From the NCBI GenBank assembly GCA_000004985.1, contig GG738860.1: 64,000 nucleotides of DNA; one strand, written 5' to 3'. The translations under genes were made by a program, and so were the position numbers. Under the pieces are notes generated by a model. It worked only from the letters and a program-made list of their open reading frames with translations. It had not been told where the DNA came from and did not search any database. Numbering within the stretch: the first letter of the stretch is position 1; the number at the start of each line of letters is the position of its first letter. Origin of the DNA: Naegleria gruberi. Taxonomy: Eukaryota. This document shows, one piece after another, positions 1-64,000 of the stretch.

Positions 1-473
1 ATTTTGATTGGCTGATTTTTGTAATTGATAATGACTAAGTACTCCTTCAAATTCTCGAATATATTTCACTCCTACAGCATCCTTCTCCCTTTTACATTGT
101 CCTAGAATTGGTATTGGATGAGGATTGACTTGCTTTAGAAAGGGAAAATTCCAAAAACCTTTAAAATCAATTCCCTGATCATGAGATCGTTTTGTTACAC
201 TCAAATTAAAATCATACTCTGATAGGTATTCAACAACTTGTGCTTCAAATCTTCTTCCCAATTCTTGTGATGATGATGATGTAATTATTTCTTCCGAATT
301 AACTTGATCCTCAGAAAGATTAATTGGAAATATTGACGAATATTTTCGTTTATCCAATGATAATCCATCAAAAAATCGTTCCGAAATAAATTGATGACTA
401 TTCAATGAATGATGACAATTTAATTTTCCTCTCCGAGAAACAAAGAATCTTTGAGAAAGAAGTTTTTTCATTT
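1..473 (-). CDS. Mrr-like (PD-(D/E)xK restriction-endonuclease fold) domain protein, N-terminal part; CDS continues beyond the left edge of the window
   Basis: ATG at 473..471, then an open minus-strand frame to position 1: MKKLLSQRFFVSRRGKLNCHHSL...SHDQGIDFKGFWNFPFLKQVNPHPIPILGQCKREKDAVGVKYIREFEGVL. The D..(Q/E)CK..V...REF.G pattern fits the Mrr_cat nuclease fold. It is missing from the ORF track only because it runs off the edge. Confidence 0.4.
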
Positions 474-651
474 TTTTAATTGTTTTTTAATAAATTTTTT
501 TATTATTCACTTTTATTAAATTCATAAATCGAAAAGTCTATACAATTTTAAAAGAAATTATTCAAATTAAGTTCTAAATATAACAATTAACATTTTTGTA
601 CTCTTAATTCCCAAAAAGAAGCTCTCAAGTTCATAGCAAAATCAAAAAAAA

Positions 652-3196
652 ATGCATCTCGTCACCCTAGCAACCTGTAACCTCGATCAGTGGTCTCTCG
701 ATTTTACTGGGAACTTGGAAAGAATCAAGGAAAGTATTAAAATTTCAAAGGAAAAGGGAGCTCGTTATAGGTGTGGCCCAGAACTTGAAGTTTGTGGATA
801 TGGTTGTGAAGATCACTTTCTTGAGAATGATACCTATACTCATTGTATGTTGTTGTATTAGTATTTCCATGATCCGAAGGTGGTATTAAATATTTTTGAT
901 ATTATGATGAATTGATGATAATTTCAAAATTTCAATTTAGCAATGGAATGTTTGGCTGAATTGTTGAAGAGCGATTTAACTGATGATATTCTTGTAGATA
1001 TTGGTATGCCAATAATGCATAAGAGTGTAAGATATAATTGTAGAGTATTTCTATTGAATAGAAAAATTGTATTGATTCGTCCAAAATTGTTTTTGGCAAA
1101 CGATGGAAATTATAGAGAGACTAGATGGTTCTGGTAGGTTTTATTTCCTTCAATACGTATTGTTGACCTCGATTTACTTGTCTTTTGATTGATGGCTATT
1201 GAACTAATTGGAATATTTATCTAATATTTGATTTTAAAATTTGAAAAAGTGCTTGGACAAAGAGATTTGCTATTGAAGATTTCGTTCTCCCAGATTTTAT
1301 GAGAGAATTGACTGGTCAGAGAACCGTTCCAATTGGTGATTGTATTATTTCATTGAATGATACTGATTTGGCTGTTGAAACTTGTGAAGAATTGTTCACC
1401 CCAAACTCTCCTAATATTTATCTAGGTCTGGATGGTGTGGAAATTATTAGTAATGGATCTGGAAGTCATCATTCTCTTCGTAAATTGCATACTCGTATTG
1501 ATTTAATCAAGAATGCAACTGCTAAGAACGGCTTAGTATATCTTTATGCCAATCAACTAGGTTGTGATGGTGGAAGACTTTTATTTGATGGTTGTGCAAT
1601 GATTTGTTGTAATGGAGTGCTTCTTGCTCAAGGTTCTCAATTTTCCTTGAAACAGGTTGAAGTTGTGACGTAAGTTTTGATTGGATTTTTCAAGTATTTA
1701 AAATCAAAAGTGCCAATGTTGATTTAGATCAAGTGAGAGCATTTAGAAATAAGATTGCCAGTAGATCTGTGCAAGCTTCTGAATCTAGAGAATTCCCTAG
1801 AGTTCGTATTGATTTCACACTCAAAATTTCACACTATTCTCAAAGTTTGAAACCAACTCACCCAGTAGATGTCAAGTATTTCACAACCAATGAAGAAATT
1901 GCCCTAGGTCCAGCTTGTTACTTGTTCGATTATTTGAGAAGATCTAGCCAGGGTGGATATTTCCTTCCATTATCTGGAGGAGCTGATTCTAGTGCTACCG
2001 CTACTATTGTAAGCTTCTTTTATTTTCTACTGAATCTAAAATATTTTGTCAAATACTTATCATGTTATGCTTAATTTTTTTCTAGGTTGGATCAATGTGT
2101 CAATTGATTTATAAGGATTGTATTGAGGAAGCTAACTCATATGAGGAGGAATACAATAAGAAAATTGTCTTGAAGGAAATTAGAAGAATTTGTTCAAAGG
2201 GAGATGAGTGGATTCCATCCTCTCCAAAGGAAATTGCTAATATTATTTTCGTTACTTGTTATATGGGTACAGTGAATAGTTCAAATGAAACCAGAAACAG
2301 AGCTAAACAATTGGCTTCAGAAATTGGATCTCATCATATGGATATTGATATTGATACAGTTGTTAATTCAATGAAGGATTTATTTACCACTACTACTGGT
2401 AAAACTCCATCATTTGAGGGAAGTGCTGGAGAAAATATTGCTCTCCAGAATATTCAAGCCAGATTGAGAATGGTTGTCAGTTATTACTTTGCTCAATTAA
2501 TGAATTGGAGTAGAGATTTCAAACCAAAGAATTTACTTGTTCTAGGTTCTTCCAATGTTGATGAAGCTTTGAGAGGATATTTCACTAAATATGACTGCAG
2601 TTCTGCTGATATTAATCCTATTGGAAGTATTTCAAAGACTGACTTGAAAAAATTCCTCTTGTATGCCTCTGACAATTTGGGTTATCCTTCACTAAAGGAA
2701 GTTTTACAAGCCAAACCAACAGCTGAACTACAACCTCTCGAATCTCATCAAACAGATGAAGAAGATATGGGTTTGACCTATGATGAACTTTCTCGTTTTG
2801 GTATTTTAAGAAAGGTCTACGGTACGTGTTGTGTGAATATTAAGAATTGTTTATTAACATTTTTATTAATTGATTTATTGAATTTTTATTTAAATAGGAA
2901 ATGGACCTGTTGAATGTTTCAATAATCTAGTTTATGAATGGAGAGACAAGATGAGTATTCTTCAAATTGCTGATAAGGTTAAACGTTTCTACAGATACTA
3001 TGCAATCAATCGTCACAAAATGACCACTCTCACACCATCCTATCACTGCGAATCCTACAGTCCAGAAGACAATAGGTTTGACCTGAGACAATTTCTCTAT
3101 CCTGTTGATTTCCAATGGCAATTCAAACAAATTGATGATTTAGTAATTCAATATCAAGAGGAGGAAGAGAAGGTTAAAAAGAGTAGTAAATTGTAA
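652..3196 (+). CDS. nadsyn1: Glutamine-dependent NAD+ synthetase (N-terminal CN-hydrolase domain plus C-terminal NAD synthase domain), 6 exons
   Basis: Exons 652..844, 941..1133, 1250..1669, 1711..2008, 2086..2821, 2898..3196. Introns have GT..AG ends (donors GTATGT, GTAGGT, GTAAGT, GTAAGC, GTACGT). The spliced product is 712 aa and collinear with human NADSYN1 (706 aa) along its whole length, e.g. [54 protein letters not shown] and [38 protein letters not shown]. Exon phases sum correctly. Confidence 0.9.
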
Positions 3197-3306
3197 ACTG
3201 TTTGTTTTAGTACAGAGATCTTAGTTACAATAATTCACTAATTAGCCGCTTAACTTGAATACCTAAACATTTAATTTTCGGAGTTAAAACTCCCATCTTT
3301 AAAAAA

Positions 3307-4185
3307 ATGAGTGATAACAAGAAACAACTTTCTATTGTCATCTTGTTGGTATTGATTGTGTTATTCTCAAGTGTTGGCCTAGCTCTTGCAGCTCCAATAC
3401 TAAAACCAGCAACACCATCAACCAACACACAAAATATTCGTCTCATTAGTTTTGATTTATTCGCTGCCCTGATGGATACCGGTTCCTCTATTATTGACAA
3501 CATTATCAGAGTGCTTTCTCCGTATTGTAGCAAGGATGAAGCAACACATTTAGCAGAAGAGTGGTTGAATCACTATGCAGGGACATTTTGGGAGTATAAT
3601 TCATTGGCCAGGGATCCGAATATGAAATTTGAAAATTCCAATATTTTCCAATTAATGTTACAAACTGGATTGGATTTTAATTTGAAAAGAATGAATCTTG
3701 AACATAGAATTCCACCAAATATTAAGCAAGACTTGTATTCAACTTGGTCAGAATTGAAGCCATGGCCAAATACAGGAAGAGTTCTTAATTTATTGAGGAA
3801 TATGACAGATTCGAATGGACAAAGAAGATTTAAACTTGCTGTCTTATCTAATGGAGATCGTTTGACTCTTCAAAACGCCACTCAAATCTTCAAAATTGAA
3901 AATGGTTTTGAATTTGATTATGTGATTGGTTCTAGTGATAGTGGACTTTTCAAACCAGATCCATTATTCTATGGAATGGTTGAAAAAATTTCAGGTTTGA
4001 ATAGAAATCAAATTCTTCATGTTGGAGGTTCAATGTACGATGCTAGAGGTGCTAAGGGATATGGATATATGGCTGCACTCAATTTCGGTAATCCAAACGA
4101 ATTTATCAACTTGACAGGTAATCCACAATATCAAATTGACTTTTTCTTGAAGGACCTGTCAGATTTACTTAAAATACTTCAATAA
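3307..4185 (+). CDS. HAD-superfamily hydrolase (2-haloacid dehalogenase-like), with N-terminal signal peptide or TM anchor
   Basis: Single 292-aa ORF. It has a hydrophobic N-terminus (LSIVILLVLIVLFSSVGLALA) and HAD motifs: ISFDLFAALMD (motif I, like FDLYGTLFD of L-2-haloacid dehalogenases), LAVLSNGD (motif II), and KPDP...HVGGSMYD (motif III). Confidence 0.5.
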   Translation: MSDNKKQLSIVILLVLIVLFSSVGLALAAPILKPATPSTNTQNIRLISFDLFAALMDTGSSIIDNIIRVLSPYCSKDEATHLAEEWLNHYAGTFWEYNSLARDPNMKFENSNIFQLMLQTGLDFNLKRMNLEHRIPPNIKQDLYSTWSELKPWPNTGRVLNLLRNMTDSNGQRRFKLAVLSNGDRLTLQNATQIFKIENGFEFDYVIGSSDSGLFKPDPLFYGMVEKISGLNRNQILHVGGSMYDARGAKGYGYMAALNFGNPNEFINLTGNPQYQIDFFLKDLSDLLKILQ

Positions 4186-4224
4186 ATTAATAATCAATAA
4201 TTCTAACTTTGCAAGTTATCATAA

Positions 4225-7166
4225 TTATTCTCTCCAAAGACCCTCAAAACCCAAGTCAGTAATTTCTGTCAGAAGCCTTCTTGCATGTACAGAATTGTCA
4301 ATCAAACTTTCAAACGAAATATTATTTGAAGAGTTTCTCAATAAAAGTAATTCACCCAACTTGTTACCAATATGTTGCTCAAATGAATTTGATTCCTTCA
4401 TCCATTTTTCAACCGAATAAATATTCAATCTATCAATAACAGGATTTTTCTCATTCCTTGTTCTAGCTGATTCCTTATATGGTAGAGTAGCTAGATAGTA
4501 ACACAAAAACATATCCTTAACCTTAAAATATACTTCCTCAGACATGACTACAATGTTTGGTTTCGACCTTGAAATCATGTAATTGCAAATAGCAACAGTT
4601 TCACCAAAGCATGAAAAATTAATTCTGCTCGATGTTGAGCCAGTATATCCCAGAACAATTTTACCACTGGATATAGCAATTTTGAATGAGAAAGTTGACC
4701 CTCTGCATTCAAATTGTTTGATTACCTCAATTTTTTCTTGAAGTATTTGCTGAACTTCGTATCCAGTAACACAAGCTTTCAGTTCATGATTTTCCACTGG
4801 AAGGCTACTATCATTCCACAAGGCATACAACTTGACACCGTTAACAACACTCAAATCAAAAACAAATCCATCATTGGCGTGAACAGCTCCGGTTATTTCT
4901 GAAATGATAGAATTTAAAATTTGGCAATAGTATTCAGAGCCAACAACTGACTGAATTTCACCAACATCCTCCAAATCGACAATCATCATAGTCATTTGTT
5001 GCTTTTTCATTGGGAACATCGGTTCTGTCTCTGATGATTTCAACACTGACTTGACTACCAATTCGGGACAAAATAAGGAAAAGTAAAAGATTGATTTTCT
5101 AAACTTTTCCACAGAGCTTTCCATCTTTCTAATGTCATGAAAGACACTCGTTGTATCTACCACCAAAGTTCTGGTACCATCCAATCTCAAAATATTATTC
5201 ATAATCTTATTCAATCTCTGTAGGGGATAGGTGATGGTTTTAAGAATGATAATCAGTACAACAGTTCCTAAACTAACCAACAAGATTAGAACGATTACTG
5301 ATATCAAGCTCGTATTAATAATATACGTAAGGAAACCAGTGTGATCAGTAATAATAATGACCTTTACAAATAGGCCATGAATTAGAAAGGAGTTAGCACT
5401 GAAATAATAGTCATTTCCGTTCACTGAAATATCACCACTAAGTACTCTACTACTATCTGATTCACCATTAACGGAGGAGAAATTGGAAAAGTTATATGCT
5501 TGCATTAACTTGAAAATTTCATAGTAAATAGTCTCATTACTAAAGTCTTGTGGAAATGTCTGAATGGACTGTGGTTCATTTAAGACTTTGGAAGCCTTGT
5601 GATTAATGGAGGCTGCCAACACGTGATTAGACTTGTCTAGAATAATCACTGTATTACCGGGCTCAGTGGTTGAATTGAGAAAATCTGAAATAGATTTTGT
5701 AAGGTACTGAATACCAGCCACACCAACAAACTTTCCACTTGTTTGATCTCTCACAAGCAATGACTGAGTAATTGAGAGTCTTGACTCGGATTTGAAAATG
5801 TCACTCCACACAGTATACTGTTTGGATGGAGGAAAATCAAAACTAGTGGTATTCACACTGTCTGTAATAGCCTTAAACCAAGGTCTAACTAAAATATTGA
5901 ATGAAAAATTCTGAAACTTGTAGCTTGATGTTTGAATGACATTATCCACAATTTCATATCTCAAATGTGATGTTTTGCAGAAAGTCTTGTCTGTGAGATC
6001 AGATGGGTTTGTAATATTTGTTTGGATGCAAGGTATCAGTGTAAATCTGTCTGTACCCTTATTTGCGTAAAGAACTATCATATTATCAGCTCTTCCAAAG
6101 TAAATATAATCCAAGTGGTCCGTATATGAACCAGTCATTGACATTACCCTTGCCCATCTTGTTAAATTATAAGGATTGACTCCAAGAGCTACCAATTCCC
6201 CATGCAGAGTTTTAGTAATAAAGCCTGCTGGATTAACAAAGTAATGAACCTCATTCGATAATTTTTGATAGACCACAGAGTGTTGCAATAAGACAACTTG
6301 TCTAGCCGTCTATTTTAATATGATTGATTATCCATTATTTCAGAAAAGTATTTAGAATTAGAAAAGTTCACAAGATAAGTGAAATAACAAAGTTTCGATA
6401 ATATCCGCATCAAATAATGCAATGGTGAATATTTTTCATCAAGATAAGAATAACTACTTACGGTTTCTCCTGCACTAAATAAAACTCCAAAGGTTGTTCC
6501 TATTGATATGGCAGCCTGAAATAAAAAGACCAACACGAGCACATTCATCACTGTGAATAGTGAGGGAATAAGGGAGAAGAGTTTCTTAATAGCCTTTGCA
6601 CATTTGTGGAGGAGAGGATATGATTCTTCAGGATTATGTAATGTGCCAGTCTTATTTTCAGTTCCATGACTATCTGGTGGCTCAATTGATTGCTCCTTTG
6701 GTTGTTGATTGAGGATGATTTGATTATCATCGACCAGGCTATTCACTGGAGGTTGAGCCAAGCTTATTGTACTCCGCGAGGTAATAATGTTATTCTGTGA
6801 GGTTGCTGTCATTTCATTAAATGTTGATTCATCTATTATTCCATTGTAGTTGTTATTGTTATTATTGTTACAAAGTCTATTATTGTTAGAAGCAGTTGAA
6901 GTGGAAGAATCATGTTTTTCAACACCATGATTAACATTATGATTGAACAATGTACTGGGTGATGATATCATACTTGTATGATGATAATACTGTTGTTGAC
7001 CATTATTAGTATTTTGGGATGATGAAGATGATGACTGTATTCCTCTCATTTCGGAGAGCTCAATCGTCGACGATAGCGAGCCAGGATACACAGCATAGGA
7101 AGATGTTGTCTCAAAAGAACGCCGTATCGTGTGTTGAGAGAGGCCCTGTTGTTGACTTTGGGGCAT
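4225..7166 (-). CDS. Membrane sensor nucleotidyl cyclase, 2 exons: N-terminal low-complexity cytoplasmic region, TM, extracellular Cache/CHASE-like domain, TM, class III cyclase homology domain (ACG-like architecture)
   Basis: Exon 1 is 7166..6462 (235 codons, ends ...FSAGET at a GTAAGT donor). The intron 6461..6310 is 152 nt and AT-rich, with a TAG acceptor. Exon 2 is 6309..4225 in phase 0, continuing TARQVVLLQHSVVYQ. The C-terminus matches the cyclase homology domain: FKIAISSGKIVLGYTGSTSSRINFSCFGETVAICNYMIS...NIVVMSEEVY aligns to lrvGihsGpvvaGvvG...GdtVNtAsrMes...IhvSe. Two hydrophobic segments flank a ~330-aa extracellular domain. Confidence 0.6.
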
Positions 7167-7408
7167 TTTCTTTGTTTATTTAAAGGGATGTGATATGATA
7201 GCGGCCTCTAAAGGCAAGTTTGCTTGACCAAAATAGTGAGCATTACCATGCCGCTTCGTGGAGTTTTTGAGAATACAATATAATAATTAAGGTCATAAAG
7301 AGGTATTTATTTGTCACAATGGTCACTAAATTGTTCAAAGCTTCTCACAGTTGGAATGGTCAATTGATGAATACTCACTAGTTTCAATTATTTTGATCAG
7401 CATAATGT

Positions 7409-7813
7409 TTAACACCATCTGTATGGATGATAACCACCATAACCACCATAGTATGGAATACCATAACCACCATATCCACCATAGTAAGGCATTGAGTATG
7501 CAGAGTTGTAATTATTTCCGTAGGAGGTTGGTCCTCTGTAATAAGATCCATAGCTTGCATAAGGTTGATAATTGATGGCATTGATTTGATTTGAATAGGC
7601 TTGAGTGTTTTGAGCATATTGATTATAGCTACCACCTGAAACACCATAATTTTGACCAGCACCACCATAAGAACCATATGCACTATTGTAAGCATTGTTA
7701 TATTGGCCACTAACAAGTGCCGAGCACAAAGAGACGATAATTGCAATTGCAACACAACAAATAATGTTCTTATTCATCTTGAGATTTCTTGTTTTTTCTT
7801 GTTTTTGTTTCAT
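7409..7813 (-). CDS. Small secreted Gly/Tyr/Asn-rich low-complexity protein (structural or cell-wall-like)
   Basis: The ORF has a classic signal peptide after its second Met (MNKNIICCVAIAIIVSLCSALVSG, start 7777). This is followed by YGSYGGAGQNYG...YYGGYGGYGIPYYGGYGGYHPY repeats. The overlapping sense and antisense ORFs are by-products of the repeat. Confidence 0.5.
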   Translation of the reverse strand: MKQKQEKTRNLKMNKNIICCVAIAIIVSLCSALVSGQYNNAYNSAYGSYGGAGQNYGVSGGSYNQYAQNTQAYSNQINAINYQPYASYGSYYRGPTSYGNNYNSAYSMPYYGGYGGYGIPYYGGYGGYHPYRWC

Positions 7814-8035
7814 TTCACAATCTTTCTTAGAGGGTATTTATAGGTGTTGCAATCTTTCAGAATCAATGTTGTGTTTTTCCAAAATGGTTATTGTATAATT
7901 GTGGAGTTTGTTCATTTTTGTTGTGTCGATATGTTTCGCACGAATTCTATTTACCTGAATTATTTCATTTTTGATCAATTTGGAATTATTACTTTTCAAT
8001 AACCCTTTACAATTTGCATAAAGTCAAAAATCATT

Positions 8036-9271
8036 TCAAGGATCACATGCATATTTGATAAAGTAATCCATTAATCTTTCGTAATTCATTAACTGAAAGA
8101 AATTCTTAACATTTTGAATTCTATTACCCATTGATGAATTATGGAAAGTGTACAAATCCATTTTCCTAACTCTTTTTGGTAAATTATACTCCATCTCAGT
8201 GATTGCATTACTCAGTGCTTCAGTATTATTCTCCTCCACATCGTATTCCTCAATTAATTGAATTACTTTTTGATATATTGGTTTTTGTAAAACTGATAAG
8301 AGCTTGTTAACCTTCTTTTCAAGTCTATGCGAAAGAATGTTTCTCATTAGTGGGTTTGAATAATTGTTGGAACATTTGAATACTTCTCTGAATGGTCTAT
8401 TACATCCAAAATTCGACAAAACTTTTCCAAGAATCATTAACCATATAGGTATATAATTCAAAGGACTCAAATCATATTGCTTCAATTCAGGAACTATTTG
8501 GTTCAATGCCTTTAGTAATGATTCTTCTCCACTTGTTTCGTATTGATCCTTTCTTTTTCTAAATATAAAAGCATCATGAAGAGGCAGTTCTCTTTCTTCC
8601 TCGTTTACATTGAAAATCTCATTGGATTGGAAATTTTTCAAATCATCTTGCAATGTTGAAATGTAAATGAAAAAGTTCTTTACATATCTGCTATATCCCA
8701 GAAAGTCCATATCGAATGAGAAATTTCTTCTCATAACATATTCTCCTACTCCAATTATTTCAAAAACTAATTTAATTTCAAATGAATCAAAATCCAACTC
8801 TGAGAATGCATACGAATCAAACAATTGAACCAATTCGTCACTATATGACAAGTTACAGTAATAAATTTCTTTAACTCTAATTCTTCCCATCACAAAACCA
8901 ATAAATTGTTTTAATATTCTCTCATCAAACAATGAAGAAATATTCGTGTCTACATTATTTTGAACAGAAATTGAGATAGGTCTTTGATTCGTAATGCTCT
9001 GTTTAATTTCTATTAAATTTGATAATTCATCCCTAATCAATTTCTTATAGATAGAACCACTCTCAGTACCCCCATCACTTGAGTAAATATATTTAGATTT
9101 AAATTCTGAGAGTAGACATTTCCATGATGGACCAGCCATTAAGCGAAAGTAATATTCCCATAAATTATCACTATTACACGCCTGAAACCATTCCGAACAG
9201 ACGAGGGAGTTTGTGATATGACTCCAGTCAAGAAACTGGAAGATGGAGATGAGGTTGTCTTGTACTATCAT
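8036..9271 (-). CDS. F-box domain protein
   Basis: The 411-aa ORF has an N-terminal F-box-like motif: LISIFQFLDWSHITNSLVCSEWFQACNSDNLW. No other domain was recognised. Confidence 0.5.
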   Translation of the reverse strand: MIVQDNLISIFQFLDWSHITNSLVCSEWFQACNSDNLWEYYFRLMAGPSWKCLLSEFKSKYIYSSDGGTESGSIYKKLIRDELSNLIEIKQSITNQRPISISVQNNVDTNISSLFDERILKQFIGFVMGRIRVKEIYYCNLSYSDELVQLFDSYAFSELDFDSFEIKLVFEIIGVGEYVMRRNFSFDMDFLGYSRYVKNFFIYISTLQDDLKNFQSNEIFNVNEEERELPLHDAFIFRKRKDQYETSGEESLLKALNQIVPELKQYDLSPLNYIPIWLMILGKVLSNFGCNRPFREVFKCSNNYSNPLMRNILSHRLEKKVNKLLSVLQKPIYQKVIQLIEEYDVEENNTEALSNAITEMEYNLPKRVRKMDLYTFHNSSMGNRIQNVKNFFQLMNYERLMDYFIKYACDP

Positions 9272-9391
9272 TTTTTTTGATTAGTTTTTTATTTTGTAAT
9301 TTAAATTTAAATTTCAAATTTGGAGGGTTGTGCCATTTTTGGAAATTTAATCTATTGCAGAAGATTTTTTTAATTTTTAATAATATTATAT

Positions 9392-10490
9392 TTAAAATAA
9401 ACTTTCTCTCTTCTTCTCTCGTGCCCTCCTGAATGGAAGGTCTCTTTCGTAAAAATCTTCCAAACAAATAAAGGTATAAATAATAGACAATACATCCATA
9501 TTGAGGTTACATTCACTCTTGAAAACACACATAGTCAGTGTTTGGATTGTTTTTTTTAAGGAAGGCGTCAGGAATCTATGTACATTAGGATGCCATTCAA
9601 ATATCAAATCCCACATATTAACATGATTTTCCCTCATTAAATCATTTGTAGATATTTCATTTCCATCTCTTTTGAAAGGTATCGATGATAAAGCTCCATT
9701 GGAAAGAAGGAAATAATACAATTCTTCATCCTTGGAATTGATAGCAATGTGAAGAGGAGTGTATTCAATTTCAATATTAGTTTCGTTATTTCTATCAAAT
9801 CCATTACTTCTCATACGAGAATAACCATAATAATTGATGTCAGTTCCATAATTGATTAGTGCCTTGATCATTTGTGTTGTTGTATTTCTATGATGCTGGT
9901 GTAAATTACATGCCTCATGAATAGGCAGCTCCTTAACTTTCAAAGGATACTCTTCAGATAATTCAACTCTTCCAGATCCCAAAATATTAGGATTAGCTCC
10001 ATATTCCAATAAACAATTAAATACTTTCAAATTCTGATTAGAGACGCACATATACAAGTATGGATTATATAAATGTCTACTTCTCATATGACGTGTTCCT
10101 TTTACTAAAATTCCAATTGAAATATTTGGATCAGCTCCATATTCGAGAAATAGTCGTATCATTGGCATGTCTTCCTCAGCAACTACCCTTTGAAAAAATG
10201 ATGTAAAATTAGTTGATGAACAACTTTCATTAGGATCGGCCTTATGTTGAAACATTAATTCCATCGCCTCCAATCTATTCGATTTCCAATCCAATACTGT
10301 TTCCATAATTTCTTCAATATCCGGGGAGTCTTTTCAAAGAAAAAGAAAACTTCCAATCATTATAGGATTTTGTTTTTCACTTACTGTAACAATCTGAGTT
10401 TTCAAAAGTGACACCAATTATTGCATCACTGAAGGCTTTGAAATTCTTATTGGAAGCTGCAGCATACACTTTCTGTCTGGCTTGTTGCAT
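9392..10490 (-). CDS. Ankyrin-repeat protein, 2 exons
   Basis: Exon 1 is 10490..10385 (MQQARQKVYAAASNKNFKAFSDAIIGVTFENSDCY, ends in phase 1 at a GTAAGT donor). The intron 10384..10330 is 55 nt with an AAAAG acceptor. Exon 2 is 10329..9392 and continues in frame (N-SPDIEEIMETVLDW...). Several ankyrin repeats are present: LFLEYGADPNI, LLEYGANPNI, ALINYGTDINY, TPLHIAINSKDEELYYFLLSNGA. Confidence 0.6.
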
Positions 10491-10902
10491 TTTTTTTTTA
10501 ATTGTTGAACCATTGATATTGTAATGAGTTCATCCACAACATACTAAAATGTCTGTGAATCTGTACAGACATTGAATGATTGTCTTTTAACAAAATTGTT
10601 CTTGTTTTTTCCATTGAGCAATTTTTCGATGTAATAGTCCCAACACAATCAACAGTTGTAAATGTCAATATTGACAGGTGGTAAATTAACTGTTAAATTG
10701 TTGTGAATTGAAAACGGTTTTTTCCCGCCTTTTAACAAATCGCGCCCAAATTTTTAGACAAAAAACAAGAAAAAATTGTCTAGATACCTGCTGCGCCCTT
10801 CCCTTCTAGACCAAGCCAGCACAAGCTTCCAACATTCACACGAAGTCAACGGTCTGAGCCAGCAGCTAAACTTTCATCAGCACCACCAAACACTATAGTA
10901 TT

Positions 10903-13287
10903 TTGGTCGTTAGTTTTAGTAATTATACAACCATCAACAAGAAAAAGATGATGAAGAGCAAAAAAGTGTTTATTCAGCCATTTACTAAACAATTGTTCGA
11001 TGCGCTCGATGAGACGTCAGACTCACAAGAGCCTCCATCGGCAGTTGGTAATGGAGAACAATCACCTTGTACACCAACAGAGGCTGGAGGTCGTTTCTCC
11101 TTTAATGAAAACATTTTTGCAACACCAAAACTCTGTCCTCCAACTCCAACAAAAACTCCTGCAACAGCAACTCTTAAGCCATCATCATCAAAGACACTTT
11201 CTTCTTTAAAATCACCACTCTTTGACTCGGAGAGTGAAGAAAGTGATAATGATGAAAATAAGTTTGTGATCAAGTCTCCAATCTCAATCAAAGCTAGACC
11301 AAACCGTTTCCAAGTTCTTGGATCAACAACAAAACCAAGATCTCCTCTCATGCCTGTACAACCAAATCTACCACCACATCGTGACTTTTCTCAAATCAAA
11401 CTTGGTAACAAACAAAAACCAAAAAGACCTAGTTTCTCTCTCGTTCAACAAAGCACAAGTGATGATGAAATTGAAGAAGAATTAACACCACCTGGTATCT
11501 GTAAGAAGAGACCATTCGATGCTATCAGAAGTCCTGTCACCACTAAGAGCAGTACCTCAAGTAAACCTTCATCTCTTCTTGGTGGTACTCCTAACTTTGA
11601 TTTTCCTGACCTTTCAGAGGCTGATAGAAAGGTTTTCCCACCACCAAATAAGAAAACAGCAGGAACAACATTTATGGATATTTCTGGAGATTTCAATTCC
11701 CCTGGAATGTGTCCACCTAGTACAATCAAACCAAAATACACAAATAGTAGTGAACCAATGTCTTCTAATTGGTTTGCTAGTCCAAGTCTTACTAAGAGTA
11801 TTGTGGAAACTCCTCAAATTGAAATGACTCCACCATCCCCTGTATTATTCCAATCATCTAATAATTCAAAGGGTAACTTTTTCTCAAATCTCTCCCAATC
11901 TACCCTAGATTCTCCTGGTAACCCTTTTGAAACTGAAATTTTCCAAACTGATTTTGATGAAGCTGTCATTGATTGCTCTGATGATATGATTAGCGATGAT
12001 GATAATGCTTCAATGGAAGATTTTGGAGACATGTCAAGTCAAATGCAAGCTTCAACTCCACCTAGAGCAACCCTTTCCCAAACATCTCCAAATGCCCTCA
12101 ATGTACAACTCATTCCTGGTAGACTCACTGCCAATGAAGATGTTCATGAAAATCCATTCTCCCCTGAAAGAAACTTTAAAAAGACAAAAACTGAAGACGA
12201 TTACTTTTCCATTACAGATGATAAGAATACATCATCATATTTACAGGGAAAGATTGCCTCATGTAAAAAGTCAGCTAGAAAGAAGAGACAAAGTGACATG
12301 GCTCTTAATATTAGTGATGTGAATAACCTTAGTGAAGTTGACCCAATCTTTGAAGTGTACTTTTCTCGTTATTTGGAAGATTTCGAAGAGACTGGAGTTC
12401 TAGGCGATGGATGTTTTGGTAGAGTTACCAAGGCAAAGAATAGATTCGATGGTATTACGTATGCTATTAAATCCATGAAGAGAAAGATTAAAGGAAAGAA
12501 GGATCTAGATAAGATCTTGAAAGAAGTTCAAGCTCTTGCCACCCTTGTAGATAACCCATACCTTGTAAGATATTACTCATGTTGGATTGAAGGTAAACTT
12601 CCTCAATTTAGTTTATTTTTGCAAACCGAATTATGTGAGGGTGGTTCTCTTGCTAAGAGAATTGGCAAACAAATATTTAACGAATCTCAATTGATAGACC
12701 TTACGAGACAACTTGCATCTGGCTTGATGCAAATGCATGCCCAAAACATTGTACATCTTGACTTGAAGCCAGACAATATCTATCTAACATCAGCAGATGA
12801 TGATAAACCTCGATACAAGATTGGTGATTTGGGACTTGCCTCAAGCTCTTTAGAAACTTTAAAGGATGTCATGGAAGGTGACTCGAGATATCTTGCAAAA
12901 GAATTATTAAGTACTGAAGAAAATGTGAACACTGACTTGACGAAAGCTGATATTTTCTCTCTTGGTGCAACAATATACGAGTGTGCAATTGGTAGACCAT
13001 TACCAAACAATGGAAATGAATGGCATGATATTAGAAATGGTATACTGAAAGATTTCCCAAATCATTTTACTGACTCTTTCAAGAATTTATTACTTGCCAT
13101 GCTTAATATTCAACCAACTTGTAGACCTACAGCTTATCAACTTTTACAACATCCACTTTTTACCCAACAAAAACTCACTGAAAATGACTTGCTTCAAACC
13201 ATCCAACATCAACAAAATATCATCATCAAACTAAAAGAGCAAGAAGCTATTTTAAGAAGAAAAATTGAAGAAATGGAACGAAAATAA
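10903..13287 (+). CDS. wee1: Wee1-family protein kinase with long Ser/Pro-rich N-terminal region
   Basis: The C-terminal kinase domain is collinear with Wee1 over ~260 aa. Examples: YAIKSMKRKIKGKKDLDKILKEVQA, HLDLKPDNIYL (Wee1 HMDIKPSNIFI), KIGDLGLA (KIGDLGHV), EGDSRYLAKELL (EGDSRFLANEVL), KADIFSLGATIYE and LPNNGNEWHDIRNG (LPRNGDQWHEIRQG). The true start may be the MMKSKK at 10948. Confidence 0.85.
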   Translation: MVVSFSNYTTINKKKMMKSKKVFIQPFTKQLFDALDETSDSQEPPSAVGNGEQSPCTPTEAGGRFSFNENIFATPKLCPPTPTKTPATATLKPSSSKTLSSLKSPLFDSESEESDNDENKFVIKSPISIKARPNRFQVLGSTTKPRSPLMPVQPNLPPHRDFSQIKLGNKQKPKRPSFSLVQQSTSDDEIEEELTPPGICKKRPFDAIRSPVTTKSSTSSKPSSLLGGTPNFDFPDLSEADRKVFPPPNKKTAGTTFMDISGDFNSPGMCPPSTIKPKYTNSSEPMSSNWFASPSLTKSIVETPQIEMTPPSPVLFQSSNNSKGNFFSNLSQSTLDSPGNPFETEIFQTDFDEAVIDCSDDMISDDDNASMEDFGDMSSQMQASTPPRATLSQTSPNALNVQLIPGRLTANEDVHENPFSPERNFKKTKTEDDYFSITDDKNTSSYLQGKIASCKKSARKKRQSDMALNISDVNNLSEVDPIFEVYFSRYLEDFEETGVLGDGCFGRVTKAKNRFDGITYAIKSMKRKIKGKKDLDKILKEVQALATLVDNPYLVRYYSCWIEGKLPQFSLFLQTELCEGGSLAKRIGKQIFNESQLIDLTRQLASGLMQMHAQNIVHLDLKPDNIYLTSADDDKPRYKIGDLGLASSSLETLKDVMEGDSRYLAKELLSTEENVNTDLTKADIFSLGATIYECAIGRPLPNNGNEWHDIRNGILKDFPNHFTDSFKNLLLAMLNIQPTCRPTAYQLLQHPLFTQQKLTENDLLQTIQHQQNIIIKLKEQEAILRRKIEEMERK

Positions 13288-13289
13288 AC

Positions 13290-13721
13290 CTAAGCAGTTT
13301 CTCTATTCTGTTTAAACTTTTCCAATGTTGCAACCTTTTCCTTTTGAACATCTTGTAAATTCTTTAATTGTTCTCTATTGAATTCTAAAGAAATCATTAA
13401 ATCCTCTTCATTCAATCCACCAGGGAAGAATAAATGTTTGGTTTCATCTCTAGCGTAGGGTGTATAAAATTCGGGATAATCTATTGTTGGGAAGGCACCT
13501 GGCGAAGCATCCCACTTTTGTTCAATCTTGTATCGTTCCCAAAGTGCAACAAATATTGCCACACTCCATGTCAATAACATGGATGGAATGAACCCCTGAT
13601 AGAGAAATCTATTTTCATGTCTATTCCGAAGTCTTCTCACACTCTGATCTTCAAACAAACTTGCATAAACCTCATGTTTATGTCTGAATAGATAAAATAA
13701 TCGTTTTCCAATTCTTGTCAT
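13290..13721 (-). CDS. Hypothetical 143-aa single-pass membrane protein (possibly a mitochondrial inner-membrane accessory subunit)
   Basis: Clean single ORF with one hydrophobic helix (FIPSMLLTWSVAIFVALW) and a charged C-terminal coiled segment. No confident family assignment. Confidence 0.35.
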   Translation of the reverse strand: MTRIGKRLFYLFRHKHEVYASLFEDQSVRRLRNRHENRFLYQGFIPSMLLTWSVAIFVALWERYKIEQKWDASPGAFPTIDYPEFYTPYARDETKHLFFPGGLNEEDLMISLEFNREQLKNLQDVQKEKVATLEKFKQNRETA

Positions 13722-13841
13722 TTTTTAATTCTCTTCTCCTTTTCTCAAACATCATCACGGAATGCAATTATTATTTAATAAATATTGTTGAACAGGTTAT
13801 TTAATTATTAAAAAAGAATAATAAATATATAATTTAAAAAA

Positions 13842-15320
13842 ATGAGTGTATTGATTAGTACATCACTAGGTGATTTTGTAGTTGATTTGTGGATTGAAGA
13901 ATGTCCATTTACTTGTTTTAATTTCCTCTCCCTCTGTAAAATTAAATACTATAATAATTGTAAAATATTTAATATTGAAAAGAATGCTTGGTTTCAAACA
14001 GGTGATCCATCATCCAATAACAATGATGAAAATGTAGGAAAGGGAGGACATTCCATCTTTCATCTCATTGAAAAATATAAACATGAAAAGGTGTTGAAAA
14101 AACCACTCACGGAAAACATTTACTTTAATGATGAAATTAATTTACTAAAGAAACATAATATGGAAGGCTTACTTTGTATGGCCAATAAGGATGGAAAACC
14201 AAATACCAATGCTAGTCAATTTTATGTCACTACTAGTGGCAGACATTTGGATTATTTGGATGGAAAACATACAATTTTTGGAAGAGTAGAAGAAGGAATG
14301 GAAGTTATTAAAGCAATTGATAGATTATATACGGAAAAGAAGAATGATATGGAAATTCCAATTCAAACTGTTAGAATAAGACATACACAAATTCTCTTTG
14401 ATCCATTTGAGGAGGAAGAATCTTTTAGGAAACAATTTGAAGAGTTTTTGGATGGTGTCAGTCTTTTAATTCCACCTAGCAGTCCTCTTCCTATTAGAGA
14501 TGATGAAATTATTGAAATATCTAAAGAAAAACTCACACTAGAGGAGAAACCAACTGAAAATAAGCGTCTCTCCAAAGAAGAATATGAAGCAAAGAAGGAA
14601 AGAGAGGCTAAATCAAAGGCTATTGTATTAGAAATGATAGGAGATTTACCAGATGCTGACGTCAAGCCACCAGATAGTGTTCTCTTTGTTTGTAGACTCA
14701 ATCCAATCACCTCAGAGAAGAGTCTTCGAACAATCTTTTTACAATACGGTAATATTGTAAAATGTGAAATTGTTAAAAACAGAAAGACTGGAAAGAGCAA
14801 AACTTATGCATTCATTGAATTTGAAGATGCTGAATCCTGTGAGCGAGCCTTCCTCAAATCTGAAGGATTAGTCATTGATGATCACAAGATTCACGTCGAC
14901 TTTTCTCAATCCATTGCCCATCTGTGGGCTCAGAATGAGAAGGAAAAAAAGCAGGCCGAAACATCACCACAACGACATGGAAATGACAAGGAAAGAAATG
15001 ATCGTCACCATGATAATAGAAGGGATAATAGAGATTACAACGATGATCATTATGGAAGAGAACATAGGAATTCCCATAAATCTGAATCGTCAAGTCATCA
15101 CAATAGAAGTTATAGAGATGATTATCATAGAGACTATAGGGATGATAGAAGAGATTACAGAAGGGATGATAGAAGGGATTACAGAGATGATAGAAGAGAC
15201 AACAGAGACCACAGAGATGACAGAAGATTGGACTCTGATAATAAGAGAAAGTACAATGATGACCACAAGTCAGAGAGAAGATTCAATGACTATGACCAAA
15301 ACAAAAAGCAAAAACGATAA
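13842..15320 (+). CDS. ppil4: Peptidyl-prolyl cis-trans isomerase-like 4 (cyclophilin domain + RRM + Arg/Asp-rich tail)
   Basis: N-terminal cyclophilin-like domain: MSVLISTSLGDFVVDLW...LLCMANKDGKPNTNASQFYVTTSG...GKHTIFGRVEEGMEVIKAI. Then an RRM: LFVCRLNPITSEKSLRTIFLQYGNIVKCEIVKNRKTGKSKTYAFIEFED. Then an RD/RDDY repeat tail. This matches the PPIL4 architecture. Confidence 0.85.
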   Translation: MSVLISTSLGDFVVDLWIEECPFTCFNFLSLCKIKYYNNCKIFNIEKNAWFQTGDPSSNNNDENVGKGGHSIFHLIEKYKHEKVLKKPLTENIYFNDEINLLKKHNMEGLLCMANKDGKPNTNASQFYVTTSGRHLDYLDGKHTIFGRVEEGMEVIKAIDRLYTEKKNDMEIPIQTVRIRHTQILFDPFEEEESFRKQFEEFLDGVSLLIPPSSPLPIRDDEIIEISKEKLTLEEKPTENKRLSKEEYEAKKEREAKSKAIVLEMIGDLPDADVKPPDSVLFVCRLNPITSEKSLRTIFLQYGNIVKCEIVKNRKTGKSKTYAFIEFEDAESCERAFLKSEGLVIDDHKIHVDFSQSIAHLWAQNEKEKKQAETSPQRHGNDKERNDRHHDNRRDNRDYNDDHYGREHRNSHKSESSSHHNRSYRDDYHRDYRDDRRDYRRDDRRDYRDDRRDNRDHRDDRRLDSDNKRKYNDDHKSERRFNDYDQNKKQKR

Positions 15321-15325
15321 ATTAT

Positions 15326-17284
15326 TTATTTCTCTGACTCCTCCTGCCTAATCTTCGAAGCATGACCAAAGAGGATAATGCCTATCAACACTTTGAATAA
15401 GAATAGACAACAATAAGTTAAAAAGACTAACAAGGCAGAAATGAAAGTTGATCCACTCTGTAAACGCCAAGATCTCTCTACTGAAATAATTATCAATCTG
15501 AGAATGAGACTAATGATTGGACCATCTACAAATCCAACCCTCCTCGAAGTTGTGTTTGCATTATCAAGAAATGACTTGAATAATTAAATTCAATCAGTAA
15601 AGTAATTAAACTTACACTAGCATTATTGACTGTTGAAAGATCAAAAGCTAATTTGACCTTGTATGATTGATAAGTGTTCGATTGAATGTCATTAAATTTA
15701 CAAATAAATGAATGCTTAATAGAGTCAACTGCCATCTCTGAAGAAATCATATACAAAATAATGTACAAAAATTCCTCAATTCTATAATCGCCACTCGATA
15801 AAGAGTTTTGAAAGAAAATTACAATACTAAATATTACAATCTCAAATCTTTCCACAATATCTATATTTAAATTAAGAAATTTTAATAGAGTAGTTGTAAC
15901 ATACCATTACAAGACAATTGGAATAATGCCTCTCTTACTGATTTCTTGAAAATATTTGCCTTAATTTCCACAAAATTAGTGGATATTAAAAGGGTCAATA
16001 GAGATTGATTTCTCGAGTTGAGGGCAATATTTAAAGTTACAATTCTCAATAGAGCAATTACGGTGTGAATATCTTGTTAGAGATTAATATATTAATTTGT
16101 AATAATTCAAACCTACATAAAACAAATGTATGTACAATAAAAGAGAAAATAGCTGTAAATATAAGCTTATTCCTCTCAGGGCCAATAGTAATAGAAAAAT
16201 TTGGATCAGTAGCTGAAAAGTACATTGAAGTTTGTGAATTCTGCTCAAATGACGAACACAACCTATCTAAAACCTCCAAAATACCATGAAACATGAACAA
16301 TTTCAGTACAGTCTCCCCTCTAATAACATGATACAGTAGTGAATAATCAGTCGTATAATAAATTACAATTACATTAATGATAATTGAGAATGTTTTCAAA
16401 AATTCACAAATATTAGTTTGTCCAATTGGTTTCCCTCTCAATAATCCAAACAGAGAAAACAACATTCTCAATGGAAAAAACGTAAAATGAAACAATAAAC
16501 TATCCAAACATATTGAAAATCCAAAAAAGAAGTACTTTTCCAAATTCCAAGGAACATTAATGAAATTGTAAATACTATTCCTTATTTCTTCTTCTGTTTT
16601 AGTTGGAATGGGTCTATCCTTTGATACATTTCCCATTGTTGATGATGATAATACATTATTTGAATTTCCTCCTCCATTCAATATTGTTTTCGAATTGCTT
16701 TTAATCATTACATTAGATTCCGAATCAATTATTGCCATCCTTTCCGTACTCTTTGAATTATTCATTGCAGATTGTGTCCAATTCTTATTTACATCCAATT
16801 CTCCTTGTAAATATTTGAATAAACTATTCACTCGACTAACTTTAGGCTTTGAAATCTTTCTAGGAGGTGTTCTAGGTGATAGATTACCACTATTATTCAT
16901 TAAATTAGATGATAAATCATTGGAATTTATAGAATTTGATGATGAAGAATTATTCAATGATGGTGGTGCTACTTGGAAGGGATTTGATTTCTTTCGATTG
17001 GGAGAATTAAGTCCCTGTAGAAGTGTTAGTGATGATCGTTTATTTCCCAGTGATGATAACAATAAGGATGGAACAGAGGAGTTGGAGTTTGATTCCAATG
17101 CTGATAGCGATGATGAAGATATTGATGGTGATGAAAATATTATTTCCGAAGAGGACTGATTGGTAACAACATTACTTGTTGTTGAAGGAATAACATGATC
17201 CCCTGATGATGTATTATTATTATTTGTAGGAGGGAGGAAATCGGAAAGATTAACACGACTTGTACTTCGACTCCTTAAAGACAT
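15326..17284 (-). CDS. TAPT1/Emp65-like (DUF747) multi-pass membrane protein, at least 5 exons; exact internal boundaries only partly resolved
   Basis: The large 5' exon is the ORF 17284..~16063 (Ser/Asn-rich N-terminus, then the conserved core SLLYHVIRGETVLKLFMFHGILEVLDRLCSSFEQ typical of TAPT1). Further minus-strand exons have canonical splice sites: ~16025..15921 (NQSLLTLLISTNFVEIKANIF..., donor GTATGT) and ~15872..15595 (the 15526..15855 ORF; donor GTAAGT after ...NNAS). The terminal exon is ~15547..15326 (SFLDNANTTSRRVGFVDGPIISLILRL...FGHASKIRQEESEK, stop 15328..15326). Confidence 0.55.
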
Positions 17285-17338
17285 TTTTTAGATTGAAAAA
17301 TTGTAAACAATTATAACATAATAATAATGTGAAACAAT

Positions 17339-20042
17339 TTAATCCTTTTTAACCTCTTCTTGACTATCAGAGGCCTTCTTTGGTCTTACAAATCTACTCT
17401 TTGCCTTATTGACTGTTGGTTCAGAATCATTGGCATGATTATCTGTCGTTGTGCCAACAATATTTCTAGCAGTGGATTGTGGTTCTTCCTCTGGTTCGTG
17501 TATGACCATTTGATCTTGTTCATCATCATCGTCATCATCACTATCACCTCCCTTTGGTGTTGGTTTCAGCTTCTTTGGATCACTTTGCAAATCACTTTGT
17601 GGGATAGGACTATATCTTCTCTTCATTGGTGACACTTCTCCTAAATTGGTGCTCATACCACTTGGTGGAACAGTAGTGGTAGGTTGTTGAGGTTGAGGTG
17701 GAGGACCTTGTTGCATTGGAGGTTGTGAAACTGGATAGTAAGGTGGCTGTGTCACTTGTGGAGAAGCTCCAACTACTTGTGATGATGGTGGAGGATTACT
17801 TGGTGCATTTCCATAAGGTGGTTGATTTGAAGGTGGTTGAGTTGTTCCATTAGTGGCACTAGTTGTTGGTGGAGGTTGTTGATAGGCTTGTTGTTGAGGT
17901 GGTGAATTATGTGGAGGGAAAGTAACATTATTAGATGTTGGATATGGTGAAAGAACTTCTTTAGGACCTTGAGAAGGTTGTGAAATACCAACAGGAGTGG
18001 ATTGAGAACCTCCTAATGGTTGTTGTTGTTGTTGAGAGAATGAAGGAGGATTCACATTGGCTGTACTTGCTGGTGGTGGATTATTGAGTGGTGGTGGATG
18101 TGAATAACTTGAGCCACCCCCAGTGCTAGTAGGACCATTGTAAGAACTTGCTGAACCTCCTTGTGGTTGCCTTTCTTGGAGTCTTTCTTGAAGTCTTTCT
18201 TGAGGTGGAGGCAAATAGTGTTGTTCCATTGGTGGTTGTCCATAACCATTCAAATTGTTTTGTGGACCATTCTGAGGTGGTAAATTTGTTGGAGGTTCCA
18301 ATTTTGGATAACGATCAACAGAATGATATGGTGGAGCTTGTGATGCTGGATTTGGTGGAGGATAATTACCAGGAGGATTTGGAAGGCCCAATGATTGAAT
18401 ATTTGGATTTGGTTGAGTATTACCAGCTGATTGAGGACCAGGGAATATGCCTGATTGGAATCCTGATTGAGGACCAGCAGTTGGTGGTTCAACAGCAGTC
18501 AAATTCTTTGGTTCTTCTGGATTACCTCTATCCATATTCTTAAGGAACATTAAACGTTGTTGAATGTGCTCATTATTTTGATCCAAATCAGCTGCACGTT
18601 GATAAGCGTCCAAAGCATCTGGAATTTGTGAACATGATTCGTACAGAGTACCCAAATCATACCAAACTTCACTCAAAAATGGATTCAATCTAATAGCTCT
18701 ACTATATGCATCCAAAGCATCCCTATATTGATTAATTTGATAATACAAGACACCAATTGAGCACCAGAAAGTTGGATTCTTTCCATCTCTGAAAACAGCT
18801 TGTTGGTAGGCATTGTATGCATAACGATATCTCTTTTGTGCCATAAAGCAACGTCCTAATAAATACCATGTTTGTCCACTTGATGGATCAGCATCAATAG
18901 ATTGTTGTAAATAAGTGATGGCTGTTTCTAAATTTTGGAATTCAGTATTTTGATGATAAAGCCATCCCAATTGTTGAAGAACCTTACTGTGGTTTGGATT
19001 GAATTTGAGTACCTTTTCGTATGAATTCTTTGCTTCTTGGAAATCCTTCTTTAATTCGTAAACGTGACCGATTTGGAACCAAATATCTGCTTCCGTCAAT
19101 GGTGGTGGTGGATTTTTACGAATTATTCCAAAACATTCCAAGCTTTGTTCATACTTCTTTTGTTGTTTGTATATAATACCTAGACGGAAGTAGATTTCAT
19201 TGATTTTTTCGAATTGTGCATCCATTTTCAATACACTTCTAAAAGCTTCTTCGGCATTGTCCAAACTATTGTATCTTTCATAGAGGATACCAATTCCGTA
19301 CCATAAATGTGGATCTTGTTTTGTTCTATTTTGTAATTTAGCATTGTAGATGGCTTGATGATAGGCAGTGTAAGCTTTAGTAAGATCGTCCATCATTAAA
19401 AAACAATGTCCCAGATTACCCCAGATTTCTGTATTGTTATCTTCGGTTTGAAGGGCAGTGTGATAATATTCGACTGCTTTTTGGAAATCTGGAGGATCCT
19501 TCATTCTATAAATTGAGGCAATACTCGTCAGAGCTTGAACATGATATTGATTATAACGTAAGATTCTCTCATAATAGTGAATGGCTTTATCGGCTTCATT
19601 CATAGACTCGGCAAGTTTACCTATTATAAAAGTATACACACAATGTTATTGTTCGCATATCATGATGTGTCGTGAGTTGTGTATATCATTTGATGATGTT
19701 GTTATTGTTGCAATAAAGATGATAATGCAATACAATGTTGATGAAATTAAAAGGTAACAATATTATGTTAAAAATCGAGATGGGCCATAGTACCGTAAAA
19801 ATGCGGGACAATTTAGCAGAAAGGGAAGCATCAATATTTGACACGTCATTGGGAATTTGGCCATTCATAATTATTAGCAACACACAATTTTGTTGTTGAA
19901 TAATAAAGCAGACAGTAATCCAACATTATCATTAGAATATGTAATACTTACCTAACCTCATCCAAATTTTTTCATTCTCCATATCCAATCTGGCATTAAT
20001 TGGACCAGGTGGAGGGCCATTAGGAGGATATCCACTATTCAT
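17339..20042 (-). CDS. trfA: Ssn6/Cyc8-type TPR transcriptional corepressor with long Pro/Gln-rich C-terminal region (trfA-like), 2 exons
   Basis: Exon 1 is 20042..19952 (MNSGYPPNGPPPGPINARLDMENEKIWMRL, GTAAGT donor). The intron is 19951..19621 with a TAG acceptor. Exon 2 is 19620..17339. Ten TPRs are nearly collinear with yeast Cyc8, e.g. WYLLGRCFMAQKRYRYAYNAYQQAVFRDGKNPTFWCSIGVLYYQINQYRDALDAYSRAIRLNPFLSEVWYDLGTLYESC. They are followed by ~400 aa of P/Q/N low complexity and an acidic tail. Antisense ORFs here are low-complexity artefacts. Confidence 0.8.
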
Positions 20043-20837
20043 TACAAAGTAATAGTATACAAAATGATGTTCTAATTAAATTTTCTTATTGTAGGAAGAT
20101 CCCAACAATTTGTGAAACTAATGTGAAAGTACAATTCAACGTTCTTGATGATGATGGAAAACTGTAGTAATAATAACTATTACCAACACAACTACTACAG
20201 AAAAACTTTTCCAAAAAACGTTTGTTGTTGTTGATCGTTGAACACAAATAAATATTCTTCAAAATGGAGAATTTTTGCTACAGCCAACAAGAGCGTAAAA
20301 TGTTGTATTTTTTTTGACCCTTGTCGCGGTGTGTTCTCCCTCTATTTATAGTGGAGCCAAAAATGGAGCGATGGGTTTTAGCTTTAGTCAACCGCGCTGA
20401 TGAATCCCCACTTACCATCAAAAATGATGTTGGCCACTACTTTTACTGTTCGGGTAGTTGGTTAGTCCATCACTAGACATCAAATCACCAAAACAAACCA
20501 CCACCAACAATATTTTAAAGTTGAAGAGAGTATTTTCTAGTTGGAATATTTTACAACAACAATGCGAGTTGGAAATCGATATTTTCTACAACATGAAATT
20601 TATTCTTCTAGAATGGAAAAATTGATAAGGTTTCAAATAGGAAAGAAGATTCTCAGATATTTAATTTCATCAAATTTAGCAAGTTGATTATGAATTTATT
20701 ACAATAAGAAAAAAAATAACATCAATACTTATTGATACAACCTTGTGAACATCACTTTCTGATAAAAAATTTTTAATTAGAAATTCTAATTGGTTGAAAC
20801 AAACTACTAGGTGAAAGTGTAAAATAATTGTTGGAAA

Positions 20838-22362
20838 ATGTTGGCCATTCATCATCATCACAAACAACAAGAACACGAATTGGAAAGTCTAAAACAAAAT
20901 TATAAATTTAATATTGAAGCAGTTTTTGATCATGAAAGTGCTCGTGATTGTTTCCGAAAGTTTTTAAAGGATAATTTGAATGAAGATCCTTTCATGTTTT
21001 ATGAAATGGTTGAAAAGTATCAAAAAACAAGATTGGACAAGAATAGATTTGATATGGCTGTGGAAATTATGAATACTTTTATTGTTGTGAGTGCCAAACA
21101 TGAATTAAACTTGTCAATGACTATTAGAAATGATATTCTAAAGAATTGGAAGGTGATTCAGGAGCTAAATGAAGGGAAATCTGCTGAATTAATGGAATGT
21201 CCAACTGACTTGTTCCAAAAAGCTCAGAATGTCATCTTTTCCGAATTGAAACAAGATAATTTTCCAAGATTTATCGATTCTGAACAATTTGTAAAATATT
21301 TAAAGAAGGAAGCTAGAAAATCACAATTCAAGGGCTCACCAGCAACATTGTTAGACTTGTTGGGATCGAAAAAGGCAATGGAAAGGTCAGATAGTGGTCT
21401 ATCACATGAATTGACTGAATCCGGCTCTTTGGAAGACATGTCAGTGGTAGAAAACAAACCTTCAACTATTGCAGATAATGATAGACCTCTTGTTGATCCA
21501 CATTCTGTCTACATTTCATCAAAGGATTATGATATTGTGAATGAATTGATTTCTTCATTGAATGATAGTAGTAGATGGAAAGTAGTTGAAGAAAAGACAG
21601 GTATGAAAACATTGACCAGTGCTCATAATTATTATCTGAACCCATCAGATGGAGCTCTTCCTTTAATTTGTTTCACTGGTCTCGCTAAGGGAAATCACAA
21701 GGAATTATTTAATTTGATTTTTTCACAACATTTCGAAAAGAAAATGAGTGCTCTCCAAAAGAGGAAATTACAATTGGACTATATCAAAATTAATCCAGAG
21801 AATGGTGTGGATTATCCTAATTCAATAATTTACTCGGAACTCGATGTATGTATTCTTTTCAATTCTCAAATAATAATTAATTGAATTATTACAACAGACT
21901 CACTTTCCAATATCTAAAAGAGACCTAGTACTAGCCAAGACAGTTATACCAGATCTTTACAATCCAGAAACTGATGATTTTGATCGATATTCCATAATTC
22001 AGAAACCATGCACTCATCAAGATGCTCCAATCTCTAAGGAATTTATCAGAGTTTCACTCTTCTCAGCAATAATTGTAGAGAAAAAGACTAATGACACTTT
22101 GAGATACTACATGTTTGATTTTATGGATTTGAAAGGAAAAGTTCCAAAGAAACTCTTATCAGGAATTGCACGTTTTGCTGCTAAGGAATTTCATAAATAT
22201 CTCCAAAAACAATTTATCAATCCCAGAGATGGACGAATCAAATCACCCTCAGCCGATTCACCAACAGAAGAAGAATTATATAGCTCTGAAGGAATGGTTG
22301 AGTTGCTTCATGATCATATCAATTACATTCGAGAACACATTCTCCCAAAGAATACACTCTAA
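20838..22362 (+). CDS. RGS-domain protein with C-terminal START/Bet-v1-like lipid-binding domain, 2 exons (paralog A)
   Basis: Exon 1 is 20838..21845 (ends ...SELD at a GTATGT donor). The intron 21846..21897 is 52 nt. Exon 2 is 21898..22362. RGS signature: FDHESARDCFRKFLKDNLNEDPFMFYEMVEKYQK. The C-terminal exon (...YYMFDFMDLKGKVPKKLLSGIARFAAKEFHKYLQKQF) looks like a START domain end. A paralog lies at 49633..51190 on the minus strand. Confidence 0.65.
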
Positions 22363-22981
22363 TTTGTCTAAATTTAATTATGTTGTGAAGGACAAGTTTT
22401 TTGATAAACATAAATTCAAAGAGATTTATTATTGGAATCATAACTAAGGAAAGAAAGCATGTTATATGATGTTTGAAGTTTCAATTTCGATTTGATCAGA
22501 AAATAGAAAATGAGAAACCAAAACTTGCATCCATCAATTCAGGAGTTAAATATTCAATTTATAGAAGGGTGATCAACCTAATCAATATCTTCAAACAAAA
22601 CCTGAACCAACAAGATTCTGTCTTCGTTGCCTTCACTGTTCATACAGTCAAAGACTGTAGCGGGATTGTCGTCATATTCCTGGCAGGCTTCCCGTCCAAT
22701 GAAACCTAAAAGAATATCCAAAAATTAATGTTACTAAATTGTTAATAACTTAATTACTGAAAGTTTGTATTGAGTTGGTCGTGGATCGATTACAGAGCTT
22801 AATAGGTTAACCACTTTAAGTATTACTAAGTAGCATTAAGTTTTGCAAAGAAGTTCCATATTCTTTATATTCATTGCATTGATTTACCTTTGCTATTAAT
22901 CGTGACTCGTTATATTTGGAAAAGATTCGTCGTGCCAATGCTATCATGTTAATGGACACAATGGAAGATGATGAACTGAAT

Positions 22982-23100
22982 GGCTACGGCCATATCACGA
23001 TGAATGCACCTCATCCCGTCCGATTTGAGAAGTTAAGCATCGTCGAGCCACATCAGTACTGAGGTTGGAGACAACTTGGGAACCTGTGGTGCTGTAGTCT
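22982..23100 (+). rRNA. 5S ribosomal RNA gene (copy 1)
   Basis: GGCTACGGCCATATCACGATGAATGCACCTCATCCCGTCCGATTTGAGAAGTTAAGCATCGTCGAGCCACATCAGTACTGAGGTTGGAGACAACTTGGGAACCTGTGGTGCTGTAGTCT is 119 nt. Helix I pairs 5' GGCTACGG with 3' CTGTAGTC. It is very similar to D. discoideum 5S (CATCCCGTTCGATCTGATAAGT...AGTACTCTGGTTGGAGACAAC...GGGTGCTGTATACT). A T5 run follows at 23114..23118, consistent with a Pol III terminator. Confidence 0.85.
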
Positions 23101-23617
23101 ATTTAAATTCAACTTTTTAGATGTCGATTTTCAGAACAATTTGAAAGTTCAATAAACTTGTGAATAATTAATGCTTCAAAGCTTATAAAAAGTTTAACCA
23201 CAATTATTAATAGATTTTAAATTAATTGAATACATAGAGAGATCAACATTCATCATTCCATAGCAATCACACTGCAATCCAACAACCAAAGGTATCAGCA
23301 AAAGGCAACTTATGGGTTAGGGTATTCGATTGCTGTGAAGTGGGTACACTAGCTCAGTTGTCTTTTTTTCTATTTCCCAATCAATGAGTGCTTTTGGAGT
23401 ATGTTGATACATTTATTATTTACAAACTTTTTTGTTACAAATTTCAATCGAAATGCCTGAGAAATTTTTTAAAATGAAAGTGCCCAATCATTGATTATTT
23501 TCTCTATGGTTTTAAGAAATGAAACTTTGAAAATTGAATCTTAGCTAGATTACATATAATTTATCATATAATGATAAAATTAAATGTCAAATATAGGAGA
23601 TGGAGTCAAAAATTAAT

Positions 23618-23688
23618 CTCGAGTGCCGGGAATTGAACCCGGGTCGCCAGAGTGACAGTCTGGAATGCTACCACTATACCACACCCGA
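23618..23688 (-). tRNA. tRNA-Asp (anticodon GUC), copy 1
   Basis: Minus strand: TCGGGTG TG GTAT AGTGGTA GCAT T CCAGA CTGTCAC TCTGG CGAC CCGGG TTCAATT CCCGG CACTCGA G. It has a 7-bp acceptor stem (one G-U), a perfect anticodon stem, U33, GTC anticodon, A37, and a T-arm with TTCAATT loop. One D-stem mismatch. A T5 run follows the 3' end. Confidence 0.8.
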
Positions 23689-24251
23689 TTTCACATGTTG
23701 TATCACCAGTAACAGTATTTGTAGTTGTTCAAACGGATTACCATAAAAGGAACCTTAGTGTTTCTTTTTAATATAATTATACTTACATATATGTATACCT
23801 ACTGAGAATGGATCCATACAATCGATTACTCCAACGAACTAAATTTTGAATCTGCTAATTGTCAACAAATGATATTGTTAAACAAAATACAAACACTATG
23901 AAATGCACAACTTCATTCTAAACATTGTATTAGAAAAATTGGAAATAGGAAAGAATCGGTAAAATTGTCTCATAGTGATTCTCTCTTGTTTATGGCCATA
24001 AATACTTTTTTGGACAGTTTCGTATGAAATTGGGTTTTGTAATATTTATTTTCTATGACATGTCATGCATAATTTCTTGTACTTGCCATCTCAATGGCAC
24101 ACAAGGGTCACAACAAATTTTTTCTTCAAGAGGCACCACCTCCTTCTTGCTTGTTATTTCCAAATTTAAACTATGCGTGCTGTCAATAAACTGAAAAGCA
24201 AATGTCAAATGTTTTCTCTTCATCGCTTAAAAAAACAAACACACAATAACA

Positions 24252-27200
24252 ATGGCAATTGGAATCTCGTTCATTCCTTTGGCTAGTTACACAATTTTGT
24301 GTATTATCATGCTAATTGTTGTTGGTGGTGGACATGTTTCGTCAACATTAGCTGAAGAAACTAAACCTTTCCCAGTAATGAGAATGTTTAATTTGAAAGC
24401 AAGCCATCATTCCACCTCCACAACAAGTGATGATTCCATCTCCATGGTTTTAGGAAAGATTAAACAACTTCCTTTCATCCCAACTACCATGCACCCATTC
24501 ACCAGCAATTCCCAATTGACCAAAGCAATCGCTTCAGATCCTTACGATTTGGCTGAATATCCTCACTATAAGAAAGTCTCTGAACAACAAGTTAGAAGCA
24601 TGTACTCTAATATTGTCAATAGCAAAGCATCTAAAAGAAGTATCAAGAAAAATCTTGACATGTTGGTTACAGAAAGTGTTGATTATGTCAACTTGAATGA
24701 TGTTTCTCGTTTTTCAGCAATGGGATCTTTGCATAGATATTCTGTTGATGCAAATGTTTTATCAGGTGTTGCTTCATTGGATTATGAGCAAAATGTATGG
24801 GATGTCACATGTTCTGTCCTGTCAGATGAACAAACTGAAATTGTTGTTGATTTTGCAAATGGTCATACAACTGCCATGAAATGGGTACCAGGTACAAGAA
24901 TTATCATTGGAAAGCAATGGAATTGTTATGGTGATTTGACTGATCAACTTTACAATAAGGATCAAGCAAGATTTTACTTGATTTTGACAAGATCTATTAT
25001 CGTAACAGATGAAAACATGTTGAGAATTAAATTCCTCACACAACCACTCACCTTCTCTCAATTATTTATGAATGGTAGAGTTGAATATTCTTCCACACCT
25101 CTCTTGACAGAATCTTTGGACGAAACTAATGTTTTCACTCAAGGTGCATCTTCAAGAAGTCTCAGATCAAGAAAGGCACAATTTTCTTACACTAAAAGAA
25201 TGGCAGCATTCAATTTCAATTACAATGATGCAACTGGTCAACCTGTCAATGATGAAGTTACCATGTATGATCAGGATGGTTTGAAAATTATTTGTGAAAA
25301 GTGTTATGCTTATTTGAATACCGAATTCAGAGTAGAATTTGAGTTTTCATGGACTCAATTACAAGTTACCAAGGCAGAAGCATCTGTCGGTGGTCAATGG
25401 AAGGCAACTGCCAATGTCAAGGCCAGTATTACAAAATCTTTCCAAAAAAAGATTGGTCCAAACACTATTATTCAAACTCCACCAATTGGTTTGACATTCT
25501 TCATTTGGGTAATTCCAGTTTATGTAGATTTCACTCCAAAACTTCAATATTCCTTCAATTTCCAATTGACTGGTACTTTGGAATATTCCAGAAAGTTTGA
25601 TATGGCCTATGAGAAGTATATTGGTTTCTCATATACACCAGAAGCAGGTTATAATAAGGTTACTAGAGGTGATGATGCCATTTCCTTCACAAGTTCTTCA
25701 CCTGGTCTTCGTATTGAGCTCGATGGGTCAATTGAGGTTGCACTCATTCCAGCATTGGATATTACTTTCTATAAATTGGCAACAGTTTCGATTGGAATTG
25801 TGCCATCTTTGAAAGCAGATTTACATGCAGAAGGTATCATTTCCTCACTTGATAATTACAAGGCATTCGTTAGTGTCAAATGTTCTTACAAGATTGGTTT
25901 GACATTTGATGTTTTAATCAAGAACTTTGAATTTACTTTATTAGATTATCAACCAATTGAAAAATTGAGTGGAACCTATTCCATCCAATCAGCATCCTAC
26001 AAGGCAATCAATCCAAATGATCAAATCTATTCCAAAGATAATTTACTCCCAACCATTCCAGACACAGCAACAACTTCCAACACCATGTTCTCATTCGAAA
26101 TTAGTGGATTGACAGGTAATTACTACATGGAATATCAATATCAAGATATCAAATTGAGCCCATTGCTATACAGAACTGCACCAACTCAATCCTGTGTTTC
26201 AGGTTCTGTCTGTAAAATTGCCGAATTGAAACCTGACTTTAGTTATTCCTATCTTTACTTTAGATTTTTGAAGGATGTTCCATTGTGGTTTGATGATACT
26301 GTATTGGTGGATTATATTGAGCAGAAGAATTATGTTACTACTCAATCGAGTCAAACCATATTTGGTAATACTAATGCTAAAGTTATTGTAAAGCCAACTG
26401 ATTTGACAATTTCATTTTCGAATACTCCAACTAATTCGTTTAAATTACCAACTGGTATTAGTACTATTAATGTAAAATTATCTCCAATCAATAGTTTGTA
26501 TTACATTTCATTTACAACAGATAGTGCCATTTCCATCACAAACGTTGCCATGCAATTTAGCTCAGATTCGAATGGTTTCCATTATGCTTTCAATGGAACT
26601 CTTCCTGGAGGTACAATTTTAATTTCAAATTCTGTTTCTGACAATAATTTGAAATTCCATCAATATTTCTCATTTGATTTGACAAAGGAGAAACAAACTT
26701 TAACTCCGGCACCAACTCCTATTACAAGTATGAATGCTATTAGTTCATTCCTACAAGTGGTAAAGAAGAATTCTCCAAGATATGCCGTCTCTGCAAAGAT
26801 TAAAGGTAATTTCGTTGTCATGATCTTTGAAGGTTGGGACAATGGAGTTTCTTTCGTTCAAACTAAAGGAAGAAAGTTTAGTCAAACCTCAATTCCTATT
26901 AAGAATGGAAATGTCACTCTCACTGAGCCATTATCTTATTACTGGACTATTTCCATGGAAAATGACTTTGGTTCATCGAGTCATTACATTGCAGCTCAAT
27001 TCCTTCCTGTTGATTCGTATGGTTTCATATTGGAAAGTGTCAAGATTGATCCATATACTGAATTGAGTGTTTCAAGTTCTAATACTTTGGAGGATGTAGA
27101 CAATGCCATTATTAATCAAGTTTCTAGCGTTAATTTGTATCCTTACATGGCAGTTTCTAGACCAGATTCGAATAGTTTCACTGCCAGATTAGGTAACTCT

Positions 27201-28610
27201 GTATTTGATGTTTTTAACAATTTAAAGTCTCAAATCTCACTTTCCATTCAAAAATCTGCTCGTATCCCCATTGACAATTCCTATCTCAACGCCGACGGCT
27301 CATTAGCTCTTTCACTTTCCTCCTCAGCCAACGTTACAATCTTTAACAATTACAAATTATTGAATGGTATGGCATCTGTTGGAAAGAAATTCGAAAGTGC
27401 ACTTTCATTTGCAGTTTCATGTGATACCTTATTGAGTGTTATTGGTGATTTGAGTAGATCTGGTGATATTTTCATTAGAATTTTGGATGGGTTGACCAAT
27501 AGAGCTCTTGAAAATAGAGGATTTTCCATTAGTTTGGAATTGGCAAAACCAAACTCTGATATAGTTTCAATTCATATGGTTAATTCCAAATCTGGTTTGA
27601 ATGAGGCATTGTTTAATGTTGATTCACCTTCTAAAATCTTGAGTTCATGCAATTCGAATCCAACCTATTATGTCAGAGTTATTCTCACACGTTTGGATGT
27701 TTCTCTCTCAAGTAAGACAGTTCAAGTAGAATTCTCGTTCAGTAAGAAGGTTCTTAGCACTCTCCCACAAACAAGAAGTATTCTATCCGAATCCATTGAT
27801 CCAAAGACGAAAGGTATTTCCATTTTGGATTTGAGTGATTTAATTCAAAAAGAAAAGAGTTTGGGAAGTATTGGTATTGTATTGCAAGCTAATACTCAAA
27901 ACTGCAATATTGACATGTATATTAATAGTAATAATGCAAGTGCTCCTCCATCTTTCTTTGATCCAGCAACAATATTCGATTCCACTTCAAGAAATTCCCT
28001 CACTTATGAAGCATTGCCAATTTCCTTCCTTTCTTCATATGGTTCCAGTGTCATGCTTTATTCTGAAAGTGCATGTACTTTTGATTTATCCTATTCTCAA
28101 TTGAAACTTACCTATTTGACAATGAAATTTATAGATTTGAAGGGAAGTGCAGTTGATAGTGTGATTTTCTATTCAAACACCTCAACAACCATTCAATTAC
28201 TTATCAATGATGAAAATCATTCATTCGAAAAGACTTGGGTAACTTCACTTCAATCAAATCCATCATTGATTTTCTCAATTTTCAAATCTACAAAGAAATC
28301 AGATGGAACAGCAGCTAAATTGAGTGATTATTTCAAGAGTGCTGTTTGTAATTTAGTTAATGCTCAAACTCTTCAATTCGAAATGATTCCAAAGAGTGGA
28401 GTTGTCTTTACCAATATTTTATCAATTGAATTCAATGCTCAAAATTCAATGTTCACATCAAGATATAATTTGAGATCATCAAATGTTGTTAGTTTGGGAG
28501 AGAATGTTCAACCTATTGTTTACAAATCTACATCTTCTGGTCAACCAAAGGGAGGACAATCTGGAAGAATGAATGGAGGAAATGGCTTGAATTTGTTGTT
28601 GGTTTGTTAA
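24252..28610 (+). CDS. Large secreted or surface protein of unknown function (1452 aa; signal peptide, S/T/N-rich, possible GPI-type C-terminus)
   Basis: Single uninterrupted 4.36-kb ORF. N-terminal signal peptide or anchor: MAIGISFIPLASYTILCIIMLIVVGGGHVSS. It is rich in predicted beta-strand-like alternating segments with many N-x-S/T sites. It ends ...GQPKGGQSGRMNGGNGLNLLLVC, a short hydrophobic tail after a Gly/Ser-rich stretch. No known domain was recognised by eye. Its 5' flank is the shared 5S/tRNA repeat. Confidence 0.6.
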   Translation: MAIGISFIPLASYTILCIIMLIVVGGGHVSSTLAEETKPFPVMRMFNLKASHHSTSTTSDDSISMVLGKIKQLPFIPTTMHPFTSNSQLTKAIASDPYDLAEYPHYKKVSEQQVRSMYSNIVNSKASKRSIKKNLDMLVTESVDYVNLNDVSRFSAMGSLHRYSVDANVLSGVASLDYEQNVWDVTCSVLSDEQTEIVVDFANGHTTAMKWVPGTRIIIGKQWNCYGDLTDQLYNKDQARFYLILTRSIIVTDENMLRIKFLTQPLTFSQLFMNGRVEYSSTPLLTESLDETNVFTQGASSRSLRSRKAQFSYTKRMAAFNFNYNDATGQPVNDEVTMYDQDGLKIICEKCYAYLNTEFRVEFEFSWTQLQVTKAEASVGGQWKATANVKASITKSFQKKIGPNTIIQTPPIGLTFFIWVIPVYVDFTPKLQYSFNFQLTGTLEYSRKFDMAYEKYIGFSYTPEAGYNKVTRGDDAISFTSSSPGLRIELDGSIEVALIPALDITFYKLATVSIGIVPSLKADLHAEGIISSLDNYKAFVSVKCSYKIGLTFDVLIKNFEFTLLDYQPIEKLSGTYSIQSASYKAINPNDQIYSKDNLLPTIPDTATTSNTMFSFEISGLTGNYYMEYQYQDIKLSPLLYRTAPTQSCVSGSVCKIAELKPDFSYSYLYFRFLKDVPLWFDDTVLVDYIEQKNYVTTQSSQTIFGNTNAKVIVKPTDLTISFSNTPTNSFKLPTGISTINVKLSPINSLYYISFTTDSAISITNVAMQFSSDSNGFHYAFNGTLPGGTILISNSVSDNNLKFHQYFSFDLTKEKQTLTPAPTPITSMNAISSFLQVVKKNSPRYAVSAKIKGNFVVMIFEGWDNGVSFVQTKGRKFSQTSIPIKNGNVTLTEPLSYYWTISMENDFGSSSHYIAAQFLPVDSYGFILESVKIDPYTELSVSSSNTLEDVDNAIINQVSSVNLYPYMAVSRPDSNSFTARLGNSVFDVFNNLKSQISLSIQKSARIPIDNSYLNADGSLALSLSSSANVTIFNNYKLLNGMASVGKKFESALSFAVSCDTLLSVIGDLSRSGDIFIRILDGLTNRALENRGFSISLELAKPNSDIVSIHMVNSKSGLNEALFNVDSPSKILSSCNSNPTYYVRVILTRLDVSLSSKTVQVEFSFSKKVLSTLPQTRSILSESIDPKTKGISILDLSDLIQKEKSLGSIGIVLQANTQNCNIDMYINSNNASAPPSFFDPATIFDSTSRNSLTYEALPISFLSSYGSSVMLYSESACTFDLSYSQLKLTYLTMKFIDLKGSAVDSVIFYSNTSTTIQLLINDENHSFEKTWVTSLQSNPSLIFSIFKSTKKSDGTAAKLSDYFKSAVCNLVNAQTLQFEMIPKSGVVFTNILSIEFNAQNSMFTSRYNLRSSNVVSLGENVQPIVYKSTSSGQPKGGQSGRMNGGNGLNLLLVC

Positions 28611-28789
28611 TGACAATCTTGTTGAATATTGTTTTATTGTTGTAATTGAATAAAAACTTCATCTATTCATTGAATGATCATTGTGTATTAATGAATAATA
28701 ATAATTAATATTGAATTTAAATTGAAACACGGAAATGAAATTCTAAGATAGTAATTCCGAATACAAAAACAAAGAAAGACAAAACAAAA

Positions 28790-28870
28790 CGTTGAGGATG
28801 GGATTCGAACCCACGCGGATTACTCCACCAACTTAGCAGGCTGGCGCCTTAACCACTCGGCCACCTCAAC
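28790..28870 (-). tRNA. tRNA-Ser (anticodon GCU), class II with long variable arm
   Basis: Minus strand: GTTGAGG TG GCCGAGTGGTTAAGGC G CCAGC CTGCTAA GTTGG TGGAGTAATCCGCG TGGGTTCGAATCCCATCCTCAAC G. It has a 7-bp acceptor stem, GCT anticodon with U33 and A37, and a T-arm identical to eukaryotic tRNA-Ser. It is followed by TTTT. Confidence 0.85.
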
Positions 28871-29154
28871 TTCATGGCTAAACTAAGAAAATACTAAAGT
28901 CATGGTACGACAATCAAACCCTTAATGAACAGCTTCTTTTTCGTATCAACTGTTGAGGTGTTATTGGTTAGATTGTTTAATTGTTCAATACTGATTTAAG
29001 CTGTTTCTTAGGAGTATCACTTATCTTTCATTTGGTGGCCAAAGAATCTGTGTTCAACATACTGCTATAGATTAGATTCAGCCATTCAAATTTCAACAAA
29101 AGAAAGTATTGATTGATACCTCCGATTTCAGATAATATTTAATAAATTGCTGTT

Positions 29155-29820
29155 TTATTGAAGAACCTTCCCACAAGTCAACATGGAATGATCTTTACAA
29201 ACATTAGTTCGTCCATTCAAACTATACGTAAAACTATTAGCACTGCAACTTTCATCCTTCAAATAATAAGACCTTGTCCAAGTTGTTTGATTGCAGGAAA
29301 CCCTTTCGAATTCCTTTCCAGTAACTTGTTCACAATAATTTACATCTTCTCCAGCAATTGAAACCAAATTCCCAGAACAACTATTCTCTGCATCTATATA
29401 TTCAAATGAATAGGTGTACAATAAAGGAACTACAAGTTGTGGAATATTTCCACATCCGACATTTTGCATTCCACATTCATTCTTGTGAAATTTCCAATCG
29501 TAGACAGCATCACAATATTGGCAGTTACTGTCTACACAGTATGTATAGATGGTGGCTGAATCCTTTCCACAAACTGCCTTCATGTATTTGAAATGGGATG
29601 AGCTTTCAAAGTTTTGGAAACAAGTTCCATTTTGTCCATAAACAGGATAGATTTCAATAGCTGAAATAGATTGTTGATTGCATGAATTATCATGGTAGTA
29701 GATGGAGTAGGCGAAAGTGGTTGGTTTTTCGAGGGGTTGTTTTGCATGCAAGAAGGAAATGATTGCAAGAATGATGAAGAAGGTACAGAGGGAATAGTTT
29801 AGTTTCATCATTTTTTTCAA
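29155..29820 (-). CDS. Secreted cysteine-rich protein (221 aa, ~20 Cys), unknown family
   Basis: Signal peptide MKKMMKLNYSLCTFFIILAIISFLHA followed by a Cys-rich mature region (CNQQ...CFQNF...CGKDSATIYTYCVDSNCQYCD...CGMQNVGCGN...). Single ORF. Antisense small ORFs were rejected. Confidence 0.5.
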   Translation of the reverse strand: MKKMMKLNYSLCTFFIILAIISFLHAKQPLEKPTTFAYSIYYHDNSCNQQSISAIEIYPVYGQNGTCFQNFESSSHFKYMKAVCGKDSATIYTYCVDSNCQYCDAVYDWKFHKNECGMQNVGCGNIPQLVVPLLYTYSFEYIDAENSCSGNLVSIAGEDVNYCEQVTGKEFERVSCNQTTWTRSYYLKDESCSANSFTYSLNGRTNVCKDHSMLTCGKVLQ

Positions 29821-30569
29821 GTACTGATGTTCATCTACGCCAAATTAGCAAATATGTGTTCGAATGCCAAATCATGTCCTTCCTTATCATCTCCGTAGAA
29901 GAAGAGGTGTTTTGAAATAATGTCCATGCACAACCACATAGTGGTTCTATTTACGACGAATACCAAGCTTCTTTAACGAATATCCTTGCGAAGAGAAAGT
30001 TATAAATATTACAATACATCATCGCTTCAAAGGGGTTGTGCTTGCTGATATTGAATGATGTTGTATTATTGTCTTGTTGTTGTTACTCCGTTCATTGTCC
30101 ACAGTCAGGAAAAGTATTATAAATTTTTTTCTATATTATTAAATTATTATTTTGACAAAGAGGAGCAAGCAGGAACGAAACAAAACCAACAAAATGTATT
30201 CAATTTAATTGTTCAGGGTAAAGAAGAAAGAAAATTACTTGATATTGATTTTGACTTTTTTATTTAAATGTTTTTGGATTTTTAATTTTTTAAACAAGTC
30301 ACTCTTCTAGGATTATGTAAATATCAAGTTATTGTTGTTAGACTTGATAAATCCGAGAATCATCATTGGACCTGTTCTTTCAAAGTATGAGTAAATATAT
30401 CTTGAATAGTAACTACATGTTGTGTTAAAATTTGTATAAAAACTCTACAAGTGCTTTCGCAAAGTAATCTTAAACTGTACCAGTGATATGTGAAATGAAA
30501 TGGTTAATCAACAAAGATTGTGATCAGTTTCAACACAATCTTCTCCGCATCATTTCTCTAGTTTGATGT

Positions 30570-31334
30570 TTAAGCATTGGTCAATCTAGTCTTCAAGACA
30601 CGATCTTCCAAACAAACACAAAAGCTTGGAATATTGACAGTCTTTGGAAGTGGGCTGTTAATAGCAAAACAATCCCAATCATCTTCTTCTCTATCTTCAT
30701 CATTTACCAATTCAACTTCAATTTCATCACCTCTGACAGCAATAACTTTACCCAATTTACCTTGTAATTGTGGATCGACACTTTGGAGTAAAGCCATTTC
30801 ATCATCAACATTGATGAGGACTGTATCATTCTTCTTGAGTAATCTGCTTGTATTAGTATTAGAAACAAATCTCTTAATAGTTGATGATGAAGAAATAATT
30901 GAAGCACTTCTTGTAGATTGCATCTTCTTTTGCTTGTGAATACCTCTTGCTGTTGTATTATTTGATGATTGCATCATGGACATGAAGGAAATTCCCTGAT
31001 GTGGTTTATAAGATGAGGAGTACATATCCATTGAGGAATCATTATTATTCATCATTTGGTTACCAGTGGCATTAACTCTTTTCAAGAACATTTTGTATTG
31101 CGTTGTTGTTGGTTGCGTTGTTTTTTTTCGATGTGAAAATGTCTGATCGTTTTCCATAAATTTATTGCGTTTGTGCAAGTTCCACAAGCAACTGGCTTCC
31201 GCTGCGTGTTCAAAATCGAGCTTAAAATAGAACTTCAAAAATGTTTTGCTGCATACGGAATTCGTTTGGGCGCCAAAGAATTTGATGAGTGTGGAAAAAG
31301 GATTCCGTGAGAGTGAATCTTTTCTGCAAATCAA
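30570..31334 (-). CDS. Hypothetical protein (S/N/T-rich, acidic C-terminal beta-barrel-like segment); start codon uncertain (internal Mets at MENDQ / MFLKRV possible)
   Basis: 254-aa minus ORF. The C-terminal segment LINVDDEMALLQSVDPQLQGKLGKVIAVRGDEIEVELVNDEDREEDDWDCF looks globular. The remainder is low complexity. No family was assigned. Confidence 0.35.
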   Translation of the reverse strand: MICRKDSLSRNPFSTLIKFFGAQTNSVCSKTFLKFYFKLDFEHAAEASCLWNLHKRNKFMENDQTFSHRKKTTQPTTTQYKMFLKRVNATGNQMMNNNDSSMDMYSSSYKPHQGISFMSMMQSSNNTTARGIHKQKKMQSTRSASIISSSSTIKRFVSNTNTSRLLKKNDTVLINVDDEMALLQSVDPQLQGKLGKVIAVRGDEIEVELVNDEDREEDDWDCFAINSPLPKTVNIPSFCVCLEDRVLKTRLTNA

Positions 31335-31835
31335 AAAGATTGATCATCAATCTTTATGAAGCTATTACAATAATTGATTGTATTATCATTATTCAAATGA
31401 TCAACCACAAAAGATACAGTAAAGGTACCATTCCGAATATCACGACTATATGATTTGGTAAAGGTAGAGATGACTGATAGTTGAACAGCTTTCCATCTCA
31501 ACTGAAATTATCGGAAATTAATCTTCATCCAACAACATTCAATAATATTATTATTGAAAACAGTCTGCTTCATCCACTTTGAAATTAATAGAAACAACTT
31601 CTTCTACAACATTCAATATAATATTGAAAACAGCACTGCTTCATTGCCTTACTTGGTTTGGCTTCATTATAAACGCACTTTTCATTCCCTCACTAGAACT
31701 AGGGCTTTAAGGATTAGAACAGTACAACTATGGTTCATTGTTCGTGTCTCCTCTCCCTAACCTCAATAATGCAGGAATAATAATCCAACAACCAGAAGGA
31801 TAGAACATCAAGAGAAAAAAAGCTTTTGAGAAGAG

Positions 31836-33029
31836 ATGAATTATCTCCTTCAGGGATTTTCAGAAAAATCTTCATCTACTAACCAATCAATAATGAAAAA
31901 CAAGTCAAGAAAGGGGTGGAGCAATGCACTGTTCCTCCTTAACTACTTTATCATCATGATGATAATTTTACAAATATCAACCAATTACTACTGTTTGGCC
32001 ATTCCGAATGACAAGAACAAAACCCCTACATGTAAGAATGGAAGGCTTATTACAAATACCACTACTCCTCAACAATTTGCCTCAACCAAATGTTCATGTT
32101 TTAAGGGATATTCGGGAAGTGATTGTAACATACCAGTTTGTTTTGGATTGAAGGCAAGTTCAAAATCTGTATGTGGTGGCAAAGGTAACTCCAAATGTAT
32201 TGCTCCAGATACATGCATTAAAATCAATGAAGCAACAATCATGAAGCGATTTCAATCCAATGCTAAAGAGGACAGTTCATGTTCCAATCGTGGTCAAATG
32301 AGTAATGGTCAATGCATATGTAGTGAGGGATTCTATGGAGAATCTTGCGAATATTCTAATTGTTATGATACAGCTAGCCAGCTCACTTGTAGTGGAAGAG
32401 GAGAATGCTCCTCTGATAATATTTGCACTTGTAGAGAGAATGATATGTTTGGCGATAGATGTCAATACACACTCCCAGATAAGATTTATCAAAATGATGT
32501 TTGTGGGTCATGTATCATTGTGGCTGGTGTCAGTGGAGATGCTATTCCATCGAAGTATTCACTCTTGAACAATCCTACTGGACTATTTGTGGATGAAACA
32601 ACTGGTTTCATCTTTTTCGCAGATCAAGGCAATGCAAAGGCAAGAGTTCTCACAAGGGATGATACTATCTATTCGATTGCCTCTGTTTCCACACCAACTA
32701 GTATAGCATTCGATAAGAAAACAAGAGATGTCTATATTGGTACTAGAAATGGACTATTCAAATTGAACAGCAAGAGAGAACTCTCTAAATTGAACAGCTT
32801 GTATTGTAGCAGTGTCATTGTTAATGGTCAGGGACATGTTGTGTTTACACAGGGACCATATAACAAGATTTCAAAACTTGTAAATGGTGTGCAAGTTGAG
32901 GTGGCAGGGGATAATGACGGCGAAGGAAAATATGATGGTGACAACAAAGTGGCAACGGATGCAAGTGTCAACAATCCAGCTTATTTGAGCTACCATGCTG
33001 ACTCTGATACAATTTACTTTATGGACAGA
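31836..33029 (+). CDS. N-terminal fragment of a receptor-like protein: signal peptide, tenascin-type EGF-like Cys repeats, start of an NHL-repeat beta-propeller; truncated by assembly gap. Probably the 5' part of the receptor kinase resuming at 43232
   Basis: Begins MNYLLQGF..., with a hydrophobic signal or anchor (WSNALFLLNYFIIMMIILQISTNYYCLA). EGF-like modules follow (CSCFKGYSGSDCNIPVCFG..., CICSEGFYGESCEYSNCYD...CTCRENDMFGDRCQ). NHL-like blades come next (LLNNPTGLFVDETTGFIFFADQGNAKARVL...NNPAYLSYHADSDTIYFMDR). The frame is then cut by the 50-N gap at 33030. Confidence 0.6.
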
Positions 33030-33079
33030 NNNNNNNNNNNNNNNNNNNNNNNNNNNNNNNNNNNNNNNNNNNNNNNNNN
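33030..33079. other. Assembly gap (50 N)
   Basis: A run of exactly 50 N separates the receptor gene fragment from the second 5S/tRNA unit. Confidence 1.
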
Positions 33080-33087
33080 AACTGAAT

Positions 33088-33206
33088 GGCTACGGCCATA
33101 TCACGATGAATGCACCTCATCCCGTCCGATTTGAGAAGTTAAGCATCGTCGAGCCACATCAGTACTGAGGTTGGAGACAACTTGGGAACCTGTGGTGCTG
33201 TAGTCT
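33088..33206 (+). rRNA. 5S ribosomal RNA gene (copy 2)
   Basis: Identical to 22982..23100 (offset 10106 bp). Confidence 0.85.
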
Positions 33207-33723
33207 ATTTAAATTCAACTTTTTAGATGTCGATTTTCAGAACAATTTGAAAGTTCAATAAACTTGTGAATAATTAATGCTTCAAAGCTTATAAAAAGTT
33301 TAACCACAATTATTAATAGATTTTAAATTAATTGAATACATAGAGAGATCAACATTCATCATTCCATAGCAATCACACTGCAATCCAACAACCAAAGGTA
33401 TCAGCAAAAGGCAACTTATGGGTTAGGGTATTCGATTGCTGTGAAGTGGGTACACTAGCTCAGTTGTCTTTTTTTCTATTTCCCAATCAATGAGTGCTTT
33501 TGGAGTATGTTGATACATTTATTATTTACAAACTTTTTTGTTACAAATTTCAATCGAAATGCCTGAGAAATTTTTTAAAATGAAAGTGCCCAATCATTGA
33601 TTATTTTCTCTATGGTTTTAAGAAATGAAACTTTGAAAATTGAATCTTAGCTAGATTACATATAATTTATCATATAATGATAAAATTAAATGTCAAATAT
33701 AGGAGATGGAGTCAAAAATTAAT

Positions 33724-33794
33724 CTCGAGTGCCGGGAATTGAACCCGGGTCGCCAGAGTGACAGTCTGGAATGCTACCACTATACCACACCCGA
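33724..33794 (-). tRNA. tRNA-Asp (anticodon GUC), copy 2
   Basis: Identical to 23618..23688. Confidence 0.8.
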
Positions 33795-34261
33795 TTTCAC
33801 ATGTTGTATCACCAGTAACAGTATTTGTAGTTGTTCAAACGGATTACCATAAAAGGAACCTTAGTGTTTCTTTTTAATATAATTATACTTACATATATGT
33901 ATACCTACTGAGAATGGATCCATACAATCGATTACTCCAACGAACTAAATTTTGAATCTGCTAATTGTCAACAAATGATATTGTTAAACAAAATACAAAC
34001 ACTATGAAATGCACAACTTCATTCTAAACATTGTATTAGAAAAATTGGAAATAGGAAAGAATCGGTAAAATTGTCTCATAGTGATTCTCTCTTGTTTATG
34101 GCCATAAATACTTTTTTGGACAGTTTCGTATGAAATTGGGTTTTGTAATATTTATTTTCTATGACATGTCATGCATAATTTCTTGTACTTGCCATCTCAA
34201 TGGCACACAAGGGTCACAACAAATTTTTTCTTCAAGAGGCACCANCTCCTTCTTGCTTGTT

Positions 34262-37200
34262 NNNNNNNNNNNNNNNNNNNNNNNNNNNNNNNNNNNNNNN
34301 NNNNNNNNNNNNNNNNNNNNNNNNNNNNNNNNNNNNNNNNNNNNNNNNNNNNNNNNNNNNNNNNNNNNNNNNNNNNNNNNNNNNNNNNNNNNNNNNNNNN
34401 NNNNNNNNNNNNNNNNNNNNNNNNNNNNNNNNNNNNNNNNNNNNNNNNNNNNNNNNNNNNNNNNNNNNNNNNNNNNNNNNNNNNNNNNNNNNNNNNNNNN
34501 NNNNNNNNNNNNNNNNNNNNNNNNNNNNNNNNNNNNNNNNNNNNNNNNNNNNNNNNNNNNNNNNNNNNNNNNNNNNNNNNNNNNNNNNNNNNNNNNNNNN
34601 NNNNNNNNNNNNNNNNNNNNNNNNNNNNNNNNNNNNNNNNNNNNNNNNNNNNNNNNNNNNNNNNNNNNNNNNNNNNNNNNNNNNNNNNNNNNNNNNNNNN
34701 NNNNNNNNNNNNNNNNNNNNNNNNNNNNNNNNNNNNNNNNNNNNNNNNNNNNNNNNNNNNNNNNNNNNNNNNNNNNNNNNNNNNNNNNNNNNNNNNNNNN
34801 NNNNNNNNNNNNNNNNNNNNNNNNNNNNNNNNNNNNNNNNNNNNNNNNNNNNNNNNNNNNNNNNNNNNNNNNNNNNNNNNNNNNNNNNNNNNNNNNNNNN
34901 NNNNNNNNNNNNNNNNNNNNNNNNNNNNNNNNNNNNNNNNNNNNNNNNNNNNNNNNNNNNNNNNNNNNNNNNNNNNNNNNNNNNNNNNNNNNNNNNNNNN
35001 NNNNNNNNNNNNNNNNNNNNNNNNNNNNNNNNNNNNNNNNNNNNNNNNNNNNNNNNNNNNNNNNNNNNNNNNNNNNNNNNNNNNNNNNNNNNNNNNNNNN
35101 NNNNNNNNNNNNNNNNNNNNNNNNNNNNNNNNNNNNNNNNNNNNNNNNNNNNNNNNNNNNNNNNNNNNNNNNNNNNNNNNNNNNNNNNNNNNNNNNNNNN
35201 NNNNNNNNNNNNNNNNNNNNNNNNNNNNNNNNNNNNNNNNNNNNNNNNNNNNNNNNNNNNNNNNNNNNNNNNNNNNNNNNNNNNNNNNNNNNNNNNNNNN
35301 NNNNNNNNNNNNNNNNNNNNNNNNNNNNNNNNNNNNNNNNNNNNNNNNNNNNNNNNNNNNNNNNNNNNNNNNNNNNNNNNNNNNNNNNNNNNNNNNNNNN
35401 NNNNNNNNNNNNNNNNNNNNNNNNNNNNNNNNNNNNNNNNNNNNNNNNNNNNNNNNNNNNNNNNNNNNNNNNNNNNNNNNNNNNNNNNNNNNNNNNNNNN
35501 NNNNNNNNNNNNNNNNNNNNNNNNNNNNNNNNNNNNNNNNNNNNNNNNNNNNNNNNNNNNNNNNNNNNNNNNNNNNNNNNNNNNNNNNNNNNNNNNNNNN
35601 NNNNNNNNNNNNNNNNNNNNNNNNNNNNNNNNNNNNNNNNNNNNNNNNNNNNNNNNNNNNNNNNNNNNNNNNNNNNNNNNNNNNNNNNNNNNNNNNNNNN
35701 NNNNNNNNNNNNNNNNNNNNNNNNNNNNNNNNNNNNNNNNNNNNNNNNNNNNNNNNNNNNNNNNNNNNNNNNNNNNNNNNNNNNNNNNNNNNNNNNNNNN
35801 NNNNNNNNNNNNNNNNNNNNNNNNNNNNNNNNNNNNNNNNNNNNNNNNNNNNNNNNNNNNNNNNNNNNNNNNNNNNNNNNNNNNNNNNNNNNNNNNNNNN
35901 NNNNNNNNNNNNNNNNNNNNNNNNNNNNNNNNNNNNNNNNNNNNNNNNNNNNNNNNNNNNNNNNNNNNNNNNNNNNNNNNNNNNNNNNNNNNNNNNNNNN
36001 NNNNNNNNNNNNNNNNNNNNNNNNNNNNNNNNNNNNNNNNNNNNNNNNNNNNNNNNNNNNNNNNNNNNNNNNNNNNNNNNNNNNNNNNNNNNNNNNNNNN
36101 NNNNNNNNNNNNNNNNNNNNNNNNNNNNNNNNNNNNNNNNNNNNNNNNNNNNNNNNNNNNNNNNNNNNNNNNNNNNNNNNNNNNNNNNNNNNNNNNNNNN
36201 NNNNNNNNNNNNNNNNNNNNNNNNNNNNNNNNNNNNNNNNNNNNNNNNNNNNNNNNNNNNNNNNNNNNNNNNNNNNNNNNNNNNNNNNNNNNNNNNNNNN
36301 NNNNNNNNNNNNNNNNNNNNNNNNNNNNNNNNNNNNNNNNNNNNNNNNNNNNNNNNNNNNNNNNNNNNNNNNNNNNNNNNNNNNNNNNNNNNNNNNNNNN
36401 NNNNNNNNNNNNNNNNNNNNNNNNNNNNNNNNNNNNNNNNNNNNNNNNNNNNNNNNNNNNNNNNNNNNNNNNNNNNNNNNNNNNNNNNNNNNNNNNNNNN
36501 NNNNNNNNNNNNNNNNNNNNNNNNNNNNNNNNNNNNNNNNNNNNNNNNNNNNNNNNNNNNNNNNNNNNNNNNNNNNNNNNNNNNNNNNNNNNNNNNNNNN
36601 NNNNNNNNNNNNNNNNNNNNNNNNNNNNNNNNNNNNNNNNNNNNNNNNNNNNNNNNNNNNNNNNNNNNNNNNNNNNNNNNNNNNNNNNNNNNNNNNNNNN
36701 NNNNNNNNNNNNNNNNNNNNNNNNNNNNNNNNNNNNNNNNNNNNNNNNNNNNNNNNNNNNNNNNNNNNNNNNNNNNNNNNNNNNNNNNNNNNNNNNNNNN
36801 NNNNNNNNNNNNNNNNNNNNNNNNNNNNNNNNNNNNNNNNNNNNNNNNNNNNNNNNNNNNNNNNNNNNNNNNNNNNNNNNNNNNNNNNNNNNNNNNNNNN
36901 NNNNNNNNNNNNNNNNNNNNNNNNNNNNNNNNNNNNNNNNNNNNNNNNNNNNNNNNNNNNNNNNNNNNNNNNNNNNNNNNNNNNNNNNNNNNNNNNNNNN
37001 NNNNNNNNNNNNNNNNNNNNNNNNNNNNNNNNNNNNNNNNNNNNNNNNNNNNNNNNNNNNNNNNNNNNNNNNNNNNNNNNNNNNNNNNNNNNNNNNNNNN
37101 NNNNNNNNNNNNNNNNNNNNNNNNNNNNNNNNNNNNNNNNNNNNNNNNNNNNNNNNNNNNNNNNNNNNNNNNNNNNNNNNNNNNNNNNNNNNNNNNNNNN

Positions 37201-40200
37201 NNNNNNNNNNNNNNNNNNNNNNNNNNNNNNNNNNNNNNNNNNNNNNNNNNNNNNNNNNNNNNNNNNNNNNNNNNNNNNNNNNNNNNNNNNNNNNNNNNNN
37301 NNNNNNNNNNNNNNNNNNNNNNNNNNNNNNNNNNNNNNNNNNNNNNNNNNNNNNNNNNNNNNNNNNNNNNNNNNNNNNNNNNNNNNNNNNNNNNNNNNNN
37401 NNNNNNNNNNNNNNNNNNNNNNNNNNNNNNNNNNNNNNNNNNNNNNNNNNNNNNNNNNNNNNNNNNNNNNNNNNNNNNNNNNNNNNNNNNNNNNNNNNNN
37501 NNNNNNNNNNNNNNNNNNNNNNNNNNNNNNNNNNNNNNNNNNNNNNNNNNNNNNNNNNNNNNNNNNNNNNNNNNNNNNNNNNNNNNNNNNNNNNNNNNNN
37601 NNNNNNNNNNNNNNNNNNNNNNNNNNNNNNNNNNNNNNNNNNNNNNNNNNNNNNNNNNNNNNNNNNNNNNNNNNNNNNNNNNNNNNNNNNNNNNNNNNNN
37701 NNNNNNNNNNNNNNNNNNNNNNNNNNNNNNNNNNNNNNNNNNNNNNNNNNNNNNNNNNNNNNNNNNNNNNNNNNNNNNNNNNNNNNNNNNNNNNNNNNNN
37801 NNNNNNNNNNNNNNNNNNNNNNNNNNNNNNNNNNNNNNNNNNNNNNNNNNNNNNNNNNNNNNNNNNNNNNNNNNNNNNNNNNNNNNNNNNNNNNNNNNNN
37901 NNNNNNNNNNNNNNNNNNNNNNNNNNNNNNNNNNNNNNNNNNNNNNNNNNNNNNNNNNNNNNNNNNNNNNNNNNNNNNNNNNNNNNNNNNNNNNNNNNNN
38001 NNNNNNNNNNNNNNNNNNNNNNNNNNNNNNNNNNNNNNNNNNNNNNNNNNNNNNNNNNNNNNNNNNNNNNNNNNNNNNNNNNNNNNNNNNNNNNNNNNNN
38101 NNNNNNNNNNNNNNNNNNNNNNNNNNNNNNNNNNNNNNNNNNNNNNNNNNNNNNNNNNNNNNNNNNNNNNNNNNNNNNNNNNNNNNNNNNNNNNNNNNNN
38201 NNNNNNNNNNNNNNNNNNNNNNNNNNNNNNNNNNNNNNNNNNNNNNNNNNNNNNNNNNNNNNNNNNNNNNNNNNNNNNNNNNNNNNNNNNNNNNNNNNNN
38301 NNNNNNNNNNNNNNNNNNNNNNNNNNNNNNNNNNNNNNNNNNNNNNNNNNNNNNNNNNNNNNNNNNNNNNNNNNNNNNNNNNNNNNNNNNNNNNNNNNNN
38401 NNNNNNNNNNNNNNNNNNNNNNNNNNNNNNNNNNNNNNNNNNNNNNNNNNNNNNNNNNNNNNNNNNNNNNNNNNNNNNNNNNNNNNNNNNNNNNNNNNNN
38501 NNNNNNNNNNNNNNNNNNNNNNNNNNNNNNNNNNNNNNNNNNNNNNNNNNNNNNNNNNNNNNNNNNNNNNNNNNNNNNNNNNNNNNNNNNNNNNNNNNNN
38601 NNNNNNNNNNNNNNNNNNNNNNNNNNNNNNNNNNNNNNNNNNNNNNNNNNNNNNNNNNNNNNNNNNNNNNNNNNNNNNNNNNNNNNNNNNNNNNNNNNNN
38701 NNNNNNNNNNNNNNNNNNNNNNNNNNNNNNNNNNNNNNNNNNNNNNNNNNNNNNNNNNNNNNNNNNNNNNNNNNNNNNNNNNNNNNNNNNNNNNNNNNNN
38801 NNNNNNNNNNNNNNNNNNNNNNNNNNNNNNNNNNNNNNNNNNNNNNNNNNNNNNNNNNNNNNNNNNNNNNNNNNNNNNNNNNNNNNNNNNNNNNNNNNNN
38901 NNNNNNNNNNNNNNNNNNNNNNNNNNNNNNNNNNNNNNNNNNNNNNNNNNNNNNNNNNNNNNNNNNNNNNNNNNNNNNNNNNNNNNNNNNNNNNNNNNNN
39001 NNNNNNNNNNNNNNNNNNNNNNNNNNNNNNNNNNNNNNNNNNNNNNNNNNNNNNNNNNNNNNNNNNNNNNNNNNNNNNNNNNNNNNNNNNNNNNNNNNNN
39101 NNNNNNNNNNNNNNNNNNNNNNNNNNNNNNNNNNNNNNNNNNNNNNNNNNNNNNNNNNNNNNNNNNNNNNNNNNNNNNNNNNNNNNNNNNNNNNNNNNNN
39201 NNNNNNNNNNNNNNNNNNNNNNNNNNNNNNNNNNNNNNNNNNNNNNNNNNNNNNNNNNNNNNNNNNNNNNNNNNNNNNNNNNNNNNNNNNNNNNNNNNNN
39301 NNNNNNNNNNNNNNNNNNNNNNNNNNNNNNNNNNNNNNNNNNNNNNNNNNNNNNNNNNNNNNNNNNNNNNNNNNNNNNNNNNNNNNNNNNNNNNNNNNNN
39401 NNNNNNNNNNNNNNNNNNNNNNNNNNNNNNNNNNNNNNNNNNNNNNNNNNNNNNNNNNNNNNNNNNNNNNNNNNNNNNNNNNNNNNNNNNNNNNNNNNNN
39501 NNNNNNNNNNNNNNNNNNNNNNNNNNNNNNNNNNNNNNNNNNNNNNNNNNNNNNNNNNNNNNNNNNNNNNNNNNNNNNNNNNNNNNNNNNNNNNNNNNNN
39601 NNNNNNNNNNNNNNNNNNNNNNNNNNNNNNNNNNNNNNNNNNNNNNNNNNNNNNNNNNNNNNNNNNNNNNNNNNNNNNNNNNNNNNNNNNNNNNNNNNNN
39701 NNNNNNNNNNNNNNNNNNNNNNNNNNNNNNNNNNNNNNNNNNNNNNNNNNNNNNNNNNNNNNNNNNNNNNNNNNNNNNNNNNNNNNNNNNNNNNNNNNNN
39801 NNNNNNNNNNNNNNNNNNNNNNNNNNNNNNNNNNNNNNNNNNNNNNNNNNNNNNNNNNNNNNNNNNNNNNNNNNNNNNNNNNNNNNNNNNNNNNNNNNNN
39901 NNNNNNNNNNNNNNNNNNNNNNNNNNNNNNNNNNNNNNNNNNNNNNNNNNNNNNNNNNNNNNNNNNNNNNNNNNNNNNNNNNNNNNNNNNNNNNNNNNNN
40001 NNNNNNNNNNNNNNNNNNNNNNNNNNNNNNNNNNNNNNNNNNNNNNNNNNNNNNNNNNNNNNNNNNNNNNNNNNNNNNNNNNNNNNNNNNNNNNNNNNNN
40101 NNNNNNNNNNNNNNNNNNNNNNNNNNNNNNNNNNNNNNNNNNNNNNNNNNNNNNNNNNNNNNNNNNNNNNNNNNNNNNNNNNNNNNNNNNNNNNNNNNNN

Positions 40201-43200
40201 NNNNNNNNNNNNNNNNNNNNNNNNNNNNNNNNNNNNNNNNNNNNNNNNNNNNNNNNNNNNNNNNNNNNNNNNNNNNNNNNNNNNNNNNNNNNNNNNNNNN
40301 NNNNNNNNNNNNNNNNNNNNNNNNNNNNNNNNNNNNNNNNNNNNNNNNNNNNNNNNNNNNNNNNNNNNNNNNNNNNNNNNNNNNNNNNNNNNNNNNNNNN
40401 NNNNNNNNNNNNNNNNNNNNNNNNNNNNNNNNNNNNNNNNNNNNNNNNNNNNNNNNNNNNNNNNNNNNNNNNNNNNNNNNNNNNNNNNNNNNNNNNNNNN
40501 NNNNNNNNNNNNNNNNNNNNNNNNNNNNNNNNNNNNNNNNNNNNNNNNNNNNNNNNNNNNNNNNNNNNNNNNNNNNNNNNNNNNNNNNNNNNNNNNNNNN
40601 NNNNNNNNNNNNNNNNNNNNNNNNNNNNNNNNNNNNNNNNNNNNNNNNNNNNNNNNNNNNNNNNNNNNNNNNNNNNNNNNNNNNNNNNNNNNNNNNNNNN
40701 NNNNNNNNNNNNNNNNNNNNNNNNNNNNNNNNNNNNNNNNNNNNNNNNNNNNNNNNNNNNNNNNNNNNNNNNNNNNNNNNNNNNNNNNNNNNNNNNNNNN
40801 NNNNNNNNNNNNNNNNNNNNNNNNNNNNNNNNNNNNNNNNNNNNNNNNNNNNNNNNNNNNNNNNNNNNNNNNNNNNNNNNNNNNNNNNNNNNNNNNNNNN
40901 NNNNNNNNNNNNNNNNNNNNNNNNNNNNNNNNNNNNNNNNNNNNNNNNNNNNNNNNNNNNNNNNNNNNNNNNNNNNNNNNNNNNNNNNNNNNNNNNNNNN
41001 NNNNNNNNNNNNNNNNNNNNNNNNNNNNNNNNNNNNNNNNNNNNNNNNNNNNNNNNNNNNNNNNNNNNNNNNNNNNNNNNNNNNNNNNNNNNNNNNNNNN
41101 NNNNNNNNNNNNNNNNNNNNNNNNNNNNNNNNNNNNNNNNNNNNNNNNNNNNNNNNNNNNNNNNNNNNNNNNNNNNNNNNNNNNNNNNNNNNNNNNNNNN
41201 NNNNNNNNNNNNNNNNNNNNNNNNNNNNNNNNNNNNNNNNNNNNNNNNNNNNNNNNNNNNNNNNNNNNNNNNNNNNNNNNNNNNNNNNNNNNNNNNNNNN
41301 NNNNNNNNNNNNNNNNNNNNNNNNNNNNNNNNNNNNNNNNNNNNNNNNNNNNNNNNNNNNNNNNNNNNNNNNNNNNNNNNNNNNNNNNNNNNNNNNNNNN
41401 NNNNNNNNNNNNNNNNNNNNNNNNNNNNNNNNNNNNNNNNNNNNNNNNNNNNNNNNNNNNNNNNNNNNNNNNNNNNNNNNNNNNNNNNNNNNNNNNNNNN
41501 NNNNNNNNNNNNNNNNNNNNNNNNNNNNNNNNNNNNNNNNNNNNNNNNNNNNNNNNNNNNNNNNNNNNNNNNNNNNNNNNNNNNNNNNNNNNNNNNNNNN
41601 NNNNNNNNNNNNNNNNNNNNNNNNNNNNNNNNNNNNNNNNNNNNNNNNNNNNNNNNNNNNNNNNNNNNNNNNNNNNNNNNNNNNNNNNNNNNNNNNNNNN
41701 NNNNNNNNNNNNNNNNNNNNNNNNNNNNNNNNNNNNNNNNNNNNNNNNNNNNNNNNNNNNNNNNNNNNNNNNNNNNNNNNNNNNNNNNNNNNNNNNNNNN
41801 NNNNNNNNNNNNNNNNNNNNNNNNNNNNNNNNNNNNNNNNNNNNNNNNNNNNNNNNNNNNNNNNNNNNNNNNNNNNNNNNNNNNNNNNNNNNNNNNNNNN
41901 NNNNNNNNNNNNNNNNNNNNNNNNNNNNNNNNNNNNNNNNNNNNNNNNNNNNNNNNNNNNNNNNNNNNNNNNNNNNNNNNNNNNNNNNNNNNNNNNNNNN
42001 NNNNNNNNNNNNNNNNNNNNNNNNNNNNNNNNNNNNNNNNNNNNNNNNNNNNNNNNNNNNNNNNNNNNNNNNNNNNNNNNNNNNNNNNNNNNNNNNNNNN
42101 NNNNNNNNNNNNNNNNNNNNNNNNNNNNNNNNNNNNNNNNNNNNNNNNNNNNNNNNNNNNNNNNNNNNNNNNNNNNNNNNNNNNNNNNNNNNNNNNNNNN
42201 NNNNNNNNNNNNNNNNNNNNNNNNNNNNNNNNNNNNNNNNNNNNNNNNNNNNNNNNNNNNNNNNNNNNNNNNNNNNNNNNNNNNNNNNNNNNNNNNNNNN
42301 NNNNNNNNNNNNNNNNNNNNNNNNNNNNNNNNNNNNNNNNNNNNNNNNNNNNNNNNNNNNNNNNNNNNNNNNNNNNNNNNNNNNNNNNNNNNNNNNNNNN
42401 NNNNNNNNNNNNNNNNNNNNNNNNNNNNNNNNNNNNNNNNNNNNNNNNNNNNNNNNNNNNNNNNNNNNNNNNNNNNNNNNNNNNNNNNNNNNNNNNNNNN
42501 NNNNNNNNNNNNNNNNNNNNNNNNNNNNNNNNNNNNNNNNNNNNNNNNNNNNNNNNNNNNNNNNNNNNNNNNNNNNNNNNNNNNNNNNNNNNNNNNNNNN
42601 NNNNNNNNNNNNNNNNNNNNNNNNNNNNNNNNNNNNNNNNNNNNNNNNNNNNNNNNNNNNNNNNNNNNNNNNNNNNNNNNNNNNNNNNNNNNNNNNNNNN
42701 NNNNNNNNNNNNNNNNNNNNNNNNNNNNNNNNNNNNNNNNNNNNNNNNNNNNNNNNNNNNNNNNNNNNNNNNNNNNNNNNNNNNNNNNNNNNNNNNNNNN
42801 NNNNNNNNNNNNNNNNNNNNNNNNNNNNNNNNNNNNNNNNNNNNNNNNNNNNNNNNNNNNNNNNNNNNNNNNNNNNNNNNNNNNNNNNNNNNNNNNNNNN
42901 NNNNNNNNNNNNNNNNNNNNNNNNNNNNNNNNNNNNNNNNNNNNNNNNNNNNNNNNNNNNNNNNNNNNNNNNNNNNNNNNNNNNNNNNNNNNNNNNNNNN
43001 NNNNNNNNNNNNNNNNNNNNNNNNNNNNNNNNNNNNNNNNNNNNNNNNNNNNNNNNNNNNNNNNNNNNNNNNNNNNNNNNNNNNNNNNNNNNNNNNNNNN
43101 NNNNNNNNNNNNNNNNNNNNNNNNNNNNNNNNNNNNNNNNNNNNNNNNNNNNNNNNNNNNNNNNNNNNNNNNNNNNNNNNNNNNNNNNNNNNNNNNNNNN

Positions 43201-43231
43201 NNNNNNNNNNNNNNNNNNNNNNNNNNNNNNN
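34262..43231. other. Assembly gap (8970 N)
   Basis: Continuous N run. All giant ORFs reported across it (34130..43276, 34159..43266, 34171..43431, 34197..43394, 34200..45386, 34232..43288) are poly-X artefacts. Confidence 1.
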
Positions 43232-46200
43232 TACTGGAACAATTGCCAAAGTCTTTTCTGCTCCATACGGTGTTAAAAGCTTCCACAAACTTGAGAATGG
43301 TAATTTTATTTTCGCAGAGAAAAATTATCCTAGAATTGCCCTTTTCAAGACCAATAGCAGCAAGATTATCTACTTGGCTGGTCAATACGAACAAGGTTAC
43401 GATCCAATCGTTATTTCTGACAATGTGTTAGCAACCACAACAAGTGTGAATCATCCTCGATCACTCTATGTAAAGAATGGAGAGCTCTATTTTGCAGATA
43501 CCTACAACTCTCTCGTGAGAAAAATCACCCTCTCAACAGGAGTTCTCTCAACCATTGCTGGTAATGGAGGTGAGCGTTTTTATGGGGATGGTGGATTGGG
43601 AACGAGTGCTTCTTTGAACTATCCATATGGAATTCACTTACATACTGATGGTTCTATCTACATTGCCGATACTTACAATAGTAAGATTAGAAAGTTAGAC
43701 TCTTCCAAAAAGATTAGCTCAGTTGCTGGAAATGGATATTTGGGATATTCGGACAATACTCAACCATTGAGAGCTTCATTCAATTTGGCAGTAAGCGTTC
43801 TCATTAACAACGTAGGGGACATGTACATTTCAGATTATGCAAACAATGTAATTAGAAAGATGAGCTCCTCTGGTGCCATTACAACTATTGCTGGACAAGC
43901 AAAGATTTCTGGTTTTGCTGATAGTTTAAATGCAAAGACTGCTCTATTGAATGGTCCATTTGGATTATATTATCAGGAATCCACACAAACTCTCTTTTTT
44001 GCTGACAGTCTCAATGGTAGAATAAGAAAGCTAACAAAGAATGGAGCAATTGAAACAGTTCTTGCTTCAATTAACGATCCAAGAGAAATCTCATTCCACA
44101 CAACCCATGGTCACATGTACTTTACTTCTGGAGGTGACCAAACCATTAAGGTTCTATTCTCCAATGGTACTCTTTCTGTGCTCAACATTCCAAAAGATTA
44201 CTACATTGGTCTCCATGTTGATTCCACTAATGATTATCTCTATGCAAGTGGTTATACATACATTTATAGATTTTCCATTGCAGGAGGTAGTAGCATTGAT
44301 CACAATCAAACCGATCCAATCATCGATAACATTTCTAAGAATTGTACTAAGGGATGTGAAAAGGGTGAATGTGTGAATGGAACTTGCGTCTGTAAGGAAA
44401 ATTATGGAGGTGAAATTTGTGATAGGCCAATGTGTTTTGGAAAATTGAGCAATGAGAGTGGTGTGTGTAATACTCACGGAGTTTGTCTGCAACCAAACGT
44501 TTGCTACTGTTACGGAAATTGGGAGGCCGAAGAATGCACCCAATGTAAGAGTGGATTTACTGGTTCTAATTGCAGAACCTGTGCCGATGGTTTTGTTGGA
44601 GAATTGTGTAATATCCCTATTTGTTTCAACGTATTTGCTAATGAATCAAACGTTTGTTCTGGACATGGTTCTTGCAAATCTCCAAACAATTGTTCATGCT
44701 TTGGAAATTGGGAGGGAGAAAGTTGTCAATCTTGTAAGGAGGGATACACTGGCTCAGAATGTGACACTCCAGTTTGTTTCGGGTTCAGNNNNNNNNNNNN
44801 NNNNNNNNNNNNNNNNNNNNNNNNNNNNNNNNNNNNNNNNNNNNNNNNNNNNNNNNNNNNNNNNNNNNNNNNNNNNNNNNNNNNNNNNNNNNNNNNNNNN
44901 NNNNNNNNNNNNNNNNNNNNNNNNNNNNNNNNNNNNNNNNNNNNNNNNNNNNNNNNNNNNTGGGTTGGAGATTGTGTGATTCCTGTCAAGCTGGATACAG
45001 TGGTTCAAATTGTGATATTCCTGTTTGTTTTGGATCAAGCGTTGAAGGAGATGGTTCTTTGGTTTGCTCAGGGCACGGTAACTGTTCAGGACCAGATATG
45101 TGCACTTGTAACGAAAACTGGTCTGGAAATGATTGTTCCACTTGTAGAGAAGGTTATTATGGAGAAGACTGCTCCTCATGTACACCTGGATTCAGTGGTG
45201 AGAGATGTGACATTCCTTCATGCTTTGGTATTTCAGCAAATGCTAGTAATGTATGTTCTGGAAATGGTTATTGTTTCAGTCCAGATTTGTGCTCCTGCTT
45301 TGAGAATTGGAAGGGTGAAAGTTGTAATCAATGCAGTAGCGATTACATTGGTGAATTGTGTGATATTCCGTCCTGTTTTGGAGTGAATGGTAATGATAGA
45401 TCAGTTTGTTCTGGTCATGGCTCTTGTATTACCCCATCCAATTGTTCTTGTTTCAATAACTGGGAAGGAGCAATGTGTGAAAATTGTCCAACAGGTTTCT
45501 CTGGAGATGACTGCAAATCCTGTGACGAAAGTCACACTGGAGAGGGATGTGATGTTCCAATCTGTTACGGCCTTGCAGCTAATAATGAAAGTGTTTGCTC
45601 TGGAAATGGCAAGTGCATTGAGTCCTCTGTATGTGTTTGTTCTGGTTTTTGGACTGGAGCTAATTGTGATACTTGTCCAGAAAAGTATTCAGGATCGGCT
45701 TGTGATGTGCCAGTTTGTTATGGAGTAAGCGCTAACGATTCTATGGTTTGCTCTGGACATGGTTCTTGTGTTGCACCTTCTCAATGTTTTTGTGAAGGAA
45801 GATGGGCTGGAGAATTGTGTGATTCCTGCGTGGCTGGATATAATGGTTCAAATTGTGAAAATCCAATCTGCTTTGGAGAATTCAACACCTCTATTGTTTG
45901 TTCTGGTCATGGTTTGTGCTCAGCACTAGATGTTTGTGTGTGTAGCGAGCAATGGGCTGGAGAAACTTGTGGCAAATGTAATTCTGGATATTACGGAATA
46001 ACTTGTGAGCTTTCTTGTGATCCACAAATAGTGAAACCATCTCTCACAATCAAGCAAGGTTCAATAATTTCCTATGTGATTGGAACTTCTATTGCTTTGG
46101 AACCAGAATTGACAATTCCATTGTGCTATGCCGGTCATTTCAGCTCCATTAGCTATGGATATGCTTCTGATTTCTTTAACCAATCTCAACTGGTTCAGGT

Positions 46201-47305
46201 TGATAAATTCCTTGTCATTGGCGAATCAACCAAGAGCTCTGGAACTTTAATTTCTAACGAAGGTGAATATTCATTCAAGGTTATTGCTACACTTGGCAGG
46301 TTGGAAATTTCCACTTCCTTTGAATTTATTGTCAAGTCCAATTTGGCTTCGCTCACTCTTGATTTCAACATTCCAAATATGCTCACTCAATCCTTTGAAA
46401 AACCTTTGGAATTTGAAGTTAAAGCCTCTGATCCAAGCTTCCCTAGTGATTTAACTGAGGGTGATTTATCACTCAATTGTTGGAATCAAGATAATCAATT
46501 GGTAGAAAAGTTGGTTGACACTGTTTTCAATCATACTATTACAGTCTCAAAACAACTCAATCCAGGGCAATATGTTTGTGAAGCAACATTCAAGAAGGAT
46601 TCCAGAGTTATTACCAAGTCAATTCAGGTTGTCCTTGTTGATGTCTCTTCATCAAATGTACTCACTGTTACTCTTAAATTGGAAGGTCAAAATCCAACTT
46701 GGGTAAATCCAACAAAAGATTTGACCATATCAGCTGATATCAAAGAATCTATTGGTCCAAATGTTGTGTATGATTGGAAATCTCCATTCCAACCAATGGA
46801 TACAACTGTCTCGAATCAATTAGTTATTCCATCCAGTCAATTAGCTCTTGGAAAGAGGTATAACATTTCTCTGATTGTTACAGATGGAAGTAAGAAGGGA
46901 TTTGGATTTATTTCCTTCAAGACCTATAGTCCTCCTTCAATGGGATCATTCTCTGTTTCTCCTCTCTTTGGTTACTCTCTCACAACCAATTTCATGCTAT
47001 CTGGTGGTGTTGATTGGATTTCTTTCAATCAAGATGTCTTGACATTTACATTCATTTATAGAAGTGTAGGTTCTTTGGCATGGAAATCATTGGCTGAAAG
47101 TTCTGTTCAAACATCTCTCAATACTACTCTCCCTTCAGGAACATGGGAAACTTCAGTTTCAGTTTCCGATTCATTCTTATCATACACAATCTATGATAAA
47201 CCAGTCATAGTCCAGGTGAATACTACAGATTTAACTGTTGCTCAATTGAATTATGTTGCCTCTAATCCAATTACTCCATCAGTCATTTCTTCATTGATTA
47301 GTTAT
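43232..47305 (+). CDS. Ectodomain of a receptor-like kinase: NHL-repeat beta-propeller, array of ~13 tenascin-type EGF-like modules (interrupted by a 172-N gap), REJ/PKD-like beta-rich region; 5' end lies in the gap
   Basis: The open frame starts right after the gap. NHL blades: SLYVKNGELYFADTYNSLVRKI, GIHLHTDGSIYIADTYNSKIRKL, GDMYISDYANNVIRKM, GLYYQESTQTLFFADSLNGRIRKL. A periodic ~60-aa Cys module follows: CDxPxCFG...N.S.VCSG.G.C..P..C.C...W.G..C..C..G..G..C. The frame continues after the N-run (44789..44960) through a Cys-poor beta-rich region with many N-glycosylation sites, up to 47305. Confidence 0.65.
44789..44960. other. Assembly gap (172 N) inside the EGF-repeat array
   Basis: N run within tandem near-identical EGF-module coding repeats, a likely assembly break in a repeat. 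Confidence 1.
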
Positions 47306-47328
47306 GTGAGCAGTGGTTCTTCTTCCAA

Positions 47329-49434
47329 GTGAAAGAACAATCAAAACAAATTGTCATGGATAGTATCAAGACATCTTTGACAAAGGAGACTCTTGACACT
47401 ACATTGACAGTTTCTTCATTGAAATCTGCCATTTCAGTTATTGATTCGGTGAGCTCAGTTGTTAATGTCTTTAGGGATAGTGAAAGTACTGTTGTTTTGG
47501 AATACTTTTCGACAGTATTACACAAGACAATATCCAATGGAATTCAAATGTCTTCTGATGATATTCAGCTATGTTTGAACTCTGCTACAAAATTTGAAGA
47601 ATTCTTCTTTGGATCAAAGAGACGAACTTCTCGTGCAGTATCTGATTCACTTGAAAAGATCACTCAGATTTATAATATTCTCACAGAAGTTCAGTTCAGA
47701 AAACTAAAGGAAGGCGAAGGCCCTTCAAGAATTTCAAGTTTATCATACTACTCGTATTGCAAATTTATGAAATCTGATTCGATTGCTCCATATTCTGATA
47801 CCATCACTCAAACTTCTCTTCAATTCTCCTTGTTGCAAGCCCTTAATACTTCAAGAGATACTTTGGGCGTTCCAGAGAATTCAATGGTATGCCTCAAGAT
47901 GTATTATGTTCAATCTTGGAGAAGTGTCATGCCAAGCTCTTATACTGTTGAGTTATCATTCTTGGATATTAAGCGTGATTATGCCTCTGTTTCAATTTCT
48001 AGTAGCCACAATATTGCAAAATTGACCATTCCAAGAATGAATACTGGAGTTGATAAGAAACAAACATGTTACCTTGTTGATACAATGAAAAAGGAAGAAT
48101 GCTCAATTTCCTCTACTAGTCCTCTTCAAATAGTTATTCAAACCACCAAGACTGGAAAATTCTTTGTTGGTTACTATGAAGATGCTGCAACGCCAATTGT
48201 TAATCCTTCCAATGGTGACGTTTCCCTCAGTGCTTTTATTGTCATATTTGCCATCATTCTTCCAATATTAGTTTGTGGTTGTATTTGTGCAGCACTTGCT
48301 ATTGTTTGTGGTTGTGCCTGTAAGAAATGGAAAGCTAGAGCAGCATTGAACAGCCATTCAATTCTCCGAAGTACTCAATCATTACCACTTCCAAATGAAC
48401 GATTGGATGTAACATTTGATGATATCAATGTCTATAATACTGGAATTAATAGTAGTCCTTTATTGCCACTCTATATTCAACCAAGTGAACTTAAACTCTT
48501 GTCGAAACTGGGAAGTGGTGGATATGGAAGTGTTCATAAGGCCTATTGGAAAGATCAACTTGTTGCTGTCAAGTCTACTCCAGTTCCAGATAACTCCAAG
48601 CAAATTGAAATTCCAAGAGAAGCTGCACTCATGTATTCATTGAAACATCCAAATATTGTTGAATGTTACGGTATTTCTATTAAGGGAAAGGAACAATTAA
48701 TTGTTATGGAATATGTTAATGGAAATTTGAATCAATTGATTGGGGATTTGTGTAGAAAATCTATCAAGATGGATTTGGATGAAAAGATTGAAATTTTACT
48801 TCAAATTGCCACTGGTATGAATTACTTGCATCAATTGAATCCTTCCATTGTTCACAGAGATTTGACTCCTGCTAATGTGTTATTTGATCCAAGAACAAAA
48901 GCTTGTAAGATTTGTGATTTTGGTCTCAGTAAGCCGCTCAACTTGGAAAATACTGAAACCAAGAATAGGAGTACCATATATTTCGTTCCTAACGAGCTTA
49001 TTTGTTGTACAGATCCAAATTTAACCAATAATCCACGTGCCATTGATGTTTACAGTTTCTCCATTCTTGCTTGGCAAGTAATCTTTGAAGACCATCCTTA
49101 TCTGTATATCAATAAGGAAAAACTCTTCTCCAACTCTAAATTCAAACACACTCCATATGTTGATGTGACCAATGACAACTTATTGGCAAGAGTTGCTACT
49201 GGATTGAGACCTGTCATTCCATTCAATGCTGATACAGTTTCTAAATGGACTCAAAAATTCATCAAATCCAAGTATGATAATGATTTGATAGCACTCTCAA
49301 TGATTGCCATAGCTCAACTCGTTCAAAATTGTTGGAACTTGAATCCTCATTTGAGACCCAACTTCCAAGATGTTAGTGATACATTACAAACATGCAAAAA
49401 TACTCTCTCCAGTAACCATCCTCTCTTAGTTTAA
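47329..49434 (+). CDS. Membrane-proximal ectodomain, transmembrane helix and TKL-type protein kinase domain; almost certainly the 3' continuation of the receptor gene at 43232..47305, joined across a 1-nt frame discontinuity near 47300..47330
   Basis: The reading frame has no ATG and opens at 47302 (the ORF track assumed a GTG start). It contains ~300 aa of extracellular sequence, a TM helix (AFIVIFAIILPILVCGCICAALAIVCGCAC followed by KKWK), and a kinase domain: LGSGGYGSVHKAYWKDQLVAVKS, HRDLTPANVLF, DFGLSKP, the activation segment, and ILAWQV...HPY. The stop is at 49432..49434. Confidence 0.7.
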   Translation: MKEQSKQIVMDSIKTSLTKETLDTTLTVSSLKSAISVIDSVSSVVNVFRDSESTVVLEYFSTVLHKTISNGIQMSSDDIQLCLNSATKFEEFFFGSKRRTSRAVSDSLEKITQIYNILTEVQFRKLKEGEGPSRISSLSYYSYCKFMKSDSIAPYSDTITQTSLQFSLLQALNTSRDTLGVPENSMVCLKMYYVQSWRSVMPSSYTVELSFLDIKRDYASVSISSSHNIAKLTIPRMNTGVDKKQTCYLVDTMKKEECSISSTSPLQIVIQTTKTGKFFVGYYEDAATPIVNPSNGDVSLSAFIVIFAIILPILVCGCICAALAIVCGCACKKWKARAALNSHSILRSTQSLPLPNERLDVTFDDINVYNTGINSSPLLPLYIQPSELKLLSKLGSGGYGSVHKAYWKDQLVAVKSTPVPDNSKQIEIPREAALMYSLKHPNIVECYGISIKGKEQLIVMEYVNGNLNQLIGDLCRKSIKMDLDEKIEILLQIATGMNYLHQLNPSIVHRDLTPANVLFDPRTKACKICDFGLSKPLNLENTETKNRSTIYFVPNELICCTDPNLTNNPRAIDVYSFSILAWQVIFEDHPYLYINKEKLFSNSKFKHTPYVDVTNDNLLARVATGLRPVIPFNADTVSKWTQKFIKSKYDNDLIALSMIAIAQLVQNCWNLNPHLRPNFQDVSDTLQTCKNTLSSNHPLLV

Positions 49435-49486
49435 CGCAACATTAATAAATTGTTACCAATAACAATTATAAAACAGTGGCAAAATT

Positions 49487-49560
49487 TGCCTCCCTTGGGA
49501 ATCGAACCCAAGACCTCTGTCTTACTAGGACAGCGCTACTGCCAACTGAGCTAGGAAGGC
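49487..49560 (-). tRNA. tRNA-Thr (anticodon AGU)
   Basis: Minus strand: GCCTTCC TA GCTC AGTTGGCAGT AGC G CTGTC CTAGTAA GACAG AGGTC TTGGG TTCGATT CCCAA GGGAGGC A. It has a perfect 5-bp anticodon stem, U33, AGT anticodon, A37, a canonical T-arm, and a 7-bp acceptor stem (one G-U). A TTTT run follows. Confidence 0.8.
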
Positions 49561-49632
49561 TCACGTTAGTTTTTGCAAAATGGCTTACATAGTTTCAAAA
49601 TTATCATTATATTGTGTTTATTTAAGGTTTGG

Positions 49633-51190
49633 TTAAAGATTCAATGAGTCTCTTATTGCTTTGTTTTGCTCTTTTAAAACTTCAAGAGATCCATCCATTG
49701 ACAAGAGCTCTTCATCTACATCCTTTGTCTTTTCAATATCCTTCTTTACCATTTTGTGCATGTCACTAGCAAACATTTTGGATAATCCTGCAACAATACC
49801 CTTTGGAACAGAACCTTTCATATCCATGAAATCAAAAATGTAATATCTGGTCGAGTTTGTTGTTTGTCTCTCAATAACAACAGCTGTGTAGAGCGACACT
49901 CGAATAAAATCCTTCTTGATTGGTGAGTCATCGTGAGCTGAAGGCTTTGAAATAATTACAAATCTATCAAATTCATCCGTTTCCTCATTATATTTATCAG
50001 GTATGATGGTTCTAGCCATGACAATTTCTCTCTTAGTGAATGGGAACCCAATCTATTAGTTTTAAGTTTTACAAATAGTATTATACATAGTAAACTTAAT
50101 CACCCAACCAAATTGAATTTTGAAAACTTACATCCAACTGATGGTAAATAATAGTATTAGGATATTCAATTCCCTTTTCATGATTAATCTTTAAATATTC
50201 CAATTGGAATTTTCTCTTATAGAATGAGTTAATCTTCTTTTCAAATGATTTCTTAAAAAATAGATTGAAAATACTCTTGTGATCTCCACTCATCAATCCA
50301 GTAAAACAAATCACTGGTAGGGCTTCTTCACCTAAATTCATATAATAATTATTAACACTGGTAAGTGTTTTGGTTCCAGTCTTTTCATCTGCCACTTTCC
50401 ACCTGTTGCTATCGTTCAATGTTGATATTAATTCTTTCAAAATTTCATAATCCTTTGGAGTGACATAGATTGAGGTATTATCAATTAGGGGTCTATCTTT
50501 ATCCTTGATGGGTGTACTCTTTGCTATTTCCTCTATAAAGCTATCACTATCACTCGAATCCTGTGAAATGCTACTGTCTGATCTATCCAATGCTTTTTTG
50601 GTCCCTAATTGTTCAAGTAATTGTGACGGAGAGTCCTTGTATTCTGGCTTTTTAGCTTCCTTCTTTAAAAAGGATTTAAATTGTTCAGATTCGGTAAATC
50701 TTGGAAAATTATCTTGTTTCAATTCGGAAAAGATGACGTTCTGAGCTTTTTGGAACAAGTCCGATGGACATTCTATTAATTCAACTGCTTTTCCTTCATT
50801 AAATTCTTGAGTTAAACTCCAAATCTTTAGAATATCTTTCCTAATGGTCATTGACAAGTTTAATTCATGTTTGGCACTCACAACAATAAAAGTATTCATA
50901 ATTTCCACAGCCATATCAAATCTATTCTTGTCCAATCTTGTTTTTTGATACTTTTCAACCATTTCATAAAACATGAAAGGATCTTCATTCAAATTATCCT
51001 TTAAAAACTTTCGGAAACAATCACGAGCACTTTCATGATCAAAAACTGCTTCAATATTGAATTTATATCGTTGAATGAGAGAATCGTCCAAACCAACTGT
51101 TGGTTTCTGCGGTTGGCCTGACAGGTTATTCAACATTTTTTTCTTATTAGTTTCGGATGAGATAACTATTGTCTTCCAACACAATACCAC
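49633..51190 (-). CDS. RGS-domain protein with C-terminal START-like domain, 2 exons (paralog B, inverted relative to 20838..22362)
   Basis: Exon 1 is 51190..50132 (ends ...YHQLD at a GTAAGT donor). The intron 50131..50053 has a TAG acceptor. Exon 2 is 50052..49633 (IGFPFTKREIVMARTIIPDKY...). The RGS core YKFNIEAVFDHESARDCFRKFLKDNLNEDPFMFYEMVEKYQKTRLDKNRFDMAVEIMNTFIVVSAKHELNLSMTIR is identical in protein to paralog A. Exon-2 START-like sequence: YYIFDFMDMKGSVPKGIVAGLSKMFASDMHKMVKK. Confidence 0.65.
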
Positions 51191-51378
51191 ATAGCTCTAA
51201 GATATTTATTACTCCATACTATTTTGATTGTGTTCGTTCTTCTATTAATATAACCATTGAAGGTTTGTATATCCGAGGCCCTAGCAGCAAGTCCTCTCCG
51301 TTGTCCGATTCCAACCAAGGCTTTCATTCACTGATCATCATCATTAAACATTAAATAATAATTAATAATAAATTATAA

Positions 51379-51642
51379 TTAATTAATCCATTCAAAATCG
51401 GAAGGAGGAGGTACATTATCATCATCTATATGATTTGTTAAATAGGAGGTTGTTACTGATGATGATGAATTGAATAATGTTTCTTCGGAAACGTCCTTTT
51501 TATTCTTTTTAGAACGATCATCATCAGAGTCTTGTCTTTTTCGCTTTTTAAAATCCTGATCATCGTGATCCGAGAGGTTAACCTGTTGTGAGTAGTGGTG
51601 GTAAAACATTGAGTTATTATTTGAGGTGTTGGTGGTGTTCAT
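51379..51642 (-). CDS. Hypothetical small charged protein (87 aa)
   Basis: Short ORF with low-complexity N/S-rich and KRKR/acidic segments. There is no supporting homology. It could be non-coding or an exon of an unresolved gene. Confidence 0.2.
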   Translation of the reverse strand: MNTTNTSNNNSMFYHHYSQQVNLSDHDDQDFKKRKRQDSDDDRSKKNKKDVSEETLFNSSSSVTTSYLTNHIDDDNVPPPSDFEWIN

Positions 51643-51980
51643 GATTTGTAGATGATTAGAGTATTTTTTTACAAATTCAAATTTATTTGATATTTTTGAA
51701 ATAGAGTTTCAATTCTTGTTGGCGGGAAACAATGATAATATCCAACACAGAGTACTTCAATTCTTGATCAAGTTTCTCCAGAGTTTAAAGATTGAGAATT
51801 TAATGTTGTGAAAAGTTGAAAGTTAAGTTTCGAATAAAAAAACATTTGATATCAAAGTTAGTCGAAAGTTCTTCCTTATTGGTCATGTGAAATTGATGTT
51901 TTGCTTTGAAATGTTTGTTTCCTTTTAACCACCAATCATCAAAAAAATTCATCATCCATTTACTCACTTTCGAATAAAAT

Positions 51981-53486
51981 ATGATGGAGGGACGAAACTT
52001 ATTCTCTCGATGTATTTCCATCTTTCTAATAGTTATTGGCATTTGTTGTTTGTTTGGAAGTGGCACTTTTGTGGAAGGAAAGTTTAGTTTCAAGTCAGCC
52101 ATTAGTAAAGTAAAGAATAGCGTTTCGAATAAAATTAAACAGGCAGAAAGAAAGATAAAGGATCGCATTCGTCAGGTCAAAGATGTATCTTTTGGCAAGT
52201 GGAAGAATATCAAACAGAAAGCTAAAAAGAAGTTATTCGATTCTGTTTCAAAGGTTTCTAACAAGTTGAAGAATAGGGCCAACAAGAAGAAACAATTGTT
52301 CATGAAATATTCCTCTAAAATTAAACAACAAGCAAAGAAATTGAAGGGAAAATACAAGAAACTCTCCAACAAATTGAAGAATAGCAAAATTGTAAAGAAA
52401 ATCAAAGAAAAATCACAGAAATTTAAAAAGAGCAAATTTGGACGAAAGATTTCTTCCAAGATTGAAACAACTAAACAAGCATTGAGAAAGGCAGGTAAGA
52501 AAATTGACAAAATCTTCTCTCCAATCAAGAAATCTCTAAAGAAAGTTTCTCAAAAGATTGCAAAGAAGGCATTGAAAGAATTAAACAAAATTGGAAAGAA
52601 AATTAGCGAAACTAAAGGTTGGAAAATCTTGAAAAAACAAGCAAAGAAACTTTTACATTGGAAGAGTGGTGCAAAGAATGACCAAACTAAAGGTGTTACC
52701 AAATTGGAAACTTTAAACGGAATGAATAGTAATCAAAAGGTCACACCCAAGTCATCAATCACTGCCAAATCAGTTGAATTGGCATCTGAATTCTCAAAAG
52801 CCAATGACAATGATGCAAAGAGTGAAGCATTATTGAAACAACAAGGTTACAAGCCAATTCTTGAAAAGGATCACAAAATTGAAAAGATTGCTTCTAAAGT
52901 TTGGTACAATGAAAAAGATAAGACCCTTGTAGTTTCGTATAGAGGAACTGATGTAAATTCTGTTGTGGATTGGGGAAATAACTTTGATATGAAGATGAAA
53001 CCTGCCTATTTCAATGGAAAATACGTTGGAAAAGTTCACTCTGGTTTCTATAAGCATTACATGAAAGATAGAAAGGAAATCAACAAGCTCATTAATCAAT
53101 ATCAAAAGGAAGGAAAAGTTTCCAAGATTGTTTTCACAGGACACAGTAAGGGAGGCGCACTGAGTGAACTTGCAGCCACCGATTACAAATTGAATCACAA
53201 GAATAATGCAGCCAAAATTGAATTAATTACATTTGGTAATCCAAGAGTTGGAGATAAGGAACACGCTCAAATAGTCAATAAGAATATTAAGGATTTCGTT
53301 CGTGTTGTCAATATGGTGGATAAGAATGGTAATGGACCAGCTCAGAAAGACATTGTTGCTCAAATGCCACCACAAGAATTAGGATTTGCTCATGCAGGAA
53401 ATGAAGTTCAAATTGAATGTGAACAAGGTGGATATGCTTCATGCCATGGATTGGATAATTATATGAAAAATTTGGATCCAAAATAA
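51981..53486 (+). CDS. Class-3 (fungal-type) lipase domain protein with signal peptide and ~200-aa lysine-rich repetitive N-terminal extension
   Basis: Signal peptide: LFSRCISIFLIVIGICCLFGSGTFVEG. A K-rich repeat region follows (KVKNSVSNKIKQAERKIKDRIRQVKD...KKLKGKYKKLSNKLKNSKIVKKIKEKSQKFKK...). Then a lipase_3 domain: VVSYRGTDVNSVVDWGNNFDMK, GKVHSGFYKHY, IVFTGHSKGGALSELAA (GHSxG nucleophile elbow), ITFGNPRVGD. Confidence 0.7.
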   Translation: MMEGRNLFSRCISIFLIVIGICCLFGSGTFVEGKFSFKSAISKVKNSVSNKIKQAERKIKDRIRQVKDVSFGKWKNIKQKAKKKLFDSVSKVSNKLKNRANKKKQLFMKYSSKIKQQAKKLKGKYKKLSNKLKNSKIVKKIKEKSQKFKKSKFGRKISSKIETTKQALRKAGKKIDKIFSPIKKSLKKVSQKIAKKALKELNKIGKKISETKGWKILKKQAKKLLHWKSGAKNDQTKGVTKLETLNGMNSNQKVTPKSSITAKSVELASEFSKANDNDAKSEALLKQQGYKPILEKDHKIEKIASKVWYNEKDKTLVVSYRGTDVNSVVDWGNNFDMKMKPAYFNGKYVGKVHSGFYKHYMKDRKEINKLINQYQKEGKVSKIVFTGHSKGGALSELAATDYKLNHKNNAAKIELITFGNPRVGDKEHAQIVNKNIKDFVRVVNMVDKNGNGPAQKDIVAQMPPQELGFAHAGNEVQIECEQGGYASCHGLDNYMKNLDPK

Positions 53487-54312
53487 ATGCAAACAAGTGA
53501 TATACTCCAACATAAAAACTTTGAAATATTTACATACATGTTGGCTGGTGGAATTTGTGAAGGCATTACAAGTTTGGGTTACTCCTCGAAATTTCAACAC
53601 CACCCCCATTTATCAAATCAAGAAATTCAATGATGAGGACAATATGAACAAATTGAGTCCTTTCATTATTCCAAATTGGTACTAATATTTCCAGTCTTCT
53701 ATCTCCATTTACTCCCTTTGAAGGTTGTTAAATTAATATCATATTCCAATAAGTGTTGTATTAGAAATATTGGGTCAATTGAAACTTACCTCTGTTTCTA
53801 GGCTTAAAATTGTATAGGCAGTGTCAATTTCGTCTTCATAGGAATTTTCCTCACTTCTGGTCGAGCTGACATCGCTGGACTTTTTCATCTTACTCTCATC
53901 CTCTTGAGATCTCTTTCTTTTAAGGTTATTTTCAATGGTTATGTCCTTCACCACTGCCTTGACAATTACATTAGTACGATGAAAACGTTAAAGAGTAGTA
54001 GGAATCTCAAATAATTCCTTGTAATAAATCCAAGGAATGTTGACATACCTTGCTTTGAATGATTCAAAATCTTGAAAGTCTGGAATAGGATATTGCCTCG
54101 AAGGTCCAAATGTTGTACATTCTGTTGTTCCAAATCGTCAAGTTTTCATTCATTTACCTGCAATGGGATTCAACCTTTACATCAATAAATTCACATTAAT
54201 TGAAAAGTTTAGGGTTATCACCTTAATAGAACATTGAGCTATTTCAGAATATTGAGCTATTTCTTTTTTTGGTATTAAGAGAAATATGAATACAATAAAA
54301 TGCAAAAGAACA

Positions 54313-54383
54313 GGGGGCGAGGGGGAATCGAACCCCCGGCCACAGCTTTGGAGGCTGCGATGTTACCATTACACCACCGCCCC
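54313..54383 (-). tRNA. tRNA-Trp (anticodon CCA)
   Basis: Minus strand: GGGGCGG TG GTGT AATGGTA ACAT C GCAGC CTCCAAA GCTGT GGCC GGGGG TTCGATT CCCCC TCGCCCC C. It has U33, CCA anticodon, A37, a perfect T-stem and a 7-bp acceptor stem. A TTTT run lies downstream. Confidence 0.8.
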
Positions 54384-54471
54384 TGTTATCTTAATCTGTA
54401 AGACTTACAATCCTAACAATTAGCTTATCCCGTATTAGCACATAATAAAAGACCACATCTCAGTTCCATTC

Positions 54472-56361
54472 TTGATGGACAATGGTATTTTGAGATTAAC
54501 ATTGATGTTCAACAATCATAAAAAAATGTCAGAACAAGACACACCATCTTTCTCCAACAATCCGTTTGGTGGTTTTTTTTCTTTCACACCCAATAACAAT
54601 ACAACAACAACAACAAATAATCCATTTGCTGCTTTTTTAAATACTTCTTTGGAAGAAGCCATTTCATCAAGACCAATATTTGGTGGCGGTACATCAGACA
54701 GTTCTTCTTCATCATTGGTTGATGTTGTTGATTCCCAACCAAAACAGGAAGAAACTAAATATTCAATCGACTCAGTGATTTCTGTATTTTCGGAGAGTAT
54801 TTTGGGGATTACAGAAAGTAAAGGTCGTCATCATCAAGTTTACTTGTTAGATATTTCTGATGTTTCAAATATTAGCAAGGTTATCATTTCAGAATTTGAC
54901 ATCAACGTCAAGGGTCAAGAACAAGTCAATTGTGGTTTTAAGAATGTTTCATTAGATTTTGAAAGTTTAGTCTTGAATAAGATTGAAAATGATTCTAAAA
55001 AAGTGAGAGGTGTATGTAAATTATTCAAGAGAGAATACCCTGTAATTGAAAGTGCAATTATTTCAGATTGGAAACCTCATTCAATGTCTTTAAATAATGT
55101 AATTAGAACTCAGGACTATACAGTTATTGGATTTGTTGATCAATTAGCTGTGGCAACAAAATTTGGATGTAAAAATCCATTCTTAGAAAATAGTTCCACA
55201 GAATGTCTTTTCACAGAAGAATTAATATTGGATTCTAATTCAGTAGATCAGTATGCTGCCATTGATACAGATAGCCCTCTAGTTGTACTTCTCCCTTGTG
55301 AAAATTGCAAGGAGAGAAAATATTCATTGAATGGTTTATGTTTCAATGGATCCATCTTCCTATTCGATTTGAAAGAAAGAAAATTTACAAAATCTGTGAA
55401 ATTTACTGATGAATCATTGGGAAAGCAATTTATTTTAAAGAGATTTATGGATAATCCAGAGTTTATTCCCTATTTAGATGGAAATAGATTGAGAAGTTTC
55501 GTTCTCTCTGAACAGAAACTTTATGAATTTTATTGGAATGTCCAGTATGAGGAATTGGTGTGTGTTGAACATTGCATGTGGGTTAGTGGTCAAATTTCAC
55601 AAGTTCGTATCACAGATGAAGAGTTTGGATTCATTATCTCCACATGGGATAAAAAAATAGTTTTATACAAACCAGGTCAAGTGGGAAAACCTTATAATGA
55701 AGGACACGTTAGAATTATAGAAAAGGAAAAAGTGCTTACTCCATCCATTTGGTGCTCAAAGAGTAAGGTTCTCTTTGAAAGGAGCACATATTACAATTAT
55801 GTTCCACTCAATTTTGAAAACCACAATCTTACATTAGAAGAAATCACCAAATCAGAGGTAAAGAATCCTTTTCAACTTTTCAATATAGCAGACTATGCTA
55901 AAGAATTTGAATTTTCATGCTATGATGAATTAATTGATAATTGTTTGAGTATTAAGAAAATCAAGGTTGGCAGAAAACTCAAAGGCCTTAGATCAGAATT
56001 TATTTACAAAGTCGATAACAAAGAATTAGCTGTCCTAGAATTGGAAATTATTGCTGGACTGACCTCTAATCAATCAACCATCATGGTAGAAACAACCTCC
56101 ATTAGACAAAGTGAAAATTTCAAATTATTGGAATTGAAAGATTTTACCAATTTTCTTGGAGCTCCAATTATTTACAAACGTAAAGATGAGAAGAAATTTC
56201 AGTTTACTTCTTTCATTGATTTAAAAGATGGAAAGAAATCTTCTGAAACTGTAATTTTTGGAGATATTAATGAAGGAAGTGGATCCACTTCAACATCATC
56301 AACACCAATATCCAATTTGGAATTTATTGGCCTTTTAGCACCAAAACAAACCAGGAATTAA
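54472..56361 (+). CDS. Hypothetical 629-aa protein with N-terminal NPF/FG-like motifs (NNPFGGFF, NNPFAAF)
   Basis: Long single ORF with coding-like composition throughout and no recognised domain. The likely start is the internal MSEQDTPSF. The NPF motifs suggest EH-domain-binding or adaptor roles. Confidence 0.5.
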   Translation: MMDNGILRLTLMFNNHKKMSEQDTPSFSNNPFGGFFSFTPNNNTTTTTNNPFAAFLNTSLEEAISSRPIFGGGTSDSSSSSLVDVVDSQPKQEETKYSIDSVISVFSESILGITESKGRHHQVYLLDISDVSNISKVIISEFDINVKGQEQVNCGFKNVSLDFESLVLNKIENDSKKVRGVCKLFKREYPVIESAIISDWKPHSMSLNNVIRTQDYTVIGFVDQLAVATKFGCKNPFLENSSTECLFTEELILDSNSVDQYAAIDTDSPLVVLLPCENCKERKYSLNGLCFNGSIFLFDLKERKFTKSVKFTDESLGKQFILKRFMDNPEFIPYLDGNRLRSFVLSEQKLYEFYWNVQYEELVCVEHCMWVSGQISQVRITDEEFGFIISTWDKKIVLYKPGQVGKPYNEGHVRIIEKEKVLTPSIWCSKSKVLFERSTYYNYVPLNFENHNLTLEEITKSEVKNPFQLFNIADYAKEFEFSCYDELIDNCLSIKKIKVGRKLKGLRSEFIYKVDNKELAVLELEIIAGLTSNQSTIMVETTSIRQSENFKLLELKDFTNFLGAPIIYKRKDEKKFQFTSFIDLKDGKKSSETVIFGDINEGSGSTSTSSTPISNLEFIGLLAPKQTRN

Positions 56362-56415
56362 ATCTTATTTTCAAAATGGATAAAAACTAAGCCATTGGTC
56401 GCCAACTGAATAATA

Positions 56416-57522
56416 CTAATTAATATCAATTGATTTTAATTGTTTCATTTCAATTATGAATTTGGCTACTTCATCACCAATTTGATTTCTACCAATATCA
56501 AGTGATGTTAATTGTTTCATTTCAATTATGAACTTGGCTCCTTCATCACCAATACAATTGTTACTAATATTAAGTGATGTTAATTGTTTCATTTCACTTA
56601 TGAACTTGGCTCCTTCAGCATAAATTTGATTGTCAGAAATATCAAGTGATGTTAATTGTTTCATTTCACTTATGAATTTGGCTCCTTCAGCATAAATTTG
56701 ATTGTTATTAATACCAAGTGATTTTAATTGTTTCATTTCACTTATGAACTTGGCTCCTTCCACACCAATACGATTGTTATTGACAGTAAGTGATGTTAAT
56801 TGTTTCATGTCACTTATGAATTTGGCTACTTCATCACCAATGTGATTTCTACCAATATCAAGTGATGTTAATTGTTTCATTTCACTTATTGGTTTGATTC
56901 CGTCTATACCAATCCAATCGTTATAAATATTAAGTGATTTTAATTGCTTCAGTTCACTTATGAATTTGGCTCCTTTATCATATATTCGATTTCCACCAAT
57001 ATCAAGTGATGTTAATTGTTTCATTTCACTTATTGATTTGGCTCCTTCAGCATAAATTAGATTGTAAGAAATATCAAGTGATGTTAATTGTTTCATCTTA
57101 GTCATTTCATTTATGAATTTAGGTGTTTCTTCAGAGTTAAACAACATTTCAGAAAATTTAACATCAACAATACTACTCATAAATCGACTATTCATGAATA
57201 ATTTAATTCTATATCCAGTAAATTTTTTTTTAAATTTAATAACCAGTTTGGAACGTTCCTTGATCACATTAAAGAATTGTTTTGAAATTAAAACGCAATT
57301 TTTTAAAATAAACCACGAATCATCAATCATGGAAATTATTTCAAAACAAATATCATCTGAAAATATTTCTTGTTCTGGGAGTGCAACAAGTTTTTTCTTT
57401 TTTGCCTTCTCCTCCATGTCATTATTGTCTAGCTCCTCCGAAATTAATATTTTTCTAATCCTGCTTCGTTTGCTCATTTTTTTTGTAAAATTTCTAAAGC
57501 GCTGTTTTTTGCTTGATATCAA
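56416..57522 (-). CDS. F-box-like / leucine-rich-repeat protein (RNI-type 24-residue LRRs)
   Basis: N-terminus with F-box-like segment: IFSDDICFEIISMIDDSWFILKNCVLISKQFFNVI. About ten tandem 24-aa repeats follow: MKQLTSLDI..N.I..EGAKFISE. Confidence 0.6.
   Translation of the reverse strand: MISSKKQRFRNFTKKMSKRSRIRKILISEELDNNDMEEKAKKKKLVALPEQEIFSDDICFEIISMIDDSWFILKNCVLISKQFFNVIKERSKLVIKFKKKFTGYRIKLFMNSRFMSSIVDVKFSEMLFNSEETPKFINEMTKMKQLTSLDISYNLIYAEGAKSISEMKQLTSLDIGGNRIYDKGAKFISELKQLKSLNIYNDWIGIDGIKPISEMKQLTSLDIGRNHIGDEVAKFISDMKQLTSLTVNNNRIGVEGAKFISEMKQLKSLGINNNQIYAEGAKFISEMKQLTSLDISDNQIYAEGAKFISEMKQLTSLNISNNCIGDEGAKFIIEMKQLTSLDIGRNQIGDEVAKFIIEMKQLKSIDIN
56430..57110. repeat. Intragenic tandem repeat, 72-nt period, ~9.5 copies (encodes the LRR array)
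   Basis: The unit aagtgatgttaattgtttcatttcacttatgaa(c/t)ttggctccttca... recurs every 72 nt with >85% nucleotide identity between units. This indicates recent repeat expansion or concerted evolution. Confidence 0.85.
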
Positions 57523-57627
57523 GTAAGTGCTTTACAATTTCTTTTTACAATTCATGTTTGATTGACTTCAAACTTCCACCAATAATAAGAAAAAATTTTA
57601 ATGTGGAGGACTACGTGCTAAATTGTT

Positions 57628-58452
57628 GTGCAAAAAAAAATGGCGCGAACCAAACAAACCAAAAGAAAAACATGCCCAAACACTGAAGAAGAACGAATCG
57701 AAAAGATTAAACAACGTAAAATCCTTCTTGGTCAAGAAAATCACTCATGGAAAAGAACCTCTCCTTCCTTCATTCTCTACCCGACCGATATTTCCATCCG
57801 CTGCACGATTACCAACTCTGAAACTGATCCGAATTCTAATCAATTATTATTATTATTGGGAAATAAGTTTGTAGAACATGTATGCTCTGATTCAACTTGT
57901 CATTGCGATCTTCCACGAATTAATTGGCAAAAAACTGGATTTTATACACAATTTTTTAGTGATGTTTTGGTTAACCCTAGAAATGATTATACGTTCCTAG
58001 GTGATGGGGAAGCTAGTGAAGAGTATTCAGAAAGGGCAATGAATATTCTTGAAAAAGTGTTAAATAATGTTCAAGCTTATGAAATGAATACGAAACTGAT
58101 CGAATGTGAAAGAAAAAAAGAAAGTATCAACAGTATTACCATTGAATATTCAACATGTGGATCAAAGTGTTATTACAAATCAAATTGTGATTATGAATAT
58201 GAATTTGTAGTATTACTAGTGAGCGAGGATGAACATCTTGCATTTGGACATATTGGATGTCATGCTTTCTATTTATTACCTGGATTGGAATATTTAAATT
58301 CAGATGGAAGTTCACCCAATGTCTGCTCTGATTCCATTATAACCTATGATGAGGAGAATGATATGTACCATCCAAATATTATTCCACTTTCTAAGGTTTT
58401 GAAAAAATCGAAAGAATTTTTAAGAAATGTTTTAGATGACAGATATCACTAG
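57628..58452 (+). CDS. Hypothetical Cys-containing protein; N-terminus (from second Met) MARTKQTKRK resembles the histone H3 tail
   Basis: 274-aa ORF with several Cys/His (CSDSTCHCD, CGSKCYYKSNCD, GHIGCH). No family was recognised. Confidence 0.45.
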   Translation: MQKKMARTKQTKRKTCPNTEEERIEKIKQRKILLGQENHSWKRTSPSFILYPTDISIRCTITNSETDPNSNQLLLLLGNKFVEHVCSDSTCHCDLPRINWQKTGFYTQFFSDVLVNPRNDYTFLGDGEASEEYSERAMNILEKVLNNVQAYEMNTKLIECERKKESINSITIEYSTCGSKCYYKSNCDYEYEFVVLLVSEDEHLAFGHIGCHAFYLLPGLEYLNSDGSSPNVCSDSIITYDEENDMYHPNIIPLSKVLKKSKEFLRNVLDDRYH

Positions 58453-58598
58453 AGAGTTTATTTTACATATTTGAATTATTGACTGGTACTGTAACAATAA
58501 AATTTATTTTTTGAAACGACAAAATTTGGCGGGGCTGTGTAATGGAAGATCCATATTATTCGAAACAAAAAGAAAGTACCTACGTGAATATTTCGTAA

Positions 58599-59591
58599 AT
58601 GAATGAACTCCATTCACAATTAAAACAATTAGAAAAATCAGAAGAAATTCTTTCGGAAAATCCACACCGTTTCACTCTCTTTCCGATTCAATATCCTAAA
58701 CTGTGGGAAATTTATAAAAAGAGATTGGCATCTTCCATTTGGAGTGTTGAACAATTTGATCAAATTATTAGAAATGACATTTCTAAATTATCGGAAATTT
58801 GCAATTCTGATCACAGTTTCATCAAGATTATTCTTGCGTTTCTTGTTGCAAATTGTAAACAGAAAACAAATCTATGGGGAGCATTCAAAGATATTCAAAT
58901 ACTAGAAGCAAAACATTTCCACGGCTTTCGGCTGGCCATGAAGAATATTCATTACGAAATGTATTGTAATCTATTCGAAATTTTAACAGAAGAAACAGAA
59001 AGAAGTGAACTAATAGAAAAAATGATCAATTCAACCATGAAGAAATCTCAATATACAAAGAAATGGCTCAATTCTGACAATTTATTTTCTGAAAGATTGA
59101 TAGGTTTAGTTTGCATTGAACAGATTTTCCTTTCTGCAAGTTTCTTTTCCATTTTTTGGCTAAAGAAGCGTGGATTAATGTCAGCTTTAACAATTTCCAA
59201 CGATTTGATTTTCAGAGATGAAGAATTTCATTCCAATTTTTTATATTCTCTATATTCGAATTTGAAACATTCTAAACTTCCTCAAACTCTCGTTCATTCA
59301 CTTGTCAAGGAAGCAGTTGACATTGAAAAGGAATTTATTACAAGTTTACCCACTGAATTGATTGAATTGGATAGAAACTCCATGTATCAGTATGTGGAAG
59401 TAGTTTCAGATAACATTCTAATTTCATTTGGTTATGAAAAACTCTTCCATACTGAAAATCAATGTTCATGGATTCAAGACATGTTAATGAACAAGTCGGG
59501 TTTCTTCTGGAAAATTGGATTAGAATCCTATTCTTCCATTCCACATTTCCCAACCATTAACAATGAATTAAAATTGGATGAAGATTTTTAA
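58599..59591 (+). CDS. Ribonucleotide reductase small-subunit (R2)-like protein with substituted di-iron ligands (Rnr4-like, probably non-catalytic)
   Basis: Collinear with eukaryotic RNR R2. [18 protein letters not shown] matches [38 protein letters not shown] matches [69 protein letters not shown] matches [49 protein letters not shown]. A C-terminal LDEDF tail is present. The ENIH Glu is replaced by Lys, and the Asp of the AASDG motif is absent (LVANCK). Confidence 0.8.
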   Translation: [330 protein letters not shown]

Positions 59592-60198
59592 CCATTTTCC
59601 AAAACCTCAAATAATTTTGAACTACTTTATATATTTACAAGATTTTTTGAGCAAACAACTTATTGTTTTTGTTGGCTTAATGGTTGTTTTGATGTTGTGT
59701 TCCTTGTTCTTGGTAAACTTGTTCTGGATCAACTTGAGGATAAACTTGTTGGTAAGTATTTAGGGAGTGTTGTTCTCTTTGTGTTTGATAAGAAACTTGT
59801 TGTGGTTGAGTTTCTTGTTGACCTTGACTAATTGCTTTGGCTTGTTTCTTAATAAAAATGACTGAAATAATGGCAATCAATGGATAACCAATTGCAAACC
59901 AAACTCAGACTCATTCGCATTTGGCTGGCTGGTTCAGTAATTAGTCTTTCTCTCAATACAGACACTCCCTCCAATTAAGTAAATAGTCTCAAATATAGTT
60001 ATCACAATTTTGAAAATGATGGAAAAGGAAGCTCTGTTGTTCTTTCACATAAGTGTTTAATTGTTGACTACATTTCCGTACAACCAATTGATCGATTGAA
60101 ATCTGCTTGAACTAATCCAAGTCTTTTTCCTTTGAAAATGTCGTAAAACTGAACTGTACTCGACAAGTGTTCAATGTTCTCAGACTCTCAAAAAAAAT

Positions 60199-60999
60199 TT
60201 GAGCCATCTTGAATCCATTGTAACTTTAAAAAAAATGGCAAACATGATTACTGACATTCCCAATGATGTTCTATTAGACATTCTCTCCGATTTTGACCTA
60301 AAAGATTTATTCAATCTCTCACTCTGTAATCAATTCTTTTTAAAATTAATATTCAATCAGACATTGAAAGATTTCTCCAAGTTTAATCTTGTTAAAAATC
60401 TATCCGAAAAGCCAATACTCTCCCGATACGAATTTAGATATACGAAAGATGAGAAGGATTTTGAATTTTGTAAAACTCAGAATAGAATTTGGAGAATTCA
60501 TTTGATTTCCTACTTTCCCAAATTTAAAAGTGATTTGAATGTGAAAAATTGGCTCCATGTATTGAGGTGGGTAGTTTACAAAGTTTACAATAATTCCAAT
60601 ATTGAAACTCTTACATTTTTTATTTTAATGAAATATTGATTATTTATCATGAAAAGGAGGAGAATTCTCCATTTGAAATTGTATGATCCATCCAAATTAC
60701 CCCTCACTCCAAATACAAATAGTAAATCATTCGAGGTGGAGAAGCCAATCTTTGTACATAGTAACAATGACTCGAAATTTATTGAAGGTTGTGAATGGAT
60801 TTATAAGTGTCCACTCAAATATGAAGAATTATCATTTTTGAAGGAGAATTCAAGATTATGTAAGGAATGTTCCAAAGTTGTTTATTTTGTGAATAATATT
60901 GAGGATTTTACGGAAAAGATTGAGGAAGGAAAGTGTGTAGCATATCAAGCAAAGGTTAAAACGAATTATGTTATTCACATGGGAAGAAAATGTTTTTAA
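60199..60999 (+). CDS. F-box protein with Cys-rich C-terminal region; putative single intron
   Basis: F-box: IPNDVLLDILSDFDLKDLFNLSLCNQFF. Joining the ORFs 60199..60639 and 60649..60999 needs an intron 60567..60656 (GTGGGT...AAAAG, phase 2), giving ...NWLHVLR-RRILHLKLYD.... The splice is plausible but weak. Confidence 0.4.
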
Positions 61000-61254
61000 A
61001 ATAATTCCATAAATGGAAATTTAAATTCTCAATTCCAAAAAGTGATGATGAGAACTCATCTCTCAGTTAATCTTTGAATAAGTTCAACACTCTAAATCTC
61101 TATCCAATTAATAAATGATAGTATGATGTGGAATTTATTGTAAATTTTACATTGTTACTTGAAAGTGGTAACATTCTCAGTTCATTAGAAAGGAAGTATG
61201 GAAAATATCACAATTCTAAATCATTGGTTGCAAAAGAGTGGATAAATATGTCAT

Positions 61255-61632
61255 TTGTTAATAAACCAGCGAACAGTCAACTTGAGGATAAAACTCAAAA
61301 AAAACATCATCATGGCCATCACTTGTTGCTTCTCTGACAAACCAATCAATGCATGGGATAAAGGAGATTGGTTATTTGCTTTCATTTTGCTCATGTCTGT
61401 CATTTGTCCACCACTGACAGTTTGTTACTGCTTCTTTTGCATTCCACTCAATAAGAAGAGAATTCACGAGGTTATGGAAGATCCTAGCAGGAGTTTATGG
61501 TGTTCACCTGAAACTAATCCTGCACTTCATATATTCTTGAGCTTTTTATTCACATTACTGTTTTGGTTGCCTGGTGTTTTTCATGCTTGGTATGTCATCT
61601 TTGCAGTTTCAGTTGCTGTACATGGTAAATAA
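61255..61632 (+). CDS. Small Cys-rich two-TM membrane protein (likely start MAITCCF at 61312)
   Basis: Two hydrophobic helices (WLFAFILLMSVICPPLTVCYCFFCI and LHIFLSFLFTLLFWLPGVFHAWYVIFAVSV). A short ORF with no family assigned. Confidence 0.3.
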   Translation: MLINQRTVNLRIKLKKNIIMAITCCFSDKPINAWDKGDWLFAFILLMSVICPPLTVCYCFFCIPLNKKRIHEVMEDPSRSLWCSPETNPALHIFLSFLFTLLFWLPGVFHAWYVIFAVSVAVHGK

Positions 61633-61770
61633 TTATAAACAGTATTCCAATAAAAGAACACAATATAATGCTTATCTACTAAACCACGTAATTACTCCGT
61701 TGTCGATTAGTAAAAAAAACCTCAACACCAATTTCTCCGCTCAAATAATTTCATATTTACAGTAAAAAAA

Positions 61771-63514
61771 ATGAAAAAAACCGTTGTAAATAATAAGGCA
61801 GACTCATCGGCAACAAAACCAACATTTCAACCGGAGACTTCACATAAGAAGGCCCTTTCAATTTATGGAGGCAGTGCAAAGACGGTAGTAGCTCCCACTG
61901 CTGTGTCTACCTCAAAATCAAATTCTCAGCAAGCAAAAAAAGTTCCGATAATTGTTGATGCTTCTTCTGGTAGTAGTAGTAAATCACAAACAAAAGTTTC
62001 AATTAAGACGGCAACTGTGTCGTCTCAAAAGGATGCCTCTGTTACTCAATCGAAAGAAGAGAAATTAAAGGAATTGTTTGCTCAATTACCTCAAGAAATT
62101 GTGTTGCAAGTTTTGGATTATTATGTTGGTTCGGGATTTAAAGCTTGTTTTCCAAGATTTGAAAAATTGGCAAATACTAATTTTAAGGAAGCATTTGAAT
62201 ACGATTCTTTGAGTTTTGATGAATCAATGTTTTACAAACAATATTTTGGAAAGTTCAAAAACAGAGGAGACACAAACCCAAAACCTATTTTCTGGAGGTC
62301 AGCAAGTGAAAATCTTGTAGATTTAAATAGAATTTCTAAGGAATTCCATTACTTGTTATCATTGCAAATTTAGGTCGAGAACCTATTGATATTTATTACA
62401 AAAAGTTGTGTACTTTATATTTTGCAATTAGAAAGAAAAGACCAAGTGATCTGGAGCAAATAGAGACCAGAAGATTGAATTATATTGCTAATATTTTCGA
62501 GAAGGATAAAGGCTTATGTGAAAAGGTTAAAATTCTTGATTTTTACGGATTGGAAACGTTTGAAGGGACTATTGATTTTGCAGCAAATAATTTTCCAAAT
62601 ATAGAAATACTAACACTAGGGTTTCAACAAGGATTACTAAAGGTTATGAATTTCGTAGAACAATAGATATGTACCAAATTGTTTCTGCAATCTGCAAAAT
62701 GAGCAAATTGAAGGAGTTCAAATTTAAGGGAAGGAACTTTTACTTTGAGGGCATTGAAGAAATCTCAAAGTCAACACCTCTTATTCAGAAATTTTCACTC
62801 ATAGGCTCTAGATCAATTCTTGAATGTGGTAAATCTATTGGAAATTGGAAACATTTAAGAGAAATAGAAGGAGCAGTCCATTCCTACTTTGATAATAGTT
62901 CCATTGCAACTCCACCAACTCCACAAGAACAAACAAATTTCTTCACAGTCATTAATGAAATTAATTTAGAAAAGTTAGAGCTGCTGAATGATGATATTTC
63001 CAGTGCCAAGTTCCATAAACTGCCATCTTCACTCATAACTCTTAACTTGGAAAGAACAAGAGTTAGTTCTAAATTATTTGAAGCAATTTCAGAGTTGGAA
63101 AATCTCAAGATTCTTATTCTTGACAGCACATCTGGGTTCGAAAGTGAAGATTTCCAACATCTCAATAGTTTGCCAAACCTTGAAGAGTTATCACTTAATA
63201 AGAGTTCTCATTGTGGAGATGTTGGGTTGAAACACATCTCTGCCGTTAAAAGTTTGAAAAGAGTTTTCTTGAACAAGTGTGAGATACATGATGAAGGAGG
63301 AATCTCACTTTCCAAATTGAGTAATCTTGAAATTATTGACCTTCAATATTCTGATATTACAGAGAAAACAATTAACAATATTGTTCAAAACTGTAAGAAA
63401 ATCAAAAAGATTTGCGTGTATAAATGTCAGAAAATCTCTAAAAATAAGATAGCTGACCTTCCCAACATAAAACAGATTCTCTCAGAAAATCCAATCAACA
63501 GAGAGTATTATTAA
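61771..63514 (+). CDS. F-box/LRR-repeat (FBXL-like) protein; three consecutive ORF segments (61771..62373, 62406..62666, 62669..63514) that are probably exons of one gene with short unresolved introns or frame errors
   Basis: Segment 1 has a Ser/Thr/Lys-rich N-terminus and an F-box (LFAQLPQEIVLQVLDYYV). Segments 2 and 3 contain cysteine-containing LRRs typical of FBXL proteins (LNKSSHCGDVGLKHISAVKSLKRVFLNKCEIHDEGGISL...NCKKIKKICVYKCQKI). The junctions lack clean GT..AG sites, so the structure is uncertain. Confidence 0.45.
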
Positions 63515-63551
63515 CATTTAATGATTTGTTTGTTCGAACTTGAGACATTTA

Positions 63552-63980
63552 TTACAAAAACTCACTAGTTTTTGCAGGACGTCTAATTGAATTTGTCATA
63601 CCATCATGAAATTCCAAATACATGGTATGAATTGATTTGAGTTGAGATCGTCTTCTATTCTTTTGCTCAATAGCAACTTGAGCACTGACATTCTTTGGAG
63701 AGGCCATTGGAGAAGATTTAATCTTTTCTAACATTTCTTCATTGGTTTGTTCATTCTTCTTTTTGAACTTTCTCTCTAATTTTTCAAAGTGAAGAGCGGA
63801 AGAGATAATCTTTTTGAAAGACTCACTAATTACAACAGGATTATTTTCCTGGTTTGGAGTAGATGAGTTTGGTGGTTGTGGGATTGTTTTTTGGGAGGTT
63901 TTTTCTTGCTTTTGGTTGGATGGATACACACTCACTTCATCAAGTGGAGGATCAATCATATTTTCATGAGTTTCATTCAC
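63552..63980 (-). CDS. Hypothetical protein (Pro/Ser/Asn-rich N-terminal half, basic C-terminal half); may extend beyond the right edge
   Basis: 142-aa minus ORF near the window end with no recognised domain. Low-complexity content makes coding status uncertain. Confidence 0.3.
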   Translation of the reverse strand: MNETHENMIDPPLDEVSVYPSNQKQEKTSQKTIPQPPNSSTPNQENNPVVISESFKKIISSALHFEKLERKFKKKNEQTNEEMLEKIKSSPMASPKNVSAQVAIEQKNRRRSQLKSIHTMYLEFHDGMTNSIRRPAKTSEFL

Positions 63981-64000
63981 ATAGGTCTGTTTGACATTAA

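Follow-up and report, generated by a model that had tools for sequence, protein, structure and literature searches.

A putative receptor pseudo-cyclase with a bacterial-type double Cache sensor in Naegleria gruberi

Gene structure and order of the parts

The Naegleria gruberi locus NAEGRDRAFT_66037, situated on the minus strand of the 64-kb window (the whole stretch of DNA analysed, 64,000 nucleotides), encodes a bacterial-type transmembrane receptor with its sensor outside the cell and a cyclase domain inside. Its coding sequence is spread over two minus-strand open reading frames. The longer one (4225..6288; 687 aa) opens on TTG and has no ATG nearby, and the other (6315..7166; 283 aa) lies upstream of it. 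A reading made from the sequence only had joined both through a 152-nt in-phase GTAAGT...TAG intron, and this join agrees with the publicly annotated junction and with an intron of N. fowleri. The joined coding sequence gives 929 aa plus a stop codon, with an unbroken frame and one clean intron, and an in-frame TAA is found 12 nt upstream of the ATG at 7166. The other AG sites near the acceptor (6302 and 6297) are out of frame with the donor at 6461.

The public protein of this locus (XP_002678915.1 / EFC46171.1, P0001) has 890 aa and is 100% identical to the joined model, also across the junction between ...SAGET and TARQVV..., the exon junction being identical. It begins at Met40 (7049), and the model that starts at the first ATG (7166) has 39 extra N-terminal residues, which are poorly conserved. 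The junction region can be aligned without gaps to four orthologues, and the annotated N. fowleri orthologue FDP41_005042 carries a phase-0 GTAAGT intron in exactly the same alignment column. Judging from these sequence comparisons, the exon junction is more than a chance match. However, the 5' exon is not newly joined, as had been claimed: the public annotation already contains both the gene and its splice junction. The structural part of the finding is therefore not new, the 39 N-terminal residues being the only addition. A literature search on the gene identifiers and on "pseudo-cyclase" in Naegleria found nothing specific.

The protein is composed, in this order, of a low-complexity cytosolic N-terminus, a first transmembrane segment (TM1), a dCache_1 ectodomain, a second transmembrane segment (TM2), a HAMP-like segment, a cyclase-transducer helix, a cyclase-homology domain (CHD) and a helical tail (Table 1). 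About 330 aa, with eight N-glycosylation sequons, separate TM1 from TM2, and the latter forms one continuous helix with the next segment in the AF2 model. The topology put forward earlier (a Q/N/S-rich region, TM1, about 330 aa, TM2 and a class III cyclase domain) is consistent with hydropathy, with the PF00211 match and with the Foldseek results.

Table 1. Features of NAEGRDRAFT_66037, in positions of the window; domain names are predicted assignments and percentages are mean identities among orthologues
Feature	Position	Strand	Details
Exon 1	6462..7166	-	705 nt, 235 codons, aa 1-235; phase 0
Intron	6310..6461	-	152 nt, GTAAGT...AAAATAG, phase 0; donor G at 6461, acceptor ends 6310
Exon 2	4225..6309	-	aa 236-929; stop codon 4225-4227
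Q/N/S-rich low-complexity cytosolic N-terminus	6573-7166	-	aa 1-198, exon 1
TM1	6474-6572	-	aa 199-231, exon 1; hydrophobic; 55%
First 4 ectodomain residues	exon 1 end	-	aa 232-235
dCache_1-type sensor	5329..6309	-	aa 236-562 (+ aa 232-235 in exon 1)
RPWF motif in sensor	5875-5886	-	lies in the dCache_1-type sensor
TM2	5245..5328	-	aa 563-590; hydropathy peak 3.39
HAMP-like helix-loop-helix, transducer helix and linker	5011..5244	-	48%
HAMP-like part		-	aa 591-643; ITYPLQRLNKIM..., right after TM2
Conserved cyclase-transducer helix	5050-5085	-	aa 644-655; YFSLFCPELVVK
Degenerate class III CHD	4480..5010	-	aa 669-845
First metal Asp, kept	4963-4989	-	D680, in MMIVDLEDV; alignments
Beta2-beta3 hairpin	4831-4857	-	DLSVVNGVK, aa 720-728; no GD metal motif
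Phosphate Arg, kept	within 4615-4632	-	R797; alignments
Motif in place of GDxVNxAxR	4579-4605	-	GETVAICNY, aa 804-812; Asn to Ala and Arg to Tyr in all alignments
Motif in place of the gamma-phosphate KGK	4465-4485	-	LPYKESA; alignments
Helical tail	4228..4479	-	aa 846-929; ...IYSVEKWMKESNSFEQHIGNKL...; 39%

The extracellular sensor and the HAMP-like segment

Three Pfam families had been named as checks on this protein, and their outcome was divided: PF00211 is matched by the CHD, and a direct scan of the N. gruberi protein gives no match at E <= 1 to either dCache_1 (PF02743) or CHASE. Since Pfam did not detect dCache, CHASE or HAMP directly, profile-profile, transitive and fold evidence was used. 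The sensor can be aligned by hhalign to bacterial dCache_1 ectodomains, taken from relatives that carry Pfam dCache_1 matches, with a probability of 98.9% and an E-value of 1.2e-17 over 272 columns. Its AF2 model (pLDDT 84.6, pTM 0.84) shows the expected long helix and two alpha/beta modules. The best 50 PDB matches of Foldseek come without exception from ligand-binding domains of bacterial receptors, chemoreceptors in nearly every case, and several of these domains carry an explicit dCache annotation. For the sensor of the Willaertia orthologue (P0004), a weak match to MCP-like_PDC_1 (E 0.0056) is the only one obtained. Together, profile and model evidence indicates that the sensor is a double Cache domain of the dCache_1 type, with no detectable CHASE.

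The amino-acid-binding dCache_1AA domains are defined by the AA motif Y121, R126, W128 / Y144, D173, in PctA numbering (PMC8915833). The corresponding residues of the N. gruberi sensor are F, R, W / F (in WSDIF) and Q (in GVAGIQY), in a register derived from hhalign with the bacterial dCache_1 ectodomains and from reading the sequence. The amino-group-binding Tyr and Asp are thus missing, and a role of the dCache_1AA type, i.e. amino-acid sensing, was rejected.

The HAMP-like segment, which starts with ITYPLQRL and escapes Pfam HAMP in a direct scan, aligns column for column with the Pfam HAMP match of a bacterial relative (P0017), residues 373-424 of the latter corresponding to 355-408 in exon-2 numbering, and is modelled by AF2 as helix, loop and helix. 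At the other end of the protein, the helical tail (AF2 helices 642-661, 666-672 and 674-685, exon-2 numbering) is conserved throughout the family, bacterial relatives included.

Fold, catalytic residues and conservation of the cyclase-homology domain

The match of the CHD to Pfam PF00211 (aa 672-831) is marginal, reaching 24.1 bits against a cut-off of 21.9. Among the orthologues, P0002 and P0003 give no match to this family and P0004 stays under the cut-off with 13.8 bits. A subfamily profile nevertheless finds CyaB with an E-value of 1.6e-10. The AF2 model covering the CHD (pLDDT 80) is matched by Foldseek, with target-normalised TM values of 0.77-0.85, to CyaB (3r5g), CyaC (1wc0), Cya2 (2w01), RhGC (5oyh/6sir) and Rv1625c (4p2f), and sGC chains are also among the best structural matches. 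As predicted from profiles and model, the class III cyclase fold of this domain is intact.

The catalytic residues were assigned by phmmer alignment to CyaB, by hmmsearch of the subfamily profile against CyaB and CyaC, and by MAFFT alignments of 144 and 19 homologues. The consensus of the wider family is the canonical class IIIb set D-K-D-R-T-N-R, in which D, R, T, N and R are supported by 128, 121, 102, 124 and 121 of 145 sequences, respectively (no counts being available for K and the second D). The N. gruberi protein keeps the first metal Asp and the phosphate Arg, and replaces the Thr conservatively by Ser. In contrast, the catalytic Lys and the second metal Asp are missing from the beta2-beta3 hairpin in every alignment made. 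The substrate Lys position is occupied by Asp or Leu according to gap placement, and the metal hairpin contains a 3-residue insertion whose exact placement varies between alignments. The sequence-only reading had been right in reporting a GETVAICNY motif devoid of the transition-state Asn and Arg, as well as the lack of an evident iGDaY metal motif. When residues at shifted positions were sought in the alignments, the first Asp proved to be present, whereas the second Asp, the Asn and the Arg are absent.

Class III cyclases normally lose their activity when the second Asp is replaced, and some non-canonical members of this class are known to retain some activity. The CHD of NAEGRDRAFT_66037 is very probably inactive as a homodimer. 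Because most of its catalytic residues have been lost, the receptor probably signals without making cAMP or cGMP.

The orthologues P0002, P0003, P0004, P0005 and P0153 share the same catalytic losses, which are found in N. fowleri, N. lovaniensis (two copies) and Willaertia magna, and the open reading frames are intact in four species. Mean pairwise identity among orthologues is 43% in the CHD, 48% in the HAMP-like segment, 50-55% in the TM segments and 34% in the ectodomain, so that the CHD, HAMP and TM segments are conserved better than the sensor. Within the CHD, the Lys/Asn/Arg half of the catalytic site drifts, the Asn position being A/A/A/A/D and the Arg position Y/L/V/V/C in this clade. 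The metal half is conserved: its first position is either Asp or Glu, and both the hairpin Asn490 (exon-2 numbering) and the phosphate Arg are invariant. Such a pattern would be unexpected for a site without any nucleotide-related role and may therefore leave room for nucleotide binding or for a half-site role.

In a search of 1.84 billion representatives, the nearest relatives beyond the Heterolobosea were bacterial dCache_1-HAMP-cyclases. A word-indexed protein search returned nearly nothing except the query itself and its N. fowleri orthologue, and an exhaustive HMMER search recovered the family. A dictyostelid origin was rejected, the organism being Naegleria (Heterolobosea).

Possible modes of signaling and known systems

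A conserved receptor pseudo-cyclase, already suggested by the sequence-only reading, is the best reading of these sequence data and a fairly probable one, supported by the catalytic losses, by their presence in the orthologues and by the conservation of the CHD. The receptor would dimerise, like all HAMP and class III CHD proteins, and a small ligand would bind to the membrane-distal Cache module. By the AA motif this ligand would not be an amino acid, and a carboxylate-bearing molecule is possible because the RPW motif keeps the Arg and Trp. The signal would then be transmitted through TM2, the HAMP segment and the transducer helix to the CHD dimer. A homodimer unable to make cAMP or cGMP would therefore have a non-catalytic output. 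Most likely, the receptor would, depending on its ligand, pair with or sequester those paralogues from the same expanded family that are catalytically competent or half-competent, and would in this way tune their cyclase output. This specific output is proposed tentatively, at somewhat less than even chances; alternatively, the conserved C-terminal tail could recruit other proteins.

The possibility that the protein is a cyclase needing a partner subunit, also raised from the sequence alone, is weakened by the damage to both half-sites, since ordinary complementation would not give back a canonical site. It is kept here as a rival of the pseudo-cyclase reading, less likely than the latter and rather improbable in itself. 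The receptor would act as half-site donor in a heterodimeric cyclase, as C1 of mammalian adenylate cyclase does, contributing Asp680, the hairpin Asn and Arg797, while a paralogue would provide the Lys, Thr, Asn and Arg, resulting in one composite active site under two different extracellular sensors. The conservation of the metal-half positions in a clade whose other half drifts freely would fit this arrangement. At least one paralogue of N. gruberi also looks complementary: in NAEGRDRAFT_52378 (P0019) the Lys, Thr, Asn and Arg are present, whereas the first Asp is missing and "EG" stands for "GD"; N. lovaniensis P0050 resembles it. Moreover, the 150 nearest representatives include four other N. 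gruberi paralogues, and each of these is degenerate in one respect or another. However, the second metal Asp is missing from the proposed donor in every alignment, and NAEGRDRAFT_52378 is not adjacent; tblastn with the sensor and the CHD detected neither a paralogue nor a partner gene in the window. It is likewise rather improbable that a bacterial dCache-HAMP-cyclase gave rise, in the Heterolobosea, to receptor subunits that are encoded by separate genes and complement one another, with this clade contributing a metal and phosphate half-site and paralogues such as NAEGRDRAFT_52378 the Lys/Thr/Asn/Arg half, or that this clade is a ligand-gated inhibitor that poisons active partners. If the receptor subunits did complement one another, cAMP would be made only when a heterodimer senses two different extracellular ligands, i.e. 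as a coincidence detector, and the C1/C2 arrangement would have been reinvented independently, between molecules.

Other explanations have very little probability. An active homodimeric adenylate or guanylate cyclase with non-canonical catalytic residues would be in line with the fold, the first Asp and the phosphate Arg that are kept, with the purifying selection on the CHD and with a Pfam score just over the gathering threshold. However, this explanation is most improbable given that the Lys, second Asp, Asn, Arg and KGK are all gone and that the substitutes at the Asn and Arg positions vary even among orthologues. A decaying pseudogene or gene-model artefact, as the marginal CHD score and the low-complexity N-terminus might suggest, is hardly credible and was rejected: the 929 codons are in an intact frame with one clean intron, four species have intact full-length orthologues, the position of the intron is conserved, and the best-conserved parts of the protein are the TM segments, HAMP and CHD. 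The label "ACG-like" given to the protein holds for the layout alone and fails as kinship. Dictyostelium ACG shares the order TM, ectodomain of about 330 aa, TM and class III CHD (PMC4399386), but it is reportedly not conserved even in other Amoebozoa. The sensor of the N. gruberi protein matches dCache_1 and not CHASE, a HAMP-like segment follows TM2, the closest relatives beyond the Heterolobosea are bacterial and the catalytic residues have been lost. For these reasons orthology to ACG was rejected, and there is next to no likelihood that the protein is its orthologue or functional equivalent.

The receptor pseudo-cyclase reading bears on the cyclase repertoire of Naegleria, which is very large, with at least 81 cyclases across the genus (PMC9928731). 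A whole clade of sensor-bearing "cyclases" is catalytically degenerate, although it has been conserved in both Naegleria and Willaertia, with the pathogen N. fowleri among the species concerned. Since this conserved clade and the nearest N. gruberi paralogues are degenerate, "cyclase" counts would overstate the capacity of these amoebae to produce cAMP and cGMP. These results suggest that pseudo-enzymes or heterodimers have a regulatory role. A "bacterial-type adenylate cyclase" with a Cache domain, a single protein seen with Pfam models, has already been recorded in Naegleria (Upadhyay et al. 2016, PMC4822843), and the bacterial-type Cache sensors on record for eukaryotes now go beyond that one Naegleria protein.

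The bacterial dCache_1-HAMP-class IIIb adenylate cyclases (such as P0017, P0018 and P0025) have the same order of parts from the TM to the helical tail, with HAMP at the place of the HAMP-like segment; homology to them can be recognised in the ectodomain and in the CHD, and they share the RPW(Y/F) motif and an FSKYVP-type transducer helix. Rv2435c is another bacterial dCache cyclase. The bacterial enzymes keep D-K-D-R-T-N-R, whereas K, D, N, R and KGK are gone from the N. gruberi protein, whose metal hairpin contains the 3-residue insertion. It differs further by its long, Q/N/S-rich N-terminus of eukaryotic kind, by N-glycosylation sequons and by an intron, and its Cache and HAMP-like parts are too divergent for Pfam.

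Compared by description, Dictyostelium ACG likewise places a sensor of about 300 aa outside the cell, flanked by membrane segments, and has one class III CHD in the cytosol (PMC4399386). However, ACG is a CHASE-domain, active osmosensing adenylate cyclase (PMC4399386), whereas the N. gruberi protein combines dCache_1, a HAMP-like segment and a degenerate CHD, and the lineages (Amoebozoa and Heterolobosea) are different.

The CHDs of mammalian tmAC C1/C2 and of soluble guanylate cyclase alpha/beta are likewise partly degenerate yet conserved, and work within a dimer. In these enzymes one complete half-site is kept by each partner. The N. gruberi CHD, in contrast, lacks the Lys/Asn/Arg half and has a metal half without the second Asp, and each such CHD is carried by its own sensor-bearing polypeptide. 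Degenerate GGDEF domains and pseudokinase receptors offer a further parallel, since in them the fold of a signaling enzyme, linked to a sensor or receptor, has been kept under selection after catalysis was lost, with an allosteric or scaffolding output. This analogy is functional only, the families being unrelated and GGDEF distantly similar in fold.

Gene model and genomic context

The sequence-only reading had joined a 283-aa open reading frame (ORF) to a downstream 687-aa ORF, and its coordinates, intron length, phase and protein size were all correct when the minus strand was reread and retranslated. In this AT-rich window (GC about 33%), exons 1 and 2 are joined in phase 0 to give a 929-aa protein; two further AG sites just 3' of the acceptor are out of frame with the donor at 6461. 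An in-frame TAA is located 12 nt upstream of the ATG at 7166, which is therefore the most 5' start possible in exon 1.

A public N. gruberi "predicted protein" of 890 aa (EFC46171.1, XP_002678915.1, D2VAZ9, NAEGRDRAFT_66037) is 100% identical over 96% of the length. It reads VLFSAGET/TARQVVLLQ across the same junction, the sole difference being its start at Met40. The junction is also gap-free in alignments with the orthologues of Naegleria lovaniensis (P0002, P0003), Naegleria fowleri (P0153) and Willaertia magna (P0004), in which TM1, encoded by exon 1, is among the best conserved segments. Moreover, intron 1 of the N. fowleri orthologue FDP41_005042, whose three-intron structure was rebuilt from the genomic locus, is a 56-nt phase 0 intron (GTAAGT...CAG, at FFEGST/LSDN) that occupies the identical alignment column. 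These comparisons indicate that the exon join is real, but it is not new, since gene and junction were already in the public record.

The FDP41_005042 introns (L001 6001-8873) measure 56, 92 and 64 nt. N. gruberi shares the first; the other two, located in HAMP helix 1 and the C-terminal tail, are missing from its gene, so introns have been lost or gained inside the genus. The genes next to FDP41_005042 (kinase, IntS14-like, PPR, DENN) are unlike those in the N. gruberi window.

No gene related to the receptor was found in the 64-kb window, and its three neighbours have no evident functional link to it. Elsewhere in the window, two copies of a 1182-nt segment share 99.9% identity, and the second lies between two N runs, one of about 9 kb; a true duplication is less plausible here than a haplotig or an assembly artefact at the scaffold gap. 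An inverted pair of segments (about 940 nt, 79.6% identity) probably represents a paralogous gene fragment, or a repeat, that has diverged. The length of a 72-nt tandem unit (9.4 copies, 81% matches, also scored at period 216) fits a 24-aa coding repeat, possibly of the leucine-rich-repeat type.

Features of the window (nt) and of the 929-aa protein (aa); identities are mean pairwise values among five full-length orthologues
Feature	Position	Strand	Remarks
ORF, 283 aa	6315..7166	minus	ATG start
ORF, 687 aa	4225..6288	minus	opens on TTG, no ATG near
Exon 1	7166..6462	minus	705 nt, 235 codons
Intron	6461..6310	minus	152 nt, GTAAGT...AAAATAG
Exon 2	6309..4225	minus	
HAD-like hydrolase, 292 aa	3307-4185	plus	hydrophobic N-terminus; PF00702, E 1.2e-9
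G/Y/N-rich protein, 134 aa	7409-7813	minus	signal-like N-terminus, no Pfam match
411-aa protein	8036-9271	minus	weak F-box-like match
1182-nt repeat	22974-24155, 33080-34261		
Inverted pair	20901-21833, 50144-51067		
Tandem repeat	56422-57096		
N runs	33030-33079, 34262-43231, 44789-44960		
Q/N/S-rich N-terminus	aa 1-198		21% identity
TM1	aa 199-231		55% identity
Ectodomain	aa 232-562		34% identity; 8 N-glycosylation sequons
TM2	aa 563-590		50% identity
HAMP-like segment	aa 591-643		48% identity (HAMP plus linker)
Transducer helix	aa 644-655		
Cyclase-homology domain	aa 669-845		43% identity
Helical tail	aa 846-929		39% identity

Ectodomain and relay segments

The sole Pfam match in the protein is Guanylate_cyc (PF00211, aa 672-831; 24.1 bits, cut-off 21.9), and CHASE, dCache and HAMP gave no Pfam match at E <= 1. 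When the exon-2 protein was searched exhaustively with HMMER against 1.84 billion representatives, 1526 matches were retrieved, four near relatives at 36-45% identity being followed by a fall to 22-30%. Those bacterial matches whose alignment extends from mid-ectodomain across the cyclase have the Pfam domains dCache_1, HAMP and Guanylate_cyc. In a profile-profile comparison (hhalign), the five orthologous ectodomains aligned with the bacterial ones at 98.9% probability (E 1.2e-17, 272 columns), with an RPW(Y/F) motif falling inside the alignment. In the AF2 ectodomain model (pLDDT 84.6, pTM 0.84), a long helix at the N-terminus precedes two alpha/beta modules. The top 50 PDB matches of this model were without exception bacterial receptor ligand-binding domains, almost all from chemoreceptors (such as PctA, Tlp3, Mlp24/37 and TlpC), and several carry an explicit dCache annotation. 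Profile and model comparisons thus identify the ectodomain as a predicted double-Cache (dCache_1) domain, which Pfam's dCache model misses in this receptor and its paralogues.

After TM2 comes a segment with a predicted helix-loop-helix structure that can be aligned to the region matched by Pfam HAMP in a bacterial relative (P0017). Next is the transducer helix YFSLFCPELVVK, which corresponds to FSKYVPxxVVK in the family. Taken together, these data give the order TM, dCache_1, TM, putative HAMP, transducer helix, cyclase-homology domain (CHD) and tail.

The amino-acid-binding dCache_1AA motif consists of Y121, R126, W128 / Y144, D173 (PMC8915833). In the hhalign register these positions are F, R, W / F, Q, so that the carboxylate-contacting Arg and Trp are kept and the amino-group ligands lost. 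An amino-acid ligand is accordingly unlikely; a ligand with a carboxylate is possible.

A degenerate cyclase-homology domain

The CHD fold is intact in the 694-aa AF2 model (pLDDT 80), as Foldseek gave target-normalised TM scores of 0.77-0.85 to CyaB, CyaC, Cya2, RhGC and Rv1625c. In class III cyclases, the catalytic positions bind metal, select the substrate and stabilise the transition state, and each protomer of the head-to-tail dimer contributes part of them. These columns were read from an alignment of 144 homologues and the query, the family consensus being the canonical class IIIb set.

Catalytic positions of the family and the N. gruberi receptor
Position	Family	Query
First metal Asp	D (FSDIxxFT)	D680 kept (MMIVDLEDV)
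Lys and second metal Asp	DKxIGD	DLSVVNGVK, neither Lys nor Asp, 3-residue insertion
Phosphate Arg	R (RxNYT)	R797 kept
Substrate Thr	T (RxNYT)	Ser
Transition-state Asn and Arg	GDxVNxAxR	GETVAICNY, Asn to Ala, Arg to Tyr
Gamma-phosphate Lys	KGK	lost (LPYKESA)

The pairwise alignment to CyaB, the subfamily profile aligned to CyaB and CyaC, and two MAFFT alignments differ in the position of the hairpin gap. In none of them is an acidic residue at hand to serve as the second metal ligand, and each shows the Asn and Arg substitutions in GETVAICNY, in line with the earlier proposal that the transition-state Asn and Arg are gone and that no iGDaY metal-binding motif is evident; the first Asp is kept.

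N. fowleri, W. magna, both N. lovaniensis paralogues and one metagenomic fragment share this degenerate pattern. The first-Asp position is Asp or Glu in this clade and the hairpin Asn and phosphate Arg are invariant, while the former Asn (A/A/A/A/D) and Arg (Y/L/V/V/C) positions vary freely. Divergence is such that Pfam gives no CHD match in two orthologues and a sub-threshold one in a third. Since the CHD is better conserved than the ectodomain, the degenerate domain is not decaying; the sequences indicate an old loss of catalytic residues in a CHD still under constraint.

The 150 nearest representatives include four other N. gruberi paralogues (NAEGRDRAFT_81707, _63463, _52378 and _53252; as a set P0011, P0012, P0019 and P0045), all of them degenerate, in differing ways, and each lacking at least two catalytic residues. 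Some Willaertia members (P0007, P0015, P0020, P0096) have the canonical set. NAEGRDRAFT_52378 keeps Lys, Thr, Asn and Arg and has lost the first Asp, and its "GD" is replaced by "EG", so that it resembles the opposite half-site; N. lovaniensis P0050 is similar.

Possible output and relation to known systems

All findings on the receptor come from sequence and predicted structure. The best-supported reading, already put forward from the sequence, is a receptor pseudo-cyclase: a conserved ligand-sensing receptor whose CHD would be unable to catalyse as a homodimer. An active non-canonical enzyme, for which the kept D680 and R797 would speak, is unlikely given the residues lost, and a pseudogene is unlikely given the constraint on the CHD. 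Because the relay elements are intact and conserved, the signal would pass from dCache along TM2, the HAMP-like segment and the transducer helix into the CHD dimer. The pseudo-cyclase would then most likely act by heterodimerisation, modulating paralogous cyclases through silencing or half-site donation, although this output is uncertain. Donation of a half-site has some support from the conservation pattern in the clade and the complementary-looking paralogue, but the missing second Asp speaks against it. Alternatively, the conserved tail might recruit other proteins.

In the literature searched, we found no description of dCache-HAMP receptors with a catalytically degenerate yet constrained CHD as a clade spanning Naegleria and Willaertia, nor of the widespread degeneracy among the N. 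gruberi paralogues. The architecture itself is on record, a Cache domain having been noted in one Naegleria protein described as "a bacterial-type adenylate cyclase" (PMC4822843). The heterolobosean family has a plain bacterial-type dCache_1 without a VWA insertion, and is either an exception to PMC8915833 or outside the set detected there. With respect to Dictyostelium adenylate cyclase G (ACG), to which the protein had been likened, orthology is unlikely: with a dCache_1 ectodomain in place of a CHASE domain, the likeness is limited to layout.

Follow-up and report, generated by a model that had tools for sequence, protein, structure and literature searches.

Probable interlocus gene conversion between the RGS-coding parts of two inverted RGS-START genes of Naegleria gruberi

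Interlocus gene conversion is known from the arms of the human Y-chromosome palindromes, from globin and opsin duplicates and from inverted-repeat recombination substrates of yeast. Two RGS-START genes of Naegleria gruberi, here called A and B, resemble interlocus conversion between inverted paralogues in that a sharply bounded tract, near-identical even at its synonymous sites, lies amid otherwise diverged paralogues. As in known cases, this tract stops on one side where homology ends, and a mosaic of divergence levels suggests repetition. Unlike the Y palindrome arms, which are homogenised throughout, the putative conversion between A and B covers little sequence (221 nt and a further patch of 67 nt) and affects one coding domain only. 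Loss of heterozygosity has been reported in Naegleria genomes (PMC9928731), in keeping with recombination in the genus. Our survey of the literature gave no account of conversion between paralogues at the A/B locus in heterolobosean amoebae.

The fusion of RGS and START domains was regarded as an uncommon architecture in the preliminary description of this DNA. In fact Naegleria, Willaertia and Acrasis have a multigene family with this architecture, including members in N. lovaniensis (C9374_002439), N. fowleri (FDP41_005080 and FDP41_008183), Willaertia magna (ABK040_010692) and Acrasis kona ('STARD6'), and it had already been catalogued, START being listed among the RGS partner domains (de Mendoza et al. 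2014, PMC3971589). A and B are like the other heterolobosean RGS-START members in domain order and length, and the intron position is kept within the lineage to which they belong (lineage 1).

Both genes lie on one scaffold, in convergent (tail-to-tail) orientation and about 27 kb apart (Table 1; positions are those of the window, the whole stretch of 64,000 nt that was analysed). The spliced product of gene A (490 aa) is the annotated N. gruberi protein P0001 (100% identity, 100% coverage) and that of gene B (474 aa) has the same length as annotated P0002. The two proteins are 61-63% identical, and exon 2 of gene B is 44% identical to exon 2 of gene A by tblastn. N. lovaniensis and two relatives known from metagenomes (L002 and L003) have an intron at the same position. 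The spliced models bear out the preliminary description of an inverted pair of two-exon paralogues with homologous introns after ...ELD and ...QLD, both in phase 0. The coordinates given there hold for gene A (20838..22362, plus strand), while gene B starts at the ATG at 51136 and not at 51190 on the minus strand.

Table 1. Positions of the genes, near-identical tracts, gaps and other features in the window
Feature	Position	Strand	Description
Gene A exon 1	20838-21845	+	Variable N-terminus, RGS domain (aa 27-153), linker, first half of START-like domain
Gene A intron	21846-21897	+	52 nt, GT..AG, phase 0, after ...SELD
Gene A exon 2	21898-22362	+	Second half of START-like domain and C-terminal tail
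Gene B exon 1	51136-50132	-	ATG at 51136
Gene B intron	50131-50053	-	79 nt, GT..AG, phase 0, after ...HQLD; position homologous to gene A intron
Gene B exon 2	50052-49633	-	Spliced model; tblastn to gene A exon 2
Putative youngest conversion tract, A arm	20901-21121	+	221 nt, codons 22-95, RGS helices 1-4 and ELNLS loop
Putative youngest conversion tract, B arm	51067-50847	-	Register: A position p pairs with B position 71968-p
Second near-identical patch, A arm	21207-21273	+	67 nt, codons 124-145 (DLFQKAQNVIFSELKQDNFPRF), one synonymous mismatch at 21230
Second near-identical patch, B arm	50761-50695	-	Pairs with A 21207-21273
Small conserved gene	30570-31040	-	tblastx: L001 18811-19305 and L005 6231-6563 match window 31040-30570
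Second 5S rRNA + tRNA-Asp unit	33080-34261		Whole 1,182-bp contig, gaps on both sides; 99.9% identical to 22974-24155
Assembly gap	34262-43231		8,970 N, inside the interval
Further gaps	33030-33079, 44789-44960; single N at 34245		N runs

A and B can be aligned from codon 22 to the vicinity of the stop codon, and BLASTN matched A 20901-21833 with B 51067-50144 at 79.6%. The sole mismatch within the 221-nt tract is a synonymous T/C at A 20909 (TTT/TTC, Phe24), which is followed by a perfect run of 212 nt (A 20910-21121 = B 51058-50847). The first mismatch 3' of the tract is located at A 21122 (ACT/ACC), and A and B are 84% identical over the approximately 200 nt directly beyond it. The single synonymous T/C difference had been recognised previously, but the pairing of 20897..21115 with 51075..50857 proposed at that time is shifted by 4 nt from the true register and, when read literally, gives about 25% identity, which is the random level. 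Similarly, the mismatch at 21122 is as quoted in the earlier claim of an abrupt divergence after the tract, but within the RGS region several levels of divergence form a mosaic.

Comparison of synonymous divergence (pS) along the two genes showed that it was 0.028 in codons 22-94 (1 difference in 36 sites, with 0 non-synonymous differences), 0.52 in codons 95-123, between the two near-identical patches, 0.09 in codons 124-145 and 0.15 in codons 146-165. From the linker onward (codons 166-490, the 3' two-thirds of the genes) pS was 0.67-0.76, which is saturated. For no more than 1 difference in 37 synonymous sites, the binomial probability was 4e-18 under the background rate, and with the rate of the RGS region it was still 1e-4. 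When the aligned sites were permuted over the homologous coding sequence, the longest run was 48 and none of 20,000 permutations reached 212 nt, while the longest permuted run within the RGS region alone was 150 (20,000 permutations) and the run observed at third codon positions of the RGS region only was matched in 3 of 20,000 permutations. No rise of GC3 was found in the tract, so that it carries no signature of GC-biased conversion; conversion does not require one.

The results of the orthologue control showed that pS over the 74 codons of the tract was 0.67-0.79 when A or B was compared with N. lovaniensis, L002 and L003; the closest orthologous pair gave 0.53, a value that is not below that of the rest of the gene. 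Because orthologues differ to this extent (0.53-0.79) over the tract codons, constraint does not account for the identity of the tract. Neighbour-joining trees, made on short segments, grouped A and B with a bootstrap of 100 both in the tract (protein identity of 100% against an orthologue baseline of 69%) and in the RGS region that follows it (76% against 61%), but with a bootstrap of only 71 in the START part of exon 1 (61% against 50-56%). In the START part of exon 2 the clade of A and B was absent, their identity being 50% as compared with 55-56% for either of them to N. lovaniensis. The phylogeny is thus discordant along the gene, A and B being together in the tract and apart in START exon 2. 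As judged by sequence, A and B are old paralogues, since in START exon 2 the N. lovaniensis orthologue is at least as close to each of them as they are to each other.

Ectopic gene conversion between A and B very probably accounts for both the tract and the mosaic. The contrast of pS inside and outside the tract (0.03 versus 0.67-0.76), the orthologue control and the difference between the RGS and START exon 2 trees all support this reading, which the preliminary description had already offered. A and B are two old paralogues of the heterolobosean RGS-START family in which the 5' RGS-coding part, about 430 nt, would have been homogenised by interlocus gene conversion, that is, by non-reciprocal homologous-recombination repair with the other copy as template, while the 3' two-thirds diverged to synonymous saturation. 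We infer that conversion probably took place more than once. The youngest event would have left the 221-nt tract with its one difference, which has its 5' limit at codon 21/22, where homology ceases to be alignable, and older or patchy events would account for the mosaic in which synonymous divergence is intermediate as far as codon ~165.

An artefact of assembly or consensus, in which reads of one paralogue were recruited into the other and made it chimeric over ~220 nt, is very unlikely. The scaffold is gapped, with at least one probably redundant contig (33080-34261), and no independent assembly of A or B is on record, but both arms of the tract lie deep within long gap-free contigs with locus-specific sequence on either side, and the difference at 20909 was kept within the tract. 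In the cluster data, each of the two proteins is recorded from a single contig, and exact-pattern scans of metagenome contigs for the tract gave no match. The 67-nt patch and the graded pS (0.03, 0.52, 0.09 and 0.15) fit staggered biological events and not the mis-recruitment of reads. The tract is also shorter than a typical Sanger read, so that one read should cover it and reach unique sequence on both sides; this too counts against an artefact.

A recent inverted duplication of the whole gene, followed by very fast divergence outside the 5' RGS part, would agree with the grouping of A and B in the RGS region and, weakly, in START exon 1 (71% bootstrap), as well as with the failure to find a B-type orthologue in N. 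lovaniensis. We consider it most improbable, however, since A and B are less alike in START exon 2 (50%) than either is to N. lovaniensis (55-56%) and since their synonymous sites are saturated from the linker onward (pS 0.67-0.76), a condition that selection at the protein level cannot produce. Purifying selection at the nucleotide level without any exchange, acting on an embedded RNA or regulatory element or through extreme codon bias, is scarcely credible, because the tract, although it encodes the region of the protein that is best conserved (pN of 0, with many columns invariant across the family), is synonymously saturated or nearly so between orthologues (pS 0.53-0.79), and no Rfam match at the gathering threshold was found in it.

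Comparison of the locus with those of related species showed that gene A and C9374_002439 of N. lovaniensis are positional orthologues, with collinearity of the three upstream genes. N. gruberi has a second, inverted lineage-1 copy (B), whereas in N. lovaniensis and N. fowleri a tandem gene of lineage 2 lies 8-10 kb downstream instead. Gene B was considered as a positional orthologue of this lineage-2 gene (Nlov_2, P0156) and rejected, its START exon 2 being 56% identical to lineage 1 and 38-39% identical to lineage 2. By these identities, which are the same as those of A, B is placed in lineage 1. A simple inversion of a block was also rejected, as it fails to reproduce the gene order that is seen. 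Only the N. gruberi pair has the putative conversion tract. On the far flank of B, a gene of 611 aa at 54.5-56.4 kb had no homologue outside N. gruberi in a word-indexed search, and the contig location of P0005 and P0008 was not found.

The interval between the two genes (22363-49632) measures 27,270 nt, of which 9,193 (34%) are N in four runs. The genes inside it include a giant one for a receptor kinase, as well as tRNA genes and a 5S gene. Genes A and B belong to different contigs of the scaffold, joined across three gaps, and their distance and relative orientation therefore rest on scaffolding. The contig that consists of the second 5S rRNA and tRNA-Asp unit is probably redundant or misplaced. 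In N. lovaniensis and N. fowleri, the small conserved gene lies between the two RGS-START genes and on their strand, whereas in N. gruberi it is inverted with respect to gene A; at least one gene within the interval is thus ancestral to the locus and not imported. Alignment of the A and B flanks beyond the genes gave chance matches only. Since the homology stops at the edges of the genes, the interval is not a bracketed unit, and the idea of an island enclosed by the two genes is not upheld, given that homology is limited to their coding bodies, that an ancestral gene lies inside and that 34% of the interval is assembly gap.

The RGS domain named in the preliminary description was confirmed by Pfam, with 67.5 bits for gene A and 61.9 bits for gene B (cut-off 23.9), and by its predicted fold. 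In an AlphaFold2 model of gene A, of moderate quality (mean pLDDT of 67, from a 7-sequence alignment), Foldseek matched this domain with TM scores of 0.83-0.93 overall, including RGS8 (2ihd; TM 0.83, rmsd 1.4) and RGS4 (1agr; TM 0.91). As in RGS8 and RGS4 (R4 subfamily, PF00615), residues N91, D140 and R144 of A and B are conserved in the alignment with RGS8. They are the equivalents of RGS4 Asn128, Asp163 and Arg167, residues whose roles are known from the RGS4-Gi-alpha-1 structure. Unlike in RGS4, the residue equivalent to Asn88 is a proline (Pro51), which is invariant in the RGS-START family, and unlike R4 RGS proteins, A and B have an insertion of ~13 residues after helix 5 and a C-terminal START fusion. 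All three canonical G-alpha contact segments (48-51, E89-S93 and D140-R144) fall within the two near-identical patches, so that the A and B proteins would present the same G-alpha-binding surface.

The START assignment stands on the predicted fold and on homologues. Neither gene reaches the Pfam cut-off for START (22 bits): gene A scored 14.3 bits, and gene B had no START match, only one to DUF3074 at 15 bits. Full-length homologues that exceed this cut-off, with 24-44 bits (P0014, P0022, P0027, P0028, P0039 and P0074), come from Acrasis and from metagenomes. Residues 228-442 of the model form a helix, nine strands and a long helix (domain pLDDT of ~60-80). The best 28 PDB matches found by Foldseek were all START domains (E of 3.5e-9 to 6e-7, probability 1.0), the CERT START domain being first (E of 3.5e-9), followed by STARD10, StarD13, STARD5, StAR and MLN64. 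Gene A is thus like CERT/STARD11, STARD10 and StAR (PF01852) in its predicted helix-grip fold, but is only 11-19% identical to solved START domains. The N-terminal partner in A and B is RGS, in place of PH, RhoGAP, MENTAL or a thioesterase. Each protein combines an N-terminal R4-like RGS domain, the presumed GTPase-activating domain for G-alpha, with a disordered linker and a START-type helix-grip lipid-binding domain; their GTPase-activating and lipid-binding activities are presumed from these resemblances.

The START halves of A and B differ as much as START halves from separate species do. That selection keeps conversion going, giving the same GTPase-activating head to two different lipid sensors, and that the inverted tract could flip the interval, is a doubtful proposal. 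If it were true, recurrent conversion would keep both RGS heads matched to one G-alpha, and the tracts, inverted and ~29.7 kb apart, could allow reciprocal exchange leading to an inversion polymorphism. The small gene at 30.6-31.0 kb, inverted relative to its counterparts in N. lovaniensis and N. fowleri, may be noted beside this proposal.

Gene conversion between A and B does not overturn current understanding, as both genes were already annotated and the mechanism is a textbook one. Trees made from the RGS domain only would, however, misdate the A/B duplication as recent. The sexual or recombinational life of Naegleria is known mostly indirectly, and this locus would provide a clean and statistically strong case of interlocus conversion, in support of homologous recombination acting on the nuclear genome. 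Across the Heterolobosea, the RGS-START family, as predicted from its members and their modelled fold, may link the shut-off of G-protein signalling to a lipid-binding module.

From end to end, the product of gene A is 100% identical to a protein annotated as 'regulator of G-protein signaling 8-like protein [Naegleria gruberi]', and that of gene B is as long as P0002, annotated as 'predicted protein', which lies on the same 536,960-bp record as gene A. The DNA of the window is N. gruberi nuclear DNA. The two genes are inverted as described, convergent and tail to tail, and their introns, both GT..AG and in phase 0, lie at the homologous position, directly after ...ELD and ...QLD, a position common to N. 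lovaniensis and two metagenomic relatives. The start of gene B had been placed at 51190, which is merely as far as the open frame extends upstream; the actual ATG is at 51136.

Comparison of the two genes in their true register, in which position p of gene A corresponds to position 71968-p of gene B, showed a perfect run of 212 nt (A 20910-21121, B 51058-50847), or of 221 nt with one mismatch (20901-21121, 51067-50847). This mismatch, at 20909 (TTT/TTC, Phe24), is the single synonymous T/C of the preliminary description, which was right that a near-identical tract exists but paired its coordinates 4 nt out of register, giving random-level identity if used literally. The first divergent site past the tract (ACT/ACC at 21122) was correctly quoted. 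However, the divergence is less abrupt than had been proposed, as the following ~200 nt are still 84% identical and contain a second near-identical patch, in which one synonymous mismatch is the only difference over 67 nt (A 21207-21273, B 50761-50695). No alignment of A and B was found 5' of codon 22 or 3' of the stop codons, and the remaining long repeats within the window are unrelated to the pair.

The Nei-Gojobori proportion of synonymous differences between A and B (pS), calculated by codon segment, was 0.028 inside the tract (codons 22-94; one of 36 sites, with no non-synonymous changes) versus a saturated 0.67-0.76 over codons 166-490, with intermediate segments at 0.52 (codons 95-123), 0.09 (codons 124-145) and 0.15 (codons 146-165). 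The observed run was reached in 0 of 20,000 permutations of the aligned sites, in 0 of 20,000 within the RGS region alone (longest 150) and in 3 of 20,000 when only the third positions of the RGS region were permuted. Gene conversion, as first suggested, agrees with a pS that is low in the tract and saturated from codon 166 while orthologues diverge normally over the same codons, and the best explanation, which we regard as highly probable, is ectopic conversion in an inverted pair of ancient lineage-1 RGS-START paralogues. The stepwise pS mosaic would reflect several conversion events differing in age or extent, none of them presumably reaching beyond the first ~430 nt of A/B homology, and the 5' edge of the converted stretch falls where alignable sequence ends. 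Loss of heterozygosity has been reported for Naegleria genomes (PMC9928731), and homologous recombination therefore operates in the genus. At codons 146-165 of gene A (21273-21332), pN (0.23) exceeded pS; VKY in A is KSF in B (21291-21298), with six changes across three adjacent codons. The cause of this excess may be rapid change of the protein since an older conversion, or else small-sample noise.

Genes A and B lie on different contigs and their spacing and inverted orientation therefore depend on scaffolding; of the rival readings, an assembly chimera in the tract itself alone keeps some probability, though a small one. Identity maintained by constraint on the nucleotides is contradicted by the orthologues: in the 74 codons of the tract, pS was 0.67-0.79 when A or B was compared with the genes of N. 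lovaniensis and of the metagenomic loci L002 and L003, and 0.53 in the closest orthologous pair, not below the rest of that pair, so that the tract is without nucleotide-level constraint. No Rfam family was found within it at the gathering threshold, and no rise of GC3. Judged from these sequences, the identity inside N. gruberi appears to be the result of recent exchange. A recent duplication followed by fast divergence is contradicted by the saturated pS from codon 166 onward and by protein identity, which between A and B was 100% in the tract, 76% in the rest of the RGS region, 61% in START exon 1 and 50% in START exon 2, versus 69%, 61-62%, 50-56% and 55-56%, respectively, when either is compared with the N. 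lovaniensis lineage-1 orthologue. Bootstrap for the A+B clade was 100, 100 and 71 in the first three segments, and no such clade was recovered in START exon 2. The mutual distance of the 3' parts is like that between different Naegleria species; the duplication is, on this comparison, old and the 5' similarity secondary.

The cyclophilin-RRM, DUF747 and TPR genes at 13.8-20.0 kb of the window are collinear with N. lovaniensis up to the RGS-START gene C9374_002439, so by position gene A is its orthologue. The gene next to this orthologue in N. lovaniensis, L002 and L003 is a WD40/PROPPIN gene; it was not found within the window, where a 5S gene takes its place after A, and synteny with the three Naegleria-like genomes thus ends just past the A stop codon. 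N. fowleri and N. lovaniensis have a second, lineage-2 RGS-START gene, on the same strand as the first and in tandem with it; in N. lovaniensis, ~8 kb separate its start from the end of the first gene, and ~10 kb lie between the two starts. The small conserved gene between them is on the opposite strand in N. gruberi, and the locus is therefore rearranged. Gene B is by sequence of lineage 1, not lineage 2, and no orthologue of it was found outside N. gruberi in the searches made. Rearrangement of the locus in the N. gruberi lineage took at least two steps; one block inversion by itself was rejected because it does not yield the observed gene order. Directly 5' of its lineage-2 RGS-START gene, the N. 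fowleri locus (L005) has an extra RGS-domain gene that is missing from the corresponding place in N. lovaniensis.

Coordinates of features in the window and in related loci (L001, N. lovaniensis; L005, N. fowleri; L002 and L003, metagenomic relatives); the receptor-kinase gene is putative
Feature	Coordinates	Strand	Details
Gene A	exon 1 20838-21845, intron 21846-21897, exon 2 21898-22362	+	490 aa spliced model
Gene B	exon 1 51136-50132, intron 50131-50053, exon 2 50052-49633	-	474 aa spliced model
WD40/PROPPIN side of RGS-START orthologue	L001 12210-13352; L002 2378-3430; L003 3828-4856		compared with window 22363-22980
Small conserved gene	30570-31040		minus strand, inverted relative to gene A; without Pfam domain, 146-180 aa across the loci
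Small conserved gene between RGS-START genes	L001 18763-19305; L005 6123-6563	+	on strand of RGS-START genes
Extra RGS-domain gene	L005 7124-9476	+	751 aa
N runs	33030-33079, 34245, 34262-43231, 44789-44960		50, 1, 8,970 and 172 nt; gapped scaffold
5S rRNA (+) / tRNA-Asp (-) unit	22974-24155 and 33080-34261		direct repeat 1,182 bp, 99.9% identical
Open reading frame	24252-28610	+	1,452 aa; no Pfam domain at E <= 1e-3
Receptor-kinase ORF	31836-33029	+	EGF
Receptor-kinase ORF	43233-44786	+	NHL and EGF
Receptor-kinase ORF	44963-47332	+	EGF and REJ
Receptor-kinase ORF	47329-49434	+	protein kinase
tRNA-Ser-GCT	28790-28870	-	single dispersed tRNA gene
tRNA-Thr-AGT	49487-49560	-	single dispersed tRNA gene
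tRNA-Trp-CCA	54313-54383	-	single dispersed tRNA gene
Predicted protein gene	54526-56361	+	611 aa; adjoins tRNA-Trp
72-nt tandem repeat	56347-57222	-	~12 units, 63-87% identity, within 368-aa ORF

The interval between A and B (22363-49632) comprises 27,270 nt, of which 9,193 are N (34% unsequenced). Its description as a repeat-bracketed island was not upheld: with flanks that do not align and a third of the sequence in gaps, the repeat does not delimit it as a unit. The second 5S/tRNA-Asp copy may be a redundant or misplaced contig and no true second unit, because it is an entire contig with a gap on each side and nearly identical to the first. The ORFs at 31836-49434, described as EGF/teneurin-like, NHL, REJ and protein-kinase, lie on both sides of gaps and are consistent with a single giant receptor-kinase gene, 17 kb or more in length with the gaps included; if so, the scaffold orientation would be indirectly supported and a 5S contig inside such a gene would be suspicious. 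The tRNA-Thr gene starts just 73 nt past the gene B stop codon, on the same strand. The 611-aa protein had no homologue outside N. gruberi in a word-indexed search of 5.8 billion proteins, and its gene is an apparent orphan. The 72-nt repeat encodes 24-residue leucine-rich repeats (…EGAKFISEMKQLTSLDI…).

The RGS-START architecture, first thought uncommon, proved neither new nor rare in Heterolobosea, where it has multiple members; de Mendoza et al. 2014 (PMC3971589) had already included START among the domains that divergent taxa combine with RGS. Our exhaustive HMMER search gave 84 cluster representatives at E <= 1e-10 and 318 at E <= 1e-3; in 16 or more of the hits, one stretch of alignment covers both domains. 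The named members are all heterolobosean (Naegleria fowleri, N. lovaniensis, Willaertia magna and Acrasis kona), the others being metagenome proteins; standard model organisms are without the fusion. N. fowleri has 79 additional RGS-domain proteins besides the seven-transmembrane RGS class (PMC9283941). P0008, a 221-aa N. gruberi protein 57% identical to A, is a third paralogue of the RGS part, on a tiny unplaced 1,824-bp contig outside the window; it shares with L003 a one-residue insertion (KKVCLNE), and lineage 2 also has a residue there (KKDCLNE).

The RGS domain was confirmed in both genes by Pfam (67.5 bits for A, 61.9 bits for B) and by fold matches. The START domain was supported by fold search and by homologues, 6 of 10 full-length ones tested passing the Pfam cut-off, but not by the Pfam profile in the genes themselves, with 14.3 bits in A (cut-off 22) and no match in B. 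In the AlphaFold2 model of A (mean pLDDT 67, alignment of 7 sequences), the N-terminal domain is predicted to be all-helical and residues ~228-442 to run from a helix through nine strands into a long helix. The best PDB matches of this model were START domains, CERT first (E 3.5e-9), followed by STARD10, StarD13, STARD5, StAR, MLN64 and PCTP, and its predicted RGS part matched RGS8 and RGS4 (TM 0.83-0.93). Alignment to RGS8 showed that the equivalents of RGS4 Asn128, Asp163 and Arg167 are kept as N91, D140 and R144, whereas that of Asn88 is Pro51; we take the roles of these four residues to be those in the RGS4-Gi-alpha-1 complex. As a finding, conversion between A and B is sound yet ordinary, the process being known and the gene family annotated before. 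The three predicted G-alpha contact segments all lie within the two near-identical patches, and A and B would therefore present the same G-alpha-binding surface with very different START domains.

What the first reader, a model, noticed from the sequence alone, without database searches (positions are those of the whole stretch)
22974..34261. Perfectly identical 1.18-kb 5S rRNA + tRNA-Asp(GUC) unit present twice, 10.1 kb apart; second copy is a gap-flanked island
22974..24143 and 33080..34261 are identical base for base, including 5S, the tRNA-Asp and ~450 bp of flanking AT-rich spacer. Zero divergence over 1.18 kb in non-coding, AT-rich DNA is unusual unless the duplication is very recent, homogenised, or a scaffolding artefact. 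Copy 2 sits between a 50-N and an 8970-N gap. The unit is probably a multi-copy family that breaks the assembly, so its true copy number and arrangement are unknown. If both copies are real, they are direct repeats flanking the secreted-protein genes and two more Pol III genes. That is a substrate for unequal crossing-over.
Basis: seen in the sequence. Interest (0 to 1): 0.6.

Follow-up and report, generated by a model that had tools for sequence, protein, structure and literature searches.

The report
Redundant 5S/tRNA-Asp contig in scaffold gap
The "second copy" of a 5S rRNA + tRNA-Asp unit is a 1.18-kb contig that lies wholly inside a neighbouring contig of the draft Naegleria gruberi assembly and was dropped into a scaffold gap within a receptor-kinase gene, so it is most likely an assembly redundancy and not a real duplication.

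Summary
Window 22974-24155 equals 33080-34261 over 1182 bp, apart from one N. Each copy carries a 5S rRNA gene (+) and a tRNA-Asp(GUC) gene (-). Copy 2 is an entire contig bounded by a 50-N and an 8970-N gap, with no unique base of its own.

The window is Naegleria gruberi NEG-M (JGI draft) scaffold_16:416001-480000. A published genome-wide table of 279 5S hits lists exactly this pair, 10,106 bp apart. Only these two hits share this pair's score and hit length, so the 1.18-kb unit looks two-copy at most. The 5S gene itself is multi-copy.

Three things point to a scaffolding artefact:
- The island interrupts a + strand EGF-NHL-EGF-REJ-TM-kinase gene. The reading frame runs into the 50-N gap and out of the 8970-N gap, at a repeat phase that needs only about 10 missing residues.
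- Introns here are about 78 nt.
- The 8970-N gap equals the distance from the end of copy 1 to the end of its contig (8874) plus 96. That is what results if copy 2 is really copy 1 written out a second time.

Best reading: redundant contained contig (about 0.6). Main rival: a perfect, very recent 10.1-kb tandem duplication (about 0.2). Only reads can decide. Interest is low.

The parts
22974..24155 (.). Copy 1 of the identical block, embedded without a break in a long contig (contig A, window 1..33029). It lies in the intergenic region between an RGS-domain gene and NAEGRDRAFT_79262.
22982..23100 (+). 5S rRNA gene, with a T5 run 14-18 nt downstream. It equals scaffold_16:438985-439096 in the published table.
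   Evidence: Rfam RF00001, 105.4 bits, full length; sequence; PMC3369914 Table S1
23618..23688 (-). tRNA-Asp(GUC) gene, convergent with the 5S gene and 517 bp from it. A T5 run follows 7-11 nt after its 3' end.
   Evidence: ARAGORN; Rfam, 57.1 bits; sequence
24252..28610 (+). 1452-aa secreted or membrane protein NAEGRDRAFT_79262 (EFC46039.1). It starts 97 bp after the end of the identical block.
28790..28870 (-). tRNA-Ser(GCU), the only other Pol III gene between the two copies.
31836..33029 (+). 5' part of a receptor-like gene: signal/anchor, EGF repeats, then NHL blades. The frame is open right up to the contig end ('...DTIYFMDR').
33030..33079 (.). 50-N scaffold gap. The round number suggests a nominal or minimum gap.
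   Evidence: the nominal-gap reading is inference
33080..34261 (.). Copy 2, which is the whole of contig B (1182 bp). Every determined base is identical to copy 1. The 5S gene starts at contig position 9, and there is an N 17 nt from the right end.
33088..33206 (+). 5S rRNA gene of copy 2. It equals scaffold_16:449091-449202 in the published table.
33724..33794 (-). tRNA-Asp(GUC) gene of copy 2.
34262..43231 (.). 8970-N scaffold gap. Its length equals 33029-24155 (8874) plus 96.
   Evidence: arithmetic
43233..44786 (+). Continuation of the same-strand reading frame out of the gap (contig C, 1557 bp). It holds about 7 NHL blades and then EGF repeats, and has no start codon context at its 5' end.
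44789..44960 (.). 172-N gap inside the EGF array of the same gene.
44963..49434 (+). Rest of the gene: 5-6 EGF repeats and a REJ domain (to 47332), then a transmembrane segment and a protein kinase domain (47329/47356-49434) after a frame change.

Best explanation
There is one genuine locus: a 5S rRNA gene and a convergent tRNA-Asp(GUC) gene in the spacer between an RGS-domain gene and NAEGRDRAFT_79262, on Naegleria gruberi NEG-M scaffold_16.

The 'second copy' is a small leftover contig (B, 1182 bp, about the size of one to three Sanger reads). It was assembled from reads of this same locus, possibly from the other allele.

B lies inside contig A, so the scaffolder could not place it there. 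When the scaffold was written out in linear order, B came after A with a nominal 50-N gap. The distance from B to the next contig (C) was kept as estimated from mate pairs. That distance is the true distance from window 24155 to the start of C.

The result is a false 10.1-kb direct repeat, about 10.2 kb of spurious length, and an apparent interruption of a receptor-kinase gene whose two halves really almost abut.

Shown: identity, containment, gap flanks, same-strand frames open into both gaps, and the gap arithmetic. Inferred: how the scaffolder behaved, that 50 N is a floor value, and that only about 29 nt are really missing between A and C.
For: 1. Containment. B has no unique base; all 1181 determined bases equal A[22974-24155], and both ends of B are gaps. 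The sequence left of copy 2 (end of A) does not resemble the sequence left of copy 1. No junction sequence of a duplication is present.

2. Gap arithmetic. 33029-24155 = 8874, and the gap after B is 8970, i.e. 8874+96. If B is overlaid on copy 1, contig C starts roughly 30-100 bp after the end of A.

3. Gene continuity.
- 31836-33029 (+) is open into the 50-N gap and carries EGF then NHL repeats.
- 43233-44786 (+) is open out of the 8970-N gap and carries NHL then EGF repeats.
- The frame continues through EGF/REJ to a TM-kinase part.
- A ends at node 20 of a 56-node NHL-blade profile ('IYFMDR'). By eye against the profile consensus, C starts at about node 31 ('TGTIAKVF'); hmmalign left this part unaligned.
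- That leaves 10 residues, or 29 nt, missing. 29 also satisfies the codon phase of both ends.

4. Introns here are short. One seen in an RGS paralog is about 78 nt. A >10-kb intron holding Pol III genes is therefore unlikely.

5. The region is poorly covered. Contig C is only 1557 bp and sits between two gaps.

6. Assembly context.
- The window is the Sanger-era JGI draft of N. gruberi.
- 279 5S hits are dispersed over that assembly, and about 40 of them are on high-numbered, mostly tiny scaffolds.
- Some of those scaffolds begin right at the 5S gene (scaffold_975: 9-125; scaffold_594: 1-86). In B the 5S gene also starts at position 9.
- Small leftover contigs carrying a 5S gene are thus a recurrent product of this assembly.

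7. This class of error is documented. 'Duplicated contained contigs' are mostly <2 kb, and in the PCAP/Celera assemblies 30-52% were shown by mate pairs to be false (2 of 80 in the Arachne dog assembly) (PMC2864568).

8. An N sits 17 nt from the right end of B, where A has a clear C. That fits a thinly covered read tail.
Against: Published false contained contigs usually differ from their twin because they come from divergent haplotypes: median identity is 98.1%, and few exceed 99.5%. Here identity is 100%, in an organism reported to be heterozygous. Why an assembler would fail to merge identical reads is not explained.

The three contig ends (end of A, start of B, start of C) could also mark the fork created by a real tandem duplication. 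The gap arithmetic fits that case equally well.

Naegleria homologues carry long NHL arrays of variable length. More blades could therefore be missing between A and C than the minimal 10 residues.

No reads, depths or mate pairs could be examined.
Confidence: 0.6

Rival explanations
1. There is a real, very recent and still perfect tandem duplication of about 10.1 kb (unit about 22974..33079). Its breakpoints lie 8 bp or slightly more upstream of the 5S gene and inside the NHL region of the receptor-kinase gene. The assembler collapsed the two copies. Contig A stops at the fork, B is the start of the second copy as far as fork-crossing reads reach, the 8970-N gap stands for the rest of copy 2, and C is the right flank.
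For: The 100% identity is expected. The period of 10,106 matches the space provided (50+1182+8970 = 10,202) to within about 1%. The end of A, the start of B and the start of C all fall where the fork would be. B is about as long as reads crossing a junction could reach.
Against: No junction sequence exists. Reads crossing a junction would carry NHL-gene sequence to the left of 22974-equivalent and would have joined A to B without a gap. A random breakpoint within 8 bp of a Pol III gene start is improbable a priori. The neighbouring 172-N gap and the 1.5-kb contig C show that low coverage alone can explain a break at the end of A. The gap arithmetic does not favour this reading over the artefact.
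Confidence: 0.22
2. A real second copy of just the 5S/tRNA-Asp segment sits where it is drawn. It would lie between two separate same-strand genes, an EGF-NHL gene ending in the 50-N gap and an NHL-EGF-kinase gene starting in the 8970-N gap. The flanks on either side would be unassembled.
For: The gap sizes are only estimates. Naegleria has many NHL-EGF paralogs, so two adjacent paralogs are conceivable. Pol III genes are common in intergenic spacers in this window.
Against: The first gene would need its stop, and the repeat its left boundary, hidden in a nominal 50-N gap. It would need the 8970 ~ 8874 match and the blade-phase and codon-phase fit of the two open frames to be coincidences. It does not explain why B contains no diverged flank at either end.
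Confidence: 0.08
3. The 1.18-kb unit is a many-copy dispersed family. B is its collapsed consensus, parked in this gap because of ambiguous mate links.
For: The 5S gene has 279 hits in this genome, and many small scaffolds carry one. The N near the end of B could mark a site that differs between copies.
Against: In the genome-wide 5S table, only this pair has the similarity value 0.7458 with a 112-nt hit, so this 5S variant is seen at only two places. Copy 1 is assembled straight through into unique flanks on both sides. The window holds no other copy. The 8970-N gap matches the geometry of copy 1's own locus.
Confidence: 0.05

Closest known systems
Duplicated contained contigs / false segmental duplications in whole-genome shotgun assemblies (Kelley & Salzberg 2010, PMC2864568)
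   Same: A small contig (<2 kb) aligns along its whole length to a nearby, larger contig of the same scaffold. It sits between gaps and creates an apparent recent segmental duplication.
   Different: The published cases come mostly from haplotype divergence (median identity 98.1%, few above 99.5%). This one is 100% identical. The defining mate-pair test could not be run here.
Dispersed 5S rRNA genes of Naegleria gruberi (279 BLAST hits, not linked to the rDNA plasmid; PMC3369914)
   Same: Copy 1 is an ordinary member. It is a full-length 5S gene in an intergenic spacer, and both copies are already in the published list (scaffold_16:438985 and 449091).
   Different: The published count treats the pair as two genes. 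Here the second is probably the first counted twice. In that table only this pair has this similarity value and a 112-nt hit, against 117 nt for most entries.
[quoted passage not shown]
   Same: A 5S gene outside the rDNA lies close to a tRNA gene.
   Different: Here the two genes are on opposite strands, convergent and 517 bp apart, and each has its own T-run terminator. There is no co-transcription architecture.
Entamoeba tRNA/5S tandem array units (PMC2652664)
   Same: tRNA and 5S genes share a repeated unit that troubles assembly.
   Different: There is no tandem array of short units and no short tandem repeats in the spacers. At most two copies exist, 10.1 kb apart.

Membership tests
Duplicated contained contig (assembly false duplication) | The contig aligns over its entire length to a nearby contig of the same scaffold | tested here: met
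   33080-34261 = 22974-24155; 1181/1181 determined bases identical; 10,106 bp apart
Duplicated contained contig (assembly false duplication) | Mate-pair distances fit better when the contig is overlaid on its twin than at its drawn position | not testable with these tools
   No reads are available. As an indirect proxy, the gap after B (8970) equals the distance from copy 1 to the end of contig A (8874) plus 96. A true tandem duplication gives the same number.
Duplicated contained contig (assembly false duplication) | Single-copy read depth over the twin | not testable with these tools
   No read data
Duplicated contained contig (assembly false duplication) | Slight divergence (about 98%) from allelic differences, as in most published cases | tested here: not met
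   0 mismatches and 1 N; published median 98.1%. This is typical of the class but not required for a redundant contig.
Recent tandem segmental duplication | A junction where the end of the unit abuts the start of the unit | tested here: not met
   A 50-N gap lies where the junction would be. The end of A and the flank upstream of 22974 share no similarity. B has no extra bases on its left.
Recent tandem segmental duplication | The second copy extends beyond the first 1.18 kb | not testable with these tools
   The rest would lie in the 8970-N gap
Multi-copy dispersed repeat family (whole 1.18-kb unit) | Further copies elsewhere in the genome | tested here: not met
   None in the window. In the genome-wide 5S table, only the two members of this pair have this similarity value and hit length. 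This is indirect evidence, since the table is a 5S search and does not cover the spacer.
5S rRNA gene (Rfam RF00001) | Full-length match to the covariance model above the gathering score, plus a Pol III terminator | tested here: met
   105.4 bits against 38, model positions 1-120; TTTTT at 23114-23118
tRNA-Asp(GUC) | Cloverleaf with a GTC anticodon, a covariance-model match and a terminator | tested here: met
   ARAGORN; Rfam, 57.1 bits; T5 run 7-11 nt past the 3' end
Dicistronic tRNA-5S gene (Yarrowia type) | The tRNA lies directly upstream of the 5S gene on the same strand | tested here: not met
   Opposite strands, convergent, 517 bp apart
Entamoeba-type tRNA/5S array | Head-to-tail tandem units with microsatellite-like spacers | tested here: not met
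   TRF finds no array in 20000-33029 apart from a 27-bp stretch at 28429

The most novel reading that the evidence does not exclude
Both copies are real. N. gruberi NEG-M would then carry a brand-new, still perfect 10.1-kb tandem duplication. One breakpoint would lie within a few bases of the 5' end of a 5S rRNA gene. The other would lie inside a receptor-kinase gene, leaving a truncated extra gene copy. This would be a caught-in-the-act example of a Pol III gene marking a rearrangement breakpoint, and a substrate for unequal crossing-over.
Probability: 0.2. Interest if true: 0.3.

Novelty: not a real feature. Interest (0 to 1): 0.1.

Why it matters
The consequences are mainly practical.
- The published count of N. 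gruberi 5S genes probably includes at least one gene counted twice.
- Scaffold_16 is probably about 10.2 kb too long at this point.
- A large EGF-NHL-EGF-REJ-TM-kinase receptor gene is split by a spurious insert, so its gene models are likely truncated or missing.
- Analyses of segmental duplication, Pol III gene number or synteny that use this draft would inherit the error.

If the duplication were real instead, it would be an ordinary young tandem duplication of modest interest.

Tried and rejected
1. Independent assemblies.
- The 218-aa neighbour gave only one 2.5-kb ENA metagenome contig (L001). It is about 98% identical and comes from a related strain. It covers 28780-31285 and not the critical junctions.
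- Look-ups of small ORFs over the tRNA-Asp gene and over the right boundary found nothing.

2. An exact search for the last 24 nt of contig A in JGI metagenomes gave no hit.

3. A protein spanning the A|C join, searched in metagenome contigs, gave only distant bacterial NHL proteins at 30-50% identity and no ortholog.

4. Homology search.
- The 5' gene part had no homologues.
- Homologues of the 3' part are Naegleria paralogs with NHL arrays of variable length, so they cannot fix the number of missing blades.

5. I looked for short exact repeats at the contig ends that could explain the breaks. None of 14 nt or more occur in the window for the end of A or the start of C.

6. An early impression that the end of A resembles the flank upstream of copy 1 ('ATGGACA') did not survive alignment.

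7. I first guessed the organism was a dictyostelid, from the 5S sequence. The exact protein look-up showed Naegleria gruberi.

8. The Naegleria genome paper and a later review were not in the library. The assembler's gap conventions could therefore not be checked.
Full report
OBSERVATION

A base-by-base comparison shows that window 22974-24155 and 33080-34261 agree at all 1182 positions. The one exception is an ambiguous base, N at 34245 where copy 1 has C at 24139.

The window has four N runs: 33030-33079 (50), 34245 (1), 34262-43231 (8970) and 44789-44960 (172). Copy 2 is therefore exactly one contig, which I call B (1182 bp). A gap bounds it on each side. Its ends are contig ends and not biological repeat boundaries.

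Copy 1 lies inside a long uninterrupted contig (A, window 1-33029) with unique sequence on both sides. A sensitive self-BLAST finds no further copy in the window. It also finds no similarity between the sequence left of copy 2 (the end of A) and the sequence left of copy 1.

Each copy holds a full-length 5S rRNA gene on the + strand (22982-23100 and 33088-33206; 105.4 bits against a gathering score of 38). Each also holds a tRNA-Asp(GTC) gene on the - strand (23618-23688 and 33724-33794). The two genes are convergent and 517 bp apart, and each is followed by a T5 run.

Between the copies there is only one more Pol III gene, tRNA-Ser(GCT) at 28790-28870. An Rfam scan at E<=1 found no second one there.

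SOURCE OF THE WINDOW

Exact look-ups of window ORFs identify the source as Naegleria gruberi, on a scaffold of 536,960 bp:
- 24252-28610 is NAEGRDRAFT_79262 (EFC46039.1).
- 29155-29811(-) is NAEGRDRAFT_66047.
- 51981-53486 is EFC46041.1.

A published survey of 5S genes found 279 putative 5S rRNA genes in this genome by BLASTn, none linked to the rDNA (PMC3369914). Its Table S1 lists scaffold_16:438985-439096 and scaffold_16:449091-449202. Those two are 10,106 bp apart, exactly the spacing seen here. The window is therefore scaffold_16:416001-480000.

Two points follow from that table.
- These two entries are the only ones with similarity 0.7458 and a 112-nt hit. On the table's values, this 5S variant appears at only these two places in the whole assembly. 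The 1.18-kb unit is therefore not a many-copy family, although the 5S gene as such is.
- About 40 of the 279 hits lie on high-numbered, mostly tiny scaffolds. Several of those begin right at the 5S gene (scaffold_975: 9-125; scaffold_594: 1-86). In contig B the 5S gene also begins at position 9. Small leftover contigs that carry a 5S gene are thus a recurrent product of this assembly.

WHAT SURROUNDS COPY 2

The + strand ORF 31836-33029 starts with a signal/anchor sequence. It carries EGF repeats and then NHL-type blades, and it is still open at the last base of contig A.

A + strand frame is open from the first bases after the 8970-N gap (43233). It carries about seven more NHL blades and then EGF repeats. 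It continues across the 172-N gap into further EGF repeats and a REJ domain. After a frame change at 47330 it reaches a transmembrane segment and a protein kinase domain ending at 49434. The island of Pol III genes is therefore drawn in the middle of one receptor-kinase-like gene.

The blades follow the pattern '..LYFAD + 12 residues + G.I.TIAG'.
- A blade profile built from this gene and Naegleria homologues has the consensus LNLPVGVAVNSTGELYIADT-SNHRIRKISS-NGAITTIAG.
- Contig A ends at node 20 ('...DTIYFMDR').
- Contig C starts at about node 31 ('TGTIAKVF'). I placed this by eye, because hmmalign left it unaligned.
- The simplest join therefore lacks 10 residues.

Contig A ends on a complete codon, and contig C starts with the third base of a codon. 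The missing stretch must therefore be 2 mod 3 in length, and 29 nt satisfies both conditions. More whole blades could be missing, because Naegleria homologues have NHL arrays of variable length.

One intron seen in an RGS paralog in this window is short, about 78 nt with GT..AG ends. A 10-kb intron containing Pol III genes is therefore unlikely.

THE GAP ARITHMETIC

From the end of copy 1 (24155) to the end of contig A (33029) is 8874 bp. The gap drawn after copy 2 is 8970 N, which is 8874 + 96.

Suppose B is really the same DNA as copy 1. Its mate-pair distance to contig C is then 8874 plus the small true gap between A and C. A scaffolder that orders contigs by position would list A, B, C. 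It would find a negative gap between A and B and print a floor value; 50 is the only round gap size here. It would then print about 8.9-9.0 kb between B and C. That is what is seen.

The same numbers also arise if a 10.1-kb unit is truly duplicated in tandem and was collapsed by the assembler. The arithmetic therefore ties copy 2 to copy 1's own locus. That argues against a copy from elsewhere and against a separate insertion. It does not separate an artefact from a perfect tandem duplication.

WEIGHING THE READINGS

Redundant contained contig (about 0.6).
- It explains the containment and the absence of any junction or diverged flank.
- It explains the position inside a gene and the gap sizes.
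- It explains the small size of B, the N in what looks like a thin read tail, and the 5S gene at the contig start.
- It matches a documented class of error, 'duplicated contained contigs'. These are mostly under 2 kb, and in the PCAP/Celera assemblies 30-52% were proven false by mate pairs (2 of 80 in the Arachne dog assembly) (PMC2864568).
- The local region is poorly assembled anyway. Contig C is 1557 bp and sits between two gaps.
- Its weak point is the 100% identity. Published cases are mostly diverged alleles (median 98.1%), and Naegleria is reported to be heterozygous. I cannot say why identical reads were not merged. B could be the other allele in a locally homozygous stretch, with a structural difference just upstream of the 5S gene.

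True, very recent tandem duplication (about 0.2).
- It explains the perfect identity.
- It also explains why A ends, B starts and C starts at what would be the fork.
- However, reads crossing the junction should have joined A to B without a gap, and no junction sequence exists.
- It also needs a breakpoint within a few bases of a 5S gene start.

A real extra copy between two separate genes (about 0.08) needs the gap match and the blade and codon phase to be coincidences.

A many-copy unit family (about 0.05) is contradicted by the genome-wide table and by the clean assembly of copy 1.

COMPARISON WITH KNOWN SYSTEMS

The genes themselves are ordinary members of the dispersed Pol III gene set of N. 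gruberi.
- They do not have the Yarrowia dicistronic tRNA-5S layout, because they are on opposite strands and 517 bp apart.
- They do not form an Entamoeba-type array, because there is no tandem unit and no short tandem repeats.
- The duplicate belongs with assembly false duplications.

VERDICT

The biological duplication is probably not real. Only read-level data can settle it: Sanger traces with mates, the public Nanopore reads, or two PCRs. Interest is low.

Noticed in passing
window 20838-22362 (+) and 51190-49633 (-): Two inverted paralogous RGS-domain genes, 74% nucleotide identity over about 1.29 kb. An intron of about 78 nt with GT..AG ends was seen in the second (RGS2) copy. Each gene is followed by Pol III gene(s): 5S + tRNA-Asp after the first, tRNA-Thr(AGT) at 49487-49560 after the second. 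Together they bracket the whole region discussed here.
   Followed up: partly
window 47320-47360: The EGF/REJ reading frame ends at TGA 47330-47332. The TM-kinase frame opens at 47329 (first ATG at 47356) in another frame. This is either a one-base sequencing error in one receptor-kinase gene or two genes only 24 nt apart.
   Followed up: partly
window 44789-44960: A 172-N gap lies inside the EGF-repeat array of the same gene. The flanking frames need a gap length of 2 mod 3, but 172 is 1 mod 3, so the size is an estimate. The flanking contig C is only 1557 bp, which suggests a poorly covered or hard-to-assemble gene.
   Followed up: partly
window 56422-57096 (ORF 56416-57477, - strand): A coding tandem array of a 72-bp (24-residue) unit with 9.4 copies at 81% identity. 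A 216-bp super-period is also present.
   Followed up: no
L001 (ENA ERZ929261, contig k127_595665, 2525 bp) against window 28780-31285: A public 'metagenome' assembly holds a contig about 98% identical to this N. gruberi region and encodes the identical 218-aa protein. A close relative of NEG-M is therefore present in that sample. The contig ends 10 nt beyond the tRNA-Ser gene.
   Followed up: partly
PMC3369914 Table S1 (whole N. gruberi assembly): About 40 of the 279 listed 5S hits are on high-numbered, mostly tiny scaffolds, and some of those start at the 5S gene. Part of the published 5S count may be redundant leftover contigs like the one studied here.
   Followed up: no
window 17339-19639 (-): This is a Cyc8/Ssn6-type TPR co-repressor homologue. 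In the large protein database it matched at no more than 71% identity (fungi and amoebozoans), and no Naegleria entry was among the 120 hits listed, even though other proteins of this scaffold are present there.
   Followed up: no

Follow-up and report, generated by a model that had tools for sequence, protein, structure and literature searches.

An intact chromosomal 5S rRNA gene of Naegleria gruberi, its tRNA-Asp neighbour, and a second copy between assembly gaps

The window—the whole 64,000-nucleotide stretch of Naegleria gruberi contig GG738860.1 analysed here, with a GC content of 33.8%—contains a real, structurally intact, chromosomal 5S rRNA gene at 22982-23100. We consider it very probable that this is an ordinary nuclear gene, one of about 279 chromosomal copies; the tRNA-Asp gene beside it most likely lies there by coincidence, and the second copy of the pair probably arose by tandem duplication. 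Dispersed chromosomal 5S genes are a documented state in Naegleria, and the biological significance of this copy is small. What is useful for re-assembly and re-annotation of the region is that the apparent 5S-tRNA module is one duplicated stretch, probably part of a collapsed 10.1-kb duplication. The coordinates of the features discussed are collected in Table 1.

Table 1. Features in and around the 5S gene (window coordinates, except for the Willaertia locus)
Feature	Position	Strand	Remarks
RGS-domain genes, inverted paralogous pair	20838-22360 and 49633-51190	+ and -	Repeat arms 20888-21418 / 50550-51080
Intergenic region with both Pol III genes	22361-24251	.	About 1.9 kb; RGS-domain gene 3' end to NAEGRDRAFT_79262 start
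Duplication unit 1 (proposed), visible extent	22974-33029	+	5S, tRNA-Asp, 1452-aa orphan gene, tRNA-Ser(GCT), two small ORFs, NHL-EGF-kinase 5' part
5S rRNA gene, copy 1	22982-23100	+	119 nt; RF00001 match; Table S1 R32435, scaffold_16:438985-439096 (PMC3369914)
TTTTT run, probable Pol III terminator of 5S	23115-23119	+	16-20 nt past 5S 3' end; read from sequence
T5 run after tRNA-Asp	23608-23612 (+ strand coordinates)	-	+6 to +10 downstream of tRNA
tRNA-Asp(GTC), copy 1	23618-23688	-	ARAGORN; RF00005 57.1 bits
tRNA-Ser(GCT)	28790-28870	-	
Assembly gap, 50 N	33030-33079	.	Under the duplication model spans the unit 1/unit 2 junction
Island between gaps	33080-34261	+	1,182 bp, 100% identical to 22974-24155; contains one N
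5S rRNA gene, copy 2	33088-33206	+	Identical to copy 1; Table S1 R32729
tRNA-Asp, copy 2	33724-33794	-	Identical to copy 1
Assembly gap, 8,970 N	34262-43231	.	Size fits the unassembled rest of a second 10.1-kb unit
tRNA-Thr(AGT)	49487-49560	-	
tRNA-Trp(CCA)	54313-54383	-	
Willaertia magna 5S	L002:17569-17687 (JBEGDK010000041.1)		98/119 identical to window 5S; 107.7 bits

The 5S gene and the dispersed family to which it belongs

The preliminary description had called a 5S gene here and proposed a covariance-model scan, and that scan bears the call out: the gene matches Rfam RF00001 on the plus strand over model positions 1-120 with 105.4 bits (E=4.4e-22; the curated gathering score is 38 bits), and no non-canonical pairs are flagged in the match. 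Folded by minimum free energy, the sequence adopts the three-way junction canonical for 5S rRNA (-41.5 kcal/mol, z=-2.6). When the window gene is aligned with nine other heterolobosean 5S sequences, the consensus structure comprises 39 pairs, 17 of them with compensatory changes; the window copy retains 39/39, and its helices are all undisrupted. Judged by its sequence the copy looks functional, and it may be a minority variant.

In Naegleria the rRNA genes reside on an extrachromosomal circular plasmid, with single 18S, 5.8S, and 28S genes (PMC12482156), while 279 putative N. gruberi 5S genes were reported in 2012 from the JGI Naegr1 assembly, not located with the rDNA unit (PMC3369914). Because the rDNA plasmid encodes only 18S, 5.8S, and 28S, 5S must be supplied by the chromosomal copies. 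Two entries in Table S1 of that report lie on scaffold_16, at 438985-439096 (R32435) and 449091-449202 (R32729); their spacing (449091-438985 = 10,106 bp) is identical to that of the two copies in the window (33088-22982), and the window is therefore scaffold_16 at about 416,001-480,000, with both copies already catalogued. The report is silent on the adjoining tRNA-Asp and on the second copy's position as an island flanked by gaps (PMC3369914).

The coordinates parsed from Table S1 give 279 hits over 117 scaffolds, with a median within-scaffold spacing of 33.9 kb and a minimum of 462 bp; adjacent 5S pairs lie within 2 kb in 9 cases, within 5 kb in 32, and within 15 kb in 52. The N. gruberi 5S family is dispersed, with loose and irregular local clusters. 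As a side observation, Table 1 of the same report scores the N. gruberi 5S genes as "tandem arrangement: yes", and its own Table S1 coordinates contain no regular short-period arrays (PMC3369914).

Chromosomal 5S genes had been put forward as an organisation different from that of Dictyostelium discoideum. Two elements of this proposal hold for Naegleria: the large rRNA genes are on an extrachromosomal element without 5S (PMC12482156, PMC3369914), and the window 5S is embedded among protein-coding genes in chromosomal DNA, between an RGS-domain gene and NAEGRDRAFT_79262. The novelty falls away, since this is the published state of N. gruberi and both copies are in Table S1 (PMC3369914). D. discoideum, like Naegleria, has its 18S, 5.8S, and 28S genes on a multicopy extrachromosomal element; however, its 5S gene is on the extrachromosomal rDNA palindrome, whereas the ~14-kb circular plasmid of Naegleria is without 5S—chromosomal 5S is thus the normal condition in Naegleria and not a departure. 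The two organisms also belong to different groups, D. discoideum being an amoebozoan and N. gruberi a heterolobosean (Discoba). The window gene is itself a member of the published N. gruberi 5S family, whose genes are reported to be chromosomal, unlinked to the rDNA unit, and equipped with an internal control region (PMC3369914). What distinguishes this copy is a single-base difference, T24, and a break in the proximal T-run.

The 5S sequence had also been described as dictyostelid-type. Two neighbour proteins are 100% identical to N. gruberi proteins, which places the window in Heterolobosea and not among the dictyostelids. One of them, encoded by ORF 13842-15320 (a PPIL4-type cyclophilin-RRM protein), is identical over its full length, with next best matches in N. 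lovaniensis (60%), Willaertia magna (56%), and Acrasis kona (45%); the other, the 1452-aa product of ORF 24252-28610 beside tRNA-Asp, is NAEGRDRAFT_79262. The gene order PPIL4-DUF747-TPR-RGS is common to the window and N. lovaniensis, and synteny ends at the first RGS gene. A search of 5.8 billion proteins returned no homologue of NAEGRDRAFT_79262 other than itself at E<=1e-5, and on this evidence we class it as an orphan gene.

Relatives of the 5S gene itself were collected with a 30-mer that is conserved in Willaertia, which retrieved 13 metagenome contigs with one 5S each. The closest 5S found, 118/119 identical to the window copy, is on a Naegleria-type metagenome contig (L007); the Willaertia magna gene follows with 98/119, and the remaining full-length metagenomic copies are 87-93/119 identical. 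The block that had been taken as diagnostic, GGTTGGAGACAAC, reads GATGGGAGACTTC in Willaertia and GGTGGGAGACCAC in other contigs, with the changes compensated on the opposite strand of helix IV; the other blocks cited are upper-case, universally conserved positions of the Rfam consensus. What the D. discoideum and window 5S sequences have in common is presumably an A/T-rich helix IV along with the loop and helix blocks that are universally conserved. Since the GGTTGGAGACAAC block is variable in relatives and the other blocks are universal, the resemblance to D. discoideum would reflect shared conservation and an A/T-rich helix, not affinity.

Two further observations concern these relatives. 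As in the window, a 5S gene lies near the PPIL4 gene in Willaertia, ~6 kb from the orthologue, with intervening genes that differ from those of N. gruberi; in a genome whose 5S genes are dispersed, this proximity is probably accidental. Another organism, represented by metagenome contigs L003-L006 and L008-L014 (accessions VFQM.../VFQO...), has a Naegleria-like 5S of ~76% identity in at least 10 dispersed copies with differing flanks. These copies differ among themselves by compensatory changes in helix III (TTGCGTAG/CTGCGCCAA, TTGTGTAG/CTGCACCAA, and TTGCATAG/CTGTGCCAA), and the differences look like functional micro-heterogeneity within one genome or population.

Transcription signals and expression

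On our analysis the window gene would be a standard Pol III type-1 gene for the 5S rRNA of cytoplasmic ribosomes, and the variant may be expressed. For the published N. gruberi 5S genes, a TATA box is reported in addition to an internal control region; TFIIIA was not detected (PMC3369914). In the window gene, AGTTAAGC at gene positions 49-56 fits the box A consensus used in that report, and a degenerate box C candidate at 23063-23078 has 2 mismatches to the corresponding consensus; no TATA-like motif is present in the sequence near -30. The box C consensus was dropped as promoter evidence for this gene, as with 2 mismatches it gives 8 matches where 5.2 are expected by chance, a frequency not above chance. 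The 3' flank has ATTT first and then TTTTT at +16 to +20; the proximal T-run is thus broken (CT-A-TTT), whereas relatives have at least 4 Ts immediately after the 3' end.

By analogy with the family, RNA polymerase III would transcribe the gene by way of its internal control region, comprising the box A-like AGTTAAGC and the degenerate box C. Transcription would probably end at the T5 run 16-20 nt downstream, leaving a 3' trailer of ~16-20 nt to be trimmed, and the folded 5S, with its three-helix junction, would then join the central protuberance of the large ribosomal subunit.

T24, the interrupted T-run, the lack of a TATA motif near -30, and the chance-level box C together mean that the window copy could be a weakly expressed or silent minority variant. 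Taken to its full extent, this would make the window copies dispersed pseudogenes or silent variants and leave the supply of expressed 5S to majority-type copies elsewhere, which we regard as unlikely. T24 does set the copy apart, as the nine other sequences in the alignment all have A at this position, and both window copies give a shorter BLAST match in Table S1 (112 nt at 0.746, where the majority class gives 117 nt at 0.75; PMC3369914), a shortening that fits a difference at the 3' end. However, position 24 falls in a loop and shows weak conservation in Rfam, and this sole change breaks no helix; the RF00001 score equals the level of the relatives (95-108 bits), and the gene still has a T5 run, 16 nt beyond its 3' end. 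These features argue for the reading preferred here, that of an ordinary family member.

The tRNA-Asp neighbour

The spacing and orientation that had been described for the two Pol III genes are confirmed: the 5S and tRNA-Asp genes are convergent, with 517 bp between their 3' ends (~520 bp in the preliminary description), and each is followed by a T-run. On its own strand, the 3' flank of tRNA-Asp(GTC) reads ATTAATTTTTG, which includes its T5 run. The intergenic interval that contains both genes has no ORF longer than 93 aa, and no further Rfam match at E<=1 that would indicate a third Pol III RNA. A mobile element was considered as the source of the 5S flanks and rejected, as they have no match elsewhere in the window or in the compared loci.

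The tRNA-Asp gene is best regarded as a Pol III unit of its own, convergent with the 5S and separately terminated. Co-transcription is expected of genes on the same strand with a short spacer and a single terminator; here the two genes face each other from opposite strands across 517 bp, each followed by a T5 run, and the convergent orientation and separate terminators exclude a dicistronic unit of the Yarrowia kind. In Yarrowia lipolytica, 5S genes are likewise scattered outside the rDNA and some adjoin tRNA genes, but there the tRNA immediately precedes the 5S on its strand and is transcribed together with it (PMC2566860), whereas the genes in the window are independent units. The tRNA array units of Entamoeba also combine 5S and tRNA in one repeated unit; however, those units are short and repeat many times in tandem, with microsatellite-like spacers (PMC2652664), in contrast to the present case of at most 2 copies of a 10.1-kb unit that is mostly protein-coding.

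Could the convergent pair nevertheless be a functional, recurrent Pol III module of Naegleria, dispersed as a unit and serving shared TFIIIC/TFIIIB recruitment or as a chromatin boundary? The closeness of the genes inside a 1.9-kb gene-free interval would suit such a module, as would the local richness in Pol III genes (4 distinct tRNAs and the 5S in ~45 kb of unique sequence, where the genome average is ~1 tDNA per 44 kb). We find the proposal highly improbable, and the claim of a dispersed 5S-tRNA module in the preliminary description is not sustained. Its only two instances belong to a single duplicated stretch, 100% identical between the copies; since both pairs go back to one event, they are not independent evidence. 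In the relatives sampled the association is missing: where the 3' flank extends to 700 bp or more, at the Willaertia locus and on eight metagenomic contigs, 0/9 heterolobosean 5S loci have a tRNA, the flanks of the nearly identical L007 copy are unrelated and hold no tRNA in 538 bp on the 3' side, and the syntenic N. lovaniensis region has neither 5S nor tRNA. Co-transcription, as set out above, is also ruled out by the arrangement of the genes.

Chance alone predicts a number of such pairs. We take the N. gruberi genome to be ~41 Mb in size. With this size and the 924 tDNAs reported for the genome (PMC2888827), the chance that a tDNA lies within 600 bp on either side of a given 5S gene is ~2.8%, so that ~8 of the 279 5S genes would be expected to have one, and a higher number if 5S genes and tDNAs occur in intergenic sequence alone. 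The adjacency of 5S and tRNA-Asp is most likely coincidental.

The second copy, the assembly gaps, and the surrounding genes

The second 5S/tRNA-Asp pair, 10,106 bp beyond the first, is on the island between the two gaps, and the island interrupts a gene. At 31836-33029, a gene for a protein with NHL repeats, EGF repeats, and a kinase domain (here the NHL-EGF-kinase gene) breaks off in the middle of an NHL repeat at ...DTIYFMDR; the sequence after the large gap (from 43233) opens in frame with TGTIAKVFS..., and the NHL repeats resume. A distant metagenomic homologue, P0126, aligns unbroken over this junction, from IYFMDR into TGTIAKV. In the NHL repeats of the protein there are 11-12 residues from the conserved D to the next (T/S/N)G motif, a periodicity which implies that ~10-11 residues (30-33 bp) are missing at the junction. 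Reading frame and homology both indicate that this is one NHL-EGF-kinase gene interrupted by gap, island, and gap.

We propose that the arrangement reflects a tandem duplication, recent and identical in sequence, whose unit of ~10.1 kb extends from ~22974 to ~33050. Unit 1 would end with the NHL-EGF-kinase gene truncated to its 5' part, and unit 2 would start with the 5S island; the identical interior of unit 2 would have collapsed onto unit 1 during assembly, giving rise to the 8,970-N gap. At the junction, sequence of the NHL gene (...TTTATGGACAGA...) would be joined to AACTGAATGGCTACGG. The model predicts the size of the second gap: (33029-24155 = 8,874) + ~30 gives ~8,905 bp, and the assembly has 8,970, a difference of 0.7%.

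The alternative is that the second copy is an assembly artefact, the island being a redundant small contig, built from surplus reads of 22974-24155, that was mis-scaffolded into the NHL-EGF-kinase gene, so that only one 5S/tRNA-Asp pair exists here. Several properties of the island would be expected on that account: its length is about that of one or two Sanger reads, its sequence matches the first copy at 100% identity, it has gaps on both sides and contains an N, and it interrupts an evidently continuous gene. We nonetheless judge an artefact somewhat unlikely. A misplaced redundant contig would not predict a gap of 8,970 bp, which is left unexplained, whereas the whole-unit prediction comes within ~65 bp of it. 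Each read is used once in an assembly, and a separate identical contig therefore implies extra read depth. Local 5S pairs are, moreover, common in N. gruberi, as the counts within 5 and 15 kb given above indicate. From gap size and gene continuity, a real ~10.1-kb tandem duplication, with the second copy at the start of its second unit, is the favoured reading and a probable one. The assembly gaps had been attributed to the 5S-tRNA sequence, and this stands in part only: a perfect 10.1-kb tandem duplication, or else a misplaced contig, fits better than the repetitiveness of 5S.

The first 5S copy starts 8 bp inside the visible left edge of the proposed 10.1-kb unit, and the other edge is within the NHL-EGF-kinase gene. 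A more speculative idea, which we rate as quite improbable, is that Pol III genes (5S and tRNA) serve as hot spots of fork pausing or recombination at which segmental duplications originate, and that the 5S family of Naegleria spreads by this route. If true, it would explain the loose, irregular 5S clusters (the 32 adjacent pairs within 5 kb; PMC3369914, Table S1) and also the presence of the 5S and of three of the four distinct tRNAs inside the block that extends from the end of the N. lovaniensis synteny to the inverted RGS paralogue. The 5S and tRNA-Thr genes are near the two edges of this block.

The RGS paralogues are inverted relative to each other; their repeat arms are 531 nt long and 87% complementary, and both genes are about equally similar to a single N. 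lovaniensis orthologue. We observe that the pair brackets a ~27-kb block with the 5S, three tRNAs, the orphan gene, and the kinase gene, and that a Pol III gene lies just past the 3' end of each RGS copy—the 5S for the first and tRNA-Thr for the second. The four distinct tRNAs of the window (Asp-GTC, Ser-GCT, Thr-AGT, and Trp-CCA) are all on the minus strand within ~45 kb of unique sequence, about 4 times the density implied by 924 tDNAs.

The large NHL-EGF-kinase gene (31836-33029 and 43233-49434) codes for a protein with a signal or transmembrane segment, EGF and NHL repeats, then many further EGF repeats, and lastly a transmembrane segment and a kinase, with the latter transmembrane segment and the kinase domain in the adjoining ORF 47329-49434. 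It is split by gaps at 33030-43231 and 44789-44960. The protein database has no identical N. gruberi model for this protein, the nearest N. gruberi entry being a paralogue, P0161, with 30% identity, and the protein search returned no close orthologue, only the distant metagenomic P0126 and the one N. gruberi paralogue; the gene is apparently unannotated because of the assembly gaps. Further downstream, a 72-bp tandem repeat at 56347-57222 is coding and lies in a gene for an LRR protein (56416-57522, minus strand), where it translates into ordinary 24-residue leucine-rich repeats, MKQLTSLDIxxNxIGDEGAKFISE.

Follow-up and report, generated by a model that had tools for sequence, protein, structure and literature searches.

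Four stretches of coding sequence lie on the plus strand between positions 31836 and 49434 of the window, the 64,000 nt of Naegleria gruberi DNA analysed here, and ORF translation finds them where a sequence-only reading had located them. They are segments A (31836-33029), B (43233-44786), C (44963-47329) and D (47329-49431, with a stop codon at 49432-49434). The locus corresponds to the public model NAEGRDRAFT_66049 (XP_002678784.1, D2VB11_NAEGR), a protein of 2331 aa annotated as 'predicted protein' and so far unstudied, which is the best database match of segment D, at 100% identity; exact-sequence look-ups with this protein, the ORF of segment D and one neighbouring gene returned no match. 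This match places the gene in Heterolobosea and not in the amoebozoan lineage assumed previously. A tRNA-Thr gene lies immediately beyond the stop codon, on the minus strand (49487-49560).

Segment A opens with a start codon and an N-terminal leader (31836-32003), in which translation and hydropathy (above 2.0 at residue 31) reveal a signal-peptide-like h-region, ALFLLNYFIIMMIILQI, followed by CLA|IP, where cleavage would occur; Met20, at 31893, offers an alternative start. Some four EGF-like modules follow (32031-32468; Pfam, motif scan), one of them of the teneurin type (CNIPVCFG), and the segment scores above cut-off with both EGF_Teneurin (30.8 bits) and EGF_2 (27.3 bits). NHL blades a1-a4 (32508-33029), recognized by BLASTP and by a blade HMM built from 16 blades, run to the end of the contig, which stops in mid-blade (...DTIYFMDR) at position ~30 of the 58 in the blade model, the last match covering HMM positions 1-29 at residues 368-397 of 398. 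Segment B begins in mid-blade as well (TGTIAKVFS), at position ~42, and contributes blades b1-b7 (43233-44282), detected by Pfam (TEN_NHL, 46.9 bits, cut-off 27.1; NHL, 31.6 bits, cut-off 20), the blade HMM, PDB sequence matches, AF2 and Foldseek. The AF2 model of the NHL region (pLDDT 69.7, pTM 0.71) retrieves NHL propellers in Foldseek with E values of 4e-18 to 1e-11. Eleven blades are thus visible, and there are probably 12, forming two six-bladed propellers as in the paralogue P0011 discussed below.

The array of EGF modules that follows comes in two parts. Part 1, in segment B (44343-44788; EGF_Teneurin, 36.8 bits, motif scan), breaks off within a module (CDTPVCFGF); part 2, in segment C (44963-46066), consists of six CDxPxC[FY]G...CSGxGxC...CxC...WxGxxC modules, each trailed by one or two short CxxCxxxxxGxxC half-modules, with a period of 51 or 63-65 aa. 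In segment C, Pfam reports EGF_Teneurin at 97.9 bits over six stretches and EGF_2 at 60.4 bits. The motif scan counts 10 CDxPxCF[GN] modules (one in A, three in B, six in C) besides other EGF-like ones, in rough agreement with the ~13 tenascin-type modules proposed before. The next ~420 aa (46073-47329; ~400 aa in the earlier reading) form a β-rich region that bears NxS/T sequons and includes a REJ module (46532-47224; PF02010, 63.7-65.8 bits, cut-off 25, profile positions 161-417 of 452). A juxtamembrane extracellular stalk of 295 aa (47332-48216) comprises approximately six helices and then β-strands with a Cys pair, its end, ...CYLVDTMKKEECSISSTSPLQIVIQTTKTGKFFVGYY, being 18 residues ahead of the membrane. 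Its fold weakly matches the GAIN domain of BAI3; a GPS/GAIN sequence match was not found and the His-Leu-Thr cleavage triad is absent, the equivalent place reading TTK-TGKFFVGYY, so that the stalk is a candidate, and unproven, GAIN-like domain.

A single TM helix (48226-48321, hydropathy up to 3.04) is directly followed by KKWKAR, which by the positive-inside rule puts the kinase in the cytoplasm; hydropathy thus finds both a signal-like h-region and one TM helix, as had been read. The kinase domain (48490-49383) was delimited by Pfam (Pkinase, 151.6 bits; PK_Tyr_Ser-Thr, 146.5 bits), by its motifs (GSGGYGSV, VAVK, HRDLTPAN, DFG, VPNE and CWNLNPHLRPNF) and by alignment with 11 paralogues; HRDLTPANVLF and DFGLSKP are both present, as had been read. 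The solved kinases nearest to it are CTR1 (8e-31), MLK1, EGFR, RIPK4 and MLK4, and the proximity of CTR1, MLK1, RIPK4 and MLK4 argues for a TKL-like kinase. Pfam therefore backs the domain calls of the sequence-only reading, with EGF_Teneurin, NHL/TEN_NHL, REJ and Pkinase all above cut-off.

Whether these segments belong together depends on what interrupts them. Of the three gaps previously described, those between A and B and between B and C contain runs of N (33030-33079, 50; 34245, 1; 34262-43231, 8970; 44789-44960, 172), whereas the third, at 47305/47329, contains none. The first, nominally 10.2 kb (33030-43231), consists of 50 N, a 1,182-bp contig that had gone unmentioned (33080-34261) and 8970 N. 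This contig is non-coding, carries a tRNA-Asp gene (33724-33794) and is identical to 22974-24155, save for its N at 34245. Segment A ends 8874 bp beyond that stretch (33029-24155); if B comes ~96 bp after A (8970-8874), the 22974-24155 copy lies away from B by just the length of the 8,970-N run, and mate pairs may then have set the redundant copy 8,970 bp upstream of B, which would be its true distance. The phase of the repeat tells the same story, because A ends at position ~30 and B begins at ~42 of one 58-residue blade, leaving 11 aa (or 11 + ~57n) missing. The gap is thus most likely a scaffolding artefact that in truth holds ~33-200 bp of NHL coding sequence, a view based on arithmetic and blade phase rather than on reads, and together these two lines make it well supported that A and B are one gene. 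The 172-N gap (44789-44960) is flanked by the head of an EGF module (CDTPVCFGF) and the tail of one (GWRLC...), which implies that at least ~27 aa are missing and that B and C are also one gene. Collapse of repeats, suggested earlier as the origin of the gaps, is not supported: at the protein level, BLASTP gives 27-35% identity between the blades of A and those of B, which share no DNA similarity; the EGF units reach 69-81% identity over stretches of no more than 143 nt, and no array is detected by TRF.

At the third junction (47302-47363; three-frame translation, reconstruction of the public model), the frame of C meets a TGA at 47330-47332, the frame of D is open from 47302 and there is no N nearby. 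The public model excises 47329-47363 as a 35-nt GTGAAA...AG 'intron', which is implausible; a Naegleria intron in the paralogue locus L001 starts with GTAAGT, ends with AG and lies inside a 121-nt interval separating two coding blocks. We infer that the break reflects either an error of 1 nt in sequencing or a frameshift of very recent origin, and not an intron. C and D are joined into one gene by the open frame of D from 47302 onwards, by the lack of a separate leader in D (hydropathy, translation) and by the 295 extracellular-type residues with which D starts ahead of the TM helix. We therefore consider it likely that 31836-49434 is a single N. gruberi gene, whose product would be a receptor-like kinase of type I topology with one membrane pass and ~2,450-2,550 residues. 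With similar confidence, a signal-like leader and ~4 EGF-like modules would be followed by 11-12 NHL blades, an array of no fewer than 10 EGF modules of the teneurin/tenascin type, REJ, the 295-aa stalk, the TM helix, a short juxtamembrane segment and a TKL-like kinase. This supports the notion of one receptor that begins with a signal-like leader, continues through EGF, NHL, EGF and REJ and ends, beyond a TM helix, in a TKL-type kinase; the single-gene model is strengthened by the blade shared between A and B and by the explanation of the large gap.

The locus might also consist of two adjacent paralogous genes, wrongly fused both in the public model and in the sequence-only reading: one for a secreted EGF-NHL protein ending in the gap and one for an NHL-EGF-REJ-TM-kinase receptor, the gap also hiding the 5' end and leader of this second gene. 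A non-coding contig with a tRNA gene inside the nominal 10.2-kb gap would fit, as would the existence in Naegleria of adjacent NHL/EGF genes with and without kinases (N. lovaniensis L001). However, that contig is an exact copy of sequence found elsewhere, the long N run matches the true distance from that copy to B, A and B are broken in complementary phase of one blade, and A has no 3' end while B has neither 5' end nor leader, which makes this improbable. Rather less far-fetched, although still unlikely, is a recently inactivated gene or pseudokinase, in which a real break at 47.33 kb uncouples the ectodomain from the TM helix and kinase. The TGA without N near it, and a frame kept in the public model only through an intron that does not resemble the GTAAGT intron of the paralogue, are consistent with decay, and so are two features of the kinase half: the catalytic loop reads HRDLTPAN vs HRDLKP[AG]N in all 11 aligned paralogues, its Thr codon (ACT) being two nucleotide changes from a Lys codon, and the E-x-x-x-E-x-K-L-L juxtamembrane motif of the paralogues is missing. 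Against this, the four long ORF pieces (1.2, 1.55, 2.4 and 2.1 kb) show no other interruption in a genome of 34% GC where stop codons are frequent, the remaining catalytic motifs are all intact, and a single-base error in a draft assembly accounts for the break equally well. The frameshift, if real, together with the Lys-to-Thr change could mean gene decay.

Least probable of the three is a true relative of teneurins, for instance a bacterial teneurin-like toxin acquired by gene transfer, with its NHL/EGF ectodomain fused to a kinase in a new class linking the two. The Pfam names (EGF_Teneurin, EGF_TEN, TEN_NHL) invite this idea, and among PDB structures the NHL region is best matched by the TLP of Bacillus inaquosorum (9IFO; sequence 9e-48, fold 4e-18), with animal teneurin-2 at 4e-13. 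However, the propellers of the non-teneurin NHLRC2, SOQ1, virginiamycin B lyase and PknD-derived Pizza score similarly; moreover, the TEN_NHL match is confined to positions 130-194 of a profile of 357. What defines teneurins, which have type II topology, is the FN-plug/NHL/YD-shell superfold together with a toxin-like domain at the C-terminus (PMC13018210). The present protein has the reverse topology, Pfam finds no FN-plug, YD/RHS shell, TTR or Tox-GHH in any segment, the EGF-NHL-EGF-REJ order differs, a kinase occupies the C-terminus and REJ does not occur among teneurin domains, so that the teneurin framing of the sequence-only reading is not supported.

The single receptor-like kinase that we favour is instead a member of a Naegleria-specific family with a common TM-kinase part and swapped ectodomains. 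Paralogues in N. lovaniensis, N. fowleri and N. gruberi are 35-43% identical across the TM helix and kinase, and their ectodomains contain NHL and EGF (P0011), EGF_TEN (P0024), Chlam_PMP repeats (P0036, P0041 and P0042) or unknown modules. P0011 (N. lovaniensis C9374_001816, XP_044551476.1, 1239 aa; 39% identity over TM and kinase) resembles the present protein in its signal peptide, CxPxCFG...CSGNGVC EGF module, single TM helix and C-terminal TKL-like kinase, and has 12 NHL blades. Both show the family features of ANE/PNE in place of APE and an FEExPY-like motif (FEDHPY here). In contrast, P0011 has only one EGF module, none of it N-terminal, lacks REJ and the 295-aa stalk, retains HRDLKPAN and, like other paralogues, has a conserved acidic-residue/K-L-L juxtamembrane segment (...ESELEQKLLD) absent here. 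At L001, 1.7 kb separate an NHL-kinase gene from a gene for 650 aa with TEN_NHL and EGF_TEN. Within the family, REJ and the stalk occur only in the present gene, and no search returned an orthologue with this part. The claim of a novel receptor class thus gives way, since the TM-kinase part is Naegleria-wide and the gene model was already public; the gene is of interest as a variant.

In a possible mode of action, a ligand or surface outside the cell would be bound by the propellers together with the EGF array, REJ and the stalk would serve as a rigid or force-bearing spacer, and ligand-driven clustering would unite the kinase domains for trans-phosphorylation, binding and signalling output alike being conjecture. 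With Thr in place of the catalytic-loop Lys, this member of the family may have weak kinase activity or may serve its paralogues as a scaffold partner.

Several known systems offer partial parallels. Teneurins and bacterial TLPs (PDB 6FB3, 9IFO), among which the B. inaquosorum TLP is the best solved NHL match, likewise combine tenascin/teneurin-type EGF modules with an extracellular NHL β-propeller; unlike them, the present protein is type I, has no FN-plug/YD-shell superfold, TTR, ABD or Tox-GHH, and possesses both REJ and a kinase. In polycystin-1, PKDREJ and sea urchin REJ proteins, REJ is similarly separated from the membrane by ~300-330 residues, the GAIN domain of polycystin-1 having the same position and size (PMC4810088), but these have 11 TM helices, PLAT and channel-like parts instead of a single TM helix and a kinase. 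Mycobacterium tuberculosis PknD (sensor PDB 1RWI) also couples an extracellular, six-bladed NHL propeller, whose blades match at 1e-9, through one TM helix to a kinase, of the Hanks Ser/Thr type; it is bacterial, however, with the reverse order (N-terminal kinase, C-terminal propeller), a single propeller and neither EGF nor REJ. The layout of signal peptide, ectodomain, one TM helix and C-terminal TKL kinase recurs in TKL receptor kinases of protists and plants (GDT and DRK families of Dictyostelium, PMC1420674; CTR1/MLK-type kinase domains), but the ectodomains of the Dictyostelium members are of the gdt, drk or TIG type, and none of these receptors is described with NHL, EGF or REJ.

The gene in question lies on the plus strand of the window (GC content 34%) as four long open frames, namely A (31836-33029), B (43233-44786), C (44963-47329) and D (47329-49431, with a stop codon at 49432-49434), among which the contig is broken by runs of N at 33030-33079 (50 N), 34245 (1 N), 34262-43231 (8,970 N) and 44789-44960 (172 N). 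An exhaustive HMMER search of D against 1.84 billion representative proteins returned a 100% identical protein of 2331 aa. The hit is NAEGRDRAFT_66049 of Naegleria gruberi (XP_002678784.1, UniProt D2VB11), whose sole name is 'predicted protein'. This identity makes the host a heterolobosean and rules out an amoebozoan (dictyostelid) origin. A one-gene model is already public, the gene itself being deposited and undescribed, and the literature on Naegleria with NHL, REJ or receptor kinases yielded no description of the receptor-kinase family to which it belongs. The gene is real and probably single. The public model is crude at its joins: it passes straight from ~32964 to ~43319, treating the interval as a 10.35 kb intron and leaving out what is plainly NHL coding sequence (22 codons in A, 29 in B), bridges the 172-N gap and splices out 47329-47363 as a 35-nt intron. 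The present analysis corrects the record for this one gene, whose deposited version spans a probably spurious 10 kb gap, loses coding sequence at the joins and masks a frame break.

The widest break, between A and B, bears on whether this is one gene. No coding frame is found in the contig that the N runs enclose (33080-34261), and it holds a tRNA-Asp gene, which at face value suggests two genes split by an intergenic region. However, this contig duplicates 22974-24155, 10.1 kb upstream, over all 1,182 bases, the sole difference being the N at 34245, and it was therefore rejected as a genuine intergenic region. The true copy ends at 24155, which is 8,874 bp short of the last base of A (33029), and the N run separating the redundant copy from B measures 8,970, so that the redundant contig sits exactly at the position of the true copy if B starts ~96 bp after A. 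An independent check came from a profile built from 16 NHL blades, on which A breaks off at about position 30 of a 58-position blade (...DTIYFMDR) and the first residues of B (TGTIAKVFS...) fall at about position 42. By this profile the two ends complement each other within a single blade that lacks 11 residues (or 11 and some multiple of ~57 more); 11 blades are visible in all (a1-a4 in A and b1-b7 in B), against 12 in the paralog P0011 (N. lovaniensis C9374_001816, XP_044551476.1, 1239 aa). Taken together, the contig duplication, the distance arithmetic and the blade phase lead to the conclusion that the 10.2 kb gap most likely arose as an artefact of scaffolding, so that A would run almost directly into B. 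The sequence-only reading had instead blamed the gaps on the collapse of tandem repeats, an explanation that sits poorly with blades of A and B sharing 27-35% protein identity and no DNA similarity, with EGF units 69-81% identical over at most 143 nt, and with the failure of Tandem Repeats Finder to detect any array.

The two remaining joins are of different kinds. B terminates in the head of an EGF module (CDTPVCFGF) and C opens with the tail of one (GWRLC..C..GYSGSNC), and the EGF array thus continues across the 172-N gap. Between C and D, where a third gap had been placed (47305/47329), there is no N at all; what is found is a change of frame, a TGA at 47330-47332 stopping the frame of C while that of D is open from 47302. 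Since D has no leader and 295 residues of extracellular type precede its transmembrane (TM) helix, it must be the continuation of C. The public model keeps the frame by means of its 35-nt intron (47329-47363). This intron reads GTGAAA...AG, unlike an intron readable in a Naegleria paralogue, which starts with GTAAGT and ends with AG inside a 121-nt interval between two coding blocks, and it was rejected on this ground. More probable is either a single wrong base in the assembly or a genuine frameshift of recent date.

Several other features of the window deserve mention. The minus strand carries five tRNA genes within the 64 kb, each of them in a short intergenic spacer: tRNA-Asp (23618-23688), tRNA-Ser (28790-28870), a second tRNA-Asp (33724-33794), tRNA-Thr (49487-49560, starting 53 bp past the receptor stop codon) and tRNA-Trp (54313-54383). 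The second tRNA-Asp is the copy carried by 33080-34261, which is probably redundant, and one of the two tRNA-Asp genes is likely not real. On either side of the receptor locus lies an RGS-domain gene, the two being paralogs in inverted orientation (20823-22359 on the plus strand and 49633-51196 on the minus strand). Their DNA is 74% identical over ~1.29 kb, and both genes seem to be divided between one long and one short open reading frame (ORF). Adjoining the locus at 24231-28607 (plus strand) is an uninterrupted ORF of 1,459 codons; its product, which begins with a hydrophobic N-terminus and matches nothing in Pfam at E <= 0.001, is a large orphan membrane or secreted protein. A leucine-rich-repeat gene at 56419-57531 (minus strand) has coding DNA made up of arrayed ~72-bp units with 80-87% identity among them, seen in self-BLAST as matches offset by 72, 144, 216 bp and further steps. 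An ORF at 4228-6309 (minus strand), in which a weak dCache_1 match accompanies the catalytic domain of a nucleotide cyclase, resembles a cyclase of receptor type, and a second, unrelated protein kinase gene of 805 codons occupies 10870-13284 (plus strand), its kinase domain being C-terminal (Pkinase, 155.9 bits).

The domains first recognized by eye in the receptor gene (EGF, NHL, REJ and kinase) are all borne out by Pfam matches above curated cut-offs. EGF_Teneurin (PF23106) scores 97.9 bits in C (six stretches), 36.8 in B and 30.8 in A, and EGF_2 matches occur in the same three pieces. The signature CDxPxC[FY]G...CSGxGxC..P..CxC...WxGxxC is found ten times in all, each EGF module being followed by one or two short CxxCxxxxxGxxC units, with periods of 51 or 63-65 residues. 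B matches TEN_NHL (PF25021) with 46.9 bits and NHL (PF01436) with 31.6 bits. Among solved structures, the NHL region is closest in sequence to the NHL propeller of a teneurin-like protein from Bacillus inaquosorum (9IFO; six stretches, 9e-48), further matches in the PDB being SOQ1, NHLRC2, teneurin-2 (4e-13) and the PknD sensor (1RWI, 1e-9). An AF2 model of the region, built with two paralogous rows, has four-stranded blades (pLDDT 69.7, pTM 0.71) and retrieves with Foldseek 9IFO (4e-18), then virginiamycin B lyase, NHLRC2, SOQ1, Pizza6 and teneurin-2 (4e-12). The NHL assignment is sound and generic, not teneurin-specific. The unexpected element is REJ (PF02010), which matches the second half of C with 63.7-65.8 bits (the cut-off being 25) over positions 161-417 of its 452-position profile and is a polycystin-1/PKDREJ module, not a teneurin one; a PDB sequence search with this region returned nothing meaningful.

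Between REJ and the TM helix stretches a stalk of 295 residues (47332-48216), which has no Pfam match even at E <= 10 and none by sequence in the PDB. Its AF2 model has a pLDDT of 46, and the predicted secondary structure consists of about six helices followed by strands. Two paired Cys residues are present, and the last strand, which is hydrophobic, lies 18 residues ahead of the TM helix. Foldseek places the GAIN domain of BAI3 at rank 2 (probability 0.89, E 0.04, TM-score 0.26). In polycystin-1, a REJ module is followed by a GAIN domain of ~320 residues adjoining the first TM helix (PMC4810088), and the size and position of the stalk fit a GAIN domain after REJ. That the 295 residues form a true GAIN-type domain joined to a single-pass kinase is a tentative proposal, which we consider rather unlikely. 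The His-Leu-Thr triad (GPS motif) is absent from the stalk sequence, hence no autoproteolysis is predicted even if the fold is GAIN-like. A metagenome scan with REJ plus stalk found no relative. Word-indexed protein searches with the stretch from REJ to kinase, with REJ plus stalk and with stalk plus TM helix returned plant RLKs at most; as even the query's own protein was missed, they are no evidence that relatives are lacking. If the proposal were true, Naegleria, a discoban far from animals, would wire the juxtamembrane module of polycystin-1 and adhesion GPCRs (REJ plus GAIN) to a single-pass kinase rather than to a multi-pass receptor. This would be a new output for the module and would speak for a pairing that is either older than opisthokonts or transferred, widening the known uses and age of the module.

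The topology is outlined by hydropathy, which picks out a signal-like h-region near the N-terminus of A (a putative signal peptide) and, in D, one TM helix only (48226-48321). Directly after it comes KKWKAR, which by the positive-inside rule places the kinase in the cytoplasm and makes the protein type I. D scores 151.6 bits with Pkinase and 146.5 bits with PK_Tyr_Ser-Thr, and it has GSGGYGSV, VAVK, the alpha-C Glu, HRD, Asn, DFG and a TK/TKL-type CW..P..RP.F motif. Its nearest solved kinases are CTR1 (8e-31), MLK1, RIPK4, MLK4, TNNI3K and ZAK, with EGFR and ABL interleaved, and the domain appears to fit the TKL group. With this grouping, a signal-like leader, a single TM helix and a C-terminal kinase, the protein has, as judged from sequence, the make-up of a TKL-group receptor-like kinase. 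The catalytic-loop Lys is replaced by Thr (HRDLTPAN), whereas HRDLKP[AG]N is found in 11 of 11 aligned paralogs; the Thr codon (ACT) is two changes away from any Lys codon and is therefore not a single base error.

The top full-length relatives among the 1.84 billion representatives are Naegleria proteins of 1,060-1,290 residues (N. lovaniensis, N. fowleri and N. gruberi), with 35-43% identity over TM helix and kinase and with motifs in this part that are specific to the family. They include the database proteins P0011, P0021, P0024, P0032, P0036, P0041 and P0042, among others. Their ectodomains are diverse: 12 NHL blades and one EGF in P0011, EGF_TEN arrays in P0024 and P0157, Chlam_PMP repeats in P0036, P0041 and P0042, and no known domain in P0021, P0032, P0044 and P0055. 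A common TM-kinase part below differing ectodomains makes this a lineage-specific family assembled by ectodomain shuffling, and the gene is thus a variant of this kind of receptor-like kinase rather than the novel receptor class once envisaged. It is the most elaborate and most divergent member seen here, lacking the juxtamembrane motif of the family and carrying Thr for Lys, and neither REJ nor the stalk is present in any of the best 150 kinase relatives. In an N. lovaniensis locus (PYSW02000013.1), a 650-aa TEN_NHL and EGF_TEN protein without a kinase is encoded at 15619-17571, 1.7 kb downstream of P0011, and NHL/EGF cassettes therefore exist with and without kinases in Naegleria. The picture is one of Naegleria receptor-like kinases built by exchanging ectodomains on a common TM-kinase part. 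Plants, Dictyostelium and choanoflagellates have independently built receptor kinases by ectodomain exchange.

How such a receptor might work can be outlined. A ligand or a surface would be bound by the propellers and EGF array, the REJ module together with the stalk would serve as a rigid or force-bearing spacer, and clustering would activate the kinase through trans-phosphorylation. With Thr in place of Lys, catalysis may be weaker, in which case this copy would be a co-receptor or scaffold. The analogy with teneurins, put forward by the sequence-only reading, breaks down on topology, superfold and C-terminus. Teneurins are type II proteins (N-terminal intracellular domain, TM helix, ectodomain), whereas here the leader is N-terminal and the protein type I. 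No RHS/YD or FN-plug family is matched at E <= 0.1 in any of the four segments, the remaining gaps being probably too small to hide a YD shell of ~1,500 aa, and in place of the C-terminal ABD/Tox-GHH region there is a protein kinase up to the stop codon. Only tenascin/teneurin-type EGF repeats and an NHL propeller are common to both, the latter matching non-teneurin NHL proteins equally well. EGF and NHL also co-occur in other Naegleria proteins, and the gene has no bearing on teneurin origins. REJ is shared with polycystin-1 and its family, which have 11 TM helices and PLAT, whereas one TM helix and no PLAT match are found here. Bacterial PknD, in which only the NHL blades are alike, has the reverse order (N-terminal cytoplasmic kinase, TM helix, C-terminal NHL propeller) and is a bacterial precedent, in contrast to the eukaryotic host here, for a transmembrane kinase whose sensor is an NHL propeller. 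Finally, the Dictyostelium kinome contains analogous TKL receptor kinases with other ectodomains (PMC1420674).
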